64,000 nucleotides of DNA from Candidatus Spyradenecus sp. (GTDB lineage: Bacteria; Verrucomicrobiota; Verrucomicrobiia; Opitutales; UBA953). A model generated the notes under the pieces. The model made no database searches. It was not told the DNA's origin and was given only the letters and a program-made list of their open reading frames with translations. Shown in pieces: positions 1-64,000 of the stretch. The first letter of the stretch is position 1, and each line of letters starts with the position of its first letter. The position numbers and the translations under genes were made by a program. The stretch lies in the NCBI GenBank assembly GCA_045535075.1, contig JAZSKX010000007.1, positions 32,001 to 96,000 on the forward strand, in the 5' to 3' direction.

Positions 1-172
1 GCTTGCGTGGCGCCTCGCTGAGCGCCAAAACGTTAATGATCGCGTCCGCCGCGCTTACGATATGGAGCTCGTACGCAGTCGGGAGGCGTACTTTCGTCAC
101 CTCTCCGGGAAGGAACGTTTGTCCAAAGTTCCGAGGGTGGACCCGACCTGGTGAGTGGTTGCGTTTGTTCAT
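1..172 (-). CDS. Hypothetical protein, partial (runs off window edge)
   Basis: ATG at 172 overlaps the stop of 169..501 (ATGA coupling); open frame MNKRNHSPGRVHPRNFGQTFLPGEVTKVRLP... to position 1. Confidence 0.55.
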   Translation of the reverse strand, partial: MNKRNHSPGRVHPRNFGQTFLPGEVTKVRLPTAYELHIVSAADAIINVLALSEAPRK

Positions 173-501
173 GACGCGAGGAAGATGAGCGTGAAAAAGT
201 AGGTGAGAAAGATCGCGGCAAGGACAGTCCCACCGATGAGGATTGGCTTCCAAAACTTCAAGTCTTGTTCGGCCGACTCCGCGTTGTCGCCGGCCGCGGC
301 TTCGTGTTTGGTTGGTGTCGGCTCGGGTTTGGTCGACCGGACGCAGCCAAAAAGCGCCTGCGCCTCCATGATCGTGCTAAAGTATTCAATTTGCGTTTTT
401 TGGTGGGCGATTGCCGTCTTCATTGCGCGGACAGTTTCCTCGGGGAGGATGTACTGTTCGATTTCTTTAATGCTTGTACTGTGTAACGGTTGCTTGATCA
501 T
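169..501 (-). CDS. Hypothetical protein with C-terminal TM helix
   Basis: 110 aa ORF, hydrophobic C-terminus ILIGGTVLAAIFLTYFFTLIFLAS. Confidence 0.65.
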   Translation of the reverse strand: MIKQPLHSTSIKEIEQYILPEETVRAMKTAIAHQKTQIEYFSTIMEAQALFGCVRSTKPEPTPTKHEAAAGDNAESAEQDLKFWKPILIGGTVLAAIFLTYFFTLIFLAS

Positions 502-513
502 GTGGTTTTAGGG

Positions 514-624
514 TTAAATCACCTCACAGAAGATTACGCTCGCCGCGAAAATGCAGATGGCGGCGGCCAAAAGGAAAAATGCGACGCGGTCTTCGCGGGC
601 GGAGTTTGTTGTTTCGGTGTCCAT
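514..624 (-). CDS. Small membrane peptide (36 aa)
   Basis: Read by hand: MDTETTNSAREDRVAFFLLAAAICIFAASVIFCEVI*; fits leftward operon, A-rich leader. Confidence 0.5.
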   Translation of the reverse strand: MDTETTNSAREDRVAFFLLAAAICIFAASVIFCEVI

Positions 625-688
625 TGTTGATTGAGATTTTTTTGTTTATGAAAAATGGTTCGTAGAGGTTAAAACGTTCCTTCCATCA

Positions 689-772
689 CATAGGCGCGCG
701 TCCAGTCACAATCCATTGTGTTTACGCCCAAAAAACGATAACGTTCCGTCTCGCATAGGCGCGCGTCCAGTC
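689..772. repeat. 19-bp direct repeat CATAGGCGCGCGTCCAGTC (689-707 and 754-772)
   Basis: Exact match seen, with partly similar flanks (AACGTTCC upstream of both). Confidence 0.9.
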
Positions 773-1054
773 GCACTGTTCGCCGCAGGCGATGAGGGCT
801 TCTTTTTCTTCGTCGCTGAGTTCGTCCCAGCCGTCGACGTACGGAAACTCAATCGTGACGCAGACTGTTCCGTCTTCGGCTTCCGCGCCCGCCCTCGCGA
901 AGTAAACCGCGTTGCCGTTTTCGTCGTTATCGCAAAAAACGGAGCTATAGTTTGCGACAAAGTCGACGCCGCAGAGGCTAAACTGCCCGTCGTCGATTTC
1001 GACTTCGGTGCGGTGCTTGTGGTTAAGTGTTTCGATAATGGTATTGGTGGTCAT
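722..1054 (-). CDS. Hypothetical acidic phage-like protein
   Basis: 110 aa ORF, first gene of leftward unit after AT-rich intergenic region. Confidence 0.65.
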   Translation of the reverse strand: MTTNTIIETLNHKHRTEVEIDDGQFSLCGVDFVANYSSVFCDNDENGNAVYFARAGAEAEDGTVCVTIEFPYVDGWDELSDEEKEALIACGEQCDWTRAYARRNVIVFWA

Positions 1055-1248
1055 GGTGTTTTTGGCTTATTGGGTTATTTAATATGCCACTATTAACGCT
1101 CAGCTTATTAAATAAGTCAACAAGTTTTTTTAAAAATTGTAAAAATTTTTCCGTGCGTGCGACTGCGGTTTGTCAAAATAAACTTTTGATTTTTCGGAAA
1201 AAGTAGTAGGCTTTGCTCAAATCCGCATAAACAAAAGGCTAGCGGCGA

Positions 1249-1791
1249 ATGAAACGCGCAAAAACACAACAAAAAAAAGAGAAAAGCAAAAACGACACAG
1301 CGTCGTTTTTGTTGTCTGCTTGCGAAAAAAGGACTGTGTTGCTAGGCGTCCAGGTTGATCCATCGTTGGTTTCGCTCGTCGAATCTGCTGCTCGCCTTGC
1401 GGGAACGACAAAGTCCAATTTTGTTCGTTTGGCAGTTGTTAAAGCCTTACGCGAAGCCGGTTTTGCTGTTGATGATGCGGATGCGGTGTCTTATCAGGGC
1501 AAGCAGTCTTTGCCTAAGGCAGAGCTCTCTGCGCGTGCTGCGGGCGCGCGGGCGGTGCGCGACTCAAAGACGCCGGGAACGCCGGAAAATGCGCGCAGAA
1601 TGGCGCTTTTGGCGGCGGGATACGCCGAAGATGCGGTCGCGGCTTACCTCTACGCCAAAGCGCGCGCAGAAAAAACGGCCGGGCGCGCCCTCACGCCCGC
1701 CGAAGATGAAGAATTTATCACATCGGCGGCAGCCCGCGCCGCCGAAGTAAGTAACCCATGGGGCGCAGGCCCTCCGAATATCAATATTTAA
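1249..1791 (+). CDS. Putative ribbon-helix-helix (CopG-like) DNA-binding protein; start uncertain
   Basis: LLGVQVDPSLVSLVESAARLAGTTKSNFVRLAVVKAL resembles the RHH beta-alpha-alpha pattern. Confidence 0.55.
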   Translation: MKRAKTQQKKEKSKNDTASFLLSACEKRTVLLGVQVDPSLVSLVESAARLAGTTKSNFVRLAVVKALREAGFAVDDADAVSYQGKQSLPKAELSARAAGARAVRDSKTPGTPENARRMALLAAGYAEDAVAAYLYAKARAEKTAGRALTPAEDEEFITSAAARAAEVSNPWGAGPPNINI

Positions 1792-1792
1792 G

Positions 1793-2095
1793 GTGGCGAC
1801 GAATTGGCTGTTAAGGTGTCCGTGGTGTGCGGCTGTTGTTGTTGAGGGGCTTGGTATTCGCGATTACGGGCGAAAGTGTGTCTGTCGCGAATGCGGGAAA
1901 AAACTGGTAGTGCCAAATCCGTGGCAAGGGCGAGACTATGAGGCGCGAAAAGTCTTAGTCGAGAAGATTAAAGACGCGCTTTTGCCGCGCGGCGAGGCGG
2001 TTTTACAGCGTCGTCGTCGCTTGGTGCGAGCGCTTTTGTATGGCGTTGAAAGCGAGGCGGTGCTGACGCTCGTGGCAGATTCTCGACGCTGTTAA
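1793..2095 (+). CDS. Zinc-ribbon hypothetical protein
   Basis: CPWC...CREC motif, GTG start directly after upstream stop. Confidence 0.5.
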   Translation: MATNWLLRCPWCAAVVVEGLGIRDYGRKCVCRECGKKLVVPNPWQGRDYEARKVLVEKIKDALLPRGEAVLQRRRRLVRALLYGVESEAVLTLVADSRRC

Positions 2096-2123
2096 CACGG
2101 CGGCGGCTTCGCTTAGCGACAAA

Positions 2124-2603
2124 ATGTGCAACCTTGGGCACTCCGTCGATATGGCAAGCCTCGGCATTCAGAGCAAGATTGCTGATTGCTGCTGCTCGAC
2201 GAAACAGGTGATCGCGGAAGGCTTCTGCGGGGTGGACAAGTCCATTCTTCAGCAAACCAACACGATTCAAGCCGGTTTCACTCAGCTTGGATTCCAGCAG
2301 GAGCGTAATTTCGCCGCTGTGCTTCAGGCCATCAAAGACGAGGGCAATGCGACCCGTTCGCAAGCTCAAGAGTTCCAGACGGCGAACCTTCTCGCGCACA
2401 AAGACGAGATTATTCAAAATCAAAAGGAACGCATCGGCGACCTGCTCACGACGGCGCAAACGAGCGTCTTGCTCAACAACAACGCGCAGCAAAGCAACGC
2501 CATCACGACGGCGTTTAACTCGATTAGTGCGTCGCTTGCAGCCATCTTGGCGCGCCTTCCGGCAACAACCGTTACCGGGGCAGCTAGCGCGGCGACTGCC
2601 TAG
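2124..2603 (+). CDS. Phage-associated coiled-coil protein with Cys-triplet motif, probably 5'-truncated
   Basis: IADCCCSTKQVIAEGFCGVDKSILQQTN resembles a hypothetical family common in gut prophages; frame stays open upstream of the ATG to a TGA at 2064. Confidence 0.6.
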   Translation: MCNLGHSVDMASLGIQSKIADCCCSTKQVIAEGFCGVDKSILQQTNTIQAGFTQLGFQQERNFAAVLQAIKDEGNATRSQAQEFQTANLLAHKDEIIQNQKERIGDLLTTAQTSVLLNNNAQQSNAITTAFNSISASLAAILARLPATTVTGAASAATA

Positions 2604-2670
2604 CGATCCTTCCTTGCGGGTTCGGGGTTTTCCGGGCCCGCAAGGGTAAACGTTTAAGCGAAAGGATAGT

Positions 2671-3120
2671 ATGAAAAAAGTTCATGCGCAAAAGCTCATT
2701 GGGCATTTTGATAAAGGAGCGCTTACGGATGTTTGCGAAGTCTTAGGCGACAACTACGACGAAATTCTCGCGTTTAGCACGGGGCGCCGCGTTCAGGTTC
2801 GCGACTCGCGTACCGGATCGTGGCAAAATGCCGGCGATAACCCTGATTTTGATAATGACAACAAAGAGTTTCGCGTTCACCCCGACGATTCTCATGTTGC
2901 GTTTTTCTACGTGGATTCCGACGGTTGCGTTGCTGCGAAAGTCGGCGACGTTGCCCCTGACGATCCTCATAAAAAGGCGGGCAATTATTTTTCGGACTTT
3001 AAGACTGCCCACAAGGCAGCCAAGGAAGTCAAGCGCGCTTGGCGCTGCAAAAAAGGTTTCGACGTCTCGAAGATGCTTGAGGTTTTTGGCCTCCAAAAAG
3101 TCGACGAGGACGACGATTAA
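2671..3120 (+). CDS. Phage hypothetical protein
   Basis: AFSTGRRVQVR...W...PDF...EFRVHP and GNYFSDFKTAHKAA resemble recurrent phage hypothetical-protein motifs; AAGGA upstream. Confidence 0.65.
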   Translation: MKKVHAQKLIGHFDKGALTDVCEVLGDNYDEILAFSTGRRVQVRDSRTGSWQNAGDNPDFDNDNKEFRVHPDDSHVAFFYVDSDGCVAAKVGDVAPDDPHKKAGNYFSDFKTAHKAAKEVKRAWRCKKGFDVSKMLEVFGLQKVDEDDD

Positions 3121-3147
3121 GAAATAATACAATAATTCCTCCTAAAA

Positions 3148-3178
3148 GAGCCTCTCGGGATTTAATCCTGAGAGGCTC
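3148..3178 (+). terminator. Hairpin after last element gene
   Basis: GAGCCTCTCGGGA-TTTAA-TCCTGAGAGGCTC stem-loop. Confidence 0.65.
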
Positions 3179-3181
3179 GTC

Positions 3182-3300
3182 TTTCTCAAACCTGCGATTT
3201 TATTTCTTAAACTATATTTCCCAAATTCTCGAAAGACGCCTCTACTTTCTTATTTCTCAAACTTCTGATTTTTATTTCTCAAACTTGATGCGCGGTTACA
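3182..3300. repeat. Array of TATTTCTCAAAC-like sites plus terminal ACA (transposon-end-like)
   Basis: Copies at 3182, 3201, 3215 (degenerate), 3251 and 3273; reverse strand reads TGTAACCG then AAGTTTGAGAAATA twice, 22 bp apart. Confidence 0.75.
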
Positions 3301-3337
3301 TCGGAATGATACAGCAACGGAAAGAATATGAATATAA

Positions 3338-4024
3338 TTATGGGAGAGGGGAATAAGCTTCAAAAAAAGGCGGCGGAGGGCTTTCGATTTCGATGAGTTT
3401 TCCCGTGCGCGGGTGCGGGAACGCGATTTTCCAGGCGTGAAGCGCCAAGCGTTCGGCGCGAATTTTGCCGTACATTTTATCTCCCAAAACGGCGTGCCCG
3501 ATTTCGGAGAATTGGACGCGGATTTGGTTTTTTCTTCCCGTAATTAATTCGGCACAAACGCAGGTTTCTTTTTTACTGCGGGATAAAACGCGATAGCGCG
3601 TTTGCGCCAATTTACCGTCGCGCGGATTTTTTACGGAAAAAACGCGATAATTTTCATCTTGGGTCAGGTAAGATTCGAGAACTCCTTCTTCGTTCGGGAG
3701 TTTTCCCGCGACGACGGCGAGATAAAGCTTTTTCACGGCATTCCAATCGTCGTGCATGCGTTCCCGCAGAGCAAGGGACTTTGCAAAAACGAGAATTCCG
3801 CTGGTTTCACGATCGAGGCGATTGACGGCAAAAAGTTCTTTGCGCGACTTGCTTTGTCCCTTTCGTATGAAATGCGTCATCAGCGAAAGCGCGTTTTTGT
3901 CGGGTTCGTAACGTGCGGGAACGCTGAGAAGCCCGCAGGGTTTTTCAATGATGAGCAAATCGGCATCTTCGAAAAGAATGCGTACGCCGCGCGGCAGAAA
4001 TTTTTCCGGAGGATTCTTTGCCAT
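3338..4024 (-). CDS. RluA-family pseudouridine synthase
   Basis: EKPCGLLS, NRLDRETSG (catalytic Asp), TGRKNQIRVQ, LHAWKIAFPHP motifs. Confidence 0.93.
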   Translation of the reverse strand: MAKNPPEKFLPRGVRILFEDADLLIIEKPCGLLSVPARYEPDKNALSLMTHFIRKGQSKSRKELFAVNRLDRETSGILVFAKSLALRERMHDDWNAVKKLYLAVVAGKLPNEEGVLESYLTQDENYRVFSVKNPRDGKLAQTRYRVLSRSKKETCVCAELITGRKNQIRVQFSEIGHAVLGDKMYGKIRAERLALHAWKIAFPHPRTGKLIEIESPPPPFFEAYSPLP

Positions 4025-4033
4025 GAAAATTTT

Positions 4034-5320
4034 CTAGGCGTAGAGCCAATATTTTTTGATTCGGATTTGAAAAAGCCGTGCTTGCTTGTCCCAAAGATCG
4101 TACCAGGCTCGGATATTGATTTTTGCGCCGTCGCGGGCAAGGGCGTTGAAAAACGCTTCGGAGCCGACATGCTTGATAAAAAGTTCGCGCTCATTTTTTT
4201 TCAGCGCGGCAAACGGATTCGATCCGCTCCACACACAGGCTTGGCGCATCAGATGAAAACTGATTTCGCACGGGCGCAGAGCATTCCAATTCGATATGCC
4301 GAGGTAAGCGCCTTCGCGGTTTCCGACATCGCGCGGGAGCGCCGTCAGCCCGCGGATAAAATAACTATTGATTGTCGCGACCAGCGTTTTGGCGTTTTTC
4401 TTCGGGAACGTAATCCAGCGAAACGGGAAAGTCAGCTTGCCGTCGGCGGCGCGGTGGGTGTGGGCAAATCCGCCTGCCTGCGTTCCCAAGCCGCTCATGG
4501 CGTAGCCTTCGACGGCTTCCGGAGAATTGATGTAGGGCGAGGTCGGAATCCACTTTAGCCCGGTGTCTTGCCAACGCATCGAGCGCGTCCAACCTTTCAT
4601 TTTGACGACATCGACTCGCCCGCGGGAACGCGCATTTTTTGTCAGCGTCAGCCAGTTTTCCCGCGTGGCGGCGATTGCGAGTTCACCGATAGTGAGTCCG
4701 TGAACGTAAGGCACGGGATACATGCCGACGTAGCTTTGCCATTTGTCGTCGAGCATCGGACCGTCTACTTTGAGCCCGCCGAGCGGATTCGGGCGGTCGA
4801 GTACGAGCACGGGAATCCCTGCGTCAAAACAGGCTTCGAGCACATAGCGCATGCACGAAACGTAAGTGTAGCTACGGGAGCCGATATCCTGCAAATCAAT
4901 CACCATGCAGTCCAATCCGATCAGCATTTCCCGAGTCGGCTTGCGTGTCTTGCCGTAAAGCGAAAAAACCGGAAGCTTTGTCTTTGAGTCGATTTGATTT
5001 TGAACGATTTTTTCGGCGGGAACGTTGCCGTAAATGCCGTGTTCCGGACCGAAGAGTTTGACGAGCTTGACACCCGCTCTGCGGCCGCGTGTATGCAGAA
5101 CCTGAATCGTGCTTTCGCCGCGGGAATTGACGCCCGCCTGGTTGGTGACCAATCCGACGCGTTTTCCGCGGAGACGTTTGAATTTTTCCGCCTCAAGCAC
5201 ATCGATTCCGAGTTTTATTTTCGGTGAAGATGCCGTTCCCGCGGCGTTCATAAAAATCCCGCCGAGTGCAAGCCCTGCACCGGCAAGTAGGGAGATTTTT
5301 ATGAAATTACGACGATCCAC
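4034..5320 (-). CDS. DUF1343 / NamZ-family exo-beta-N-acetylmuramidase with Tat-like signal
   Basis: GLVTNQ, LFGPEHG, DLQDIGSRSYTY, LDRPNPLGG, WIPTSPYI; N-terminal RRNFIK. Confidence 0.88.
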   Translation of the reverse strand: MDRRNFIKISLLAGAGLALGGIFMNAAGTASSPKIKLGIDVLEAEKFKRLRGKRVGLVTNQAGVNSRGESTIQVLHTRGRRAGVKLVKLFGPEHGIYGNVPAEKIVQNQIDSKTKLPVFSLYGKTRKPTREMLIGLDCMVIDLQDIGSRSYTYVSCMRYVLEACFDAGIPVLVLDRPNPLGGLKVDGPMLDDKWQSYVGMYPVPYVHGLTIGELAIAATRENWLTLTKNARSRGRVDVVKMKGWTRSMRWQDTGLKWIPTSPYINSPEAVEGYAMSGLGTQAGGFAHTHRAADGKLTFPFRWITFPKKNAKTLVATINSYFIRGLTALPRDVGNREGAYLGISNWNALRPCEISFHLMRQACVWSGSNPFAALKKNERELFIKHVGSEAFFNALARDGAKINIRAWYDLWDKQARLFQIRIKKYWLYA

Positions 5321-5344
5321 GGGAAGAGATTAAGATTAGAGGAA

Positions 5345-5434
5345 GAGAGTTGAATGTTTTAGAGGTAAATGCGTTTGCCTACGGCAGGAAGGCCGTCGAA
5401 ATATTTTCCGGAAATACCTTTAAACTCACAACTC
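5345..5434. repeat. Intergenic palindromic REP-like element related to the one at about 21.0 kb
   Basis: Outer imperfect IR GAGTTG..TTTAGAGGTA / TACCTTTAAAC..CAACTC, inner hairpin TGCCTACGGCA. Confidence 0.6.
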
Positions 5435-5453
5435 CCGTTTGCTTGCTTTCTTT

Positions 5454-6443
5454 TTATAGCAATTCCGCGCGGAGCTCGGCACCGGATTTCGGCGAAAGCC
5501 ACGCGGGAGCGATGTCGAAAACCGTGTAAGCGCCTTTGCCTCCGTGCGCAGCCAAGCGCATTGCCGCGCGCGCGTAGGCGACGAGCACGCTCGCCGTGAA
5601 TTCCGGATTCGAGCCGAGCTTGATGCCGTATTCGACCACGTGTTGCGTTTCGCCGTTCACGCCCGTTGCGCCGCTACGCAAAACGAATCCGCCGTGCGGA
5701 ATGCCCGCGTGATCGCGGTCGAGTTCCTCCTGCGAGATAAAATGCACGGTCGTGTCGTAGTCGGCAAAATAATTCGGCATCGTCTTAATTTCGTTTTCGA
5801 TGCGGGCTAAATCCGCTCCGGGCTTGGCGACGACGAAGCATTCGCGCGTGTGTTTCTGGCGCGTGGAAAGCTCCGGATTTTTCCCGGCGCGCACGGCGTC
5901 GAGCGCGTCCTGCACGGGAACGGTGTATTGCTTGCCGTCGGCAACGCCTTCAACGCGGCGAATCGCGTCCGAGTGCCCTTGGCTGACGCCTTTTCCCCAG
6001 AACGTGTAATCTTTTCCTTGCGGGAGCAGGGCGTTCCCGTAAAGGCGATTCAGAGAAAACATGCCCGGATCCCAACCGACGGAGATGATTCCGACCGTTC
6101 CTGCGGTTTTTGCGGCGGCATCAACCGCGGCGAAGTGCTCCGGAATTTTTGCGTGCGTATCGAAGCTGTCGATACAATTAAATTTTGCGACGCATTCCGG
6201 CGTTTGCTTCGGGAGGTCCGTTGCGCTCCCGCCGCAGAGAATCATCACGTCGATTTTCCCGACGAAATCGTTCATCGCATCGAGGGCGAAAACTTTCGTT
6301 CCCGCGAGAGCCGGCTTTACGTTTGCCGGATTGCGGCGGGAGAATACGCCGACGAGGTCCATATCGTCGTTTTGGGCGACCGCGAGTTCGACGCCGCGGC
6401 CGAGATTTCCGTAACCTAAGATTCCGATTTTGATTTTTTGCAT
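5454..6443 (-). CDS. ddh: meso-diaminopimelate dehydrogenase
   Basis: GYGNLG, CGGSATDLP, DSFDTH, GWDPG, FWGKGVSQGHSDAIRR, NPEFT. Confidence 0.96.
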   Translation of the reverse strand: MQKIKIGILGYGNLGRGVELAVAQNDDMDLVGVFSRRNPANVKPALAGTKVFALDAMNDFVGKIDVMILCGGSATDLPKQTPECVAKFNCIDSFDTHAKIPEHFAAVDAAAKTAGTVGIISVGWDPGMFSLNRLYGNALLPQGKDYTFWGKGVSQGHSDAIRRVEGVADGKQYTVPVQDALDAVRAGKNPELSTRQKHTRECFVVAKPGADLARIENEIKTMPNYFADYDTTVHFISQEELDRDHAGIPHGGFVLRSGATGVNGETQHVVEYGIKLGSNPEFTASVLVAYARAAMRLAAHGGKGAYTVFDIAPAWLSPKSGAELRAELL

Positions 6444-6455
6444 AGGTGTAAATTT

Positions 6456-7745
6456 TTATTGCGCTTGAAAAACGATTTTTCCGCGAACGAGCGTCGCTTC
6501 GACTTTACCGCGAAGCGTGCGTCCGGCGAACGGCGTGTTGCGGGAGCGGGAGACGAATTTTTCGGGTTCAACCGTCCAAGCGGTATTCGGGTCAAAAATC
6601 GTAATATCCGCATCGGCGCCGACGGAAAGCGTTCCCGCAGGAATGCCGACGATGCGCGCGGGTGCGACGGTGAGTTTTTCGATGACGGCGGAAAGCGTCA
6701 TCGCTCCGCTGTGATAAAGCGCTTCGAGCGAGGCGGCGAGCGCCGTTTCGAGGTTAATTGCTCCGAACGGTGCGTAATCGAATTCGCAATCTTTTTCCGT
6801 CGGAGTACGCGGCGAATGATCGCTCGCGATGGCATCAATTGTTCCGTCCTTAAGCGCTTCGATGAGAGCGAGCCGGTCTTTTTCGGCGCGGAGGGGCGGA
6901 TTGATTTTTTTGTCCGTGTCGTAGTTGCCGACATCGTTGTCCGTCAACAAAAGGTGACTCGGGGAAACTTCCGCGGAAACGCGCACGTCGTGCTTTTTGG
7001 CGTCGCGAATCAAATCGACTGCTCGGAATGAGCTGACATGCTGAATGTGAAGCTTGGCGCTTGTGAGGCGGGAAAGCAATGTATCGCTGGCGACGACGAT
7101 ATCTTCCGAGGCGCGCGGCATCCCGCGAAGTCCGAGTCGCAGGCTTTTTTCGCCTTCGTGCATGACTCCGTTTTTCGACATACTTGAGTCTTGGCAGTGG
7201 TCAAAAATCGGCAGATCGAACATTGAAGAATATTCGAGCGCGCGGCGCATGATTTCGTTGTTGGCGACGCCGCCGACGGAATCGGAAATCGCGACGCAAC
7301 CGGCTTTTTTTAACGCCCCGATGGGGGCGAGTTGCTCGCCGTTCCCGCCGAGCGTGATGTTGCCGACGGGAAGGACATTGACTACGGCATCTTTTTCTGC
7401 GAGCTCTTTGACGAGGCGCACCGTTCCCGCGTTATCACAGACGATTTTTTCGTCAGGCGTGCAAAGCACCGTGGAGAATCCTCCGGCGGCGGCGGCGGCG
7501 GTTCCCGAAGCGATGGTTTCGCGGGCGGTTTTCCCCGGCTGGTAAAGGTGGGCGTTCAAGTCGACAAAGCCCGGTGCGACGACTTTGCCTGTGGCATCGA
7601 TAATTAAAGCTTCGGCGCTTTGTTCCGGCGTAAGCGCGGGAACGATTTTCCCGTTGGCGATAGCAATTTCTCCGACGCTTTCGCGTCCGTTGGCGGGATC
7701 GATCACCAATCCGTTTTTGATTAACACATAGAAATCAGCGCTCAT
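6456..7745 (-). CDS. pyrC: Dihydroorotase-like protein (class I), possibly inactive
   Basis: APGFVD, ETIASGTAAAAAGGF, KINPPLR, DAIASDH, SRSRNTPF; metal motif reads DLNAHLY. Confidence 0.85.
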   Translation of the reverse strand: MSADFYVLIKNGLVIDPANGRESVGEIAIANGKIVPALTPEQSAEALIIDATGKVVAPGFVDLNAHLYQPGKTARETIASGTAAAAAGGFSTVLCTPDEKIVCDNAGTVRLVKELAEKDAVVNVLPVGNITLGGNGEQLAPIGALKKAGCVAISDSVGGVANNEIMRRALEYSSMFDLPIFDHCQDSSMSKNGVMHEGEKSLRLGLRGMPRASEDIVVASDTLLSRLTSAKLHIQHVSSFRAVDLIRDAKKHDVRVSAEVSPSHLLLTDNDVGNYDTDKKINPPLRAEKDRLALIEALKDGTIDAIASDHSPRTPTEKDCEFDYAPFGAINLETALAASLEALYHSGAMTLSAVIEKLTVAPARIVGIPAGTLSVGADADITIFDPNTAWTVEPEKFVSRSRNTPFAGRTLRGKVEATLVRGKIVFQAQ

Positions 7746-7782
7746 AATTTTCGAAAATTCTAATGCGTGAATATGATAAAAG

Positions 7783-7816
7783 AAAACCTCTAAAAATCGA
7801 AATTTTCAGAGGTTTT
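7783..7816 (-). terminator. Intrinsic terminator-like hairpin
   Basis: AAAACCTCTAAAAAT-CGAA-ATTTTCAGAGGTTTT just downstream of 7825..8355. Confidence 0.6.
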
Positions 7817-7824
7817 TGAGAAGT

Positions 7825-8355
7825 TTATTCTGTTTTGGGAGCGGCGCCCAAGGCGGAAATCAGCGGGGATTTTTCAACGCCCTCGATGCGGGAACCGGGC
7901 ATCGTGGAAACCGAGAAGTTGATTCCGTGTTTCGTGAAATTCAAATCGAACTTGCGAACGAGCAGGTTGATCTTGCTTCCGCCGACGACTTCGCGGCGTT
8001 CCCGCATTGTTTTCAGCAATTCGTCGATTTGTTCTGCCGAAGCGTCCGGAAGCGCAAGTAGTTTTTCGCGGGCGGCGGCAACAGCGGCATCGCCTTCGAC
8101 GAGAGCATTCCAAATCAGGACGGCGACATTCATTGCGCCTTTGAGTGCAGTGCGGTTTCCGCCGGCTTGTCCGAGTAGCGGGCGCGCAAAGTCGATAATA
8201 ATGTTTGCGATGTTCGGGCGATTCGGGTCTTGGATTGGTTCTGCCTGCGGCTCGGCACGTTCGTTAAGAAGAACTTCGTAGTGATGACCGACCGGTTGGA
8301 TTTTATTGGATCCGAATGCGCCGCGTGTTTTCTTTCGATTAAAGGAAGTTGCCAT
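7825..8355 (-). CDS. Hypothetical protein
   Basis: 176 aa ORF co-oriented with pgsA-pgpA. Confidence 0.75.
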   Translation of the reverse strand: MATSFNRKKTRGAFGSNKIQPVGHHYEVLLNERAEPQAEPIQDPNRPNIANIIIDFARPLLGQAGGNRTALKGAMNVAVLIWNALVEGDAAVAAAREKLLALPDASAEQIDELLKTMRERREVVGGSKINLLVRKFDLNFTKHGINFSVSTMPGSRIEGVEKSPLISALGAAPKTE

Positions 8356-8373
8356 ATTTGTTTGCTATTATGA

Positions 8374-8901
8374 TTAATTAAAAATGGATATGAATCCGTG
8401 GGCAAGCCAAAGGCAGGCGCAGGTCGCGAGCGCGGCCGCAAAATCGTCGGCGACAACGCCGAATCCGCCTTTGAGTTTTTGGAGGTCTTTGATTTTCCAC
8501 GGCTTGAAGATGTCAAAAAGGCGGAAAAGAGCAAATCCGGCTCCGAGCCATGCGAGCGTTCCCGCGTTCCCGCAGTCGATGACGTTCCCGAGTCCGGCAA
8601 AGCAAACCGGCATGACGGCGAATTCATCAAAATTTACTTCGCCCGGGTCGCTTTTTCCGAGGATTTTTTCGCCGGCTTCACAAATCGGAATTGCGCAGAC
8701 GACAAGCAAGGCTGAGAAGATGGAAAACTGCAGAAAGGTGTCCGGTATGTTTAGCCCGGTTTTTTGAAATGCGTAGTAATAAAAAACGACGCCCAGGAGC
8801 GAACCCCAAGTGCCCGGTGCCGGAAGCAGGCGCCCTACGGGACCGAGCGTTGCAAGCGAGGCGAGCAGTTTTTGCCCGGCGGATGATTGGAAGAAACTCA
8901 T
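8374..8901 (-). CDS. pgpA: Phosphatidylglycerophosphatase A
   Basis: APGTWGS, DPGEVNFDE, FRLFDIFKPW, GGFGVVADD. Confidence 0.95.
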   Translation of the reverse strand: MSFFQSSAGQKLLASLATLGPVGRLLPAPGTWGSLLGVVFYYYAFQKTGLNIPDTFLQFSIFSALLVVCAIPICEAGEKILGKSDPGEVNFDEFAVMPVCFAGLGNVIDCGNAGTLAWLGAGFALFRLFDIFKPWKIKDLQKLKGGFGVVADDFAAALATCACLWLAHGFISIFN

Positions 8902-8902
8902 T

Positions 8903-9541
8903 TTATTGTGCGGCGTCGCCGAGGAATATTTTTCGGTTGCGGATGAGGTAGCCGGTTCCGGAGTAAATCGTCAGAATGACGGCGGCGTAAAATGTCCAAA
9001 GCCCGAGTTCCCGCGCCCACGCGATTATTTCAACCGGAAGCGACGTCCAATCGCTTGCGAGTGCCTGCGCCGCCAAAAGCAGAGACATGGATGTCATCTG
9101 TAGCGCGGTTTTGATTTTTCCTGCTTTTCCCGCCGCAAGGACGATGCCGTTGCTTGCGGCAACTAAACGTAATCCCGTAATTAAAAATTCACGACAAATA
9201 ATTACCATGACCAGCAAAATGCAATATTGCGGGAGCAGGGTTTCGAGTTTGCCTGCGGCGTTCCCGTAGGCATCCGGCAGGTGCCAAGGCAACGCGAGCA
9301 GGGCGACGAAGAGACCGACCATGATGATCTTGTCCGTCAGCGCGTCCATGAGTTTCCCGAAGTTGGAAACGGCTCCGACTTTGCGCGCGATGTAGCCGTC
9401 GAGCCAATCGGAAACTGCCGCTAAGATAAAGAGGATAAGCGCAAGCGTGTCGCCGAATTTAATCGGAAAGCAAAGCAGGGCGACGATGATGAAAAGCAAC
9501 GGAATCCGCGAGAGAGTTAAAATGTTCGGAAGGTGTTTCAT
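8903..9541 (-). CDS. pgsA: CDP-diacylglycerol--glycerol-3-phosphate 3-phosphatidyltransferase
   Basis: PNILTLSRI, DWLDGYIAR...SNFGKLMDALTDK, REFLITGLR, GKIKT. Confidence 0.95.
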   Translation of the reverse strand: MKHLPNILTLSRIPLLFIIVALLCFPIKFGDTLALILFILAAVSDWLDGYIARKVGAVSNFGKLMDALTDKIIMVGLFVALLALPWHLPDAYGNAAGKLETLLPQYCILLVMVIICREFLITGLRLVAASNGIVLAAGKAGKIKTALQMTSMSLLLAAQALASDWTSLPVEIIAWARELGLWTFYAAVILTIYSGTGYLIRNRKIFLGDAAQ

Positions 9542-9614
9542 GAGTTATAACTTGCGAAAATGTGCGAAATGGAAAAACTTTAACGAATATCCCCTAAATT
9601 GAAAATTCAAAATC

Positions 9615-10130
9615 ATGGTTTCTGCAGAAATGGTTTCGCCGCGAGTCGCACTCTATCCGGGAAGTTTTGATCCCGTCCACAACGGACATATTCACATTAT
9701 CGAACGTTCGTTGCGGATGTTCGACAAGCTTTACGTCGCTGTTGCCAAAAATCCTTTGAAGAATCCGCTTTTTGAGCCGGAAGAACGCGTGGAAATTTTG
9801 CGGGAAGTCGTTGCGGGAACGCCCAAAATCGAGGTTGTGCTCATCGACGGATTGACGGTGGATAACGCCGTAAGGCTCGGTGCAGGCGTTATCGTGCGCG
9901 GCTTGCGCCTTGTTTCCGATTTCGAGTCCGAATTGCTTTTGGATATGCACAATCGACGTTTGGAGGCGCGCGTTGAAACGATTTATATGATGCCGACTCA
10001 GGATTTTCTGTATTACAATTCGTCTTTTGTGAAGCAGATTGTCCGTCTCGATGTTTCGCGGATTGACGGTTATGTTCCCGCCGCCGTCTTTGACCGTTTA
10101 AAGAAAAAGTTTTCGACGGCAGGCATTTAG
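9615..10130 (+). CDS. coaD: Pantetheine-phosphate adenylyltransferase
   Basis: YPGSFDPVHNGH, VRGLRLVSDFESE, SSFVK. Confidence 0.96.
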   Translation: MVSAEMVSPRVALYPGSFDPVHNGHIHIIERSLRMFDKLYVAVAKNPLKNPLFEPEERVEILREVVAGTPKIEVVLIDGLTVDNAVRLGAGVIVRGLRLVSDFESELLLDMHNRRLEARVETIYMMPTQDFLYYNSSFVKQIVRLDVSRIDGYVPAAVFDRLKKKFSTAGI

Positions 10131-10144
10131 CCGCGTGAACGCGA

Positions 10145-10172
10145 TTGACGCGGAAAACGTATACATTAAGAT
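10145..10172 (+). promoter_or_regulatory. Putative sigma70-type promoter of lemA
   Basis: TTGACG-16 bp-TAAGAT, 25 bp before the ATG. Confidence 0.5.
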
Positions 10173-10196
10173 TTCTAAGGAAATAATTTTTACGAA

Positions 10197-10796
10197 ATGA
10201 TAATTATCCTCGCTATCCTTTGTGTCGTCGGTGTCCTGCTTCTGATTGTCCTTTTATGGGGAATTTCCGTCTATAACGGGCTTGTCGGATTGCGGAACCG
10301 GATTAAAAACGCCTTTGCGCAGATTGATGTCCAGTTGCAACGCCGCTACGATCTGATTCCGAACTTGGTGGAAACGGCAAAGGGTTTTTTGACGCATGAG
10401 CGCGAAACGCTTCAGGCTGTTACGGAAGCACGTAATACGGCACTCGCGGCGGCGAAAACTGCGGGCGCGGATCCGACTTCCGCGAGTGCGATTGCCGGGC
10501 TCGGTGCCGCCGAAGGCGCGTTGAATTCCGCGCTTTCCCGACTCATGCTCGTCGCCGAAGCCTATCCGGATTTGAAGTCCGATAAGCATATGGCGCAGGT
10601 TATGGAAGAACTTTCTTCGACGGAAAATAAAATCGCCTTTGCGCGCCAGGCATATAACGACGCCGTCATGGTTTACAATACGCGCCGTGAATCTTTCCCT
10701 GCCGTTTTAATCGCGGGAACGCTCGGATTCGTCGAAACGAAACAGCTTGAAATCGACTCTCCCGAAGCTCGCAAAAACGTTAAAGTTCAATTTTAA
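10197..10796 (+). CDS. lemA: LemA family protein
   Basis: YNGLV, IDVQLQRRYDLIPNLVETAKG, EAYPDLKS, TENKIAFARQAYN. Confidence 0.95.
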   Translation: MIIILAILCVVGVLLLIVLLWGISVYNGLVGLRNRIKNAFAQIDVQLQRRYDLIPNLVETAKGFLTHERETLQAVTEARNTALAAAKTAGADPTSASAIAGLGAAEGALNSALSRLMLVAEAYPDLKSDKHMAQVMEELSSTENKIAFARQAYNDAVMVYNTRRESFPAVLIAGTLGFVETKQLEIDSPEARKNVKVQF

Positions 10797-10800
10797 GAAT

Positions 10801-11355
10801 ATGCACGAATCCACCGAACACGAAAATTTAGAGTCTATCATCGACAACGGACCCGATCCCAAGCCGCAAAAACCGCTTAAGGACGATCCGTATGAAATCT
10901 CATTGAATGCGCTGACAACGTATTTTCACCTGCGTCAGTTTTTCCCGGTTTTTATTATTCTCGTTTTCTTGGCGCTTCGCATTCTCGCGAGCGGGAATTT
11001 TATTTGGGCGGCAGCGGTGTTCTTTTTTACGTACGTGATTTTTTATAAAATCTCGACGCTTATCGCCGAACGCTACGCAAAGTCCGTTGTTTATTCTTTC
11101 AAAAATGATGTTGTTTCCGCTGAGACGACTTACTGCGGGTTCTTTTCTCAAAAGACGGTGCCGATTGATAAAGTTTCCCGCATTACTTTGTGCCGTACGC
11201 CGCTGATGCATTTTTGTAAGGTATTTGCGCTGGATCTTGATGTTTCCGGCGGCGGGAGCGGGAACCGTATCCGCTTGTACGGGCTTGCGGAAGCTTCACG
11301 CGTTCGCAATGCGCTTATCAATGCGCGAACGGTTGCTTTGAACAAAAAAGTTTAA
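10801..11355 (+). CDS. Membrane protein with bacterial PH-like domain
   Basis: Two TM helices then GFF..KTVPIDKV..I....TPLM pattern. Confidence 0.65.
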   Translation: MHESTEHENLESIIDNGPDPKPQKPLKDDPYEISLNALTTYFHLRQFFPVFIILVFLALRILASGNFIWAAAVFFFTYVIFYKISTLIAERYAKSVVYSFKNDVVSAETTYCGFFSQKTVPIDKVSRITLCRTPLMHFCKVFALDLDVSGGGSGNRIRLYGLAEASRVRNALINARTVALNKKV

Positions 11356-11379
11356 TCGGGTTTCGTTGAATTCCGTATA

Positions 11380-11416
11380 AAAATCCCGCATTCCGAATTC
11401 CGGAGCGCGGGATTTT
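11380..11416. terminator. Bidirectional terminator
   Basis: AAAATCCCGC...GCGGGATTTT between convergent genes. Confidence 0.7.
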
Positions 11417-11460
11417 CTGTTTTGTTTGAGGCAGGAAAACCGTTGGCGTTTTTGAGCCTC

Positions 11461-12048
11461 TTAAATATCGATGACGTCGTCGTCATGTTCGCGACGTTCT
11501 CTGCGGGAACGCGGCGGAGGCGGCGGATTTTGCATTCCTGCTCCCGGATTAATACGGATATTTCGGAAAATATTTCCGAGAAACGATTCGCGTTTTATGC
11601 CGAAAAACGCGCAAATCGCCAGTGTCGCCAAGCTTGTAAAAACGGAGCCGAGCATCGCGGACCCGAAACCGTGGACGATGAAACTGCTTCCCGCCAAGAG
11701 GCTTGCGAGCGAGAAAATGCAAGCATTAATAAACCAAATCGTAAGTGCAAATCCGATTCCGAAAAGCGCGAGTGTTCCCATGAGCGAACGCGGATTCAGC
11801 AGCCGCGTTCCCGCAGCTCCCAAGCCGAAAGTCGTCAACAAAAAGGGAATTGCAAATGTGAGCATCATCGGGCGCAGGAATGCGTTGAGCAGGCTGATGA
11901 GCATCGCGACGACGAACAGCGCAAGGAAATTGCTGTATTGAATGTGTGACGGACCGAGGATCCAAGCGGCAAAAAGAACTCCGAAAGCAATTATAAGTGC
12001 GTCGCGGAAAAAGGATTTTAGTTTATCTTCATTCATCGTGGAAAACAT
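11461..12048 (-). CDS. 4TM phage-holin-like / YvlD-type membrane protein
   Basis: LLNAFLRP, P..LTTFGL, INACIF, VHGFGSAMLGS. Confidence 0.75.
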   Translation of the reverse strand: MFSTMNEDKLKSFFRDALIIAFGVLFAAWILGPSHIQYSNFLALFVVAMLISLLNAFLRPMMLTFAIPFLLTTFGLGAAGTRLLNPRSLMGTLALFGIGFALTIWFINACIFSLASLLAGSSFIVHGFGSAMLGSVFTSLATLAICAFFGIKRESFLGNIFRNIRINPGAGMQNPPPPPRSRRERREHDDDVIDI

Positions 12049-12154
12049 GAAAGCGATTTGCGTGCCAAGTCGATGTTTTTTTGAAAACTTTTTCCGAAAA
12101 ATTCTGTTTCACAAGTTCATACGGAATCTTAAACTAGGCGTAACTTTATTGCTT

Positions 12155-12712
12155 ATGACAGACGAACAGAAAAAAGATGCGGAAGCCCGCCTGGAAAAAT
12201 TTCTTAATCAAACGCCTCAAGTGGATGAGTCCGCGTACGTCGCTCACGAAGCCAAGCTCATCGGAGCCGTGAAAATCGGTCCGCGCGCCAATGTTTGGCC
12301 GGGAGTCGTAATGCGTGCCGACATCGAGGAAATTCGTATCGGGGAAGGAACCAGCATTCAGGACGGGACTTGCATTCATCTTGCAGACGATATGCCGACG
12401 GTTGTCGGCGATTACGTGACGGTCGGGCATCGCGTGATGCTTCACGCCTGCACAATCGGGAATGAGTGTCTTATCGGGATGAGCTCAACGATTCTCGACG
12501 GAGCCGAAATCGGCAATCGCTGTATCGTTGCTGCGGGAGCGGTTGTTCCGCCGCGTATGAAAGTGCCTGACGGAGCGATGGTTGTCGGCTGTCCTGCGAA
12601 AATCAAAAAAATCCTTACACAGGAAGAACAGGAAAAGCTTCGCTATTGGGCGGAAAAATACCTAATCGTTTCTGCTGCACATAAGGCGAAATTCGGTTCG
12701 CAAGCGTTTTAG
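12155..12712 (+). CDS. Gamma carbonic anhydrase family protein
   Basis: Hexapeptide repeats, MRAD, IQDGTCIH, TVGHRVMLHAC; start MTDEQ chosen. Confidence 0.92.
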   Translation: MTDEQKKDAEARLEKFLNQTPQVDESAYVAHEAKLIGAVKIGPRANVWPGVVMRADIEEIRIGEGTSIQDGTCIHLADDMPTVVGDYVTVGHRVMLHACTIGNECLIGMSSTILDGAEIGNRCIVAAGAVVPPRMKVPDGAMVVGCPAKIKKILTQEEQEKLRYWAEKYLIVSAAHKAKFGSQAF

Positions 12713-12751
12713 CCGAGTCTTCCGCTTCGCGGGAACGCGGTTCGAATAAAT

Positions 12752-12781
12752 AAAAATCCCGTCGTCAGGCGGGATTTTTTT
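12752..12781. terminator. Bidirectional terminator
   Basis: AAAAATCCCGTC..GGCGGGATTTTT between convergent genes. Confidence 0.65.
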
Positions 12782-13280
12782 GCGGCTCGTCGCAAAGAGC
12801 GTCCAATTTTTCAAGTAGCCGGGCGAGGGCGCTTCGGGCGGCAAGCTCTTTTACTTCTGCCCGATTTGCATTCGGAAAAAGAAATTGCTCGGATTCGACA
12901 CCGTCCGGAGAGACAACAGCGATGCAGACAGTTCCGGCGGGAACGCCGTCCTGCGGACCGGGGCCGGCGACACCGGTTGTCGCAACCGCCCAATTTGCGC
13001 CGAGTGTTTTTGCCGCTCCGTTTGCCATGGCTTCTGCACATTCGCGGGAGACGACTCCGAATTTTTCAAGCAGTGTTGCGGGAACGCCGAGGATGTTTTT
13101 TTTAACATCAACGGAATAGGCGACAATCCCTCCGCGGAAAACTCTGCTTGCCCCCGGAACGTCGGTTAGCGTATCGGCAATTCGCCCGCCCGTACAGGAT
13201 TCTGCACAGGCGATGGAGGTATCGCTTCGGGCAATTGCTTTTGCCAAAATAGCTTCGGCGATTTGAAGACGCGTTTGCAT
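12765..13280 (-). CDS. CinA C-terminal / PncC nicotinamide mononucleotide deamidase
   Basis: AESCTGG, PGASRVFRGG, GVVS..CAEAMA, TTGVAGP. Confidence 0.92.
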   Translation of the reverse strand: MQTRLQIAEAILAKAIARSDTSIACAESCTGGRIADTLTDVPGASRVFRGGIVAYSVDVKKNILGVPATLLEKFGVVSRECAEAMANGAAKTLGANWAVATTGVAGPGPQDGVPAGTVCIAVVSPDGVESEQFLFPNANRAEVKELAARSALARLLEKLDALCDEPQKNPA

Positions 13281-13289
13281 TTCGGAATT

Positions 13290-14621
13290 TTAAGAAGCTT
13301 CGTCGTAGCTTGAAACCAAGGCACGAATGCGCTTTTCGGTTTTCCCCATGCGTTCGGCGAGAGCTTTTTTGTAGGCTTCCATATCGGCAATCGGCGCTTG
13401 TGCAACGCCTGCTTCTGCCGCCGCTTTTGCAACGGCGGGAGCTTCCCAAGCAAGAATACGCGGGTCGAGCGGTTTCGGAATTACATAATCCGGACCGAAA
13501 GAAAAGGTTTTTCCGCCGTAAGCGTTGACAACGGACTCCGGTACGGGTTCTTTCGCAAGAGCCGCAAGCGCTTTTGCTGCCGCAATTTTCATCGATTCCG
13601 TGATTTGCGTTGCTCGCACGTCGAGTGCCGCGCGAAACAGGAACGGGAAGCAGGAAACATTGTTGATTTGATTCGGCCAATCGGAACGCCCGGAACCCAT
13701 AATGCAATCCGGACGCGCGGATTTCGCGTCGTCGTAAGTAATTTCCGGATCCGGATTGGCGCAGGCGAAAACAATCGGCGAGGGCGCCATGAGCGCAATC
13801 AGGTCCTTTGTCAAAAGTCCTTTGCGGGAAAGCCCGAGGAAAAGATCCGCTCCCGTCAGAGCTTCCGCCAGCGTGCAATTTTCTTCCCGTGCGAATTGAA
13901 GTTTGCTCGTATGCAAATCCGTACGTCCTTTGTGGATTAACCCCTTTGAGTCGAACATGAAAACATTTTCCGAACGAATGCCGAGGCTCAGGTAAAATTT
14001 TGTACACGCAATGGCTGCCGCTCCCGCGCCGCTGACGACGACTTTCACCTTGGCGATGTCGCGTCCCGTCAATTCGACAGCGTTGAGCAATGCCGCTCCC
14101 GTGATGACGGCGGTCCCGTGTTGGTCGTCGTGGAAAACGGGAATGTTCATTTCTTGCTTCAGGCGCTCTTCGATTTCAAAGCAATCCGGCGCTTTAATGT
14201 CTTCCAAATTGACGGCGCCGAAAGTCGGCTCAAGCGCTTTGACGGCGGCAACGACTTCGTCGGGCGTTTTCGCGTTGAGTTCAATATCAAAAACATCAAC
14301 GTCGGCGAAAGCTTTAAAAAGCAAAGCCTTGCCTTCCATGACGGGCTTCCCCGCGAGCGGACCGATGTTGCCCAAACCGAGAACTGCGGTTCCGTTGGAA
14401 ATGACGGCAACAAGGTTCCCGCGTGCCGTGTAGTGTGCCGCCTTAGAAGGATCCTGTTGGATTTCAAGGCAGGGCACGGCGACGCCCGGCGTATAGGCAA
14501 GAGTCAAATCCGCTTGAGAAAAGCATGGTTTCGTCGGCAATACTTCAATTTTCCCTTGACGCGGGAGCGCGTGATACCGGGTTGCCGCAACTTCAAGTTC
14601 TGATTTTTGTAATGATTCCAT
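13290..14621 (-). CDS. NAD(P)-dependent malic enzyme (no PTA domain)
   Basis: [48 protein letters not shown]. Confidence 0.95.
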
Positions 14622-14719
14622 AAATGAAAAATTAAAAATTCCGAGCAAAATAATTTTTTTTTATCAGAATTGAAAGCCGAAATTGATTTTCGACTTTCAA
14701 GCACTTAGCGTAAACGCCC

Positions 14720-16012
14720 ATGAATTTTTTGCAGATTTTGTTCCTTGTTTTTTTTGCTGCGAAGTTTAGTGCGGATTTCCTTTTGGATTGGCTGAATCGC
14801 GGCTATGTTTTGAAAAAAGCAAAAGAGTTTGAAGCTGATAATTTTGCGAGTGCGCCGAAGCTTGGTAACGATCTTTACAAAAATTACGGGAAGTCGGTCG
14901 CATATACGGTTGAAAACATCAATTTCGGATTTTGCTCAATGACCTATTCGGCGCTTTGGAGCATTGCGTTGGTGCTTTTCCTTTTTGTGCCGGTTTACGA
15001 TTGGGCGGTGGGATTGCTTGCTTGGGCGCCGACGCTCGGCGGCTGGAGTTCCGTTTGGCGGGAAGGCACGATTCTCATTGCGTTTTCAATTGTGTATTCA
15101 TGGTTGGATCTGCCGTTTGATGCGTACGCGACCTTCAAAATCGAAGAAAAATACGGTTTTAATAAATCTTCGCTCGGGCTTTGGTTTAGTGATTTGGCGA
15201 AGTCCGTGTTGGTTTCCTGCGTAATCGGCTTGCCGCTGATTTGGGCGTTGATTGCGTTTTATTACGCGTTCCCGCAAACATGGTGGATTATTGCGCAATG
15301 TGTTCTTTTTGTGTTCCAGCTTTTCCTGCTCGTTATTTTCCCGAAGTGGATTCTTCCTCTTTTTAATAAGTTAACTCCGCTTCCCGAAGGCGAATTGCGG
15401 GAACGACTCGAAGCCTTGGCGCGGCGAACGGGATTTGTCGCCGAAAAAATCGAGGTTATCGACGGATCCAAACGCTCCGGACACTCCAACGCCTTTTTCA
15501 CCGGATTCGGCAAATGGCGGCGCATCGTGATTTACGATACGCTCATTAAGCAACTTTCCGCCGAAGAAATTGAAGCTGTCTTGGCGCATGAAATCGGGCA
15601 TTCCCGCCGCGGGCATATTACAAAACGGCTCGTTTTTTCGTTCTTCAGCGGCTTCGTGTCTTTGGGGATAGTCGCTTGGATTTTGACTCAACCGGCGTTT
15701 TTTGAAGCCTTCGGGTTTTCGTTTAACGAAGGAAAAATGCTTGTTCCCGCACTTCTGCTTTTGAGCCAAATTACTCCGCTCATTACTTTTTGGACTTCGC
15801 CGATTTCCAATTATTTTTCACGCAAACACGAATACGAAGCCGATGCCTTTGCGCGGGAAGCCGTCGGCTCTCCGGAGCCGCTCATCGCCGCGCTTGAAAA
15901 ACTCCACACGGAAAATCTTTCCAATCTCACGCCGCATCCGCTTTTCAGTGCCTTCCATTATTCCCATCCGACGTTGTTTGAACGCGCCGAAGCCTTGAGA
16001 AAAAACGCATGA
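14720..16012 (+). CDS. M48 (Ste24-like) zinc metalloprotease
   Basis: DGSKRSGHSNAFFTG, HEIGH, SRKHEYEAD, YSHP. Confidence 0.95.
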   Translation: MNFLQILFLVFFAAKFSADFLLDWLNRGYVLKKAKEFEADNFASAPKLGNDLYKNYGKSVAYTVENINFGFCSMTYSALWSIALVLFLFVPVYDWAVGLLAWAPTLGGWSSVWREGTILIAFSIVYSWLDLPFDAYATFKIEEKYGFNKSSLGLWFSDLAKSVLVSCVIGLPLIWALIAFYYAFPQTWWIIAQCVLFVFQLFLLVIFPKWILPLFNKLTPLPEGELRERLEALARRTGFVAEKIEVIDGSKRSGHSNAFFTGFGKWRRIVIYDTLIKQLSAEEIEAVLAHEIGHSRRGHITKRLVFSFFSGFVSLGIVAWILTQPAFFEAFGFSFNEGKMLVPALLLLSQITPLITFWTSPISNYFSRKHEYEADAFAREAVGSPEPLIAALEKLHTENLSNLTPHPLFSAFHYSHPTLFERAEALRKNA

Positions 16013-16461
16013 GCGAAAAAACGCTAAAACGCTTCGGACTTTGGGCGCTGATTCTCGTTGCTGCGGGAATCGCCTTTTGGACTTCATTTCGCAATGCCGT
16101 TGACATGGCTTCCATCGTGCGAACCGATGCCGACGGAATTTTGCGAGTAAAAGTTTTGAATACTCCCGACGACGCAGACGACTCGCCGTTGTATCTTCAA
16201 ATTACATACACGCATTCGGAACTCCGCGGGAACGACGGAAGGCCCGTCGCACTCCCGTTCCCGCAACCTTTTATTGCCGTTTTGGTCGATGAACAAAATC
16301 GGCTTGTCGCACAACTCGGCGAGCCTGATGCTCAGGGGAACGTTCCCGCGATTGAGAATTTTCCGCGCGGGGAAAAATATTTTTGGATCGGATTTCCGAA
16401 AATCAAAGAAGACGGAAAACCGGTGAGCCTCCTCATCAGAAATCCTTTTTACGGCAAATGA
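16009..16461 (+). CDS. Hypothetical exported protein
   Basis: ATGA-coupled to both neighbours; N-terminal hydrophobic segment. Confidence 0.75.
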   Translation: MSEKTLKRFGLWALILVAAGIAFWTSFRNAVDMASIVRTDADGILRVKVLNTPDDADDSPLYLQITYTHSELRGNDGRPVALPFPQPFIAVLVDEQNRLVAQLGEPDAQGNVPAIENFPRGEKYFWIGFPKIKEDGKPVSLLIRNPFYGK

Positions 16462-17351
16462 TTATGACGAAGAAGAAAATTTTCGCCGGGCTTTTTTGTG
16501 CTTTTCTACTCGCAGTCGCTTGTCTGATTCAGGCATTTTTTGTCGAACCGAATTCGCTGTCCGTTACGCGAAAGCAGATTCGTTTTGACGGCTGGGCGGG
16601 AACGCAAAATCGCATTCGTGTTGCCGTTGCCGGAGATTTTCATTTCGCGCCGAATGATGGCGCTCGAGCGGAAAAAATCGTTGAAGCCATTCTGGCGGAA
16701 AATCCCGACGCGGTCTTTTTACTCGGCGATTATGCCAACGGACATAAGCGGGAAAGCTCGATGTCTCCCCGGGCGATTGCAAAACATCTCGGGCGCTTGG
16801 CGGAAAAAATTCCCGTTTTTGCCGTACTCGGAAATCACGATGCATACGTCGGGCGGCGGGAAATCGCAGACGCGTTACGGGAACACGGCATTGTTGTATT
16901 TGAAGAAAAGGGGGGGCGGGTGTTGAGTTTGAAAAACGGAAACCGCATTTTTGTCGGCGGAACCTTGGATGCGCACAGCTATTTCCCTGTTTTCGATCGC
17001 GATGATATTCCCGAAAATCCGCACGCGGGAACGATGCCTTTTGTCCTGCTGTCGCATTCTCCGGATGTCTTGCCGTTTCTTGATGCGGGTATTGATTTGA
17101 CTTTGTGCGGGCACACGCACGGCGGACAAATCTGTTTGCCGGGCGGTCTGCCGATTTTTAATTCCTGCCGTGTTGCCGAAAATCAATTTTCTTCGGGAAT
17201 GCAAACCGTTCCCGCGAGCGGGAAGCCGATTTTTATCACGCGAGGCTTGGGCACAAGCGTACTTCCGCTTCGTTTCTTTTGCCTTCCCGAAATCGCCGTT
17301 CTTGAGCTTTTGCCCGCGAAGCAACCACGGAATACCTCAAGCTCGGAATAA
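16458..17351 (+). CDS. Metallophosphoesterase (YkuE-like)
   Basis: GDFH, LGDY, LGNHD, LSHSPD, GHTHGGQ, RGLG. Confidence 0.92.
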   Translation: MIMTKKKIFAGLFCAFLLAVACLIQAFFVEPNSLSVTRKQIRFDGWAGTQNRIRVAVAGDFHFAPNDGARAEKIVEAILAENPDAVFLLGDYANGHKRESSMSPRAIAKHLGRLAEKIPVFAVLGNHDAYVGRREIADALREHGIVVFEEKGGRVLSLKNGNRIFVGGTLDAHSYFPVFDRDDIPENPHAGTMPFVLLSHSPDVLPFLDAGIDLTLCGHTHGGQICLPGGLPIFNSCRVAENQFSSGMQTVPASGKPIFITRGLGTSVLPLRFFCLPEIAVLELLPAKQPRNTSSSE

Positions 17352-17519
17352 AATCCGTTTTTAGCCGTCTTACCGCAAAACCAATGCGCGGTTCTCCGTA
17401 GCCTGCGGATTAAATCGGAAGGTGTTTTTCTTCTTTGATTTCTTCGCTGAGAGGCGGGGAAGAATAGCGTTGAAAAAACGGTTTTTGGCGGCAATCTTTA
17501 AAAGCTCGGAATTTGCGTT

Positions 17520-17801
17520 ATGTTAAAAAAAATTGCTACGTCTACGGTTTTAGTTGCCGTTATTCATTTTCTTATCGTTGTTTGCTATGCGAACGGGCTC
17601 GGCGGGAATCTTGTTGCCAAAACCTTTGAGCTTATCGGGCAGCCGGGCATTTATCTTGCGCGGGAACTCGGATTCGGCGGTTTCGGGATTTTGGCCGGTC
17701 TCGGCGGGAACAACGTCGGTTTGTGGATTGTCATGGCGTTGAATTCATTGCTCTGGGCGCTTGTCCTAAGCGCTGTTTTGGCAAAATTTTTGAAAAAATA
17801 A
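17520..17801 (+). CDS. Small membrane protein
   Basis: 93 aa hydrophobic ORF. Confidence 0.7.
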   Translation: MLKKIATSTVLVAVIHFLIVVCYANGLGGNLVAKTFELIGQPGIYLARELGFGGFGILAGLGGNNVGLWIVMALNSLLWALVLSAVLAKFLKK

Positions 17802-17847
17802 TTACGCTTCGGAATTCGCTTTTATAAACTCATAAACTTTAAAAATT

Positions 17848-18777
17848 ATGGAAAACATCATTATTCTCGGAAGCGGTTGCGCGGGAGCGACAGCCGCCAT
17901 TTACGCGGCTCGCGCCGGCTTTTCCCCGCTCGTTCTCGAAGGTTCTTTGCCCGGCGGGCAGATTACGACAACTTCCGAAGTCGAAAATTTTCCGGGATTT
18001 CCGGAAGGTATCGACGGTTATATGCTGACATATAACATGCGCCAACAGGCTGAGAAATTCGGCGCGCGTTTCGAAATTGATCAAATCGAATCCGTTGATT
18101 TTTCCGATTCCGTGAAAAAACTCATTTCCAATACGGGGAAAGTTTACGAAACCAAGTCCGTAATCGTTGCAACGGGGGCGGCACCGCGTCTGACGGGCGT
18201 TCCCGGGGAAAAAGAATTTTACGGCGGAAACGGTGTAAGCACTTGCGCGACTTGCGATGCTGCGTTTTACAAGGGAAAAGAAGTTGCCGTGCTCGGCGGC
18301 GGGGATTCCGCTTGCGAAGAGGCGAACTTTATCACGCGCTTTGCTTCGAAAGTCTATTTGGTCCATCGCCGCGATAAATTCCGGGCGTCGGATATTATGG
18401 TCAAACGCGTTACGAGTAATCCGAAAATCGAATTGGTAATGAACGCTGCAGCGGAGCGGATTCTCGGCGGAGCCGACGGAAAAGTGCGCGCACTTGTCGT
18501 TAAAGATACGCTTACGGGAACGCTTCGCGAAATTCCGGTTTCGGGAATTTTTGTTGCCATCGGGCATGTGCCGAATACGAAATTCCTTGCGGGAGCATTG
18601 CCGATGGACGAAGACGGAACCTTGGTCTCTAACGACAATTCCGGCGTGCATACGCGCGTTCCCGGGGTGTTTGTCGCAGGAGATTGTGCGGATCGCCATT
18701 ACCGACAGGCGATTACGGCGGCGGGAATGGGCGCACGCGCCGCGCTTGACGCTCAGCGATATCTGGAAAACCAGTAG
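17848..18777 (+). CDS. trxB: Thioredoxin-disulfide reductase
   Basis: [37 protein letters not shown]. Confidence 0.96.
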
Positions 18778-18780
18778 CGT

Positions 18781-19557
18781 ATGAAAAAATTGCTTTCGCT
18801 CGTTTTTTTGGCTTCGGCAATTTTGTTTGTGCCTCTGAACGCGGAGGAAGCTTTTGTCGCGCCTTCGACCGTTCCCGCGACGGATGCGCCGGCAGAGAAG
18901 TCGATTCCGGAAAAAGTGGTTGCCTGGTATGCCGAAAATCTGAATTACGGGACCGTGGCGCTATTGATGACGGTGGAAAGTTCCTTTATTCCGTTCCCGT
19001 CGGAGGTCGTTGTGCCGCCGGCGGCTTATGCTGCATGCAATCCGGAAAGTTCGCTTTATGTAACGGAAAACCGCTGGGTGAATATCGGGCTTGTAATCGT
19101 TGCCGCAACTGCCGGAGCGCTCGTCGGAGCCTTGATTAATTACTACTTGGCACTGTTTTTCGGACGCCCGCTCATCAACTGGTTTGCCGAGTCGCGCTTG
19201 GGAAGCATGTGTTTGATTGATCGCGAAAAAGTTGAAAAATCCGAAATTTTTTTCAGAAAATACGGGATTTCGTCGACGTTTTTCGGGCGTTTGATTCCGA
19301 TGATTCGGCAACTGATAAGTATTCCTGCGGGAATTGCGCGGATGCGAATGTTGCCGTTTGTTGTCTTTACCTTTCTTGGAGCGATGATTTGGAATATCAT
19401 CTTGGCAATCGTCGGTTATTATGCGCACGGAAAGCAGGAAATTATCAATGAATACAGCCGTGAACTTTCTTGGGCAATTTTGGCGCTTGTCGCGATTTTT
19501 GCTATTTACCTGGCGTATAAATTCTTGAGAGGCGGAAAAAAAGCCGAAGAAAAATAG
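18781..19557 (+). CDS. DedA family membrane protein
   Basis: ESSFIPFPSEVV, GRLIPMIRQLISIPAG. Confidence 0.93.
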   Translation: MKKLLSLVFLASAILFVPLNAEEAFVAPSTVPATDAPAEKSIPEKVVAWYAENLNYGTVALLMTVESSFIPFPSEVVVPPAAYAACNPESSLYVTENRWVNIGLVIVAATAGALVGALINYYLALFFGRPLINWFAESRLGSMCLIDREKVEKSEIFFRKYGISSTFFGRLIPMIRQLISIPAGIARMRMLPFVVFTFLGAMIWNIILAIVGYYAHGKQEIINEYSRELSWAILALVAIFAIYLAYKFLRGGKKAEEK

Positions 19558-19580
19558 TTTAATACACGATTTTCATTCGC

Positions 19581-19626
19581 AAAAAAGCGTTCCCGTGAAA
19601 ACGAATCACGGGAACGCTCTTTTTTA
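19581..19626. terminator. Bidirectional terminator built from an inverted pair of the CGGGAAC motif
   Basis: AAAAAAGCGTTCCCGTGA-loop-TCACGGGAACGCTCTTTTTT between DedA and serS. Confidence 0.85.
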
Positions 19627-19644
19627 AACGGAAGTCGGCGAAGT

Positions 19645-20916
19645 TTATTTTCCGATAAACTCTTTACCGTAGTATTTGCGGAGCGCTTCGGGAACGCGAA
19701 CGGAGCCGTCGGGCTGAACGTTGTTTTCCAAAATCGCGGCAAGCACGCGCGGCAAGCCGAGCCCGGAGCCATTGAGCGTGTGAACGGTTTCCGCTTTGCC
19801 GCCGTCTTTCGGGCGGAAACGGATTCCTGCGCGGCGCGCCTGAAAGTCCGTGAAGCAGGAGCAACTCGAGACTTCGAGCCAGCGTTTTTGTCCGCCCGCG
19901 AAAACTTCGAGGTCGTATTGCTTGGCATGCGGAAAACCGATGTCGCCGGAGCAAATCAGCAAAACGCGATACGGCAAATTGAGTTTTTGCAAGAGGCGCG
20001 CGGCATCGTCTTTGAGAGATTCGAGTTCGGCGAAAGATTGGTTCGGGTGCGTCCACTTGACGAGTTCGACTTTGTCAAACTGGTGCAAGCGGTTGAGCCC
20101 GCGCACGTTCGCGCCCCAGCTTCCGGCTTCGCGGCGGAAACACGGCGTGTAGGCGCAACGGCGAATCGGCAAGTCGCGCTCGTCGATAATTTCGTCACGG
20201 AAGAAATTTGTAACGGGAACTTCCGCCGTCGGAATCATGTAAAAATCATCTTCCGGCGCGTAATACATTTGCCCTTCCTTGTCGGGAAGCTGCCCGGTCG
20301 CGGTTGCCGAAGCGGGATTGACCATAATCGGAGCCATGACTTCCTCGTAGCCGGCTTCGTGAGCTTCGTCGAGGCAGAACTGAATCAGCGCGCGGAGCAG
20401 GCGCGCCATGTCGCCGACGTAAAACGGGAAACCCGCGCCGGTTACTTTCACGCCGCGCTTGAAATCGATTGCCTTTTCAAACCACGGAAGCTCCCAGTGT
20501 GCGACGGCATTCGGCGAAACGAGTTCCGCGGGATCGCCCCACGTTCCCGCGACGACGTTATCGTTCTCGTTTTTGCCGACGGGAACGCTCGTGTCCGGAA
20601 TATTCGGAACGGTGAGATAAAGTTTGCGCCATTCCTCTTCGATTTCGCCGACCTGTTTTTCGAGCTCCTTCGTTTTGGCGGAAATCGCCTTCATTTCGCC
20701 GACTTTGGCGAGAAATTCCGGTGTGCCTTTTTTCATCGCCGCCATTTCTTTGTTTGCGGCGTTTTGCGCGGAGCGCGCGGCTTCAAATTCGCCGACGAGG
20801 GCGCGGCGCTTTGCATCGCAGGCGAGAATCGCGTCGAAATCGACGTCGAATTTCTTCGTCGCCAAGCGTTCGCGAATCATGTCGATGTTTTCACGGAAAA
20901 ATTTGATATCGAGCAT
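19645..20916 (-). CDS. serS: Serine--tRNA ligase
   Basis: MLDIK, PTAEVPVTN, FRREAGS, RLHQFDKVE, EVSSCS..DFQARR, TLNGSG. Confidence 0.97.
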   Translation of the reverse strand: MLDIKFFRENIDMIRERLATKKFDVDFDAILACDAKRRALVGEFEAARSAQNAANKEMAAMKKGTPEFLAKVGEMKAISAKTKELEKQVGEIEEEWRKLYLTVPNIPDTSVPVGKNENDNVVAGTWGDPAELVSPNAVAHWELPWFEKAIDFKRGVKVTGAGFPFYVGDMARLLRALIQFCLDEAHEAGYEEVMAPIMVNPASATATGQLPDKEGQMYYAPEDDFYMIPTAEVPVTNFFRDEIIDERDLPIRRCAYTPCFRREAGSWGANVRGLNRLHQFDKVELVKWTHPNQSFAELESLKDDAARLLQKLNLPYRVLLICSGDIGFPHAKQYDLEVFAGGQKRWLEVSSCSCFTDFQARRAGIRFRPKDGGKAETVHTLNGSGLGLPRVLAAILENNVQPDGSVRVPEALRKYYGKEFIGK

Positions 20917-20961
20917 TTTTTGAAAGATTAAAGATTAAAGAAAGATTAGGTGTTTAATGCC

Positions 20962-21153
20962 TTAAGGCTACCTCTAAAAATTCGTTTTTGAGGGAATCGA
21001 TGAGAGTTGAGGGCTGAGAGCTTAGAGGGAAATGCGTTCCCGCAAGCGGGAAAAAGGATTTCGAAAACCTTTTTCGCGAAGCGAAGCGCAAATACCTATC
21101 ATCTCTCACTTCTCCTCGCTCATCAGAAGCTCTATTTATAGAGGTTCCCTTAA
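20962..21153. mobile_element. MITE-like non-coding element
   Basis: TTAA-GGCTACCTCTAAAAA ... TTTATAGAGGTTCCC-TTAA (12/15 TIR match, TTAA on both sides), internal hairpins. Confidence 0.6.
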
Positions 21154-21165
21154 GCCCTAAATTCT

Positions 21166-21588
21166 TTAAAAAACTTCGTTTTCGTTGAAGAAGCGCGCGA
21201 TTTCCGCAGCGGCGGAAGCTTCGCCGTCGGACGCGTGGCAAATATTGTAGGTAATTACTTCTTTGTTTCCGAAATCGCCGCGAATCGTTCCCGCAGGCGC
21301 AACTGCCGAATTCGTCGGTCCGAGCAGTTCGCGTACTTTTTCAATTGCGTTTTCGCCTTGAAGCACGGCAACGATGACCGGGCATTTTGTCATGAACTCA
21401 CAAAGAAATCCGAAAAACGGTTTATCGGTAAGGTGTGCGTAATGTTCGCGAAGAAGCGCGTCTGTCATGCGCATCATTTTACACGCGGCAAGTTTTAGAT
21501 TTGCCGCCTCAAAGCGTGCAAGCACCGTTCCCGCAAGATTTTTTTCCATGCAGTCGGGCTTGAGGATGATGAGTGTTTTTTCGCTCAT
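21166..21588 (-). CDS. ndk: Nucleoside-diphosphate kinase
   Basis: TLIILKPD, HYAHL.DKPFF, GTIRGDFG, NICHASD. Confidence 0.96.
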   Translation of the reverse strand: MSEKTLIILKPDCMEKNLAGTVLARFEAANLKLAACKMMRMTDALLREHYAHLTDKPFFGFLCEFMTKCPVIVAVLQGENAIEKVRELLGPTNSAVAPAGTIRGDFGNKEVITYNICHASDGEASAAAEIARFFNENEVF

Positions 21589-21757
21589 ATAAGTTATGAA
21601 TTTTAAAAAGAAACGATGAAATTCTCTTTTGTTCGGTTTTTCAAGCCGAATGAGGTTTTCGGGAGCGTTGATTCTTGCCGGGTTAATTTTCTTTCAAGGG
21701 CGTGTTTACTGCGCTTCTCGCCTTGCTTTTTTCGGCGGGAACGCGAAAATGTTTCTC

Positions 21758-22333
21758 ATGAAAAACAAGATTTTTGCTTTGTTGTTTGCACTTATTTTTG
21801 TTGCCGGCGGATTCGGCTTAGCAACTTGGATTTCTCAAAATTCCGCAAAAACGGCGGCGTCAATCGAAGACTCCGAAATTCGTATAATTTATGTCGATGA
21901 CGCAATGCGGGCGGCCGGATTGCGCGTGGATCGCGTGCTTCTTGCAAAGAAATCAAATAAGGCGACGATTTATGTAAGTTTCCTTCAGCCGTTTTCGGAA
22001 GCCGTTATCTTGCAGGCGCACGACCGAACCGGCATTGAAATCGGGCGTTCCCGCCGCCTTATCAGCGGGAAAACCGATGAGGCAATGTATGTTGATTTTG
22101 ATTACAATGCAAATGTTCCTCTGAAGCTGGCGGAAAGTTTCAAGCTCGTCTACGCGAAAGCGCTTCCGCCCGCTGTCGAAGAAACGGAAACGCCGACCGC
22201 ATCCGAAGAGGCAACGCCTCCGCCGCCGGCAGATTCCGTTCCCGCGCTGAACGAAACCCCCGAGGCGGCACCGCAAAACGACGTTCCCGCGGAAACGCAG
22301 CCCGAGGAAACGACGGAAGCCGCACCGCTTTAG
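21758..22333 (+). CDS. Hypothetical membrane-anchored protein with Pro/Glu-rich tail
   Basis: N-terminal TM segment after MKNK; low-complexity C-terminus; start uncertain. Confidence 0.7.
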   Translation: MKNKIFALLFALIFVAGGFGLATWISQNSAKTAASIEDSEIRIIYVDDAMRAAGLRVDRVLLAKKSNKATIYVSFLQPFSEAVILQAHDRTGIEIGRSRRLISGKTDEAMYVDFDYNANVPLKLAESFKLVYAKALPPAVEETETPTASEEATPPPPADSVPALNETPEAAPQNDVPAETQPEETTEAAPL

Positions 22334-22336
22334 TGC

Positions 22337-25300
22337 TTGTTTTTTTCAAAAGGCGACAGGGAGTTCCGATTCCGTGTCGCTTTTTTATTCCACCGAAAAT
22401 CTTTGTCTGTGTCTGATTGTGCTTCCGATTCTGATTTCGCGAAAGCGGATTTCCTGCTCGGCGTAAATGCCGCCGCGTCGGGGCTTGCCGTTGCCTCGCT
22501 GATGCGGGAACGCTCTCCGTTGATTTTGTTGGTTTCAAAAAATCTTGGGCGCGCGGAAGTTTTGGCGGAAGATGCGGTGTTTTTTTCTTCTCTTTCCGAT
22601 GAAGCCCAATCGTCCGAAAAGCCGTCCGGGGAAAATCTGATTGTTCGCGGTTTGCCGCTGATGTCGGATATTTCCGGTCTTGAAGGGACTTGCGATTTGC
22701 TTTCCGTGCTTTCCTCGATAAAAAATGCCGGAGAAAAAGAGCGCATTGTTCTTGCCTGTACGCCGGAATCGCTTACGCAGGACGTTCCCGCGCCGGATGT
22801 TTTTTCCGGTAAAGAATTTGTCTTACGGCAGGGACAGAAAATTTCCATGCGGGAACTTCAGGAAAAATTGTTATCGGATTTTGATTACGATAACGAAGCG
22901 CTCTGCGAATCCCCCGGGCAGTTTTCCGTGCGCGGCGGACTGATTGACGTTTATCCGCTGAACGCTTCGGCTCCCGTGCGTATTGATTTTTTCGGCGACG
23001 AAATTGAGGCATTGCGCGAGTTTGATCCGACGACTCAACGGACGTTGCGGAAGCTCGAAAAAATTTCCGTGACTTCGGGCATGCTGATTTCGCCTGAAAA
23101 AACTCAACGCACGGGAACGCTCTACGACTATTTCCCGAAAAAGGCGCGCATGATTTTTGCCGAGGCGGAAATGTTCGATGCAAATGAGTTGCGGGAACTC
23201 ATCCAATCCGCACGAAATCGCGCGCTAGGCGTTGCCGGATTTTCCGCTTTTGATGAAGTCCCGGCGTGGTTCGCCGAAAATTTTCCGTGCGCGGGAACGC
23301 CGGAGATTTGGGAATCCCAGGATTTGGAGGAATTCGCTTACGGCGAAATTTCGGCGGGAGCTCTCGGCATCGAGCGGCTCGCCGAGGCTGAAGAATTGCG
23401 GCGGCGCGTTTTGCTGTTTCTCAACGATTGGTCGAAAAAAAGGGAACGCGTTGCGATTGTTTGCGAGAACGCGGGAACGGAAGAGCGTTTGCGGGAAATC
23501 CTTGACGAAGAACGCCGGGCGGGAACGGTCGGTAAAGATTTTTCTCCCGAAATTTTTCGCGGGAACGTCAGCGCCGGGTTTCGTGTCGTGCGCGGAAAAG
23601 GCGAGGAGAAAAATGCGCTGGTCGTTGCGACGGAGCGCGAGATTTTCGGGCGCCACCGCCGCCGCGTCGCTCAAGTGCGTAAGCGCTTGCTTCCGAACAA
23701 AGCGCATGTAGAGCAGTTGTTGGATTTTAACGAAATTGCCGACGGCGATTACCTCGTTCATCTTCAGCACGGCGTGTGTATTTTCCGGGGAATCAAGGCG
23801 ATTGAGCGAGCGGGTGGCGCGCGGGAAGATATGTTCGCGTTGGAGTTTGAAAACAAGGTTACGCTCTACATCCCGTTTCGCGAGGCGCACTTGATTTCCC
23901 GTTATGTCGGGATGCGTAAAGCGCTTCCGAAGCTCGGGAAAGTCGGTAGCACGTCTTGGGAAAAAACGCGCAAAGCGGCGGAAAAAGCGACCATGGATTT
24001 CGCGGCGGAATTGCTCGAAGTCCAAGCAACACGCGCGACGCGCCCCGGATTTTCTGCGCTCCCGGATGAGGATTTGCCGTGGCTACGCGAGTTTGAAAAG
24101 GCGTTCCCGTTTACGGAAACCCCGGACCAGTCCCGCGCAATTTACGAAACGAAAAAAGACATGGAACGCCCGTCGCCGATGGATCGGCTTGTTTGCGGCG
24201 ATGTCGGTTTCGGAAAGACGGAAGTCGCCATTCGCGCGGCGTTTAAGGCTGTTTTGAGCGGAAGGCAAGTTGCCGTTTTAGCTCCTACGACCGTGCTTGC
24301 CCAGCAGCATTTTAATACGTTTCGAGACCGATTTGCGCATTATCCGGTTTCCGTCGAAATGCTTTCGCGCTTCCGCACGCCGACGCAACGCAAGAAAATC
24401 TGCGGACAACTCGAACGCGGCGATTTGGATATCGTTGTCGGAACGCACGCTTTGCTGGCTTCGAGTGTCAAATTTAAACAACTCGGCTTGCTTGTCATCG
24501 ACGAAGAACATCGCTTCGGCGTAAAACAGAAAGAAAAAATCAAGCGCCTACGATCCGATGTTGACGTGCTCGCGATGAGCGCGACACCGATTCCGCGGAC
24601 GCTCTACATGGCGCTGATGGGGGCGCGAGACTTGAGCGTTATCGAAACGGCACCGCGGGAACGCCTGCCGATTCGAACGATTGTCCGCACTTACGAAGCA
24701 AAATTGGTGAAAGACGCCATCTTGCACGAAATCGAGCGCGGAGGACAGGTTTTCTATCTGCACAATCGCGTGGATACAATCTACGAAGTCGCAAACTTGC
24801 TCGGTTCGCTCGTTCCCGAAGCAAAAATCGCCGTCGGGCACGGGCAGATGGACGAGCGGGATTTGGAACTTGTGATGACGGATTTTGTCGCCGGACGTTA
24901 TGATGTGCTCGTTTGCACGACGATTATCGAAACCGGCTTAGATATTCCGAACTGCAATACGATTATTATCGAAGCCGCAGATCGTTTCGGGTTAGGGCAA
25001 CTTTATCAGCTTCGGGGACGTGTCGGACGTTTTAACCGTCAGGCGTATGCATATTTGCTTTTGCATCGGCATCGCTCCGTTGTCGATGCGGCGCGGAAAC
25101 GCCTTGCCGCGATGCGCCAATTTAACCAGCTTGGCGCCGGCTTTCGTATTGCGATGCGTGATTTGGAGTTGCGCGGAGCGGGAAATATTCTCGGACTGAA
25201 ACAGAGCGGGCATATTGCCGGCGTCGGATTCGAGCTTTATTGCCGTTTGTTGAGACAAAGCGTGGCGAGTTTGAAAGGTGAAAATCCGCAGAAAATTTTC

Positions 25301-25774
25301 CGCGCGGAAATTAATTTGGATTTTGTGCATTATGCGCAACTTCCCGAATCCGGAGCTAAGGATGCGCGTACGAATTACGAAATTTTAAAAGACGAGCAAA
25401 ACGCAAAATTTAAAGGCGCTGAAATCATTGCGACCATTCCCGCGAGCTATGTTTCGGACGTGCGCGTGCGTATTGATGTTTTCCGGAAATTGGCTTTGGC
25501 GGGAACGCCGGAAGAAGTGCACGCGGCAGCGGAATCCATGGAAGACCGCTTCGGGAAGATGCCGCTTCCCGCCCGCGTGTTTTGCGAAATCGCCGAATTG
25601 CGTTGCTTGGCAGAAGCGCGCGGAATCGTCGATCTTGTGACGGAGGCCGGACAGATCAAAGCTCGCCGTCGCAACGGCGAATATATCCGTGTCGGCGTAA
25701 ATTTCCCGCGGCTCCAACAGCTTGCTCCCCTCAAGCGCCTGCGGGAACTGCGCGATTTTTTGAAACGAATTTAA
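22337..25774 (+). CDS. mfd: Transcription-repair coupling factor (start probably somewhat downstream)
   Basis: [14 protein letters not shown], CarD-like [49 protein letters not shown]. Confidence 0.96.
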
Positions 25775-26559
25775 TCGGCGAAAATTTCGATGCGTTCAAT
25801 CGAAACGGCACGTGATTGAGTTTCGTCGTAAGAAATCAGACATCCGCAGAGGCGGACGTCGCCCTCGGCAATTTCAAAGCGTCGCGGAAGCCCGTCCGAA
25901 AATGCTTGGATAACGGCTTCTTTGTTGCGTCCGATAACGCCGTCGTGCGCGCCGCACATGCCGGCATCGGTTTGGTAAGCCGTTCCCGCGGGAAGTATGC
26001 GATTGTCGGCGGTTGCAACATGCGTGTGCGTTCCGACGACGGCGGCGGCGCGTCCGTCAAGGTGCCAGCCCATTGCGATTTTTTCGGAAGTAACTTCGCC
26101 GTGAATTTCGACGAATGCGGCATCGTAAGTTCCCGCGAGCTGCTTGAGCAGGGTATTGGCTTGGGCAAACGGACAGGTAGTTTTTCCGCGCATAAACGTT
26201 TGTCCGAGAACGGTGAAAACGAGGAGCCTGAAGCCGTCGGCGTCTTCAAGAATGAGGTGATCCGCCCCGGGAACGCCGGCATAGTAATTGGCGGGACGGC
26301 AGATTTTTTCGAGTCGCGGGAGCGCGATGTCAAAGCCGCGCTGATCCCAAGTGTGATCGCCGAGTGTTACGGCATCAATGCCGGCGTCGAGCATTTCCCG
26401 AACGATGCGTTCGTTGATTCCGGAGCCTGCAGCGGCGTTTTCTCCGTTGACGATGAGAAAGTTTACCGCGTAGCGATTTTTGAGTCCCCGTGCTTTTTTA
26501 TAAAGCAATTCTCTTCCGGGAGAACCGACGACGTCGCCTAAAAAAAGGATTTTTTTCAT
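25771..26559 (-). CDS. TIGR00282 / YmdB-family metallophosphoesterase
   Basis: LFLGDVVG, NGENAAAG, TLGDH, RPANY, HGEVTSEK, GTHTHV, TDAGM. Confidence 0.93.
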   Translation of the reverse strand: MKKILFLGDVVGSPGRELLYKKARGLKNRYAVNFLIVNGENAAAGSGINERIVREMLDAGIDAVTLGDHTWDQRGFDIALPRLEKICRPANYYAGVPGADHLILEDADGFRLLVFTVLGQTFMRGKTTCPFAQANTLLKQLAGTYDAAFVEIHGEVTSEKIAMGWHLDGRAAAVVGTHTHVATADNRILPAGTAYQTDAGMCGAHDGVIGRNKEAVIQAFSDGLPRRFEIAEGDVRLCGCLISYDETQSRAVSIERIEIFAD

Positions 26560-26563
26560 AGTA

Positions 26564-26845
26564 TTAATTCCAGGCGTGGAGATTGAGCAGGGCGCGGTCG
26601 GGATTATTTTCGTTTTCCGCAAAATAAATTGCCAAACGCAAGGCGGGAAGCGTGTTGCTTTCCGGGAGCAAATTGGCGGATTTGCGAATTTCCTGAAGAA
26701 GCGATTCCGCCGAACGTCCCTGAAGCTGAAAAATATCCGTGTAGCCGGCATCGAGCAGATAGCGGGCGACGGCGACCGGCATTTGCGGAATACGCATGAA
26801 TGGGCTTTGGAGCGCGGCTAAATCGACTTTCTTTTTTTTCTGCAT
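26564..26845 (-). CDS. Small helix-hairpin-helix (Cdd1-like) protein
   Basis: IPQMP..VARYLLDAGY..IFQLQGRSAE.L, LAIYFAE...W pattern. Confidence 0.7.
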   Translation of the reverse strand: MQKKKKVDLAALQSPFMRIPQMPVAVARYLLDAGYTDIFQLQGRSAESLLQEIRKSANLLPESNTLPALRLAIYFAENENNPDRALLNLHAWN

Positions 26846-26846
26846 T

Positions 26847-28013
26847 TTATTCCCCGTTTAAGAATTTGGCGGTCGTTTCGTAAAGATGGGGCGAGTTGAG
26901 CAGGAAAGAATCGTGTCCGGCGATGGCATCAATTTCGACATAGCGCGCATCTTTTCCCGCACGTTTGAGAGCGATGACGATTTCACGATTCTGCCACGGC
27001 GGATAAAGCCAATCCGTAGAAAAGCCGACAACGAGCGTGCGCGCTTTCACGGGAGCGAAGCTTTGGTCGAGCGAGTGGTCTTTGGCAAGATTGAAAAAGT
27101 CGTTTGCCGCCGTGATGTAGAGATAGGAATTGGCATCAAAGCGGTCGAGAAATTTGTCGCCCTGATGGTGCAGATAACTCTCGATCGGGAACGTGATTTT
27201 TCGCAAAAATTCTCCCGTTGCGATGCGCCCGCCGGGAAGTTGCTCGGGGCTTCGGCGGATTTTGGACGTAAGGCTGAAGTCTGAAAGATACGTGATGTGA
27301 GCCATCATGCGTGCGACGGCGAGCCCGCTGCGCGGTCCCGTGCCTTCGAGTTCGCCGTAGTAGCCGCCGAGCCAATTCGGGTCTTGAGTGATGGCGGCGC
27401 GAGCGACGGCGTTAAATGCGGTTGCTTGCGTGTTCTGCTTCGCGGCGCAAGCCATGGCGATGACGTTTTTGACGCTGTCTGGGAATTCGATTTCCCAAAT
27501 CAACGCTTGCATGCCGCCCATGGAGCCGCCGATAACGGCATGGAGCGTGCGGATGCCGAGCGAGTCGATGAGCAGTTTCTGCGCGCGTACCATGTCGCGG
27601 AAAGTGAGTACGGGAAAATCAATGCCGTAAGGATCGCCCGTTGCCGGATTGATGGAAGTCGGTCCCGTCGATCCGCTACAACCGCCGAGGCAATTGGAGC
27701 AGATGACGAAATATTTGCGTGTGTCGACAGCTTTTCCCGGACCGATGAAATGATCCCACCAACCGGGGCGTTTGTCTTCCGGGCGATGTCTTCCCGCGAC
27801 GTGATGGTCGCCCGTAAGCGCGTGGCAAATCAGGATGGCATTGGATTTGTCGGCGTTGAGCGTGCCGTAAGTTTCGTAGCGTAGCGTGAAGTTCGGAATG
27901 GAGCCGCCGAGTTCGAATTCGAACGGGCTGTCATAGGAGAAATCCTGCGGGGAAACGAGTTCGTTCCCGCCGATTCCGTTGATTTCCTGCGTCAAATCGT
28001 CGTCGTCCGTCAT
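26847..28013 (-). CDS. metX: Homoserine O-acyltransferase
   Basis: CHALTGDHH, GWWD..IGPG, GGSMGGMQ, ARMMAHITY, RFDANSY, GHDSFL. Confidence 0.95.
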   Translation of the reverse strand: MTDDDDLTQEINGIGGNELVSPQDFSYDSPFEFELGGSIPNFTLRYETYGTLNADKSNAILICHALTGDHHVAGRHRPEDKRPGWWDHFIGPGKAVDTRKYFVICSNCLGGCSGSTGPTSINPATGDPYGIDFPVLTFRDMVRAQKLLIDSLGIRTLHAVIGGSMGGMQALIWEIEFPDSVKNVIAMACAAKQNTQATAFNAVARAAITQDPNWLGGYYGELEGTGPRSGLAVARMMAHITYLSDFSLTSKIRRSPEQLPGGRIATGEFLRKITFPIESYLHHQGDKFLDRFDANSYLYITAANDFFNLAKDHSLDQSFAPVKARTLVVGFSTDWLYPPWQNREIVIALKRAGKDARYVEIDAIAGHDSFLLNSPHLYETTAKFLNGE

Positions 28014-28016
28014 GCG

Positions 28017-28472
28017 TCAGGCCTCCGGAAGTTGTTTTAAAAATTCGATGAGTTGCGGGAACGCCGCGCGAATAGCGTCTCGTGCGCCGCGATAGCCGTC
28101 CAAAGTCGCTCCGAACGGGTCGGGAACGCGGGCGATAAAGACATGCGGCGGGAGCGTTTCAAAAAGTTCTTCAACCGCGTCAATATGTCCGCGCGTCAGC
28201 CCGACAAGGACGAGTGTTTTTCCCAAAATATCTGCAGAAATTCGGCGGGAACGGTGGCTATTCAAATCCGCTCCGCATTCGGCGACGGCACGAATTGCAT
28301 TTACCGAAGCCGTTTCTCCGTCTATTGCCGCAACGCCGCACGAAGCCGTTTCAAAACGTTCCGACAACCCGGCGCGCTCCAATTCGGCGCGAAAGAGTGC
28401 TTCCGCCATCGGGCTACGGCAAGTGTTTCCGGTGCAGACAAAGAGGATAGTTTTTCGAGACGTTTTTTGCAT
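28017..28472 (-). CDS. Low-molecular-weight protein (Tyr/Arg) phosphatase
   Basis: FVCTGNTCRSPMAE P-loop, DPFG. Confidence 0.92.
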   Translation of the reverse strand: MQKTSRKTILFVCTGNTCRSPMAEALFRAELERAGLSERFETASCGVAAIDGETASVNAIRAVAECGADLNSHRSRRISADILGKTLVLVGLTRGHIDAVEELFETLPPHVFIARVPDPFGATLDGYRGARDAIRAAFPQLIEFLKQLPEA

Positions 28473-28551
28473 AGACGCAACTCGCAATGAAATGCGCTTT
28501 TGCCCGTTTTCGCAACCTGTTTTATTCGCGGGAACGCTGGGATTTGATGCG

Positions 28552-29082
28552 TTATTCTGCCGAATCGATGACAATTCCGGATTTTTTTAATAATCCGCTG
28601 ACTCGGCTTTGCCTGTCTGCATCAACCCCGGCTTCAATGATGAGGCGACAGTGCGGGCGGCGCGAGCGCGGGAACGCCTGCAGGCGTTGTGCTTCGGCGA
28701 GTAGCTGTTCTTCCGTGACGGGATTGCCGTCGAGCCAAATTGCTTCTTTTTTGAGGTGAATTTCTTTGGTCGGCTCGGCTTTTGTGCGAAAGGATCGCGC
28801 GAGCGATTTCAATTCGGCGGGCGCATCGGCGGGCAGGGCGATGTTGGTAATATGTTTTCCGTCATCGCGTTCTTCCGTTTCGTAGAAGATAAAGCCGTCG
28901 GCAAGTTTCACGGAATTGGAGTTGGCGACGACGTTTAATTGAGCCAGCCACTCTGCTTCGGCGATTCCGCCGTTGTAAAGGCGAATGGCGTCTTCCCGCG
29001 AAAGTTCGCTCACGGTCTTTGGTCCTCCGGCACATGCGCCGAGCAGAAGAAAAATCGGAAGGAGAAAAGGAAATGCTTTCAT
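28552..29082 (-). CDS. Putative lipoprotein with ExbD-like C-terminal segment
   Basis: Lipobox LLGAC; IWLDGNPVTEEQL...LIIEAG...VSGLLKKSGI. Confidence 0.6.
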   Translation of the reverse strand: MKAFPFLLPIFLLLGACAGGPKTVSELSREDAIRLYNGGIAEAEWLAQLNVVANSNSVKLADGFIFYETEERDDGKHITNIALPADAPAELKSLARSFRTKAEPTKEIHLKKEAIWLDGNPVTEEQLLAEAQRLQAFPRSRRPHCRLIIEAGVDADRQSRVSGLLKKSGIVIDSAE

Positions 29083-29242
29083 GCAGAAGATACTTTCGGC
29101 GCTCCCGCCGCTTGGCAACAAGAAATCCGAGCGGAGAACATTAAAAATCGAAATCTAAGAAATTTTTCGGAGTTTGAGGGAAAACGGGAATGCGGGATTT
29201 AAAGTTTCCCTTAAATCCGTCTTCCGATTTAAAATCCTGATT

Positions 29243-29893
29243 ATGGAAATAAAGCTGAAAAATTTTCGTCATCTCGTTTGGGACTGGAACGGAACTTTGC
29301 TTGACGATTTGTGGCTTTGCCGTGAATCGTTGAACCGTCTGCTTGCCGCCGCCGGAAAGCCGCCGATTGACACCGCAACTTATCAGCGAATTTTCGACTT
29401 TCCCGTTATTAACGTTTATAAAAGCCTCGGATTTTCGACGGAGCAGAGCGCTTTTGAAGCGATGAGCCACGAATTTATCGGCTATTACGAAGCGCATCGG
29501 CTCGATTGTACTTTGCAAAAAGGCGCACGAAAATTTATCCACGCTGTCCACGCCCGCGGAATTTCACAATCCGTTCTTTCTGCGTATCGACATGATTACC
29601 TTACGTCCATTATTGCCGAACACGATTTGGAAAAATATTTCGTTCATCTCAGCGGGAACGATGATATTTTTGCAAACGACAAGTCGTATCGCGCGCCCGG
29701 GCATTTAAAGAAACTCGGCATTCCCGCAGAATTCGTTCTCTATGTCGGAGATACGCTTCACGATGTGGAAACGGCGGCGGCGATGGGCGTGCAATGCGTG
29801 TTGATTGATCACGGCGAGCGTGCCCATCAATCGCGGGAACGTTTATTAGCGTCCGGCGCTCCCGTCATTTCCGACTACGAAGTTCTCTTGTGA
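29243..29893 (+). CDS. HAD-family phosphatase
   Basis: WDWNGTLLD, VLSA, YVGDTLHD. Confidence 0.9.
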   Translation: MEIKLKNFRHLVWDWNGTLLDDLWLCRESLNRLLAAAGKPPIDTATYQRIFDFPVINVYKSLGFSTEQSAFEAMSHEFIGYYEAHRLDCTLQKGARKFIHAVHARGISQSVLSAYRHDYLTSIIAEHDLEKYFVHLSGNDDIFANDKSYRAPGHLKKLGIPAEFVLYVGDTLHDVETAAAMGVQCVLIDHGERAHQSRERLLASGAPVISDYEVLL

Positions 29894-29972
29894 TTTTGGG
29901 CGAGCGTGTTGCGTTTAACCTTGCCAGCGCGCGAATAAATTCCTTTCATAGAGCGAAATTTTCCATTCTTTC

Positions 29973-30061
<89 letters not shown>

Positions 30062-30070
30062 TTTAAAGCG

Positions 30071-30110
30071 CCCGCAAATCCCTATAAATACAAGGATTGC
30101 GGGTTTTTTT
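30071..30110 (+). terminator. Terminator after tRNA-Ser
   Basis: CCCGCAAATCC...GGATTGCGGG followed by T7. Confidence 0.75.
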
Positions 30111-30135
30111 AGGAGCCTAGCCGGTCTCTTCGTTT

Positions 30136-31470
30136 CTACGATTGCCGGAGCGTTTGCGTTGCGGCGGAGATTTTCTTGAGGCAGGAGAGCAGTGCGTCGA
30201 CATCGGATTCGTCGTTGTAAATCCCGAAGCTGACGCGCACCATGCCGGGAAGGCTGAAGTCGCTTCGGCACATACATTCCGTGATGGTTTCATCGCAAAT
30301 TCCGAGCAATCGGCAGACGTACGGATGCGAGCAAAACGAGCCTTGGCGCACGGCGATACCGCGCATTTCGGCAAGTTGTTGCGCGACGTCGGAGTGTAAA
30401 ATTCCCTCAAGGTTAAAGACGAGTACGCCGATGCGGTCCGAGATGTTTTCGCAGTCGGCATAAAGTTTTAGCCCCGGAATTTTTCTTAGCCCGTCGATTG
30501 CGTATTTGAGCAAGCGTTGTTCGTGCTCTTCGATTGCGTCAAAACCGTAGGCATCAAGAATGTCCATGGTTTTAAGCATGGCGACAACACCGACATAATT
30601 TGGAGAACCGACTTCGTAGCGTTCCGGAGCGCTCAAATAAGTCTCCGTCCAATCCGAGACCACATCGACGATTCCTCCGCCGTAGAAGTGCGGGAGACAT
30701 TTTTGGAGGTGTGAAAGCTTGCCGACGACAGCTCCGCCGCCGAACGGCGCGTACATTTTATGGGACGAAAAAACAATGTAATCGAGATCTGCTTCCGGTG
30801 TGTTTCCGCAGGCACTTAAGCGGCGATGAGCGACGATTTGCGTCGCATCAACAACGATTTGTGCTCCATAACGATGGGCGATTTCTGCAATCGCGTGAAC
30901 ATCGTTAACGTAGCCGGTAACATTGGACGCTGCCGTAACGCTTACGAACTTCACCGCGCCGGCGTGTTCCCGCAAAAGGTGTTCGACATCTTCTGTTTTC
31001 AGGCGCCCTTGAGAATCAATATCAATGTAAATCGGTGTTCCGCAATGGCGCCAGGGCAGATCGTTTGAGTGGTGTTCCATGCGGGAAATGAGGACAAGGT
31101 TGCTTTTGTCGGTTATCAATGCCGTTGCGAGTCGATTGAGTCCGTCGGATGCAGAGGTACAGTAAAATGCGGTATATTTCTCCGGGGTCGCTCCGAAAAA
31201 GCGCAGAACGCGTTCCCGCCCGTTTTCGTAAATTTGCGTGGAGTGAACGGATTTTTGTCCCTTTCCGCGCCCGATGGAACCGTAGTAATCCAGTTGCTTG
31301 CGAACTTCGTCGAAAACAGCTTTAAAAGACGGCGTCGTTGCCGAATTGTCGAGGTTGATAAGCGGCGCTTGTGTGCCGTCTTTAAGTGTTACGGGAGCGT
31401 CAAGCCCGATAATTTGATTGCGGATATTTTCGCGAAATTCCGGAGTAATTTGAAAGTCGGTAGTGTCCAT
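30136..31470 (-). CDS. Class V PLP aminotransferase / cysteine desulfurase-like
   Basis: [49 protein letters not shown]. Confidence 0.9.
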
Positions 31471-31744
31471 ATTTGAGAGTTTTCCGGATAATATTCTTTC
31501 GCAAGGAAAAATCCACGAATATTTGGCAAGCCCTTTTGCGGGAATTCAATTTACGGTATTAAATCTCACGGGGCAGGCAGATTCAAATGTCGAGTATTCC
31601 GTTCCCGCGTGGGTTATCGTGAAAACATGGAATACGCTTGGTGTTCCCGTGAGTCTTTTGTGGGATACATTTTTTTCTCCGAGTGATGAGTGTACGATCG
31701 ACTACGGAAAGATTTTTTCCGAGAATATGGATTCGGATTTATGA
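31463..31744 (+). pseudogene. Possible degenerate YceK/YidQ-like paralog lacking a signal peptide
   Basis: GVPVSLLWDTFFSPSD resembles the motif in the next ORF; ATGA-coupled to it. Confidence 0.35.
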
Positions 31745-32064
31745 AGCGGGTGTTTGCAGTATTTCTTTCGGGGTGCTTATTGTCGAGTTGTTTGGACTTT
31801 TCGGTGCGGGAACGCATAAGTATGCCGTTTTATTCGACTTTCAAAACGTCGTCGGGTTTGTTGTCGAGTACGGGCAGTTTGCTTGGAGGAGATTTTTTTG
31901 ACGAGAATGCCGTGCCTAATATCGTCTGCTATGCTTGTTCTCTTCCGTTTTATCTTGTGTCGGACACGATTTTGTTCCCTTACGACGGATATCTTTTTTA
32001 TAACGCGCGATGTGAGGCGGAATATTTTCCCGAAGACGGGGATTTTTCGGATATTCTACAGTAG
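31741..32064 (+). CDS. YceK/YidQ-like lipoprotein
   Basis: MKRVFAVFLSGCLLSSC lipobox; SLPFYLVSDTILFPYD. Confidence 0.7.
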   Translation: MKRVFAVFLSGCLLSSCLDFSVRERISMPFYSTFKTSSGLLSSTGSLLGGDFFDENAVPNIVCYACSLPFYLVSDTILFPYDGYLFYNARCEAEYFPEDGDFSDILQ

Positions 32065-32152
32065 TCGGAAGTAATTGCCCGTGAAATAAGGATTGTTTTC
32101 GCAGGGAGTTCGGTATTAAAATCCGAGATTTCCAGTTTTACTCAAAAACCTT

Positions 32153-33931
32153 ATGTCAAAATCAACCTCACTCTATAACAAATACCTGCTCTTTATCGCA
32201 GGACTCGGCGGATTGCTTTACGGGATCGACGTCGGCGTTATTGCCGGTGCGCTTCCGTATCTGCAGGCGACGACGGACTACACGCCCGGCCAGCTCTCGA
32301 CGGTGGTCGCGGCGGTTTTGCTCGGCTCGGTGCTTTCCTCGCTTTTTGCGGGAGCGCTTTCCGATTTGTTCGGGCGCAAAAAAGTGATGCTCCTCGCGGG
32401 CGTCTGCTTCGTGCTTTCCGTTCCGGTGATTTGCTCGCCGTTCGGCTTTGAAGCACTCGTTCTCGGGCGTATTCTCCAAGGCGCGGCTGCCGGGCTCATC
32501 GGCGTTGTCGTTCCGCTTTATCTTGCGGAATGCCTCACGGCGGACAAGCGTGGCTTCGGCACGGGAATGTTCCAGTTCATGCTCACGGTCGGACTCGTTT
32601 TCGCGGCGGTCGCCGGGATTATTTGTGCGGAATACGTGGACGGAGTTGAAACGGCGGAATACGCGACGGTCGCGGACAAAGCGTCGGCGATTTTCGCTGC
32701 GAAAGACTTGGCATGGCGCGCTATTTTCTGGATTTGTGCAATCCCGGGCGTGATCTTCACGGTCGGCGCGCTTTTCATTTCCGAATCCGCCCGCTGGCTC
32801 TACGGCAAGGGTAAAACGGAAGCCGCTCTTAAGGCTCTTGAGCGTTCCCGCGGTCCGGAACAGGCGAAAATCGAACTCGCCGGGATGGGCGCAGACAAGG
32901 CGGAAGAAACTTCCGTCGCCGAAGAAGCCGACAAGCCGAAGGATTCTCTTTTCCAGAAAAAATACATTGTCCCGTTCGTTCTCGCCGTCGTTATTCTCGC
33001 CTGCAATCAGGCAACGGGCGTGAACTCCGTGCTCGCTTACATTGTTGACGTGCTCAAGCAGGCCGGGCTCGAAGGCTCACTCGCGAATCAGGGCGACCTC
33101 GTCGTTAAGATTCTGAACATGGTCATGACGATTTTCGCCATGATTCTTGTTGACCGCAAGGGGCGCAAGTTCCTCCTCACACTCGGGACTTCCGGAATTA
33201 TCGTCGGTTTGCTCGGCGTTGCGTGCCTTTTCCTCAATTCGGAACGCAAGATGGTCGACTGCTCCGAAAAGTTCCGCTTCAGCTCCGTCACGAAGCTTGA
33301 AACGACGGTAAACGCCGAAGGTAAGGAAGTTTCGGAAAATGTGGTTTATGAAGCGGATATGCCGCTCCCGGCTCCGGTTCTCGCAAAAATTGCCAAGCTC
33401 GACGACGTTAAGGACTTCCAAGTCAAAATCGTTTACACGCAAGGCGAAGAAAAAGTCATCAAGACGATTATCGCCAAGCAGGATTCGCCGGTTGAAGACA
33501 TCACGTTCAAGGTGAAGCAAACGAAGAATGACGAAGGCACGGAAGTGCTTCCCTTCAATGTGGAATCCATCGAAGTCGGACCGCTCCCGAGCGCGCTCAA
33601 CGGCTGGCTCGTTACGTTCTTCTTCGCGATCTTCATTGCGTCGTTCGCGGTCGGACCGGGCGTTTGCGTTTGGCTTGCGCTCTCCGAACTTATGCCGAAC
33701 CGCATCCGCGCGATGGGGATGTCGATTGCGCTTCTGATCAACCAAGGGGTTTCCACGGTTATCGCGGGAACGTTTCTCCCGGTTGTCGGCAACTTCGGCT
33801 ACTCGACAATCTTCTTCTTCTGTGCGGGCTGCACGGTGATTTACTGGATTACCGCCGTGTTCTTCCTGCCGGAAACGAAGGGACGTACGCTCGAAGAAAT
33901 CGAAGCTTACTTCGAAGGCAAAAAGAAATAA
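32153..33931 (+). CDS. MFS sugar porter
   Basis: GGLLYGIDVGVIAGA, DLFGRK, PLYLAE, ESARWL, DRKGRK, PETKGRTLEEIE. Confidence 0.95.
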   Translation: MSKSTSLYNKYLLFIAGLGGLLYGIDVGVIAGALPYLQATTDYTPGQLSTVVAAVLLGSVLSSLFAGALSDLFGRKKVMLLAGVCFVLSVPVICSPFGFEALVLGRILQGAAAGLIGVVVPLYLAECLTADKRGFGTGMFQFMLTVGLVFAAVAGIICAEYVDGVETAEYATVADKASAIFAAKDLAWRAIFWICAIPGVIFTVGALFISESARWLYGKGKTEAALKALERSRGPEQAKIELAGMGADKAEETSVAEEADKPKDSLFQKKYIVPFVLAVVILACNQATGVNSVLAYIVDVLKQAGLEGSLANQGDLVVKILNMVMTIFAMILVDRKGRKFLLTLGTSGIIVGLLGVACLFLNSERKMVDCSEKFRFSSVTKLETTVNAEGKEVSENVVYEADMPLPAPVLAKIAKLDDVKDFQVKIVYTQGEEKVIKTIIAKQDSPVEDITFKVKQTKNDEGTEVLPFNVESIEVGPLPSALNGWLVTFFFAIFIASFAVGPGVCVWLALSELMPNRIRAMGMSIALLINQGVSTVIAGTFLPVVGNFGYSTIFFFCAGCTVIYWITAVFFLPETKGRTLEEIEAYFEGKKK

Positions 33932-33949
33932 GCGCATTGTGCGTTTTTC

Positions 33950-33996
33950 AAAAAAAGCGTTCCCGTGGCGAAAGTCGCGGGAACGCTTTTTTTTTT
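33950..33996 (+). terminator. Terminator built from inverted motif pair
   Basis: AAAAAAGCGTTCCCGTGGC-GAAA-GTCGCGGGAACGCTTTTTTTTTT. Confidence 0.88.
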
Positions 33997-34167
33997 GCGA
34001 AAATGCGCCTGTGGCTTTTTCGTTCCCGCGTCGGAAAGCTTCCGTTGTGCATGGGATTTTCATGAATTGAGCTTGCGGATTGCTCTGTTTTTTCGGAAAA
34101 TTCGCTAATCGCCGGTTTTCTAGGCGAGGAATTTTAATTCTGCTTAATCCCAAATTCACTACCGTTT

Positions 34168-37100
34168 ATGAACTCTTGTCCGATTTTCTCTAAGAATTTC
34201 TTGCTCGTTGCAGGGCTTCTTGCGGCCTCTGCGGGAACGCTTACCGCCGTTTCTCCGACGGAAGTTTTCAGCGATCCGTTAGTCAGTTATCAATGGCAAT
34301 GGCATCCGGACCAAGGCGGGATTAACATCGCTGATGTATGGGACAGCGGTGTCACGGGCGAAGGAGTTGTCATCGGGATTGCGGGATATTGGGTCGAACC
34401 GTTTCACGAAGACTTGAATGTTTCGACTTACAACCCGGGAACAAATTGGCAGACGGCGGATTTGAGTCAGGGCTTGAGCTATGACTTTAATCGGCCCGGC
34501 ACATCGCCGAAAGAGACGGACGATCAATTTTATCCGAATGAAAACGCGCACGAAACCGCCGGCGCCGGTATGGCGGGAGCTGTCGGCGGGAACGGAGTCG
34601 GGCTCGTCGGGGCCGCTCCGGGGTCAACGATTGCGGGGTTGCGAGGTCATTATAGAGCCGAGACGTTTTTGTGGGCTTCCGGAGTTGCGGCGGACGGAAC
34701 TTACCTCGGAGAGGCGGAGATTGACGTTAAGAATTTTTACCTGGGTTCGTTTTACGGCTATAGCGGAGATCTTTCGAAAGACTCAGTCGGAGAGTATTTG
34801 AATCTCGCGGCGCAAAACAATGTTGTTTTTACCTGTAGTGCGTATAATTCCCGCGGCGAATCCAACCACCAGTACGGATTCCCGTCGAACTGCGGTTGGT
34901 TGCCGGAAGCCAATCATGCTTCCGTGATCAATGTTGCCGCGACGGACAAGTTCCGGCGCTACGCGAGTTTTTCCGATTACGGCGCCAATGTCTTTATTGC
35001 GGCTCCGGGAAATGCTGTGCCGTCGACGGACAGAACCGGAGATCTCGGCTATACCTCCGGATATTCCTGGGCTCCGAGCGGAAACTACTACTCTTTCGGC
35101 GGGACTTCCGCTGCCGGACCGCTTGTCGCCGGCGTGATGGCTTTGGGAAAGCAGGTTTGCCCGGACATGGATGCGCGTTGGGCAAAGCACGCGCTCGCAT
35201 GGAGTTCCGGACACAACGAAGCTCCGAACATTGATCCCGACGAGTTTCACTACGCATGGGAATCGCCTACCGGATTTTGGCAGAAAAACAACGGCGGCTA
35301 TTGGTTTAATAACAACTACGGTTTCGGCTTAGTCGATCCCGTAAAATTCGTTGATGCAACTCGCGACATTCTCTATACGACGACGGGAACGACGTTTACG
35401 CAGACTTCGGCGGGAATTGAAAAAATCGCTTCAACCGAAACCGCTACGGGAACGTTGCGTACGGCGGAGTTCTCGGTAAAAATCGGCGACGGTGCTCTGG
35501 CGCAAAACATCGAAACCGTTTCCGTGCATGTGGAATTCTCCGATGCCGCTCAGGTCAACTTGGATTTGACAACGCTGAAAGTTACTTTGATCGCACCGGA
35601 TGATGCCAAAAGTATCGTTATTCAAGGTTCGGTCGGCGATGCTTCAACGACGGCGGATGCTAAACACTTTTCCGGATACAAGTTCCTCTCAAATGCGTTT
35701 TGGGGAGCAAGCTACGGAGCCGAAAACTGGCGCGTTCTCGTCGAATATTCCGTCGACGACGGTGTTAATACGACGGATTGGGTTTCCGTAGACTCCGTGG
35801 AATTTACGCAGGGCGAAGTAATTTTTGAAGCCGACGACGTTGCAATCGCGGAATCCGAATCCGTAAATGCGGATATGCTTGCGCTGGAAAGCGGAAGCTT
35901 TTCCGTCGCGGGAACGATGCGTGTTGAAGATTCCGTTTCGATTAACGCGGGAACTTTTGAACTCGCGGAAAGCGGAACGCTCGCTGCCTACACGGGCGGT
36001 GTTTTCGGTGCCGAAAAAGGTGTGAAATACACACAAAACGGCGGGAGTGCGACGATTCGCGGCGACGCAACGTTTAAGCGCGGTGCAACGCTCAATGGCG
36101 GTACGCTCAATCTCTACAAAACGCTTGCCGCGGGAACGGGAATGACTGTTAACGGAGGCACGCTCAATGTCGGCGCAACCGGTACGGAAATTTCGGTCGG
36201 GGCGGCGCTTCCGGTTTACGGAGGTAAGCTTGTTTTGGCGGAAAATGCAATGTTCGGGACTGCTCTGAATGTTGAAGGCGGCTTCGTCGAAATTAACAAC
36301 GGCGCGACGCTCTCGAAAAAAGTCGCTGTCGGCAAAAACGGCGAAGAGGCTATCGGCGGTTCGCTTTCGGCGGCGGGAACGATTGTCGCAAAATCCGGAA
36401 TCGAATTCGCGGGAAAAGCAACGGGAACATTTGCAAAAGATACGGCGATTAAAGAAGGCGGTCTGACGCTTTCCGGCGGAAGTGTTGTTTGGAGCGGGAT
36501 GCTGACGGTTGACGGCGGTATCACAGTCAGCAGCGGTGCGCTGGGAAGTACGGCAGGAAATATTGCCTCTTATGCCGGAAACGTGACAAATGCGGGAACA
36601 CTGGGGATTGCTGCGAATGCTTCCGTGGTCTTTGCTGAAGGCGCAACCTTCATAAACGGAGCAAACAAAATTGATTTGGCGAGCGGCTCTGCGTTGCGCT
36701 TGGAGTCCGGAATCAGCGGAAACAATCTCGCGGGAACTCTGAGCGGTTCGGGAAAACTGACGCTGACGCAAGACACCGATTTCGATGCGAATGTTGATGC
36801 ATTTGCGGGAACGCTTGCAATTGAGAACGGAGTGCTGTCTGTCGGCGCGGGTGCAAATTTGAATCTTGCAACGAATGCTGTTTTGGAACTCGGTGTCTCC
36901 GATGCGGCGGATTGGCTTGCTGTAAACGTCGCAAGCGGCGGAAACGTCAGCTTCGCGAAAGGTTCGGGGTTGATTGTTAATTTTACCGGGGTCTTGGGCG
37001 AAACGTCGGAATTTACCGTTATGAACTGGGCAGACGATGCATCGGTTTCCGGCTTGTTCAACTTGGAGCGCGGCGATGGAATTGCGCTTTATGTCGGCGG

Positions 37101-40100
37101 AGTTGAGTATGCAAACGATAATTGGACCTTTGAGGTTGCCCAAAATTCCCTGAAATTAAAGCTCGATGTCGTTGTCGTCGACATCAGGGAAGCGCAGCAA
37201 AACGCAGTCCTTTCCGATGAGGGCTATATCGCGAATTTTGCCGTGTCGCTCACGGAATACAGCGGGATCGTTTCCGGAAAAGGAGACGTGAATTCCGTCG
37301 GAACATTGGCGTTTTCCGGGAATTTTGCCAATCTTTCCGGCACGGTTTATGTCAACGCCGGAAGTTTCACCATAAAGGAAGCCGCAACGCTTGGGTCCGA
37401 AAATTATGTTGTCGCCGCTGCCGGAACTTTGAGTCTCGAAGGGACTCGTGATTTCGGACAAAGCGTTGCCGGCGCGGGAGCGCTTGTAACCAACGGTAAT
37501 ATTACCCTTAGCGGAGATGCAAGCGCCCACACGGGAACGACGAAAGTTGAATCCGGAACCTTGACGATTGCCCAAGGCGCAAAGCTTGGAACCGGCGCTT
37601 TCAACGTCGCGGGAACGTTGGGATTGGTCGGAGACCGCACGTTCAACAACGCAAGCACCGGAGCGGGAACGCTTGATGTTATTTCCGGAACGACGACGTT
37701 TACGACGAATGTCGGTACCGAAAACTTTGATATTTCCGAAAATGCCGCCGCAAGTTTTGAAGGCACGGCAACCGGTTTTTCCGGGAAACTCACGGGCGCG
37801 GGAACTTTGGCGACCGCGAAGGATTTTGTCTTGTCGGGCGATGCTTCCGGTTTTGAAGGGAAAACTTCCGTCAAGGCGGGAACGTTTACCGTCACCGAAG
37901 CCGCAAGCTTAGGGACCGGAGATTTTGAAGTTGCGGGAACGCTTGCGCTGAAGGGAAATCGCACTTTCGGCAATACGACATCCGGCGCGGGAACACTTAG
38001 TGTTGCTTCGGGAACGACAACGTTCATGAAAAATGTCGGCACTGCAAAACTGGATATTTCCGCAGATGCCGTCGCAAAATTTGATGCCGTTGCCGGATTC
38101 GCGGGAACGCTCACGGGCGCGGGGGCGCTTACGACCGAAAAAGATTTTTCTTTCTCCGGCGACGCTTCCGGATTTAGCGGAAAAACCTCCGTTACGGCGG
38201 GAACGTTCGCCGTCGCCGCCGGCTCGAAATTAGGAAGCGGCGTGTTTGAAGTTGACGGCGTTTTGGCGCTAAGCGGCGACCGAACCTTTGAAAATACGAC
38301 GAGCGGGAAAGGCTTGATTGATCTCGTTTCCGGAACAACCGCTTTTGCAACGGCTGTCGGCGTGGCAAAGTTGGATATTTCCGAAAATGCCGTCGCAAAG
38401 TTTGAAGGCGACGACGCCGGCTTCTCGGGAACACTCACGGGCGCGGGAGCACTGACAACGGCAAAAGATTTTTCGCTCTCCGGCGACGCTTCCGGATTTA
38501 GCGGAAAAACCTCTGTTACGGGGGGGACATTTGCCGTCGCTTCCGGAACCGAATTAGGAACCGGCGATTTTGAACTCGCGGGGAATTTGGATTTGGACGG
38601 GACGCGTCGTTTTTCCAATAAAATTTCCGGCGACGGGGCGCTGGTCGTGCGCGGCGATGTAATATTTGAAGCCGATGCATCGGCGTTTTCCGGGAAAACG
38701 CAAATCGAGCAGGGCGGGAAACTCACGCTCCCGCAATCTTCGGAAATCGGAAGTGAATTTGTCGTTTACGGAGAGTTAAACCTCGAAGGTACGAGGACTT
38801 TTGCCAATACAACGAGCGGAAGCGGAACGATTGCGCTCGCTCCCGCATCGAATCTTGCGTTCGCAAATAATGTCGGAGCAAAAACAATTTCCGTTGCAGA
38901 AGGAGCGACACTTCGAGGCGGAGTTACGATGACTTACGGTGCAGGATCGAGAATCGTGATTGCCGGAGAATTGCAGCTCAATCTTGATAAGGGGGAAACC
39001 GTCGTACTCAATGGCGGGCGCGCGGTCCTTGAAACTTCGTCGTCTTTGAATTTCCTCACGAAAAAACCGGTGGCAATGAAATTGCGAGACGAAACCGGAG
39101 TCGACAAATTGGCGGACGGCGAGACGGTTTCGATTTTCACGGACGGCATCGTCGAAGGCGATGTGCTTGGCTTCCTTGAAAACGACGCAATTCTGTCGGA
39201 CTTTGCCGCGCGTTCCATGGTGGTTTACGATCTTTCACACGGCTTAAATGTTCGTGTCGCTTCCGGAATTGCCGAAAATGCGGATGTCGACACCGCCGGC
39301 TTGAGCGAAAGCTATTTGGCGTGGAGCATGAAAGATGCGCGAAATACTTTCGACTCCATTCAAAGCGGATTTTGGAACATCGACGATCCGGTACTTTCCG
39401 GCGGGAACGATCCGCTCTTGCGGGCGATTTTGGGCGGAGATTCCTCTGCGGCGCGCGCTGTGCTCGACCGCCTTTCCCCGAAAAGCTACGCCGCAATGGT
39501 GGCGATGGCGGCGGAGTCTTTCCACTCGGACGTTCGCAGTGTCGCCTCCCGATTGGAGCAGCGCCGCTACGACAGATTTGCGGAAAATGCCCGTTGGGAA
39601 TTCTTCGCACAAGCGCAATTCAGTTCATTTGAAACCGACACGAAAACGGATTCGGCGATGTTTGACTTCGATACGAACGGCGTGTTCGCGGGAGCTGATT
39701 ACAAAACAAGCGCCGAAACGATTGTCGGTATCGCCTTCGGAGCTGACAACGGCGAGGCGAAAATCCACAACGGCGGCGGCAAAATCGAATCTTCCGATCT
39801 TCGTTTTACGGCTTATTTCGGAAAAACATTCAACGACCGTTTTTATCTGAACGCGGGAACGCAACTCGGCTATGCAAATTACGATGTAAAACGCAAAACC
39901 GACTACGGGAACGCCCGAGGTGATACGCACGGGCTGAGCGGCGGCGTTTTTGCCGAAACCGGCGCACTGCTGACTTTGTCCGAAAAGGAAAATATCTTCG
40001 CAATGCCCTATATCGGTTTGGCATACACGCATTCTCAAATTGACGGATTTGAAGAAGACGGAACCGAAAAAGCGTTCGATGCGGATACCATTAAGGGCGA

Positions 40101-40416
40101 CAGCCTGCGTGCGCGTATCGGGTGCGGCTTCTCGTGGGGATTTGACCTCGCGGGAACGGATTGGCGCCTGGGATTGGATCTCGCATATTCGCACGATTTC
40201 CTCGGCGACGAAGTCGATGTCGAAGTTATGTCGAAGGGCGGAGATTTTATTGCGGAAACGGCAAAAGCGCTTCCGGAAGATGTTTTCTCCGCCGGGCCGA
40301 CGCTGAACGTAAATCTCAATTCGACCATGAGCATTTACGGCGGCTACACGTTTAGCACGGGAACGGACGCTTATACGAATCACAGCACCAATCTCGGTTT
40401 CCGTATGCGTTTCTAA
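34168..40416 (+). CDS. Autotransporter with S8 (kexin-like) domain, P-domain-like region and beta-helical repeats
   Basis: Signal peptide; FSDYG, APG, GTSAAGPLVAG, YGFGLVD; Gly/Thr-rich repeats; C-terminal barrel ending LGFRMRF. Confidence 0.9.
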   Translation: MNSCPIFSKNFLLVAGLLAASAGTLTAVSPTEVFSDPLVSYQWQWHPDQGGINIADVWDSGVTGEGVVIGIAGYWVEPFHEDLNVSTYNPGTNWQTADLSQGLSYDFNRPGTSPKETDDQFYPNENAHETAGAGMAGAVGGNGVGLVGAAPGSTIAGLRGHYRAETFLWASGVAADGTYLGEAEIDVKNFYLGSFYGYSGDLSKDSVGEYLNLAAQNNVVFTCSAYNSRGESNHQYGFPSNCGWLPEANHASVINVAATDKFRRYASFSDYGANVFIAAPGNAVPSTDRTGDLGYTSGYSWAPSGNYYSFGGTSAAGPLVAGVMALGKQVCPDMDARWAKHALAWSSGHNEAPNIDPDEFHYAWESPTGFWQKNNGGYWFNNNYGFGLVDPVKFVDATRDILYTTTGTTFTQTSAGIEKIASTETATGTLRTAEFSVKIGDGALAQNIETVSVHVEFSDAAQVNLDLTTLKVTLIAPDDAKSIVIQGSVGDASTTADAKHFSGYKFLSNAFWGASYGAENWRVLVEYSVDDGVNTTDWVSVDSVEFTQGEVIFEADDVAIAESESVNADMLALESGSFSVAGTMRVEDSVSINAGTFELAESGTLAAYTGGVFGAEKGVKYTQNGGSATIRGDATFKRGATLNGGTLNLYKTLAAGTGMTVNGGTLNVGATGTEISVGAALPVYGGKLVLAENAMFGTALNVEGGFVEINNGATLSKKVAVGKNGEEAIGGSLSAAGTIVAKSGIEFAGKATGTFAKDTAIKEGGLTLSGGSVVWSGMLTVDGGITVSSGALGSTAGNIASYAGNVTNAGTLGIAANASVVFAEGATFINGANKIDLASGSALRLESGISGNNLAGTLSGSGKLTLTQDTDFDANVDAFAGTLAIENGVLSVGAGANLNLATNAVLELGVSDAADWLAVNVASGGNVSFAKGSGLIVNFTGVLGETSEFTVMNWADDASVSGLFNLERGDGIALYVGGVEYANDNWTFEVAQNSLKLKLDVVVVDIREAQQNAVLSDEGYIANFAVSLTEYSGIVSGKGDVNSVGTLAFSGNFANLSGTVYVNAGSFTIKEAATLGSENYVVAAAGTLSLEGTRDFGQSVAGAGALVTNGNITLSGDASAHTGTTKVESGTLTIAQGAKLGTGAFNVAGTLGLVGDRTFNNASTGAGTLDVISGTTTFTTNVGTENFDISENAAASFEGTATGFSGKLTGAGTLATAKDFVLSGDASGFEGKTSVKAGTFTVTEAASLGTGDFEVAGTLALKGNRTFGNTTSGAGTLSVASGTTTFMKNVGTAKLDISADAVAKFDAVAGFAGTLTGAGALTTEKDFSFSGDASGFSGKTSVTAGTFAVAAGSKLGSGVFEVDGVLALSGDRTFENTTSGKGLIDLVSGTTAFATAVGVAKLDISENAVAKFEGDDAGFSGTLTGAGALTTAKDFSLSGDASGFSGKTSVTGGTFAVASGTELGTGDFELAGNLDLDGTRRFSNKISGDGALVVRGDVIFEADASAFSGKTQIEQGGKLTLPQSSEIGSEFVVYGELNLEGTRTFANTTSGSGTIALAPASNLAFANNVGAKTISVAEGATLRGGVTMTYGAGSRIVIAGELQLNLDKGETVVLNGGRAVLETSSSLNFLTKKPVAMKLRDETGVDKLADGETVSIFTDGIVEGDVLGFLENDAILSDFAARSMVVYDLSHGLNVRVASGIAENADVDTAGLSESYLAWSMKDARNTFDSIQSGFWNIDDPVLSGGNDPLLRAILGGDSSAARAVLDRLSPKSYAAMVAMAAESFHSDVRSVASRLEQRRYDRFAENARWEFFAQAQFSSFETDTKTDSAMFDFDTNGVFAGADYKTSAETIVGIAFGADNGEAKIHNGGGKIESSDLRFTAYFGKTFNDRFYLNAGTQLGYANYDVKRKTDYGNARGDTHGLSGGVFAETGALLTLSEKENIFAMPYIGLAYTHSQIDGFEEDGTEKAFDADTIKGDSLRARIGCGFSWGFDLAGTDWRLGLDLAYSHDFLGDEVDVEVMSKGGDFIAETAKALPEDVFSAGPTLNVNLNSTMSIYGGYTFSTGTDAYTNHSTNLGFRMRF
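37513..38800 (+). repeat. About 108-aa tandem repeats in the autotransporter passenger
   Basis: SGDAS motif recurs at 37513, 37837, 38158, 38482 (spacing 324/321/324 bp). Confidence 0.85.
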
Positions 40417-40450
40417 ATCGGGATTCTGAAAAATCAGTCTCGTTCCGAAG

Positions 40451-40486
40451 AGCGTTCCCGCGGGTGTTTCTGCGGGAACGTTTTTT
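40451..40486 (+). terminator. Terminator built from inverted motif pair
   Basis: CGTTCCCGCGG..CTGCGGGAACG followed by T6. Confidence 0.8.
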
Positions 40487-40565
40487 CTCTGCGCTATGCG
40501 AATTCGCTTGCCAATTGAAGTTTATTCCGTGAAGGTTTTTTGATAAATTTAACGTTTCTTTTTTT

Positions 40566-43193
40566 ATGAAGTCTTTGGTTATCGCAGAAAAGCCGTCCGT
40601 TGCAAAAGATATTGCGAAGGTTTTGAAGGTTCCCGCAAAGGGAGATATTTTCGAAAATAACGAATACGTCATTTCCTCGGCAGTCGGGCATTTGGTGTCT
40701 CTTTGCGATCCGGACGATTATGATGCGAAGTTGAAACGTTGGTCGCGTAAGACGCTTCCGATTCTTCCGAAAACTTTTAAACTCAAGGCTTCCGCCGAGC
40801 GCGGCGCGAAAGATCAGTTTTTAAAACTGAAAAAACTCATGGAACGCGCAGACGTCGATTGCGTTATCAACGCGTGCGACGCCGGGCGGGAAGGAGAATT
40901 GATTTTTGCTTACATTTACGATCTCGCCGGTTGCCGAAAGGCAACTAAGCGCCTTTGGCTGACAAGCATGACGCCGACTGCCGTGCGCGAGGGCTTTGAA
41001 AATCTTCTCGCCGGAGAAGAAAAATTCAATCTCTGCGAAGCCGCACGTTGCCGAGCCGAATCCGATTGGCTTATCGGCATGAACGGAACGCGAGCCGTTA
41101 CTTTGCGGACGAGCCCGGCGGGAAAAGGACAGGTGGCGACGGTCGGTCGCGTGCAAACCCCGACGCTCTCGCTGATTGTTCAGCGCGAACTCGATATTCG
41201 TAATTTTGACCCGAAGGCGTATTGGCGCATTGTCGGCGAATTCGGACTTGCCGCGGGAACGTACGAAGGCGTTTACCAACGTCCGGATTTTAAAAAATCC
41301 GACAAAAACGACGGGAACGCCGAAGCCGGCGACAAAGCTGACCGCATTTGGAACAAAGAGCAGGCGGAAGCGATTTTTGAAGCCTGCAAAAATGCGGGAA
41401 CGGGAACGATTACCGAAGAGAAAAAACACACAACCGAAGCTTGCCAGCGCCTTTACGATTTGACGACGCTTCAGCGCGAAGCCAACAAACGTTTCGGGTT
41501 CCCGGCGACGAAAACGCTTCAAATCGCACAAGCTCTCTACGAAAAACACAAGGCAACCACCTATCCGCGAACCGATTCGCGGGCGCTTCCCGAAGATTAT
41601 ATCGGCACTTGCTACCGTACGCTCGAAGCCCTCGAAGTGCGCGGAAACGTCGGAAAATTTGCCGCGCGCGTTTGCGAAAATAAATGGGTACGCCCGAACA
41701 AACGCATCTTCAATAACAAGGAAATTTCCGATCACTTTGCGATTATTCCGACCGACCAGCCGCCCAAAAGCGCTCTTTCCGCCGACGAGGAAAAAATCTA
41801 TGACATGGTCGTTCGTCGATTTATCGCCGTGTTTTTTCCTCCTGCGGAGTTCGACGTAACAACGCGTATGACTTGCGTTGCCGGGCATAATTTTAAAACC
41901 GAAGGAAAAGTTCTCGTCGTTCCCGGCTGGAAAGAAATCTACGGGCGCGAGGAAGGGAAAGCCGAAGATTCGCTTCCGGCGGTAACGGATGCGGACGGCG
42001 TGCCCGCGCAGGCGAAAGTCCTTGAAGTGCAGTGCCAGGAAGAATCAACAAAACCGCCGGCGCGCTACACCGAAGCGACGCTCCTGGCGGCGATGGAAAG
42101 CGCCGGAAAATTCGTCGAAGACGAAGAGCTCGCTCTTGCAATGAAAGAGCGCGGGCTCGGAACGCCGGCAACGCGTGCGGGAATCATTGATCATTTAATT
42201 AAAACAAAATACGTCGATCGAGCCGGGCGTGATTTGGTGCCGACGATCAAGGCGGAACAGCTGATGGCGTTTCTCAAGGTAACGGATGTCGAAATTCTCA
42301 CCAGCCCGGCGATGACCGGCGATTGGGAATTCCGCTTGCAGGAAGTCGCCGAAGGCAAGCGTTCCCGTAAGGAATTCATGGAAGGCATTGTTTCGCTTGC
42401 GACGCAAATCGTCGAAAAAGTCGGCTCCGACGGCGGCGACGATCAGTGGAACGAAACCGACATTATTTCTCCGACGGACGGAAAGGTTTTGCTCGAAAAT
42501 TATCGACTTTATCGTTCGCAGGATTCGGTTGTCGTAGGCAACGGCCGTTCTTTTCCGGCTCTTGTTATTTATAAAAATGCAAGCGGACACAACCTGACGA
42601 TTGAGGAGGTTCGGACGCTTGTTTCGGCGGGTGAAATCGGTCCGATCGAGGACTTTAAATCTCGATTCGGCAAACCGTTTACGGCGACACTCAAGCTCGA
42701 AAAAAATGAAAGCGGACTTTTGCGTTCGACCTTTGTTTTCCCGGAACGCGAAGGCGATGCGGCGGCAGCGGCGTTCGATTATTCCACGGGAACGGTCATC
42801 GGCGAATGCCCTGTAACCAAACTCAAAATTTACGACACGCCGAACGGTTATCGCCCCAATCCGGAAGAAGCGAAAGCGCAAAAAAATACTCCGTTCTCGA
42901 TGGCAAAGAAAATGCTCGGAGCCGAAATTACGCTCGAGCAAGTGCAAAAACTTTTGACCGAAGGCAAAACGGATTTAATCCAAGGATTTATTTCCAATCG
43001 TACGAAACGTCCGTTCGACGCGTTTTTGTGTTTGGGAAAAAATTCGACGAAGGTGCGTTTCGAGTTCCCGCCGCGTGAAGCCAAGCCGAAAGCGGAAAAG
43101 AAAAAAACACCCGCCAAGCGCAAGCTCATCAAAAAGCCGGCGAGCGGCGCGGGAATCAAAGCCAACGACGATACCGACATTCAAGTCGGATAA
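40566..43193 (+). CDS. topB: DNA topoisomerase III
   Basis: IAEKPSVA, NACDAGREGELIF, GRVQTPTL, TYPRTDS, GLGTPATRA, C-terminal Toprim repeats. Confidence 0.93.
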   Translation: MKSLVIAEKPSVAKDIAKVLKVPAKGDIFENNEYVISSAVGHLVSLCDPDDYDAKLKRWSRKTLPILPKTFKLKASAERGAKDQFLKLKKLMERADVDCVINACDAGREGELIFAYIYDLAGCRKATKRLWLTSMTPTAVREGFENLLAGEEKFNLCEAARCRAESDWLIGMNGTRAVTLRTSPAGKGQVATVGRVQTPTLSLIVQRELDIRNFDPKAYWRIVGEFGLAAGTYEGVYQRPDFKKSDKNDGNAEAGDKADRIWNKEQAEAIFEACKNAGTGTITEEKKHTTEACQRLYDLTTLQREANKRFGFPATKTLQIAQALYEKHKATTYPRTDSRALPEDYIGTCYRTLEALEVRGNVGKFAARVCENKWVRPNKRIFNNKEISDHFAIIPTDQPPKSALSADEEKIYDMVVRRFIAVFFPPAEFDVTTRMTCVAGHNFKTEGKVLVVPGWKEIYGREEGKAEDSLPAVTDADGVPAQAKVLEVQCQEESTKPPARYTEATLLAAMESAGKFVEDEELALAMKERGLGTPATRAGIIDHLIKTKYVDRAGRDLVPTIKAEQLMAFLKVTDVEILTSPAMTGDWEFRLQEVAEGKRSRKEFMEGIVSLATQIVEKVGSDGGDDQWNETDIISPTDGKVLLENYRLYRSQDSVVVGNGRSFPALVIYKNASGHNLTIEEVRTLVSAGEIGPIEDFKSRFGKPFTATLKLEKNESGLLRSTFVFPEREGDAAAAAFDYSTGTVIGECPVTKLKIYDTPNGYRPNPEEAKAQKNTPFSMAKKMLGAEITLEQVQKLLTEGKTDLIQGFISNRTKRPFDAFLCLGKNSTKVRFEFPPREAKPKAEKKKTPAKRKLIKKPASGAGIKANDDTDIQVG

Positions 43194-43227
43194 TGTTTCC
43201 GAATAAAATAGTTAATTGCTTGTTGGC

Positions 43228-44397
43228 ATGAGCGTTCGTATTTGCGAACTCGATTCGGAGAATTATTTCCGGAAAATTGCCGCGCACTACGGGAGCGACG
43301 AAAATATTTTTTTGCTCAATCCGACATGGAGCGGCGCTCAACGCTCCGTTGCCGAAACCTTGATAGGTCAATTTGAAAAAGCTTCTCCGGATGTTCGCGG
43401 AAAAATCTTTATCGCCAGCGGCGGGAGCGGCGGAAAAATCCGCTTCGTTGCCCACACGCAGAAAAGTTTGGAAGCCAGCGCGCATGCACTGATTCGGCAT
43501 TTGAAAATTTCTGCGGGAACGGCGTTTAACTGCTTTTCCTGCCTGCCGCCGTGGCATATCAGCGGATTGATGACTTATGTCCGTTCCCGTGTATCCGGCG
43601 GAAAATTACATATCGCTTCCGATACCGGCTTTCATAATGCGTCTTCTTTGGAAAATTTTCGAGATTTTGCAGGAGAATTTTGGACAGTCTCTCTCGTTCC
43701 TACGCAATTGATGCGTATTTTTGATTTGCCCGGAGGCGTGAATTGGTTGCGACAATTTGATTTTATTTTGCTCGGAGGGGCTGCCGTTCCCGTCGGACTG
43801 ATTGAACGGGCTCAAGCGGAAAAATTGAATTTCGGAATCGGATACGGCATGACGGAGACGGCATCGCTCGTGAGTCTTTGGAAAAACGGAGAAGGCGAAG
43901 AAATCGCGGGAACGACGCTTCCGCACGCGAAAATCACGCTTTCCGAAGCTGATTCCCGAATCCGCATTGCGGCTGATTCATTGGGCGAAACGCTGGACGA
44001 AAGCGGCGTTTTACTTCCGAATCCGAACGGTATTTTTGAAACCAACGACGAAGGGTGTTTCAACAAATCCGCTCGTCTTCGGGTGCTTGGGCGCGCGGAT
44101 CGTTACATCAACTCGGGCGGCGAAAAAATCGATCCGAAACTTGTCGAAAACGCCTTGCGCGATGCGGGCGCGAAAGAGGTTTTGGTGGCAGGAGAGCCTG
44201 ATGCCGAGTGGGGACAACGCGTTGTAGCGCTTTTGGTGTCGCCGTTCCCGCAGGACACGATCTGCCGCTTGCGTGAAAAACTTCCTTCGTGGATGTTGCC
44301 CAAACGCCTTATTCCCGTTCCCGTACTTCCGATTGATTCTAAAGGAAAAGTCGATTGCATCGCATTAGATAGGATTTTATCGGAGAAAAATTCTTAA
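43228..44397 (+). CDS. AMP-binding enzyme, MenE-like
   Basis: SGGSGG, LP.WHISG, SLVPTQL, YGMTET, GRAD..INSGGEKI, PDAEWGQ. Confidence 0.8.
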   Translation: MSVRICELDSENYFRKIAAHYGSDENIFLLNPTWSGAQRSVAETLIGQFEKASPDVRGKIFIASGGSGGKIRFVAHTQKSLEASAHALIRHLKISAGTAFNCFSCLPPWHISGLMTYVRSRVSGGKLHIASDTGFHNASSLENFRDFAGEFWTVSLVPTQLMRIFDLPGGVNWLRQFDFILLGGAAVPVGLIERAQAEKLNFGIGYGMTETASLVSLWKNGEGEEIAGTTLPHAKITLSEADSRIRIAADSLGETLDESGVLLPNPNGIFETNDEGCFNKSARLRVLGRADRYINSGGEKIDPKLVENALRDAGAKEVLVAGEPDAEWGQRVVALLVSPFPQDTICRLREKLPSWMLPKRLIPVPVLPIDSKGKVDCIALDRILSEKNS

Positions 44398-44454
44398 AAT
44401 TTTCCGGATGCCGCTCTCCGATAAGCGTATTCTTTGTTTCCGGAAAGACCTCAC

Positions 44455-44489
44455 AAAAAAAGCGTTCCCGTGAAAAGGAACGCTTTTTT
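44455..44489. terminator. Bidirectional terminator with one full and one partial motif copy
   Basis: AAAAAAAGCGTTCCCGTGAAAAGGAACGCTTTTTT between convergent genes. Confidence 0.8.
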
Positions 44490-44506
44490 GCGAAAGTTTA
44501 TTTTTA

Positions 44507-45463
44507 TTAAACCTTTTTGTTTTCTTGCGCCAAGAACGCAAGAATCGCCTTTTGCGTGTGGAGGCGGTTTTCCGCTTCGTCAAAAATGATGCTTTGCGGA
44601 CCTTTCAGAACGCCTTCGGAAACTTCCTCGCCGATGTGCGCGGGCAGGCAGTGCATGAAATACGCGTCTTTTTTCGCAAGAGACATCAGATGTTCGTTGA
44701 CCTGATAGGGACGGAATTCGCGCAGGCGGCGTTCTTTTTCGTCTTCCATGCCCATGCTCACCCAAACGTCCGTGTAAAGCACGTCTGCGCCTTTGGCGGC
44801 GGCTTCCGGATCCGTCGTGAAGGTGAAATTCGGCGCGATGCCGTCCGCTTCAAACTGCTTGTAAAGTTCCGCCGGCGGCTCGTAGCCCGCGGGACCGCAG
44901 AGCACGACTTCCATGCCGAGATGAACGCAACCGAGCGCGAACGTGTTGCCCATGTTGCAAGCCGTGTCGCCGATGAAAACGATTTTGCGCCCGCGAAGCG
45001 ATTCGCCCATTTTTTTCGCGTTCCCGCCGCTCCAGCGTTCGGCGAGCGTGAACATGTCCGTGTAGAATTGGCACGGGTGGAGAAAATCGGAAAGGGCGTT
45101 GACGACGGGCATCGAGCCTTCGCGGACAAAGGTTTCGAGCAACGAATGTTCGTGGCAACGAATCACCATGCCGTGCAGATAGCGCGAAAGCACTTTCGCC
45201 GTGTCTTCCGGCGTTTCGCCGCGCGCGAGTTGCATATCGTCCGCGTTGAGCATGACGGGATTGCCGCCGAGTTCGCGCACGCCGACTTGGAAGGAGACAC
45301 GCGTCCGCGTCGATTTTTTAAAGAACAGAAGCCCCCAGGATTGGTCGGCAAGCGGCTTCGGCGCATCCGCGCTCCCGCGCGTGGCTTTCAGCTTGGCGGC
45401 GAGTTCAAAAACGTAGGCGGCTTCTTCGACGCTCAAATCGGTTTCTTTCAAAAAATGTCTCAT
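44507..45463 (-). CDS. argF: Ornithine carbamoyltransferase
   Basis: STRTRVSF, HPCQ, YTDVWVSMG, HCLPAH, EAENRLH. Confidence 0.95.
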   Translation of the reverse strand: MRHFLKETDLSVEEAAYVFELAAKLKATRGSADAPKPLADQSWGLLFFKKSTRTRVSFQVGVRELGGNPVMLNADDMQLARGETPEDTAKVLSRYLHGMVIRCHEHSLLETFVREGSMPVVNALSDFLHPCQFYTDMFTLAERWSGGNAKKMGESLRGRKIVFIGDTACNMGNTFALGCVHLGMEVVLCGPAGYEPPAELYKQFEADGIAPNFTFTTDPEAAAKGADVLYTDVWVSMGMEDEKERRLREFRPYQVNEHLMSLAKKDAYFMHCLPAHIGEEVSEGVLKGPQSIIFDEAENRLHTQKAILAFLAQENKKV

Positions 45464-45627
45464 GTTCCGGCTGAATTGAATTAAAAATAAAAGAAAGAAT
45501 TGAATCTTTGCGGAAAGAACCACGCAATTCAATTTTCGACAATTTGCGATGAAGAGCGCGAATACGCGGAAGGGAATTTTTATTTCTTTCCGGAAATTGG
45601 TAGATAAAAAAAGCAATTTCCCCTAGA

Positions 45628-46914
45628 ATGTCGATCATGCGTTTTGCCCCGATTTTCAGCGTTTTGGTTGTTGCTTGTCTCTTAAATCTGACGGTGTTTG
45701 CCGAGGACGAATCAATGGCGGGAACGCATTGTATCGACACGAAAACTCCGGAGGCGTTTTCCGAGAGCGTTACGACATTTTGGAGTGGTGACGGGAACGG
45801 GTTTGTCGGAGCTTGGAATTCCGGCTATGCCGTGCGTTGGCAGAAGACGGAGACTGCGGGAAAGGACGCGCCGATTCAGTACTCTGCATATCTTAGCGGA
45901 ATGAAGATTTTCGGCGTTCCCGCAGAGCAGATTAAGTTGGAAGTCGTTGCCGGAAAGCTTTGCGAAATTGAAATTATGTTTTTCAATAAGGGCGACACGG
46001 CATCGCGTTTGGGATTCGGTTCCGAGAGCGTGAAGTCGCGCGGCGAGAAAAAGGATTTTACCGAGAAACAGTGGGAAAAGTGCGCTGATGAAATTCGTCG
46101 GGTTCTAGGAAAATTCGGCAAGGCGCGCCGCGGGAAAATCGGTTCGCTCAAATTGCGGCGTAGCGTTGAGATTTGGGAAAACGGAGCCAATGCATTTCTG
46201 TTGGATGCGCAGGAAAACGAGTTCGTGCGCGTACTTGTTGTTCCTCGTGTTCAATTAAAGAAGCTGATGTCTTCGGCTGCGGAGCGTGCCAAAGGAGACT
46301 TGCGGGAAAATGTCGTTCGTCGCCCCAACGGAGACGTACTCGTCGGGGAAATTCCGATGGTCGACCAAGGGCAGAAAGGCTATTGCGTTCCCGCGACGAT
46401 TGAGCGCGTTTTGCGTTATTACGGGATCAGCGAACTCGATATGCACAAAATTGCGGAGTTGGCGGAGACAAATGTCGGAGGCGGAACGACGATGCCCGAT
46501 GTTGTTCGCGGCGTAGGGCCTGTTGTTAAAAAAAATCGCCTGAAATTTGCGACGCGCCGCATGCAGTTTGCAAAAATTCGTCAATGCGTGGACAAGGGAA
46601 TTCCGATGTTTTGGTGTATGTTTGCGGCTCCGGATTATTTAAACCGCTTGCGGGCAAATACTTTGGAGCGTGCGGCGGTTTCGGATTTTTCCGCGTTTGC
46701 CAAAAAACTCAAAAATGCCGACAAGCTCGAAATTCCGCGAAACGAATTGATGCGCCACGCTCACGTGTGTCTCATCATCGGTTATAATTCTAAAACAAAA
46801 GAAGTTTGTGTATCCGATTCTTGGGGCGACCATACGGCTGAGCAGTGGATTGCTTTTGAAGACGCTCTTTATGTTACGCAGAAAAACGCGTCGCTTTATA
46901 TTCTTGAAAAATAA
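45628..46914 (+). CDS. Secreted protein with C39-like cysteine peptidase domain
   Basis: Signal peptide; PMVDQGQKGYCVPAT, HVCLIIGY, SDSWG. Confidence 0.8.
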   Translation: MSIMRFAPIFSVLVVACLLNLTVFAEDESMAGTHCIDTKTPEAFSESVTTFWSGDGNGFVGAWNSGYAVRWQKTETAGKDAPIQYSAYLSGMKIFGVPAEQIKLEVVAGKLCEIEIMFFNKGDTASRLGFGSESVKSRGEKKDFTEKQWEKCADEIRRVLGKFGKARRGKIGSLKLRRSVEIWENGANAFLLDAQENEFVRVLVVPRVQLKKLMSSAAERAKGDLRENVVRRPNGDVLVGEIPMVDQGQKGYCVPATIERVLRYYGISELDMHKIAELAETNVGGGTTMPDVVRGVGPVVKKNRLKFATRRMQFAKIRQCVDKGIPMFWCMFAAPDYLNRLRANTLERAAVSDFSAFAKKLKNADKLEIPRNELMRHAHVCLIIGYNSKTKEVCVSDSWGDHTAEQWIAFEDALYVTQKNASLYILEK

Positions 46915-47022
46915 AATCTCGAACGGTTTCTATCGGCGTAAAATGCTCGGCGGAAGCGGAATTCCCCATTCGCGGGAACGCACATTTGACAAGCGGGCGT
47001 TCTTGTTGGAAACTATGAGAAA

Positions 47023-47637
47023 ATGTCCATGTTCAAATTAGTTTTTAGTTCAGCGCTTCTCTCTCTATTGCTTTGTATTTTTCCTTCGGAGCTTTGCGCC
47101 CAGCAAATTTCGGCGCGCCGGATTGCCGCTTTGATTGAGGAAATAACGGCGTTGCGTGATGAAGTGAATCGTTTGCGCGTGGACGTGGAAGATTTGCGCG
47201 CGGAAAATGTGCGTTTGGAAGAATTGGTTCGCAGTAAGAAACGTTCGTCGAGCGATGCCGCGGAAATTGCTGCGTTGCGTGTGGAAATCAACAACAAACT
47301 GGAGGCTCAGCGCCGTGAGATTTCTGCCGAGACCGAGAAACGTATTGCGCGTGTAAGCGCGGAAGTCAACGAAGCTTTGAACAATATGCGGCGCCAGGTT
47401 AACGCCGCGTTGGATTCCGTTCATACGGACAAACCGGTAAAGCCGGCAACTCCGTTGAAAGAACCGAAGGATCTTCCCGCAAAAGGAATTCAATATAAAA
47501 TTAAAGCAGGGGATACGCTTTCTAAAATCGCGCGGGAACACCGCTCGAAGTTGGACTGGATTCTTTATGTGAATCCCGGATTGGATGCGAACCGCCTTCA
47601 GCTCGGCAAGGAAATCGTCATCCCGCAGGCAGAATAA
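47023..47637 (+). CDS. Coiled-coil LysM domain protein
   Basis: Signal peptide, heptad region, YKIKAGDTLSKIA...NP...LQLGKEIVIP. Confidence 0.9.
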   Translation: MSMFKLVFSSALLSLLLCIFPSELCAQQISARRIAALIEEITALRDEVNRLRVDVEDLRAENVRLEELVRSKKRSSSDAAEIAALRVEINNKLEAQRREISAETEKRIARVSAEVNEALNNMRRQVNAALDSVHTDKPVKPATPLKEPKDLPAKGIQYKIKAGDTLSKIAREHRSKLDWILYVNPGLDANRLQLGKEIVIPQAE

Positions 47638-47655
47638 AACACTCTCGACAACATC

Positions 47656-48633
47656 ATGGCACAATCCAAGAAAAAACTCGGTCACGGTCGCGGTATTCAC
47701 GATCTGATTTCTCAGTCTGCGGTCAAAAAAGCCGCGAATGCTTCTTTTAAGAAAAACGTTCCCGTCGCTTCGGCTTCCGGCGCCGTTCCCGTGAGCAAAA
47801 CAGCGGTGCCGATTCCGGCGGCAAATCTTCCCGTTTCGCCGTTTCGCGATTTGCCGATAGAGGCAATTTCCGCCTCGCCTAATCAGTCGCGCCGGAATTT
47901 TGCTGCCGATGCGTTGAACGAACTCGCCGATTCCATCCGCGCTGAAGGACTGATGCAACCGATTGTCGTTCGGGAAAAAAGTAAAGGAGAATTTCAGCTT
48001 ATCGCGGGCGAACGCCGTTGGCGCGCATGTAAGCTAATCGGAATGAAAACAATTTCCGCACGCGTCGTTAAGGCAAGCGATGCTTCCAGCGCGGCGATGA
48101 CACTGATTGAAAATCTTCAGCGGGAAAATCTTGACCCGATTGAAGAAGCTTTCGGCATCGGGAGTTTGATGCGCGATTTCAATCTTACACAGGAAGCCGT
48201 TTCGGAGCGCGTCGGCAAGGCTCGATCATCCGTCGCGAACTCGTTGCGCTTGCTCTCGCTTGACAGGGAAATTCAGGGTTACATCTCCAAGGGGCAACTT
48301 AGCGTCGGACACGCAAAGGTGCTATTGGGAATCGACAATGAGATGGAGCGGCTTTTGCTCGCCCGGCGCTTTGTCGAATCTGCGTGCAGCGTGCGTGATG
48401 CCGAAAAACTTGCCAAGAAGCTCAAGGACGGAAAGGCGGATGCCAAGAGCGGAAGCGGCGACGTTCCCGTAATTCGCCAAATATCTCAGGAGATTTTCAA
48501 TATCGAAAAGAATCTCTGTTCGCATTTGCATACGAAAGTTCAGGTTAAGCACGGGAAGAACTCGGGGAAAATCATTATCGAGTATCACGGGAACGACGAT
48601 CTTGCGCGCCTCCTCGAATGCTTCGGGCTCTAA
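47656..48633 (+). CDS. parB: ParB/Spo0J partition protein
   Basis: LGHGRG, PNQSRRNF, GLMQPIVVR, IAGERRWRA, IENLQRENL, HTH, GKIIIEY. Confidence 0.95.
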   Translation: MAQSKKKLGHGRGIHDLISQSAVKKAANASFKKNVPVASASGAVPVSKTAVPIPAANLPVSPFRDLPIEAISASPNQSRRNFAADALNELADSIRAEGLMQPIVVREKSKGEFQLIAGERRWRACKLIGMKTISARVVKASDASSAAMTLIENLQRENLDPIEEAFGIGSLMRDFNLTQEAVSERVGKARSSVANSLRLLSLDREIQGYISKGQLSVGHAKVLLGIDNEMERLLLARRFVESACSVRDAEKLAKKLKDGKADAKSGSGDVPVIRQISQEIFNIEKNLCSHLHTKVQVKHGKNSGKIIIEYHGNDDLARLLECFGL

Positions 48634-48654
48634 TCCGTAACGGAGAATTTTACA

Positions 48655-49041
48655 ATGTCACAGAGAACTGTTCGCGTTAACGAATTGCTTCGCCTCGAAA
48701 TCAGTGAACAACTTCACCGGCGCTGGCCGACGGAAAGCGTTCGCGTAACGATTACCGCTGTCGATATTTCGCCGGATCTGCGGGAAGCCCGTATCTATTA
48801 TTCCGTCATCGGCGGGAAGGAAGATCGTCTCGCGGCGCGTCGCCTTTTTGAGCGTGTTTCAAAGACTCTGCGCATGGAAGTCTCCAAGCGCGTTATTTTG
48901 AAGTACACGCCGGCGTACCGATTTGTGGAAGACAAAGGTGTTGCCCATGGCGTTTCCGTGATTGACCTGCTGGATCAGGTTGCTGCCGAAGATGCGGCGC
49001 GCGATGAAAAATACGGAACGCAAGAGCAGGGAAATGATTAA
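48655..49041 (+). CDS. rbfA: Ribosome-binding factor A
   Basis: RTVRVNELL..EIS, VTITAVDISPDLREARIY, LKYTPAYRF. Confidence 0.93.
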   Translation: MSQRTVRVNELLRLEISEQLHRRWPTESVRVTITAVDISPDLREARIYYSVIGGKEDRLAARRLFERVSKTLRMEVSKRVILKYTPAYRFVEDKGVAHGVSVIDLLDQVAAEDAARDEKYGTQEQGND

Positions 49042-49068
49042 ATTTTCCTCGAAAAATATAAAAAAAGA

Positions 49069-49109
49069 AAACAGCCGGTTTTAAGAATGTTAAATCCGGC
49101 TGTTTTTTT
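49069..49109. terminator. Bidirectional terminator
   Basis: AAACAGCCGG...CCGGCTGTTTTTT between rbfA and sdaAA. Confidence 0.75.
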
Positions 49110-49146
49110 ATATCGATTTTATCGGATATGCCGTTCCCGCGTATTG

Positions 49147-50031
49147 TTAGCGATTCTTGCAGAGCGAACAGGCGGACGGCGAAATGGCGAGCCCGCCTTT
49201 GGAGGTTTCCCGCAGCTCGGCGGGCATACGGCGACCGACATCCTGCATGGCGAAAATCGCGTCGTCAAGCGTTACACGCGGGGAAATTCCGGCGAGAGCA
49301 AGCGATGCCGCAAGGTAAGAATGAACGGCAAACATCCCGTTGCGCGATACGCAGGGAACCTCGACAAAACCTCCGATCGGATCGCAGACTAACCCGAGCG
49401 TGTTGATGAGCGCAAACGTTCCCGCAGCGCAGGCCTGACGCGGTGTGCCGCCGAGAGCTTCGACGATTGCCGCCGCCGCAATCGCGGAGGCACTCCCGAC
49501 CTCCGCTTGGCATCCGCCTTGCGCTCCCGCGATAAACGCCTTGTCCGCAATAATCATACCGATGCCGCTCGCCGTAAAAAGCGCCCGGGTGAGCGTGTCT
49601 TCATCAAGGCCGCGCGTTTCCTCCAAAAGCGTCAGGCACGCGGGAACGATGCCTGCGGAACCGGCTGTCGGCGTCGCAACGATTTTGCCGAACTGCGCAT
49701 TGGTTTCCAAGACGGCATAGCCGTACGCAACAAGACGCGTCAATTCGGCTCCGAGTAGCGTGTTCCCGCCGGCGGCGTACTCAAGGATTTTTCGGGCATC
49801 TCCGCCGGAAAGCCCGCTTGGGGACGCTGATGTGATTTCCAAGCCGCGCTTGACGGACTGCCGCATGGTGCGAAAATGCTCGCGCATTTTTTCAAAGTTT
49901 TCTTCTCGGGAAACTCCGGAAAAAAGAGTTTCGCGGCGTAACGCAAGTTCACCGACGGAAATGGAGTCCTGCTCGCAAATCGCGAGCATTTCGGCGGCGT
50001 TTTCGTAGTCGTAATCAGGAGCTTGGTTCAT
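49147..50031 (-). CDS. sdaAA: L-serine dehydratase alpha subunit
   Basis: IVATPTAGSAG, GAQGGCQAEVGSA, LGLVCDPIGGFVEVPC, LRETSKGGLA. Confidence 0.95.
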   Translation of the reverse strand: MNQAPDYDYENAAEMLAICEQDSISVGELALRRETLFSGVSREENFEKMREHFRTMRQSVKRGLEITSASPSGLSGGDARKILEYAAGGNTLLGAELTRLVAYGYAVLETNAQFGKIVATPTAGSAGIVPACLTLLEETRGLDEDTLTRALFTASGIGMIIADKAFIAGAQGGCQAEVGSASAIAAAAIVEALGGTPRQACAAGTFALINTLGLVCDPIGGFVEVPCVSRNGMFAVHSYLAASLALAGISPRVTLDDAIFAMQDVGRRMPAELRETSKGGLAISPSACSLCKNR

Positions 50032-50039
50032 CGGAAAAA

Positions 50040-50717
50040 TCAGCAAATTTTCGGAATGCGGACACCGCGTTTTACGAACGGAATTTTAAGTAAAACGCTC
50101 ATGCAGTCATCCGGAATCGGAGAATCGGTTTTGATAACGGTAAACGCATCATTTTCCCGCATTTTTCGAGCGGTGATAATCGTCGCAATGTTGGCTTCGA
50201 CGCAAGAAAGCAATCCGGTAACACGCGCAAGAAAGCCGGGACGGTCGAGATGCCAGCATACGATGGAATCAAGCGTGCCCGAAAGGCGGGTTTCGAAACT
50301 GTCGATTTCTCGAATTTCGACGTTCCCGCCGCCGACGCTCGCTCCCGTCACAATGAGGTTTTCTCCGTCCGGAAAATAGAATGTGATACGAGCCGAGTTC
50401 GGATGTGCGTCGGCTCCGAGATCGACAGTTTCGAAATCGACGCCGATTCCGCGTTTGCGCGCGAGTGTAAGCGAGTCCTTGAGGCGTTCGTCGTCCGGGC
50501 TCAAGCCGAGTAAGCCGGCAACGATTCCGCGATCCGTCGCGTGTCCTTTTCCCGTGGCGGCAAATGAACCGTGAAGCTCTATTTTTACGCGCGCAAACGC
50601 CGCAAAGCTTTTGGCAAGATGATGCGCAAGCAGTCCGAGGCGAACCGCGCCCGCCGTATGCGAACTGGAAGGCCCGACCATTGCCGGCCCGATAACGTCA
50701 AACGCGGAGATATTCAT
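50040..50717 (-). CDS. sdaAB: L-serine dehydratase beta subunit
   Basis: IGPAMVGPSSSHTAGA, GSFAATGKGHATD, HPN, GASVGGG, ACT domain. Confidence 0.95.
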   Translation of the reverse strand: MNISAFDVIGPAMVGPSSSHTAGAVRLGLLAHHLAKSFAAFARVKIELHGSFAATGKGHATDRGIVAGLLGLSPDDERLKDSLTLARKRGIGVDFETVDLGADAHPNSARITFYFPDGENLIVTGASVGGGNVEIREIDSFETRLSGTLDSIVCWHLDRPGFLARVTGLLSCVEANIATIITARKMRENDAFTVIKTDSPIPDDCMSVLLKIPFVKRGVRIPKIC

Positions 50718-50781
50718 TACGGCATTGTAGAATTTTCATTTCCTTCCTAAAAGCGAAAAATAGAAATTTGCGTAATCTGTT

Positions 50782-50838
50782 TCCTAACAAAATCCTAACT
50801 TTCGGGCGGTTGACATTCCGTTTGAAATCGGGGATCGT
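50782..50838 (+). promoter_or_regulatory. Promoter of first Na/Pi cotransporter with upstream 11-bp-spaced direct repeat
   Basis: TCCTAAC at 50782 and 50793; TTGACA at 50810, 17 bp, GATCGT. Confidence 0.5.
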
Positions 50839-50889
50839 TTCCGAATTGTTTGAATATTTTCAAAAATTTAACCCAACTAAAGTAACACT

Positions 50890-52611
50890 ATGACAATGCT
50901 ACTTTTTCAGGTCTTCGGTGGCTTGGCGATTTTCATCTTCGGGATGAAATTGATGGGCGACGGCCTCCATAACGTTGCCGGAGACAAAATGCGAACGGTC
51001 TTGCGCCTCTTCTCCGCAAACCGCTTTGTCGGAATCCTTTCCGGCGCAACCGTCACGGCGGTTATTCAGTCCTCAAGCGCGAGCACCGTCATGGTTATCG
51101 GCTTCGTCAACGCGGGGCTTCTGACGCTTGTGCAAGCGATAGCAATTATTTTCGGCGCAAATATCGGGACGACGATTACCGCGCAAATTGTCGCCTTCGA
51201 CATCGAGTGGATTATCATGCCGTCGATCATTCTCGGCTTGCTGTTGAGCTTCGTTCCCGCGCGCTCGATTCGCAATTGGAGCGAGACGGTCATCGGGCTC
51301 GGCTTCATCTTCCTCGGCATGACGCTGATGAGCGACGAGCTCAAGGAACTTGCGAAAGATCCCGCGTTCATGCAACTTTTTCAAACCTTTAAATGCGCTC
51401 CCGTCGACGGCGTGATTCCGCCGCTCGCGCTCCTCGGCGCAATCGGCGTCGGCTTGGTCGCGACGTTTATCGTGCAAAGCAGTTCGGCGGTTTCCGGGAT
51501 TGTTATCGCGCTCGGCGTCGGCGGACTCGTCGACCTTTACACGGCGGTGGCGTTGATTCTCGGTTCGAACATCGGGACGACGGTTACGGCGCAGCTCGCG
51601 TCGCTTACGGCAAACCGCGTGGCAAAGCAGGCGGCTCTCGCACACACGCTCTTCAATGTGCTCGGCGTGATCATTATCGCGGGAACGTTCTGGTTCACGA
51701 TTGACGGCGTGCCGATTTTCTTTAAAGCGGTTCAATTCTTCTCGGGAACATCCGGTCTTTCCCCGGAAGAAGCTCAGGGCTCGCTTGCTCGCGAAATTGC
51801 GAATGCACATACGATTTTCAATGTAACGGCAACGGTTATTTTGGTCGGATTCATTCCGCTCTTGGCAAAAATCTGCGAAAAAGTGATTCCGCTCGAAAAG
51901 GAAAAAACAAAGTTCCAACGCCTCGAACCGCACTTGCTTTACACGCCGTCCATCGCGCTGGCGCAAACGGCGGGAGCGCTTCGCAAAATGCTGAAAAAAT
52001 CTTGGAAAATCGTCGATTGCGCGCTTTGTCTTTACAATAAAAACGACGAGAAAAATCAGGCAGTTCTCAAGCAACTCGAAAAGCGCGAAGCGGACGTTGA
52101 CGAACGCCAAAAAGACATCACGGAATATTTGGCGAAGCTTATGCAGGTCCAGCTCACGACGCAGGAAGCCGAGCAAATTCCGTTGCTTTTGCACTGCACG
52201 AACGACGCGGAACGCCTTGGCGATTTGGCGTCCGACATTCGCGACATCATGAACCGCGTTCACGCGAACAAATACAAATTCAGCGAAAAAGCGGAAAAGG
52301 AATTTGACGATTTACACGCGCTTTTGACGAGCCTTGCGGATCTCGCGATTCGTCTTCTGGAAAAGAAATCGACGGACACGCTTCTTGAAGCGAAAGGCAC
52401 GAAGCGCAAGATGAAAGATTTGCTCAATGCGGTTGAAGCTGACCACATGGCGCGCGTGAACGGCGGTTCCTGCTTGCCTGAAGTGAGCATTCTTTATCTG
52501 GAGTTGCTCGAAAATCTTCGCAAGATTTACAAAAACGTTGCGAACATCATCGACCGCGCGGAAATGTTTTACGACAAACTTCCGAAGCAACGTTCCGGCG
52601 CGCCAGCTTAA
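50890..52611 (+). CDS. Na/Pi cotransporter (copy 1) with PhoU-like C-terminus
   Basis: QSSSAST and GANIGTT motifs twice, IANAHTIFN, DAERLGD. Confidence 0.95.
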   Translation: MTMLLFQVFGGLAIFIFGMKLMGDGLHNVAGDKMRTVLRLFSANRFVGILSGATVTAVIQSSSASTVMVIGFVNAGLLTLVQAIAIIFGANIGTTITAQIVAFDIEWIIMPSIILGLLLSFVPARSIRNWSETVIGLGFIFLGMTLMSDELKELAKDPAFMQLFQTFKCAPVDGVIPPLALLGAIGVGLVATFIVQSSSAVSGIVIALGVGGLVDLYTAVALILGSNIGTTVTAQLASLTANRVAKQAALAHTLFNVLGVIIIAGTFWFTIDGVPIFFKAVQFFSGTSGLSPEEAQGSLAREIANAHTIFNVTATVILVGFIPLLAKICEKVIPLEKEKTKFQRLEPHLLYTPSIALAQTAGALRKMLKKSWKIVDCALCLYNKNDEKNQAVLKQLEKREADVDERQKDITEYLAKLMQVQLTTQEAEQIPLLLHCTNDAERLGDLASDIRDIMNRVHANKYKFSEKAEKEFDDLHALLTSLADLAIRLLEKKSTDTLLEAKGTKRKMKDLLNAVEADHMARVNGGSCLPEVSILYLELLENLRKIYKNVANIIDRAEMFYDKLPKQRSGAPA

Positions 52612-52678
52612 ACATTGCGCCGCGCAGGGCAGGCGTTTTTGCCTTAGAAAGGCGAAATTTCTGTTCTCTTTTCCAAAC

Positions 52679-52720
52679 AAAAAAGCGTTCCCGTGACGAT
52701 CTCGCGGGAACGCTTTTTTT
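52679..52720 (+). terminator. Terminator built from inverted motif pair
   Basis: AAAAAAGCGTTCCCGTGA-CGATC-TCGCGGGAACGCTTTTTTT. Confidence 0.88.
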
Positions 52721-52858
52721 GAATCCTTAAGTAAAGATTGAATTCGCCGGCTTCGTCGATCCGCCCGCATTCGATTGACTTTTTGAAGGAAACTCGGGAA
52801 ACTCGAAGCCTCTCATTTGAAGTTTCTTTCAAGGATTTAACCCAACCCAATTAACACT

Positions 52859-54553
52859 ATGACGATGCTGCTTCTAAACGTTTTCGGCGGCTTAGCGATT
52901 TTCATCTTCGGGATGAAATTGATGAGCGACGGGCTTCACAATGTTGCCGGAGACAAAATGCGAACGGTCTTACGCCTCTTCTCCGCAAATCGCTTTGTCG
53001 GAATCCTTTCCGGCGCAACCGTCACGGCGGTGGTTCAATCTTCGAGCGCGAGTACCGTCATGGTTATCGGCTTCGTCAATGCGGGTCTTCTGACGCTTGT
53101 GCAAGCGATAGCGATTATTTTCGGCGCGAACATCGGGACGACGATTACCGCGCAAATTGTCGCTTTCGACATCGAGTGGATTATCATGCCGTCGATCATT
53201 CTCGGCTTGCTGTTAAGCTTCGTTCCCGCGCGCTCGATTCGCAATTGGAGCGAAACGGTCATCGGGCTCGGTTTTATCTTCTTCGGCATGACACTGATGA
53301 GCGGGCAACTCAAAACGCTCTCGACCGATCCCGCGTTCATGCAGCTTTTCCAAACTTTTAACTGCGCTCCCGTCGACGGCGTGATTCCCCCGCTCGCGCT
53401 CCTCGGCGCAATCGGTGTCGGCGTGATTGCGACATTCATCGTGCAAAGCAGTTCGGCGGTTTCCGGGATCGTTATCGCGCTCGGCGTCGGCGGGCTTGTC
53501 GATATTTACACGGCGGTGGCGTTGATTCTCGGTTCAAATATCGGGACGACGGTTACGGCGCAGCTCGCGTCGCTCACGGCAAACCGCGTGGCGAAGCAGG
53601 CGGCGCTCGCGCACACGCTTTTCAATGTGCTCGGCGTGGTCATTATCGCGGGAACGTTCTGGTTCACGATTGACGGCGAACCGATTTTCTTTAAAGCGGT
53701 AACGTGGTTCTCTGACGGGAACGATTTGCCGCGTCAAATCGCAAACGCGCATACGCTTTTCAACGTTACGGCGACCGTCGTCTTGGTCGGATTTATTCCG
53801 CTTCTGGCGAAAATTTGCGAGCGCGTCATTCCGCTCGACAAAGGACAGACCAAATTCCAACGCTTGGAGCAACACCTGCTTTACACGCCGTCCATCGCGC
53901 TGGCGCAAACGGCGGGAGCGCTTCGCAAAATGCTGAAAAAATCCTGGCAGATCGTCGATTGCACGCTTTGCCTTTACAATAAAAACGACGAGAAAAATCA
54001 GGCGGTTCTCAAGCAACTCGAAAAGCGCGAGGCGGATATTGACGAGCGTCAAAAAGATATTACGGATTACCTCGCGAAACTCATGCAGGTTAAACTCACG
54101 ACGCAGGAAGCCGAGCAAATTCCGTTGCTTTTGCACTGCACGAACGACGCGGAACGCCTCGGTGATTTGGCTGCCGACATTCGCGACATCATGAACCGCG
54201 TTCACGCGAACAAATACAAATTCAGCGAAAAAGCGGAAAAGGAATTTGACGATTTACACACGCTTTTGACGAGCCTTGCAGATCTCGCGATTCGTCTTCT
54301 GGAAAAGAAATCGACGGACACGCTTCTTGAAGCGAAAGGCACGAAGCGCAAGATGAAAGATTTGCTCAATGCGGTTGAAGCCGACCACATGGCGCGCGTG
54401 AACGGCGGGTCCTGCTTGCCTGAAGTGAGCATTCTTTATCTGGAGTTGCTCGAAAATCTTCGCAAGATTTACAAAAACGTTGCGAACATCATCGACCGCG
54501 CGGAAATGTTTTACGACAAACTTCCGAAGCAACGCGCGGGCGCGCCCGCTTAA
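52859..54553 (+). CDS. Na/Pi cotransporter (copy 2)
   Basis: Close paralog of 50890..52611. Confidence 0.95.
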   Translation: MTMLLLNVFGGLAIFIFGMKLMSDGLHNVAGDKMRTVLRLFSANRFVGILSGATVTAVVQSSSASTVMVIGFVNAGLLTLVQAIAIIFGANIGTTITAQIVAFDIEWIIMPSIILGLLLSFVPARSIRNWSETVIGLGFIFFGMTLMSGQLKTLSTDPAFMQLFQTFNCAPVDGVIPPLALLGAIGVGVIATFIVQSSSAVSGIVIALGVGGLVDIYTAVALILGSNIGTTVTAQLASLTANRVAKQAALAHTLFNVLGVVIIAGTFWFTIDGEPIFFKAVTWFSDGNDLPRQIANAHTLFNVTATVVLVGFIPLLAKICERVIPLDKGQTKFQRLEQHLLYTPSIALAQTAGALRKMLKKSWQIVDCTLCLYNKNDEKNQAVLKQLEKREADIDERQKDITDYLAKLMQVKLTTQEAEQIPLLLHCTNDAERLGDLAADIRDIMNRVHANKYKFSEKAEKEFDDLHTLLTSLADLAIRLLEKKSTDTLLEAKGTKRKMKDLLNAVEADHMARVNGGSCLPEVSILYLELLENLRKIYKNVANIIDRAEMFYDKLPKQRAGAPA

Positions 54554-54620
54554 ACATCGCGCCGCGCAGGACAGGCATTTTTGCCTTAAACAGGCAAAAT
54601 TTCTGTTCTCTTTTCCAAAC

Positions 54621-54661
54621 AAAAAAGCGTTCCCGTGACGATCTCGCGGGAACGCTTTTTT
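54621..54661. terminator. Terminator built from inverted motif pair (duplicate of 52679-52720)
   Basis: AAAAAAGCGTTCCCGTGACGATCTCGCGGGAACGCTTTTTT between convergent genes. Confidence 0.88.
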
Positions 54662-54675
54662 GTTTTCTCGGATTG

Positions 54676-55446
54676 TTAGTCCTGCTGTTTCTTAGGTTTG
54701 CGTCCGCGACGCTTTTTTTCCGGTTTCGGTTCTTCGAGTCCGAGACCATCGTCAAACTCGCTAGGGCGATCGTCGTCTTCGTCGTCCCAGCGCATGGTTT
54801 CGTCCTCTTCGAGGTCCTTATCATCGAATTCGGCGATATCTTTAACGGCGGAGAAGTCTTCTTCGCTTTTGGTTTTGAGCTTTTCGTCGTCATCATCGCT
54901 TCCGCTGATTTCGAAACCGTCGGGGATGAATTCGAGGATATCGATAATTTCGCGGAAGAGGTGCGTGGCGCGTCCTTCCATGAAGGCTTGTGTTTGTGCG
55001 TCGCGAATTTGTTCTTCGAGTTCCGTGGTTGTGAATTTCTGTTCGAAATCGATTTTGTCGTTCAGATAATTCACACGCAATTTCGTGATGTGGGAGAGGA
55101 AATCGGCGTAGGTGTTCTTGTTTTCGTCGAGTGTGTCCGGAAGTGCAAAAAGTTCTTCGTCGGTATCGAAGAAGGTTTCGTTGACGCGAACGAGGCGTGC
55201 GGTTTTGTCCGGATTGATTTTTTGGAGTTGGAACGGGATGAATGCATTCTCGACGATATCCATCGACAGCCCGTAGTCGCGCATGGCGTCGAGCAGGTCG
55301 AGGATGTAGCTCATTTGGCGCGGATCAATGATGGAGAGCGAATCAATGTCCCACTGAACGGGAATGCTCAGTTCTTTGATCCACCAATTCATGTCGTCTC
55401 CGAATCGGATTTCACACCAAGTCAATTGCGGCGTATTATTTTTCAT
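54676..55446 (-). CDS. Hypothetical protein with long acidic tail
   Basis: 256 aa ORF, globular N-terminus, D/E-rich then basic C-terminus. Confidence 0.8.
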   Translation of the reverse strand: MKNNTPQLTWCEIRFGDDMNWWIKELSIPVQWDIDSLSIIDPRQMSYILDLLDAMRDYGLSMDIVENAFIPFQLQKINPDKTARLVRVNETFFDTDEELFALPDTLDENKNTYADFLSHITKLRVNYLNDKIDFEQKFTTTELEEQIRDAQTQAFMEGRATHLFREIIDILEFIPDGFEISGSDDDDEKLKTKSEEDFSAVKDIAEFDDKDLEEDETMRWDDEDDDRPSEFDDGLGLEEPKPEKKRRGRKPKKQQD

Positions 55447-55464
55447 ATGTGTTCTGTTGTATTA

Positions 55465-55498
55465 AAAAAACTCCGGGACGCGAACGTTCCGGAGTTTT
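55465..55498 (-). terminator. Terminator after OmpA/Pal gene
   Basis: AAAAAAACTCCGG...CCGGAGTTTT. Confidence 0.7.
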
Positions 55499-55513
55499 GT
55501 TTGAATTAAAGAT

Positions 55514-56080
55514 TTAGTTCGCGGCGTTCCCGTCAACAACGATAACTTTGCGGTCTTCTTTGACTTCTTCTCGGGTGCCGCTCTTTTTTGCGAATTGCTC
55601 GCCCATTGCCTGAATCTGTGCGCTTTGTGCGCCGCCGATTTGGTTCAGGTATTTTTTCACGGATTGGGCACGGCGGTCGGAAAGCGCAAGATTGTAATCG
55701 TCGCTTCCGAGATAGTCGGTGTATCCGACGATGTAGATGGCATCTCCGCGGGTTTGGTCGGCCACGGCGTCAAGCTTGGCGCGTCCTTCGGCATCAACCG
55801 AGAATTTATCGAATCCGAAATAAATCGTGCAAAGTTTGGCTTCTTCGGGGATTTGGTTGTTTGCGAACCATGCGGCGACTTTTTCGTCCGTCGTCCGGGT
55901 GTCAGCTTCTTCAATGACATCCTGTTCGCCGAGATCGCCGGATTCGACTGCCGTGATGTCGCCTTGGCCGTTGCCGAGTGCGGGTTTGACGTTGGCTCCG
56001 TCTTCCGGTCCGCGTTTGGGTGTGCAACCGACGATTGCGAGTGATGCGAGAAGAACAAGTAGGGTTTTAATGGAATTCAT
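55514..56080 (-). CDS. OmpA-family (Pal-like) lipoprotein
   Basis: Lipobox IVGC; IYFGFDK, GYTD..GS..YNLALSDRRA, DRKV. Confidence 0.9.
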   Translation of the reverse strand: MNSIKTLLVLLASLAIVGCTPKRGPEDGANVKPALGNGQGDITAVESGDLGEQDVIEEADTRTTDEKVAAWFANNQIPEEAKLCTIYFGFDKFSVDAEGRAKLDAVADQTRGDAIYIVGYTDYLGSDDYNLALSDRRAQSVKKYLNQIGGAQSAQIQAMGEQFAKKSGTREEVKEDRKVIVVDGNAAN

Positions 56081-56165
56081 GGTCGACTTTCTTTTATTTT
56101 ATGAATGGCGAAAATGAAATGTTAAACGCGCCGTTCCCGCAAGACAAATCATGTTTGCGGAGGTT

Positions 56166-56756
56166 TCAATTTTCGGCGGAGTCAACAGCAGATTTGTCCG
56201 GATGATTTGCGGAAGAATGGCAGGTGCAGGAATGACAATGAATGATGCGGGGACTTAGAGGGAGGTATTTTCCTAGAATCCAAGAAATCAGGATCGTTCC
56301 CGCGGCGACTAGGAGGATACCGGCAATGAATTTTCGGGCGTAAGGCGGCGGTTGCTGAGTTTGAATGTCCGGCGCGGGAACGGCATTCCCGTTTTCGTTT
56401 GAAAATTCATAGACAGGCAGGAAGAGAACGGATTCGGCGTTCCCGTTTCTCTGCTCGACGAAAATCCATTTACTGTTTTTCGGGACGCGCAATTCGCTGC
56501 CGTCGTTCCCGCGAAGCAGGTAGGTTTCCGCGTCGGCTTCGGCGATTGTGCCTTTTTCGCAGGAGCGTTTTTTGATGCTGCATCTAAGCAGCCATTGAAA
56601 AATGAGCAAGCCGGAAAATACTGAGAAAAACAGGAGTGCAACGTAGGTGCGGAAGTAAACGATGCACAGCAGAGCAACAAGCACTCCGCTAAATGATTGG
56701 ATCATCATGAGATCCCATGAACGAAGTCCGATGCGGTGAAACAGTGCTTTTTTCAT
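56166..56756 (-). CDS. Hypothetical membrane protein
   Basis: 196 aa, three hydrophobic segments, directly follows the SNF2 gene. Confidence 0.65.
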   Translation of the reverse strand: MKKALFHRIGLRSWDLMMIQSFSGVLVALLCIVYFRTYVALLFFSVFSGLLIFQWLLRCSIKKRSCEKGTIAEADAETYLLRGNDGSELRVPKNSKWIFVEQRNGNAESVLFLPVYEFSNENGNAVPAPDIQTQQPPPYARKFIAGILLVAAGTILISWILGKYLPLSPRIIHCHSCTCHSSANHPDKSAVDSAEN

Positions 56757-56759
56757 GGT

Positions 56760-59297
56760 TTATTCAGAAAGTTCAATGAGTGATTCGAGCGACGGGAAGT
56801 GCTGCGCCCAGTCCGACATATCCGGAATGCCGCCGACGAGCGCGTCGAAGAGTTCCCGTTTTTGTTGCTTAAGTTTTTCGATGCGTTCTTCGATCGTTCC
56901 CGCCGCAACCATGCGGTAGACAAAGACACGTTTTTGCTGCCCGATGCGGTGAACGCGGTCGATTGCTTGTTCTTCGACGGCGGGATTCCACCAAGGATCG
57001 AGAAGAAAAACGTATTCCGCGCTGTGTAATGTTAGTCCGGTACCGCCGGCGCGTAGACTGACGAGGAAAATGGCGGGACCGCTCGCAGTTTGGAATGCTT
57101 GAACGGGCGTTTCGCGGTCGATTGTTTTTCCCGTAAGCATGAATTGCGGCGTTTCCGGAAAGCGTTCCCGCAGGGCGGTTTGAACGCGTTCGAGCAGCAT
57201 GACGAACTGGCTGAAAATGACGATTTTCCCGTTGTTGTCGATGATTTCCTGGACGCGGTCGAGCAGGGCAGAAATTTTCCCGGAGTGCTCGTGAGAAAGC
57301 TCCGAACATCCCGGAAGCAATGCGGGATCGCATGCCGCTTGGCGCAAGCGCATGAGCAACGTGAGCAGGTTGCTCGGGTTTTCCCGCAATGCGCTTTGAG
57401 CGGAAATTCCGGCGCGAATGTTTTTCCGATAGCCTTCCAGTCCGTTTTGCACGATTGCGCGATAGTGTTCCCGTTGCAAATCGAGCATCGGGCAGAAAAG
57501 CAGATTTTGTGTTTTTTCGGGAAGTTCTTTGGCAACTTCGCGTTTGGTACGGCGCAGGATAAAAGGCGCGATTTGGGTTTTGAGCTTTTCGAGATTGGCG
57601 GAGCTGTTTTCCGCGTCTGCGAGCGCGGTTTCGAGTTCGGTACGTCGTCCTAAAAGTCCCGGCATGAGAAAGCGGAAAATCGTCCACAAATCCAAGTGGC
57701 GGTTTTCGATCGGCGTTCCCGTGAGCGCGAGCCGGTGCGTCGCGTTGATTTTCAAGCAGGCGCGGGCAACTTGCGTGTGCGGATTTTTGATGAATTGTGC
57801 TTCATCGAGAATCGCATAGGTAAATTTTTTTCGGGAAATTTTTCCTGCGCTTCGGCGCAGATGTCCGTAACTTGCGAGCGTAATTCTCGGGCGTTCCCGT
57901 GCGGAGGATTTTTTTTCCGAATTCAAAACGGAATAACTCAGTTGCGGGAAAAATTTCCGTATCTCGTTTTGCCAGACGGGAACGACAGACGCCGGGCAGA
58001 CGATAAGCGCGCTTGACGTTTTGCGCGTATCAAGTGCAAGTACGCTGAGAACTTGGATTGTTTTCCCGAGCCCCATTTCGTCGGCAACGAGCGGATGCGC
58101 GCCGCGGTCGAACATTTGACGGATCCAAGAAACGCCGCGAGCCTGATAAGGGCGCAAGAAATCCGGAATGTCCGCCGGAGTCTTGGGTTCCGCCAAAAAT
58201 TTTTTCCTCCAGGCGAGCAGCTTTCTGTCCGGAGTCAGCTTTAACGCGTCTTCATTTCGAAAGAGCGAAAGCAAGGTGTAAATCGGCATGCCGTGCGTGG
58301 CGGGATCGGGCCAATCGCTGATAAATTTTTGAGCGCGTCGGCGGATTCGGACAACGCCGCGCCCCGGCAGAAATACGGACTCGTCGGCGTGGCGCATGAC
58401 GATGCGGGATTCCTCGGGTGTGAGGCGCTCGCCGTCGATTTCAAAATTCCAAAGCAGGGAAAATGCGTCGGCGGATTCCGAATGAAGGACGGCTTCGGTT
58501 TCGAGTTCCCGCGGTTCGCTACGGAAGGTTTCGACGAGCTCGTCGTTTTCGATTTCAAAGCGTTCCCGCCATTTGTCGAGATGAGCGCTCGCAAATGCTG
58601 CGATCTGCGAATAGCCGTGGAGCGCATAGCAGGCGAGCTCGGAATCATAGGAAAAATAGGCGCGCCGGGCGAGCGTCGCCAGACGGATGAGTTGTTCGCG
58701 TTCTTTTTTTGAGAGCGATGCCGGGGCGGGTGCGTTTTTGCCGAGCGCGGGAACGCGTTCGCCCGTTTCCCGTATTTCCCAAAACGCGGAACAGGTCAGG
58801 CGTGTTGCCTCCGCCGAAAAAACGGGAACGAGCGTTTTTTCATCCGGCTGAGAGTCTGCGGGAACGCTTACCGGCGGCGTTTCCGGCTCGGCGGGTGTTT
58901 GCGGTTCGGAGCGCACTTCTCCGCTTTCAATCGGCAGACGCGGAAATTCCTCGGCGACAAATTCTTCGATGAAATACATTGCCGCTCCCGCAAACGGAGC
59001 CGCTTGCGTCCGTTCGGGCAGGGAACTGCGCCAGTGGAGCCAGCCTTTTTCGTCTGCCGAGAAAAAAATATGAATGTCGCCGTCTTCTTCCGTCCTGAAT
59101 TGGACGGACGCGGCGTTGTCTTCCAAAAAGATTTCTACGGGATGGGAAATTTTACGGTAACACGCCTGTGCATCTTCGAGAAATCCGTTGACTAAAAATG
59201 TTTCCCAACGTGCGTTCGGTTCGGATGCTAAGCGCTCTCCCCAGCACTTAAGCGCGCTGAGCGAAAAGCTCTTTTTTGTCGGCGGCACGTAAAACAT
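56760..59297 (-). CDS. SNF2-family helicase/ATPase
   Basis: LRPYQ, ADEMGLGKT, DEAQFIKN, LTGTPIEN, FSQF, GGTGLTL, DPWWNPAVEEQAIDRVHRIGQ. Confidence 0.95.
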   Translation of the reverse strand: MFYVPPTKKSFSLSALKCWGERLASEPNARWETFLVNGFLEDAQACYRKISHPVEIFLEDNAASVQFRTEEDGDIHIFFSADEKGWLHWRSSLPERTQAAPFAGAAMYFIEEFVAEEFPRLPIESGEVRSEPQTPAEPETPPVSVPADSQPDEKTLVPVFSAEATRLTCSAFWEIRETGERVPALGKNAPAPASLSKKEREQLIRLATLARRAYFSYDSELACYALHGYSQIAAFASAHLDKWRERFEIENDELVETFRSEPRELETEAVLHSESADAFSLLWNFEIDGERLTPEESRIVMRHADESVFLPGRGVVRIRRRAQKFISDWPDPATHGMPIYTLLSLFRNEDALKLTPDRKLLAWRKKFLAEPKTPADIPDFLRPYQARGVSWIRQMFDRGAHPLVADEMGLGKTIQVLSVLALDTRKTSSALIVCPASVVPVWQNEIRKFFPQLSYSVLNSEKKSSARERPRITLASYGHLRRSAGKISRKKFTYAILDEAQFIKNPHTQVARACLKINATHRLALTGTPIENRHLDLWTIFRFLMPGLLGRRTELETALADAENSSANLEKLKTQIAPFILRRTKREVAKELPEKTQNLLFCPMLDLQREHYRAIVQNGLEGYRKNIRAGISAQSALRENPSNLLTLLMRLRQAACDPALLPGCSELSHEHSGKISALLDRVQEIIDNNGKIVIFSQFVMLLERVQTALRERFPETPQFMLTGKTIDRETPVQAFQTASGPAIFLVSLRAGGTGLTLHSAEYVFLLDPWWNPAVEEQAIDRVHRIGQQKRVFVYRMVAAGTIEERIEKLKQQKRELFDALVGGIPDMSDWAQHFPSLESLIELSE

Positions 59298-59467
59298 TTT
59301 TTAACCTCCATTGGATAATTTTCTTTCGCCGTTCTCAAGCGGGAAATTTTCAATTTTGCGGGAACGCGATAACGGGCGGCAACAAGCTCGTCCGCAGAAG
59401 AAAACCGATCGTGTAATTTACTGATTGTGTTTCCGGGGGGAATTTCGGAAAATGCGATTATTCAACT

Positions 59468-62400
59468 ATGTTTGCTTTACCCGTTTCCCTTAAAAAAACA
59501 TTGAAGAAACAGCGCCGCCGCGGATTTTCCCTGGTTGTGTCATTGGTCATGATGGCGTTGATGTTGCTGATCGCAATCTCGCTCGTCTCGTTTGTCGTTC
59601 TCGAATCGGCTCTCGGAGGCTACAAAGTTAAACGCTATCAGGCGCAGGCAAATGCCATCTGCGGCTTACGTATCGCTCTCGCCCAGTTGCAATTACTCTC
59701 CGGCGATGACCAGCGCGTTACCGCGACGGCGGATATTCTTGAACAGGGCGGCGGGAACAACGCCTCGCTCCCGTCCGGAAGACCTTACAAAGGCAAGCGC
59801 CACTGGACCGGCGTTTGGGCAACCGGCGGCTTGGACAAATCCGACCAAACTGTCCTGCGCGATTGGGATTACAAGGAACCGGACAAAAAACCCTTCCTCG
59901 GCTGGCTCGTTTCCGGGTACGACGAAGATAAAGAAAATTATTCTCCGCTCGAACTTCCCGTCGCTAAGGCGTCTGCAAATGCCGAACGCGGGCAGGAGTT
60001 GGTTGGTGAAGCCGTTGCCGCTTATGATGTCGCGGACGACAGTACGGAGCTCGTTACGCTTGTCGGCGCGGGAACGCTCGGGAAAAAAGAAGGTTGGGAA
60101 GAAGATGTCGTCAAAGTTCGTCGCGTACCGATGGAAAAACGGACGGATTTCCAGAAAACTCAAAAAACGTCCGGCTCCTTTGCTTATTGGGTCGGCGACG
60201 AAGGCGTTAAGGCGCGCGTTAATCTTTCCGACAGTTATTCTAATGCGTTTGACGGAACGCTGACGGATTGGCAAAAAACGCTTCGGGCGACGCCGCAGCG
60301 TGTAGGTGCCGAAGCGATTGGTGCTTACAAATCGCTCAGCGATTGGTGGCAGGAAGATGCCAAGAGCGCGGGGAATCCGGGGGCGACGCGTTTGCCTTAC
60401 GTTTTGAGTATCGGAGATTTGGCGGCTTACGGGAACGAAAATTCCGAAGATTTTCTCAAAGACGCGCGAGCGCTTTATCACGATGTTTCGTTTTATTCCC
60501 GCGGCGTATTTTCCGATGTTTACAACGGCGGGCTGAAAACAGACCTTTCCGTTGCTTTTGAAATGCCTTGGGAAGGTGGCGACTCCGGCTGGGATAAAGG
60601 CTTCCGCGACTATCCGCAGTTCCACGGTTCCGGCGAAAAGAACGAAATGAACTTGCTCAGCAAATTCGAAGTTCAAAAGGATTCGACCACGGAATGGTGG
60701 CTGGACCAACCCAAGGAAGGATTGGGCTACGTTTATGAATTTGACACCAAAATCGCAAAGCGCGGGAACTCCGACGGACGTTATTTGCGCGGTCCGACTT
60801 GGGACGTCTTCCGCAACTATTACCGCCTTTACAAACGTGAACTCGAAAACAAGGGCGTACGCGGCTTAAAAGCAAGCGAAGACTCCAATTGGCTCGCCAC
60901 GGGAATGGCGCCTTACAGCTATTTGCAGGGCGATGACAATATTGTTCGCGAATCAACGAGTGTTTTGGTTTCGACCGGAGAAGGGACAACCCAGACGATG
61001 ACCTATGCCGGCACTTTCGGTCCGAAATGGAATTACGGCGCGACTTCGTGGCGCGGCGGGATCGAGCGGCAGGGAAGTACCGGCAATAACGGAACATTTC
61101 AGTTTGTGGATGCTCCGATTTATCTGACGGAGTTTTCCGGCAATGCCTCCCCGCAAGTTAAAACCGGGGCAGTTGAATCAGGCGGCGCATCCGAAATCAT
61201 GAAAGGCTCGGGCATTATTCCGCAGGCGATGCGTCTGGCTCCCGTTATTTTGCGCTTCTCGATTAAATTTTCCATTGTTTTCAATCAAAATTCGGCAGCG
61301 TTGCTCGCAGAGCCGCTTTTCGTTTTACACAATCCGTACAACGTTCCGATTGAATTTTTCGGAATCGGAACGAATTTCACGAAATTCTATCCGTTTACGT
61401 TAAAATTAAGACGCACCGACGGCGGAAATTTCCAATATTGGAATACAATGCGGGATATTTCTCAGAAGCAGAATTCGTGGTCTGAAAGTGAACAAAAGTA
61501 TACGGAGACGCCCATTTCGAGTCCGGAAATGACGCTCCCGCTTTGGCTTTTTTCCGGAAACCATCTCGGAAAATCCGCTCACTCGCTTTATCTTTTCGCG
61601 GGAACGAACTCCTATTCCGGATCTCCGAACGGCTCAATCGTCCTCCAGCCCGGAGAAATCAAGCCGGTCTTCCCGTATTCAAAGCAGTTCCCCGTTACTC
61701 CGGACCCGAACCGTACTTACGGGCTCGCAACCTCTCTCGGGAACTTTGAACCGGACCCGGATGGCGGGATGCCGGGATTCCAACTCCCGATCGCATTTAA
61801 AGCGATGCAGGGGGAAAATGACCTTAATTTCGATTTTACGATCGAGATTAACGATACGACTCCCGATACAACCGTGGGAATGCCGGACTATATCGACCAC
61901 CACGCTCAACTTGAGTCGGATATTATTTCATTCTATCTGTTTTATCCGCGAGGCTCCAACGGCGATTCCCGAAAAGATACAAAATCTTTGACGCGTACTT
62001 GGAATGACCCGGGAACTTCTTCCGGATGGGGCGACCAATCGGATGAAACCTTTCTTCAGAATATCTCCGTCTCCCGTGGCGTCTTGTATCGCCCGAGCGG
62101 AACTTATGACTCGGACTGGTCTCTACTCGGAAAAAGCTTTAACCGAGAAGGAACGAGCGGATTCAACAGCGCTCGGAAACAGGCGATTTGCGTTTACGAA
62201 GTTTACAAAGCGTCGGCGGACGATAGCCCGTTTGCCGGACCGCTACTCTCGAACTCGCGCCCGTGGGTGGTTGACCCGCGCGCTTGGGATTACGAGGCAT
62301 TGGTTGAAAACGTGCGTCCGCAACGCATCCTTAATGAACCGAAAGCAAACGGAAAGTTTTCTCTCAACGGTCCGGGATGGACGGCGCAAATCAAGGAACT

Positions 62401-63811
62401 TGTCGGTATGGATGAAGCCGAAACCATTGAGCACACCGGGAACGGGAACGCTTATTGGGGCGACGGAGAAGGAGCCGGTGACGGACAAACGCACGTTGTT
62501 CTCTATGAAGTGCCGACGCGTCCGATGACTTCGCTCGGACAGTTCCAAAGCGTTGACTGCTCCGTCTTTGATTATGAGCCGAGTTATGTTGTCGGGAATT
62601 CTTACGTTCCCGTGGGCTTTAAGGACCTTGATACGCTTTTCGACTGGCCGGAAGCCAAAAGCAATATGCCGCCGATTCAGCCGCGCGCGGACACTCCGTT
62701 CGCAGCAAACCTCGGATTGTTTGACCGCTACTTCTTCTCGACCGTGAATTTCGGAGACGAAAACGGGCAAGAAAAGAATATCTCCGCATTCACGCAAAAA
62801 CTTTTGGAAGGCGATCCGCTCAAAAACCCGTTGGCGAATCCGCGTGTTTCGTTTATTCGGAATCGGCATGATCTTTCCCGGACGGATAGTGTCGTGCGTG
62901 AAGAACTGAAGGATCCGAATAAAATTGCGCGCAATTTTCTTTACGAAGGAACCTTTAACGTGAATTCGACTTCCGTCGAAGCATGGAAGGCGCAACTCGC
63001 TAGTTTGCATAAGCAATATCTGAATATCGACGGAGAATATTCCGAAGCCGAAGATTTCCCGATTGTCCGCTTCATGAAAATTATCGGAAGCAAAGCAGGC
63101 GGCGAAGGCGACGGGGTTGCGGATTCCGGAGACGATGAAGGCGAAGGCTGGCGTTGGTTCCGCTCGCTGAACGATAGCGATATTCAGGAACTCGCAGAAA
63201 ATATCGTCGAAGAAGTTCGTTTGCGCGGGCCGTTTATGTCGATGGCAGACTTTGTGAATCGCCGCCTCAATTCGAAAAGCGATTACGCCTACGCGGGAAC
63301 GCTTCAGGCGGCGATTGACAAGACTTCCCGAATCAACAAATCGACAGGGCAGGCAAAGAGCAAGCCGGACTCCAAAGAGTTCCCGAATCTTATTCCGAAC
63401 AGCGGAAGCCCCTCGAAGAAAGCCGGAGCCCCGGGTTATCTGACGCAAGGCGACATTCTTTCGAGCCTCGGCGCGGGAATGGCAGTGCGCTCCGATACGT
63501 TTACGATTCGCGCTTACGGCGACATTTTCGGCTTGAGCGGTCTTCCCGAAGCGCGCGCTTACTGCGAAGCGGTTGTTCAGCGCTTGCCGGATTGGGTGGC
63601 GTCCGAAGAAGATGAAGTTCTCGAAAATGCCGACAAAACGCTTTTCGATTCGTTGCAAGTTAAGAAAAATTATCGCAACCAAAATTTGGATAACGACGAA
63701 CACTTCTTCGAAAAATTCGAACGCAATACGACGCTCAAACCAATCAACCGCCTTTTGGGGCGCCGTTACAAAATTATTTCGTTCCGTTGGCTTTCGCCCG
63801 ACGAAATCTGA
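59468..63811 (+). CDS. Large prepilin-type (PilX-like N-terminus) protein of the kind seen in Verrucomicrobia
   Basis: RRRG/FSLVVSLVMMALMLL type IV pilin-like leader; DQRVTATA, AYWVGDEGVKA, FNVNSTSVEAWKA, RGPFMSMADFVNR, RSDTFTIRAYG, SFRWLSPDEI. Confidence 0.8.
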   Translation: MFALPVSLKKTLKKQRRRGFSLVVSLVMMALMLLIAISLVSFVVLESALGGYKVKRYQAQANAICGLRIALAQLQLLSGDDQRVTATADILEQGGGNNASLPSGRPYKGKRHWTGVWATGGLDKSDQTVLRDWDYKEPDKKPFLGWLVSGYDEDKENYSPLELPVAKASANAERGQELVGEAVAAYDVADDSTELVTLVGAGTLGKKEGWEEDVVKVRRVPMEKRTDFQKTQKTSGSFAYWVGDEGVKARVNLSDSYSNAFDGTLTDWQKTLRATPQRVGAEAIGAYKSLSDWWQEDAKSAGNPGATRLPYVLSIGDLAAYGNENSEDFLKDARALYHDVSFYSRGVFSDVYNGGLKTDLSVAFEMPWEGGDSGWDKGFRDYPQFHGSGEKNEMNLLSKFEVQKDSTTEWWLDQPKEGLGYVYEFDTKIAKRGNSDGRYLRGPTWDVFRNYYRLYKRELENKGVRGLKASEDSNWLATGMAPYSYLQGDDNIVRESTSVLVSTGEGTTQTMTYAGTFGPKWNYGATSWRGGIERQGSTGNNGTFQFVDAPIYLTEFSGNASPQVKTGAVESGGASEIMKGSGIIPQAMRLAPVILRFSIKFSIVFNQNSAALLAEPLFVLHNPYNVPIEFFGIGTNFTKFYPFTLKLRRTDGGNFQYWNTMRDISQKQNSWSESEQKYTETPISSPEMTLPLWLFSGNHLGKSAHSLYLFAGTNSYSGSPNGSIVLQPGEIKPVFPYSKQFPVTPDPNRTYGLATSLGNFEPDPDGGMPGFQLPIAFKAMQGENDLNFDFTIEINDTTPDTTVGMPDYIDHHAQLESDIISFYLFYPRGSNGDSRKDTKSLTRTWNDPGTSSGWGDQSDETFLQNISVSRGVLYRPSGTYDSDWSLLGKSFNREGTSGFNSARKQAICVYEVYKASADDSPFAGPLLSNSRPWVVDPRAWDYEALVENVRPQRILNEPKANGKFSLNGPGWTAQIKELVGMDEAETIEHTGNGNAYWGDGEGAGDGQTHVVLYEVPTRPMTSLGQFQSVDCSVFDYEPSYVVGNSYVPVGFKDLDTLFDWPEAKSNMPPIQPRADTPFAANLGLFDRYFFSTVNFGDENGQEKNISAFTQKLLEGDPLKNPLANPRVSFIRNRHDLSRTDSVVREELKDPNKIARNFLYEGTFNVNSTSVEAWKAQLASLHKQYLNIDGEYSEAEDFPIVRFMKIIGSKAGGEGDGVADSGDDEGEGWRWFRSLNDSDIQELAENIVEEVRLRGPFMSMADFVNRRLNSKSDYAYAGTLQAAIDKTSRINKSTGQAKSKPDSKEFPNLIPNSGSPSKKAGAPGYLTQGDILSSLGAGMAVRSDTFTIRAYGDIFGLSGLPEARAYCEAVVQRLPDWVASEEDEVLENADKTLFDSLQVKKNYRNQNLDNDEHFFEKFERNTTLKPINRLLGRRYKIISFRWLSPDEI

Positions 63812-63887
63812 TTCTCAAAGCGGGGACGCGGTTTGAATACGCTCCCCGCAATTCTTTGATTTTTAAGCACTAATCTCTAATTTTCTC

Positions 63888-64000
63888 ATGGTTCTCTTTA
63901 ATTGGCTCAATCAACGCGGGAGCGGTGTTTTGCTCCACCCGACGATGCTTCCGTCCGGACAAGGCATCGGAACACTCGGAAAATCCGCTTATCGCTTTAT
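63888..64000 (+). CDS. malQ: 4-alpha-glucanotransferase, partial (5' end)
   Basis: MVLFNWLNQRGSGVLLHPTMLPSGQGIGTLGKSAYRF. Confidence 0.85.
   Translation, partial: MVLFNWLNQRGSGVLLHPTMLPSGQGIGTLGKSAYRF

Follow-up and report, generated by a model that had tools for sequence, protein, structure and literature searches.

A hyper-abundant asymmetric word throughout one genus of Opitutales and its putative role as a DNA uptake sequence

The window, i.e., the whole stretch of 64,000 nucleotides from Candidatus Spyradenecus that was analysed, contains one short word over almost its entire length, which raises the question of what force placed it there and whether the word is read during DNA uptake, as the initial annotation had proposed. 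Between 1399 and 63300 there are 137 exact copies of GCGGGAAC/GTTCCCGC, 82 on the + strand and 55 on the − strand, where about 135 had been counted by hand. Some 2 copies had been expected by chance; dinucleotide-preserving shuffles of the window (n = 100) contain 4.71 on average (sd 2.00, maximum 8) and 0 of the 100 reach 137. The dozens of variants that had been mentioned correspond to 47 copies of ACGGGAAC, and the split of 42 versus 35 between the two orientations in the first 34.6 kb gave the same figures on recount. The motif had also been described as usually extended. This holds for the next base, which is a G in 112 of the 137 copies, but it is too strong for the 10-mer, because only 56 of the 137 correspond to the full CGCGGGAACG. 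The core CGGGAACG occurs 166 times in 1399..63300. At 8558..8573 (−), two direct copies of GCGGGAAC abut each other.

Abundance, position and orientation of the word

In the 1.95 Mb genome to which the window belongs (G000), no 8-mer is more frequent than CGGGAACG (5159 copies); GCGGGAAC is found 4032 times, while the next unrelated 8-mer, CGCCGCCG, has 1228 copies. The density of the core is 2.65 per kb, or approximately one copy per 370 bases, so that it occupies about 2% (2.1%) of the genome. The word lies 8.8-fold above an order-3 Markov expectation, which is itself inflated by the word's own abundance. Shuffling of synonymous codons with all proteins kept (n = 20) leads to an expectation of 304 ± 17 sense and 179 ± 15 antisense copies. 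Coding DNA in fact contains 2608 and 1758, respectively, and 0 of the 20 shuffles come near. The enrichment therefore persists under a codon-preserving null, a test that the initial annotation had put forward as able to overturn its own reading.

The logo of 6920 instances reads yyR-CGGGAACG-c, with information of about zero outside positions −4 to +7 around GGGAAC. As the logo carries no information past the core, a mobile element is ruled out. A dispersed repeat of the REP or MITE type was likewise ruled out, since neither sequence nor structure is conserved outside the core in these instances. One-mismatch variants of the 10-mer have between 0 and 649 copies each, where a random 10-mer is expected roughly 4 times; most of them are well above this expectation and none is clearly depleted. 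The copies are randomly, not evenly, spaced (CV 1.10), and at short range the spacing is exponential.

Genes were called for this analysis on the basis of open reading frames, resulting in 1490 genes and 88% coding DNA in G000. With these gene calls, the word is present in all six reading frames and 796 copies are intergenic, at a density of 3.49 per kb versus 2.53 per kb in coding DNA. The use of several frames and the copies between genes that had been noticed in the window are thus general features of the genome. The two replication strands, assigned by GC skew only, carry 2824 versus 2316 copies (54.9% on the G-rich strand), and the intergenic copies are split 418 versus 376 (52.6%). The residual strand bias is largely explained by gene orientation (the leading strand carries 58.9% of the coding bases) in combination with the preference for the sense orientation. 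A strong leading-strand polarity, which had been named as an argument against uptake, is not found. In the window, the local excess on the + strand is due to a subtilase-autotransporter ORF of 2082 aa at 34168..40416 (+), which contains 20 copies, all of them in the sense orientation (+).

Inverted pairs, acquired DNA and competence genes

Inverted pairs of the form CGTTCCCG-N3-24-CGGGAACG occur 170 times in G000, with a T-run after 112 and an A-run before 107 of them. The opposite arrangement, CGGGAACG-spacer-CGTTCCCG, is rare, with 30 pairs genome-wide against the 170 of the common one, and its sole representative in the window is CGGGAACG-N21-CGTTCCCG at 16227..16263. When loops of 0–24 are considered, 147 of the 186 inverted pairs are intergenic. 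Nearly all intergenic pairs are located downstream of genes, and gaps between divergent genes hold only 5 of the 150 pairs that are not wholly coding. Inverted pairs of the word are thus predicted terminator hairpins of the A-run/T-run kind. The same use of inverted pairs as terminators is reported for DUS and USS in the available text of a recent study (10.1101/2025.10.24.684340).

Five such hairpins in the window fold at −24 to −32.5 kcal/mol. The pair at 19588..19616, CGTTCCCG-N13-CGGGAACG with a 5′ A-run and a 3′ T-run (−24.3 kcal/mol, z −6.6), is a predicted two-way terminator located between the end of an ORF at 19557 (+) and the gene of seryl-tRNA synthetase (19645–20916, −). The other four are predicted terminators at the 3′ side of genes on the + strand: 33958..33985 (−32.5 kcal/mol, z −6.1) follows a sugar/MFS transporter gene (32153–33931), 40453..40480 (−28.0 kcal/mol, z −4.4) follows the autotransporter gene (34168–40416), and 52686..52712 (−27.8 kcal/mol, z −7.0) and 54628..54654 (−32.5 kcal/mol, z −9.2) follow the first (50890–52611) and second (52859–54553) of two Na/Pi cotransporter-PhoU genes. 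The hairpins at 54628 and 52686 are identical, including 20 upstream bases. A simple terminator scan (18 kb range, loops of 3–8 only) yielded sites that were no more numerous than in shuffles. It did not list the motif hairpins at 33958–33985 and 40453–40480, though these are within its range, and the hairpins were therefore folded directly.

Recently acquired DNA, i.e., the prophage and defence islands, is poor in the word. The prophage of G000 contains 20 copies versus 96.5 expected, an island on the contig of the window (C8:20790-35120) contains 6 versus 37.9 expected, and a methylase island on another contig (C12) 6 versus 17.6. The window opens with the motif-poor end of the C8 island (1..3120), which has two core copies only, at 1400 and 1574. 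The five ORFs at this end gave a single weak match in PHROGs, to a family without known function. None of 13 IMG/VR contigs with the hairpin pattern is rich in the word.

For a role in uptake, the machinery has to be considered as well. Two PilB proteins, PilT, PilC, a secretin, seven prepilins, ComEC, DprA and ComM are present in G000. The PilT match scores 437 bits (cut-off 319), and ComEC is a 570-aa ORF with a match to the competence domain. ComEA was not found; the sole HHH_3 matches in the genus are Tex-type ORFs of approximately 800 aa. Of the competence genes that the initial annotation had suggested looking for, ComEC, DprA, ComM and a set of type IV pilus genes are hence present, and ComEA did not turn up. 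The pilus and competence machinery is not peculiar to this genus, as illustrated by PilT, which was matched in all relatives (41 of 41), the majority of them without the motif.

A force confined to one genus and lost in some of its members

All genomes examined are metagenome bins. The word is enriched in 18 of 18 genomes of the genus, 14 of them of high density and four of low density (the G001/G002/G013 group and G014). Four further genera of the family, represented by six genomes, are at background. Across the order, with 301 genomes in 121 genera, more than 238 copies are reached in this genus alone. In 14 other records, from Opitutales, Opitutia, Opitutae, Verrucomicrobiota and Verrucomicrobiaceae (samples of 6.6–21 kb), only A-run and GC-repeat words stood out. 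In the literature consulted, from which most subscription journals were excluded, nothing on this motif was found, either under the word itself or under uptake sequences of Verrucomicrobia (Verrucomicrobiota), Opitutales, Opitutae or Lentisphaerae.

Within the genus, two high-density relatives hold 26 of 33 (79%) and 26 of 41 (63%) of the G000 sites in place, while the retention of random 8-mers in the same two genomes is 0.25 and 0.22 (p = 1e-10 and 2e-8). The low-density genome G013 behaves differently, as it holds 676 of 3257 G000 sites (0.208) versus 0.218 for random 8-mers. In the reverse direction, 0.797 of the 848 sites of G013 are kept in G000. This low-density sublineage loses sites at the neutral rate. 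At 54% of 2901 sites, G013 encodes the same peptide, so that the decay of the word is mostly synonymous. Altogether, retention in high-density relatives and neutral decay in a low-density one show that a force acting at the DNA level creates and holds the sites, that it operates in one genus only, and that it is off in some sublineages.

A change of dialect, which the initial annotation had suggested to look for in related genomes, was not seen alongside the decay in the samples compared. The k-mer spectra of four low-density species (samples of 50–81 kb) do not contain an alternative word: G001, G002 and G013 (73–81 kb) have the same word at lower density, and the top k-mers of G014 (50 kb) contain neither the word nor a substitute. 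The loss of the drive is not due to the loss of the competence genes that were searched for, since all four low-density genomes retain PilT, ComEC, DprA, ComM and prepilins; a competence gene as the lost factor was rejected on this ground. G013 additionally retains the secretin and the pilin clusters. None of the prepilins of G000 is missing in the low-density genomes, and the number of prepilins (7 versus 10–11) does not track motif density.

The gene contents of G000 and G013 were also compared directly, with a coverage of G013 of 1.77 Mb, or about 84%. When the 1490 ORF products of G000 were searched against G013 by tblastn, 1068 orthologs were obtained, together with 30 runs of G000 genes that have no ortholog in G013 and of which both flanking genes are on one G013 contig. 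Seven of these runs were annotated. They contain an ankyrin/PEGA/outer-membrane cluster, a block of TPR, small-molecule methyltransferase and ThiM/ThiE genes, a pseudouridine synthase, PMP/PEP-CTERM proteins, a GDSL lipase and small ORFs. No DNA-related domain was found in the genes of these seven runs (at about 84% coverage of G013).

Proposed biased uptake and competing readings of the word

From the features of the sequence, we consider RCGGGAACG, with modest confidence, to be a genus-wide tag of self-DNA for natural transformation that resembles DUS and USS. Its enrichment, its occurrence in both orientations and several frames, its limitation to one clade, its pairing in terminators and its depletion in acquired DNA all speak for the uptake motif that had been proposed; the expected ComEA and dialects did not appear. 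The findings that the initial annotation had named as contrary to uptake, in so far as they were looked for, all turned out in its favour. The force would then be biased uptake. The type IV pilus and competence machinery would bind or import DNA carrying the word more readily, and the imported DNA, coming from the same species, would recombine into the chromosome. Alleles with the word would consequently be copied into genomes more often than alleles without it. Such a molecular drive, whether or not it is joined by selection for within-species sex, would in time fill all long-resident DNA with the word, which would settle where protein coding permits and, as pairs, in the stems of terminators. 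We infer that the word could be read by a prepilin-like protein, of which there are seven, or by a different surface protein. More tentatively, the genus may possess a working specificity system for DNA uptake in the PVC group, the first outside the Proteobacteria. If the system works, its receptor would be of a new kind, as these bacteria would lack ComEA and relatives of ComP and ComN.

The Neisseriaceae DUS, which is read by the minor pilin ComP, is likewise a short asymmetric word with thousands of copies that make up about 2% of the genome. It also occurs in either orientation and in several frames within genes, is denser in intergenic DNA, forms inverted-pair terminators, is scarce in acquired DNA and is limited to a single clade (properties taken from the available text of 10.1101/2025.10.24.684340). 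The sequences are unrelated, however, and the host of the present word belongs to another phylum, in the PVC group. Moreover, the core is 10–12 nt in DUS and 8–9 nt here, this genus yielded neither a ComP relative nor dialects nor ComEA, and the role in uptake is putative. DUS occurs approximately once per kb, by which figure the present word is roughly two to three times denser. The Pasteurellaceae USS resembles the word in the length of its core (about 9 nt), in being in excess throughout a clade, in its terminator pairs and in its influence on coding sequences. The word differs in having no AT-rich flanking segments, as its information lies within approximately 11 positions, and its role in uptake is putative. 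The receptor of USS, the minor pilin ComN/PpdA, is itself predicted rather than experimentally proven, according to the available text of 10.1101/2025.06.16.659825. Beyond the hallmarks of DUS and USS listed in the initial annotation, the present word also shows terminator pairs, depletion in prophage and islands, restriction to a single clade and conserved positions.

If the uptake reading is true, this would be a third, unrelated case of an uptake word, in another phylum, which would mean that this solution evolves repeatedly. The word would be denser than in the known cases and would function without the usual periplasmic DNA receptor, and natural transformation would be frequent in an uncultured gut lineage. 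A natural comparison for finding the reader protein is provided by sister species with the drive off and the searched pilus and competence genes intact.

The alternative that survives best, although we judge it rather unlikely, is a genus-specific signal at the DNA level that is held by selection and read outside the uptake machinery, in the manner of the cyanobacterial HIP1 (GCGATCGC). The reader could be a protein that organises the nucleoid or chromosome, a factor of repair or recombination, or a defence system for which the word marks self. In the available text of PMC5861425, HIP1 is a hyper-abundant 8-mer, 15- to 300-fold in excess, with sites conserved between species beyond the neutral level, and has been without an agreed function for decades. 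The present word is similarly hyper-abundant and its sites are retained about three times as often as random 8-mers; the retention of all tested competence genes in low-density relatives and the failure to find ComEA also agree with a reader of this type. HIP1, however, is a palindrome with two associated, conserved methylases and a phylum-wide distribution, whereas the present word is asymmetric (CGGGAACG versus its reverse complement CGTTCCCG) and occurs in one genus. No orphan methyltransferase is conserved in this genus among the tested families (C5, N6_N4, Dam and MmeI types; G000 also has three type I HsdM genes), which also bears on the methyltransferase target that the initial annotation had listed as evidence against uptake. 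The exponential spacing at short range argues against a HIP1-like signal as well, and the combination of terminator pairing with depletion in foreign DNA is the pattern of DUS and USS. Furthermore, HIP1 itself is now proposed as a signal for uptake or transformation in the available texts of two reports (PMC13756078; 10.1101/2024.09.10.611283). Should uptake not be governed by the word, the genus would offer a second puzzle of the HIP1 type, with a cleaner on/off phylogeny.

It is improbable that the word is a functionless by-product, generated from near-matches by a sequence-specific bias of mismatch repair, gene conversion or mutation, with the responsible enzyme lost where the word decays. 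A force that acts on DNA, mainly at synonymous sites, and that can be lost would suit such a bias, and a word excess that is driven by repair has a known precedent in VSP repair, albeit a weak one. Yet Vsr is present in 1 of the 19 genus genomes and was not found in G000, the genes specific to G000 in the annotated runs gave no candidate enzyme, and the one-mismatch variants are not clearly depleted, unlike what conversion would predict. To our knowledge, no repair bias comes near a 50-fold excess of an asymmetric word of 8–9 nt.

A Chi-like hotspot or a polar signal of the KOPS/AIMS type, read by a motor such as AddAB/RecBCD or FtsK, is very improbable. Chi and KOPS/AIMS are also asymmetric, over-represented octamers, and a PDDEXK_1 family is matched in 17 of the 19 genus genomes, most of them with ORFs of approximately 1100 aa that resemble AddAB/RecB. 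Those signals are strongly co-oriented with replication, however, whereas the polarity of the present word is almost nil (54.9% overall, 52.6% in intergenic DNA), and pairing into terminators is foreign to both Chi and KOPS. Known Chi sites are also far below the word's 2.65 per kb in density, and far below it in fold excess.

Least credible of all is a target of restriction-modification or DNA modification, by a type IIG enzyme of the MmeI kind, Dcm, a type I system or Dnd phosphorothioation at GAAC: the word does include GAAC, MmeI-type enzymes do have asymmetric sites of 6–8 bp ending in AC or AG, and G000 encodes a full MmeI-family enzyme (C2:15779-18766), but MmeI-type genes are patchy (8 of 18 other genus genomes, present in the low-density G001 and not found in eight high-density genomes), as are relatives of the G000 C5-methylase Dcm (8 of 18), DndC is above the cut-off in 0 of 19 genomes, and restriction sites are usually avoided rather than enriched. 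N6_N4 methylases were searched for as well and none was found in G000. The Dcm genes are sited in motif-free, low-GC islands, and Dam-type methylases, present in 10 of the 19 genus genomes, are located within the prophage in G000.

Abundance and composition of the word

The strong excess of GCGGGAAC noted in the initial annotation is confirmed and strengthened here. Between window positions 1399 and 63300, an exact count gives 137 copies of GCGGGAAC or its complement, compared to a mean of 4.7 and a maximum of 8 in 100 dinucleotide-preserving shuffles of the window. The earlier orientation count holds as well (42 versus 35 in the first 34.6 kb), the entire window having 82 plus and 55 minus copies, and so do the ACGGGAAC variants, of which the window contains 47. 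The extension beyond GCGGGAAC that had been described stands for the next base, which is G in 112 of the 137 copies, but the complete CGCGGGAACG is present in only 56. The plus-strand excess of the window is caused by one gene, a subtilase-autotransporter ORF (34168-40416) with 20 copies, every one of them sense-oriented.

In the source genome (G000, GCA_045535075.1; 1.95 Mb in 18 contigs, 52% G+C), of which the window is C8:32001-96000, the core CGGGAACG is the top 8-mer, with 5159 copies (2.65 per kb) that total 41 kb, or approximately 2.1% of the DNA; the top 8-mer unrelated to the word has 1228 copies. As illustrated by a logo of 6920 GGGAAC instances, the core is preceded by C in 94% of the cases and, one base further upstream, by G (60%) or A (25%), while it is followed by G (77%) and then C (45%). 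Information content is approximately zero outside these flanking positions, which indicates a compact word rather than a repeat element, and a mobile element as its source is excluded by the logo. Among one-mismatch variants of the 10-mer, those altered in CGGGA are the rarest, and those altered in the final three bases of the core are more frequent. The gaps between copies are distributed near exponentially (median 262 versus 258.5 expected, CV 1.10).

Genes of G000 were called for this analysis as longest ORFs scored by codon usage, giving 1490 genes and 88% coding DNA, with the wrong strand chosen in at least three genes checked afterwards. All six frames are used by the word (412, 1469 and 723 sense copies; 295, 283 and 1178 antisense copies), and its density is higher in intergenic DNA (3.49 per kb) than in coding DNA (2.53 per kb). 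Furthermore, 20 synonymous-codon shuffles within genes, in which the proteins were kept, yield 304 ± 17 sense and 179 ± 15 antisense copies, versus 2608 and 1758 observed. A coding effect is rejected as the cause by these results, in agreement with the origin outside codon usage that had been proposed.

Inverted pairs and depletion in foreign DNA

Neighbouring copies that are 10-29 bases apart mostly adopt a single inverted arrangement. The genome contains 170 instances of CGTTCCCG-N3-24-CGGGAACG and only 30 of the mirror arrangement; a T-run (5 or more T within 9 bases) follows 112 of the 170 pairs and an A-run precedes 107. When loops of 0-24 are allowed, the pairs number 186, of which 147 are intergenic; only 5 of the 150 pairs that are not wholly coding lie between divergent genes. 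Five window pairs form predicted terminator hairpins just past gene ends, at 19588-19616, 33958-33985, 40453-40480, 52686-52712 and 54628-54654; their folding energies are -24 to -32.5 kcal/mol (z-scores -4.4 to -9.2). For the uptake words of Neisseriaceae (DUS) and Pasteurellaceae (USS), a 2025 preprint places more than 90% of the inverted-repeat copies within predicted terminators (10.1101/2025.10.24.684340). The last two window hairpins follow adjacent tandem Na/Pi cotransporter-PhoU genes (50890-52611 and 52859-54553); the recurrence of the same hairpin with an identical 20-base upstream flank suggests a recent tandem duplication.

G000 has twelve copy-free stretches of 3.5 kb or more, several of them with odd G+C. 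A prophage of approximately 36 kb outside the window (contig C16, 185061-221508), encoding large terminase, portal, head (maturation) protease and tape measure protein, has 20 copies versus 96.5 expected (0.55 per kb), and all Dam-type methylase matches of G000 fall within it. Similar deficits are found in an island at C8:20790-35120, the end of which is window 1-3120 (6 versus 37.9 expected), in a low-GC methylase island on contig C12 (6 versus 17.6) and in that part of a contig C2 defence island which encodes DRT4 and PDC-S57 (2 versus 9.9). Encoded in the latter island (C2:15779-22230, locus L246) are an MmeI-family type IIG restriction-modification enzyme of full length (995 aa) and, in low-GC, motif-poor DNA, a DRT4-type reverse transcriptase (937 aa) and a PDC-S57/T5orf172 protein.

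Distribution, maintenance and loss within the genus

By seryl-tRNA synthetase (SerRS), the closest named record is a Candidatus Spyradenecus sp. bin (98% identity), and the more remote ones are bins of gut or environmental origin, most with an Opitutales label; NCBI places the genus name under Lentisphaerota. The 9-mer GCGGGAACG is enriched in all 18 other genomes of the genus, with 3060 to 5581 copies in 14 of them (3244 in G000), 732-760 in three and 340 in one, versus 34-87 for a reversed control word. Background levels (23-82 copies) are seen in six genomes that represent four further genera of the family. In an even order-wide sample of 301 genomes, 121 genera and 41 families, every sampled genus member has at least 760 copies and all other genomes have at most 238. 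Two contigs from records titled Bacteroidaceae and Sphaerochaetaceae bacterium (L026 and L027) carry the word at 3.0-4.3 per kb and a SerRS 96% identical to that of the window; judged by these features, they look like members of this genus recorded under the names of other families.

In two high-density relatives of the same overall divergence, 26 of 33 and 26 of 41 G000 sites are still in position, compared to fractions of 0.25 and 0.22 for random 8-mers (binomial p = 1e-10 and 2e-8). In a region-matched low-density record, 7 of 44 sites persist. The low-density genomes G001, G002 and G013 are nearest to G000 by PilT identity (97-98%), with approximately 80% identity in aligned DNA. Over a 1.27 Mb alignment, G013 keeps 676 of 3257 G000 sites (0.208, on a par with 0.218 for random 8-mers); in the reverse comparison, G000 keeps 0.797 of 848 G013 sites. 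At 54% of 2901 sites G013 encodes the same peptide across the word, so decay there was mostly synonymous. We infer that the word was already dense in the genus ancestor and that maintenance stopped in the G001/G002/G013 lineage and, separately, in G014, with the branching order taken from PilT and SerRS identities rather than from a tree. When G000 was compared with approximately 84% of G013 in search of a lost factor, 30 G000 gene runs lacked a G013 ortholog while both flanks lay on one G013 contig; no DNA-related domain was found in the genes of the seven annotated runs. The loss in G013 may come from a point change, from transformation having ceased for regulatory or ecological reasons, or from a gene outside the compared portion.

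Readings of the word and candidate competence genes

According to the same preprint, uptake sequences are used by two families, Neisseriaceae and Pasteurellaceae, as words of 9-10 nt with hundreds to thousands of copies, covering up to approximately 2% of the chromosome (10.1101/2025.10.24.684340). The word shares every sequence-level trait of DUS and USS testable here apart from dialects, but occurs in another phylum with another sequence and density, with an apparent absence of ComEA and no known receptor. A DUS/USS-like self-DNA tag is the most likely reading, if by a modest lean; such a tag would spread through biased uptake and recombination. A literature search whose coverage omits most subscription journals turned up no description of an uptake sequence in Verrucomicrobiota, Opitutales or Lentisphaerae.

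The main rival, clearly the less probable, is a DNA signal like HIP1 with a different reader. This cyanobacterial word, a close parallel, is described as hyper-abundant and conserved (PMC5861425), and a role as a signal for uptake or transformation has now been proposed for it too (PMC13756078); however, HIP1 is a palindrome tied to conserved methylases. Against a methylation or restriction target, the C5 methylases sit in motif-free islands, and the G000 C5-methylase protein retrieves relatives in only 8 of the 18 other genus genomes. N6_N4 methylases are absent from G000, Dam-type genes are patchy and prophage-borne in G000, and its MmeI-type IIG enzyme is patchy without tracking motif density. 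Of 19 genomes, one has Vsr and none has DndC above cut-off. The families traced across the genus were C5, Dam-type, MmeI-type, Vsr and DndC; three type I HsdM genes stand outside them. A Chi-like signal has an AddAB/RecB-like ORF in its favour, but the word lacks the strong leading-strand polarity that the initial annotation had named as an argument against uptake: with strands assigned from smoothed GC skew, the G-rich strand has 2824 copies versus 2316 (54.9%; intergenic 418 versus 376), a small excess largely explained by how the genes are oriented (the leading strand carries 58.9% of coding bases) and by a preference for sense.

As to the self-DNA tag, most of the competence genes that the initial annotation proposed to seek are present in G000. 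Contig C5 carries a cluster of two PilB/GspE-type ATPases, a PilT-family ATPase (437 bits versus a cut-off of 319) and PilC; there are also a secretin (984 aa) inside a conserved seven-gene cluster, seven prepilin-type ORFs, four of which share one operon, ComEC (570 aa, with competence domain), DprA and ComM. ComEA, likewise named, was not found in G000, where the sole strong HHH_3 match is to a 787-aa Tex-like protein; 17 of the 18 other genus genomes give the same picture. The search found no canonical small ComEA in the genus, despite the presence of ComEC, DprA and ComM. Among 41 relatives, HHH_3 occurs in small ComEA-like ORFs (245 and 338 aa) in only two, the other strong matches being long Tex-sized ORFs (approximately 760-1200 aa where complete). 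The low-density genomes keep PilT, ComEC, DprA, ComM and their own prepilins, and in G013 the secretin cluster and the pilin clusters are retained too, with 76-91% identity. A 1447-aa ORF in the window (59468-63811) has no Pfam family at E <= 1e-5. Prepilin-type N-terminal motifs number 10-11 in G001, G002, G004, G012, G013, G014 and G018, versus 7 in G000, without correlation with motif density; six of these seven genomes have, among the matches listed, an extra cluster of at least four prepilin genes that is absent from G000. The four-gene prepilin operon of G000 (C1:258587-262397) has a RuvX/YqgF-type gene directly downstream, and two of its members bear a weak resemblance to Verru_Chthon cassette proteins C and D.
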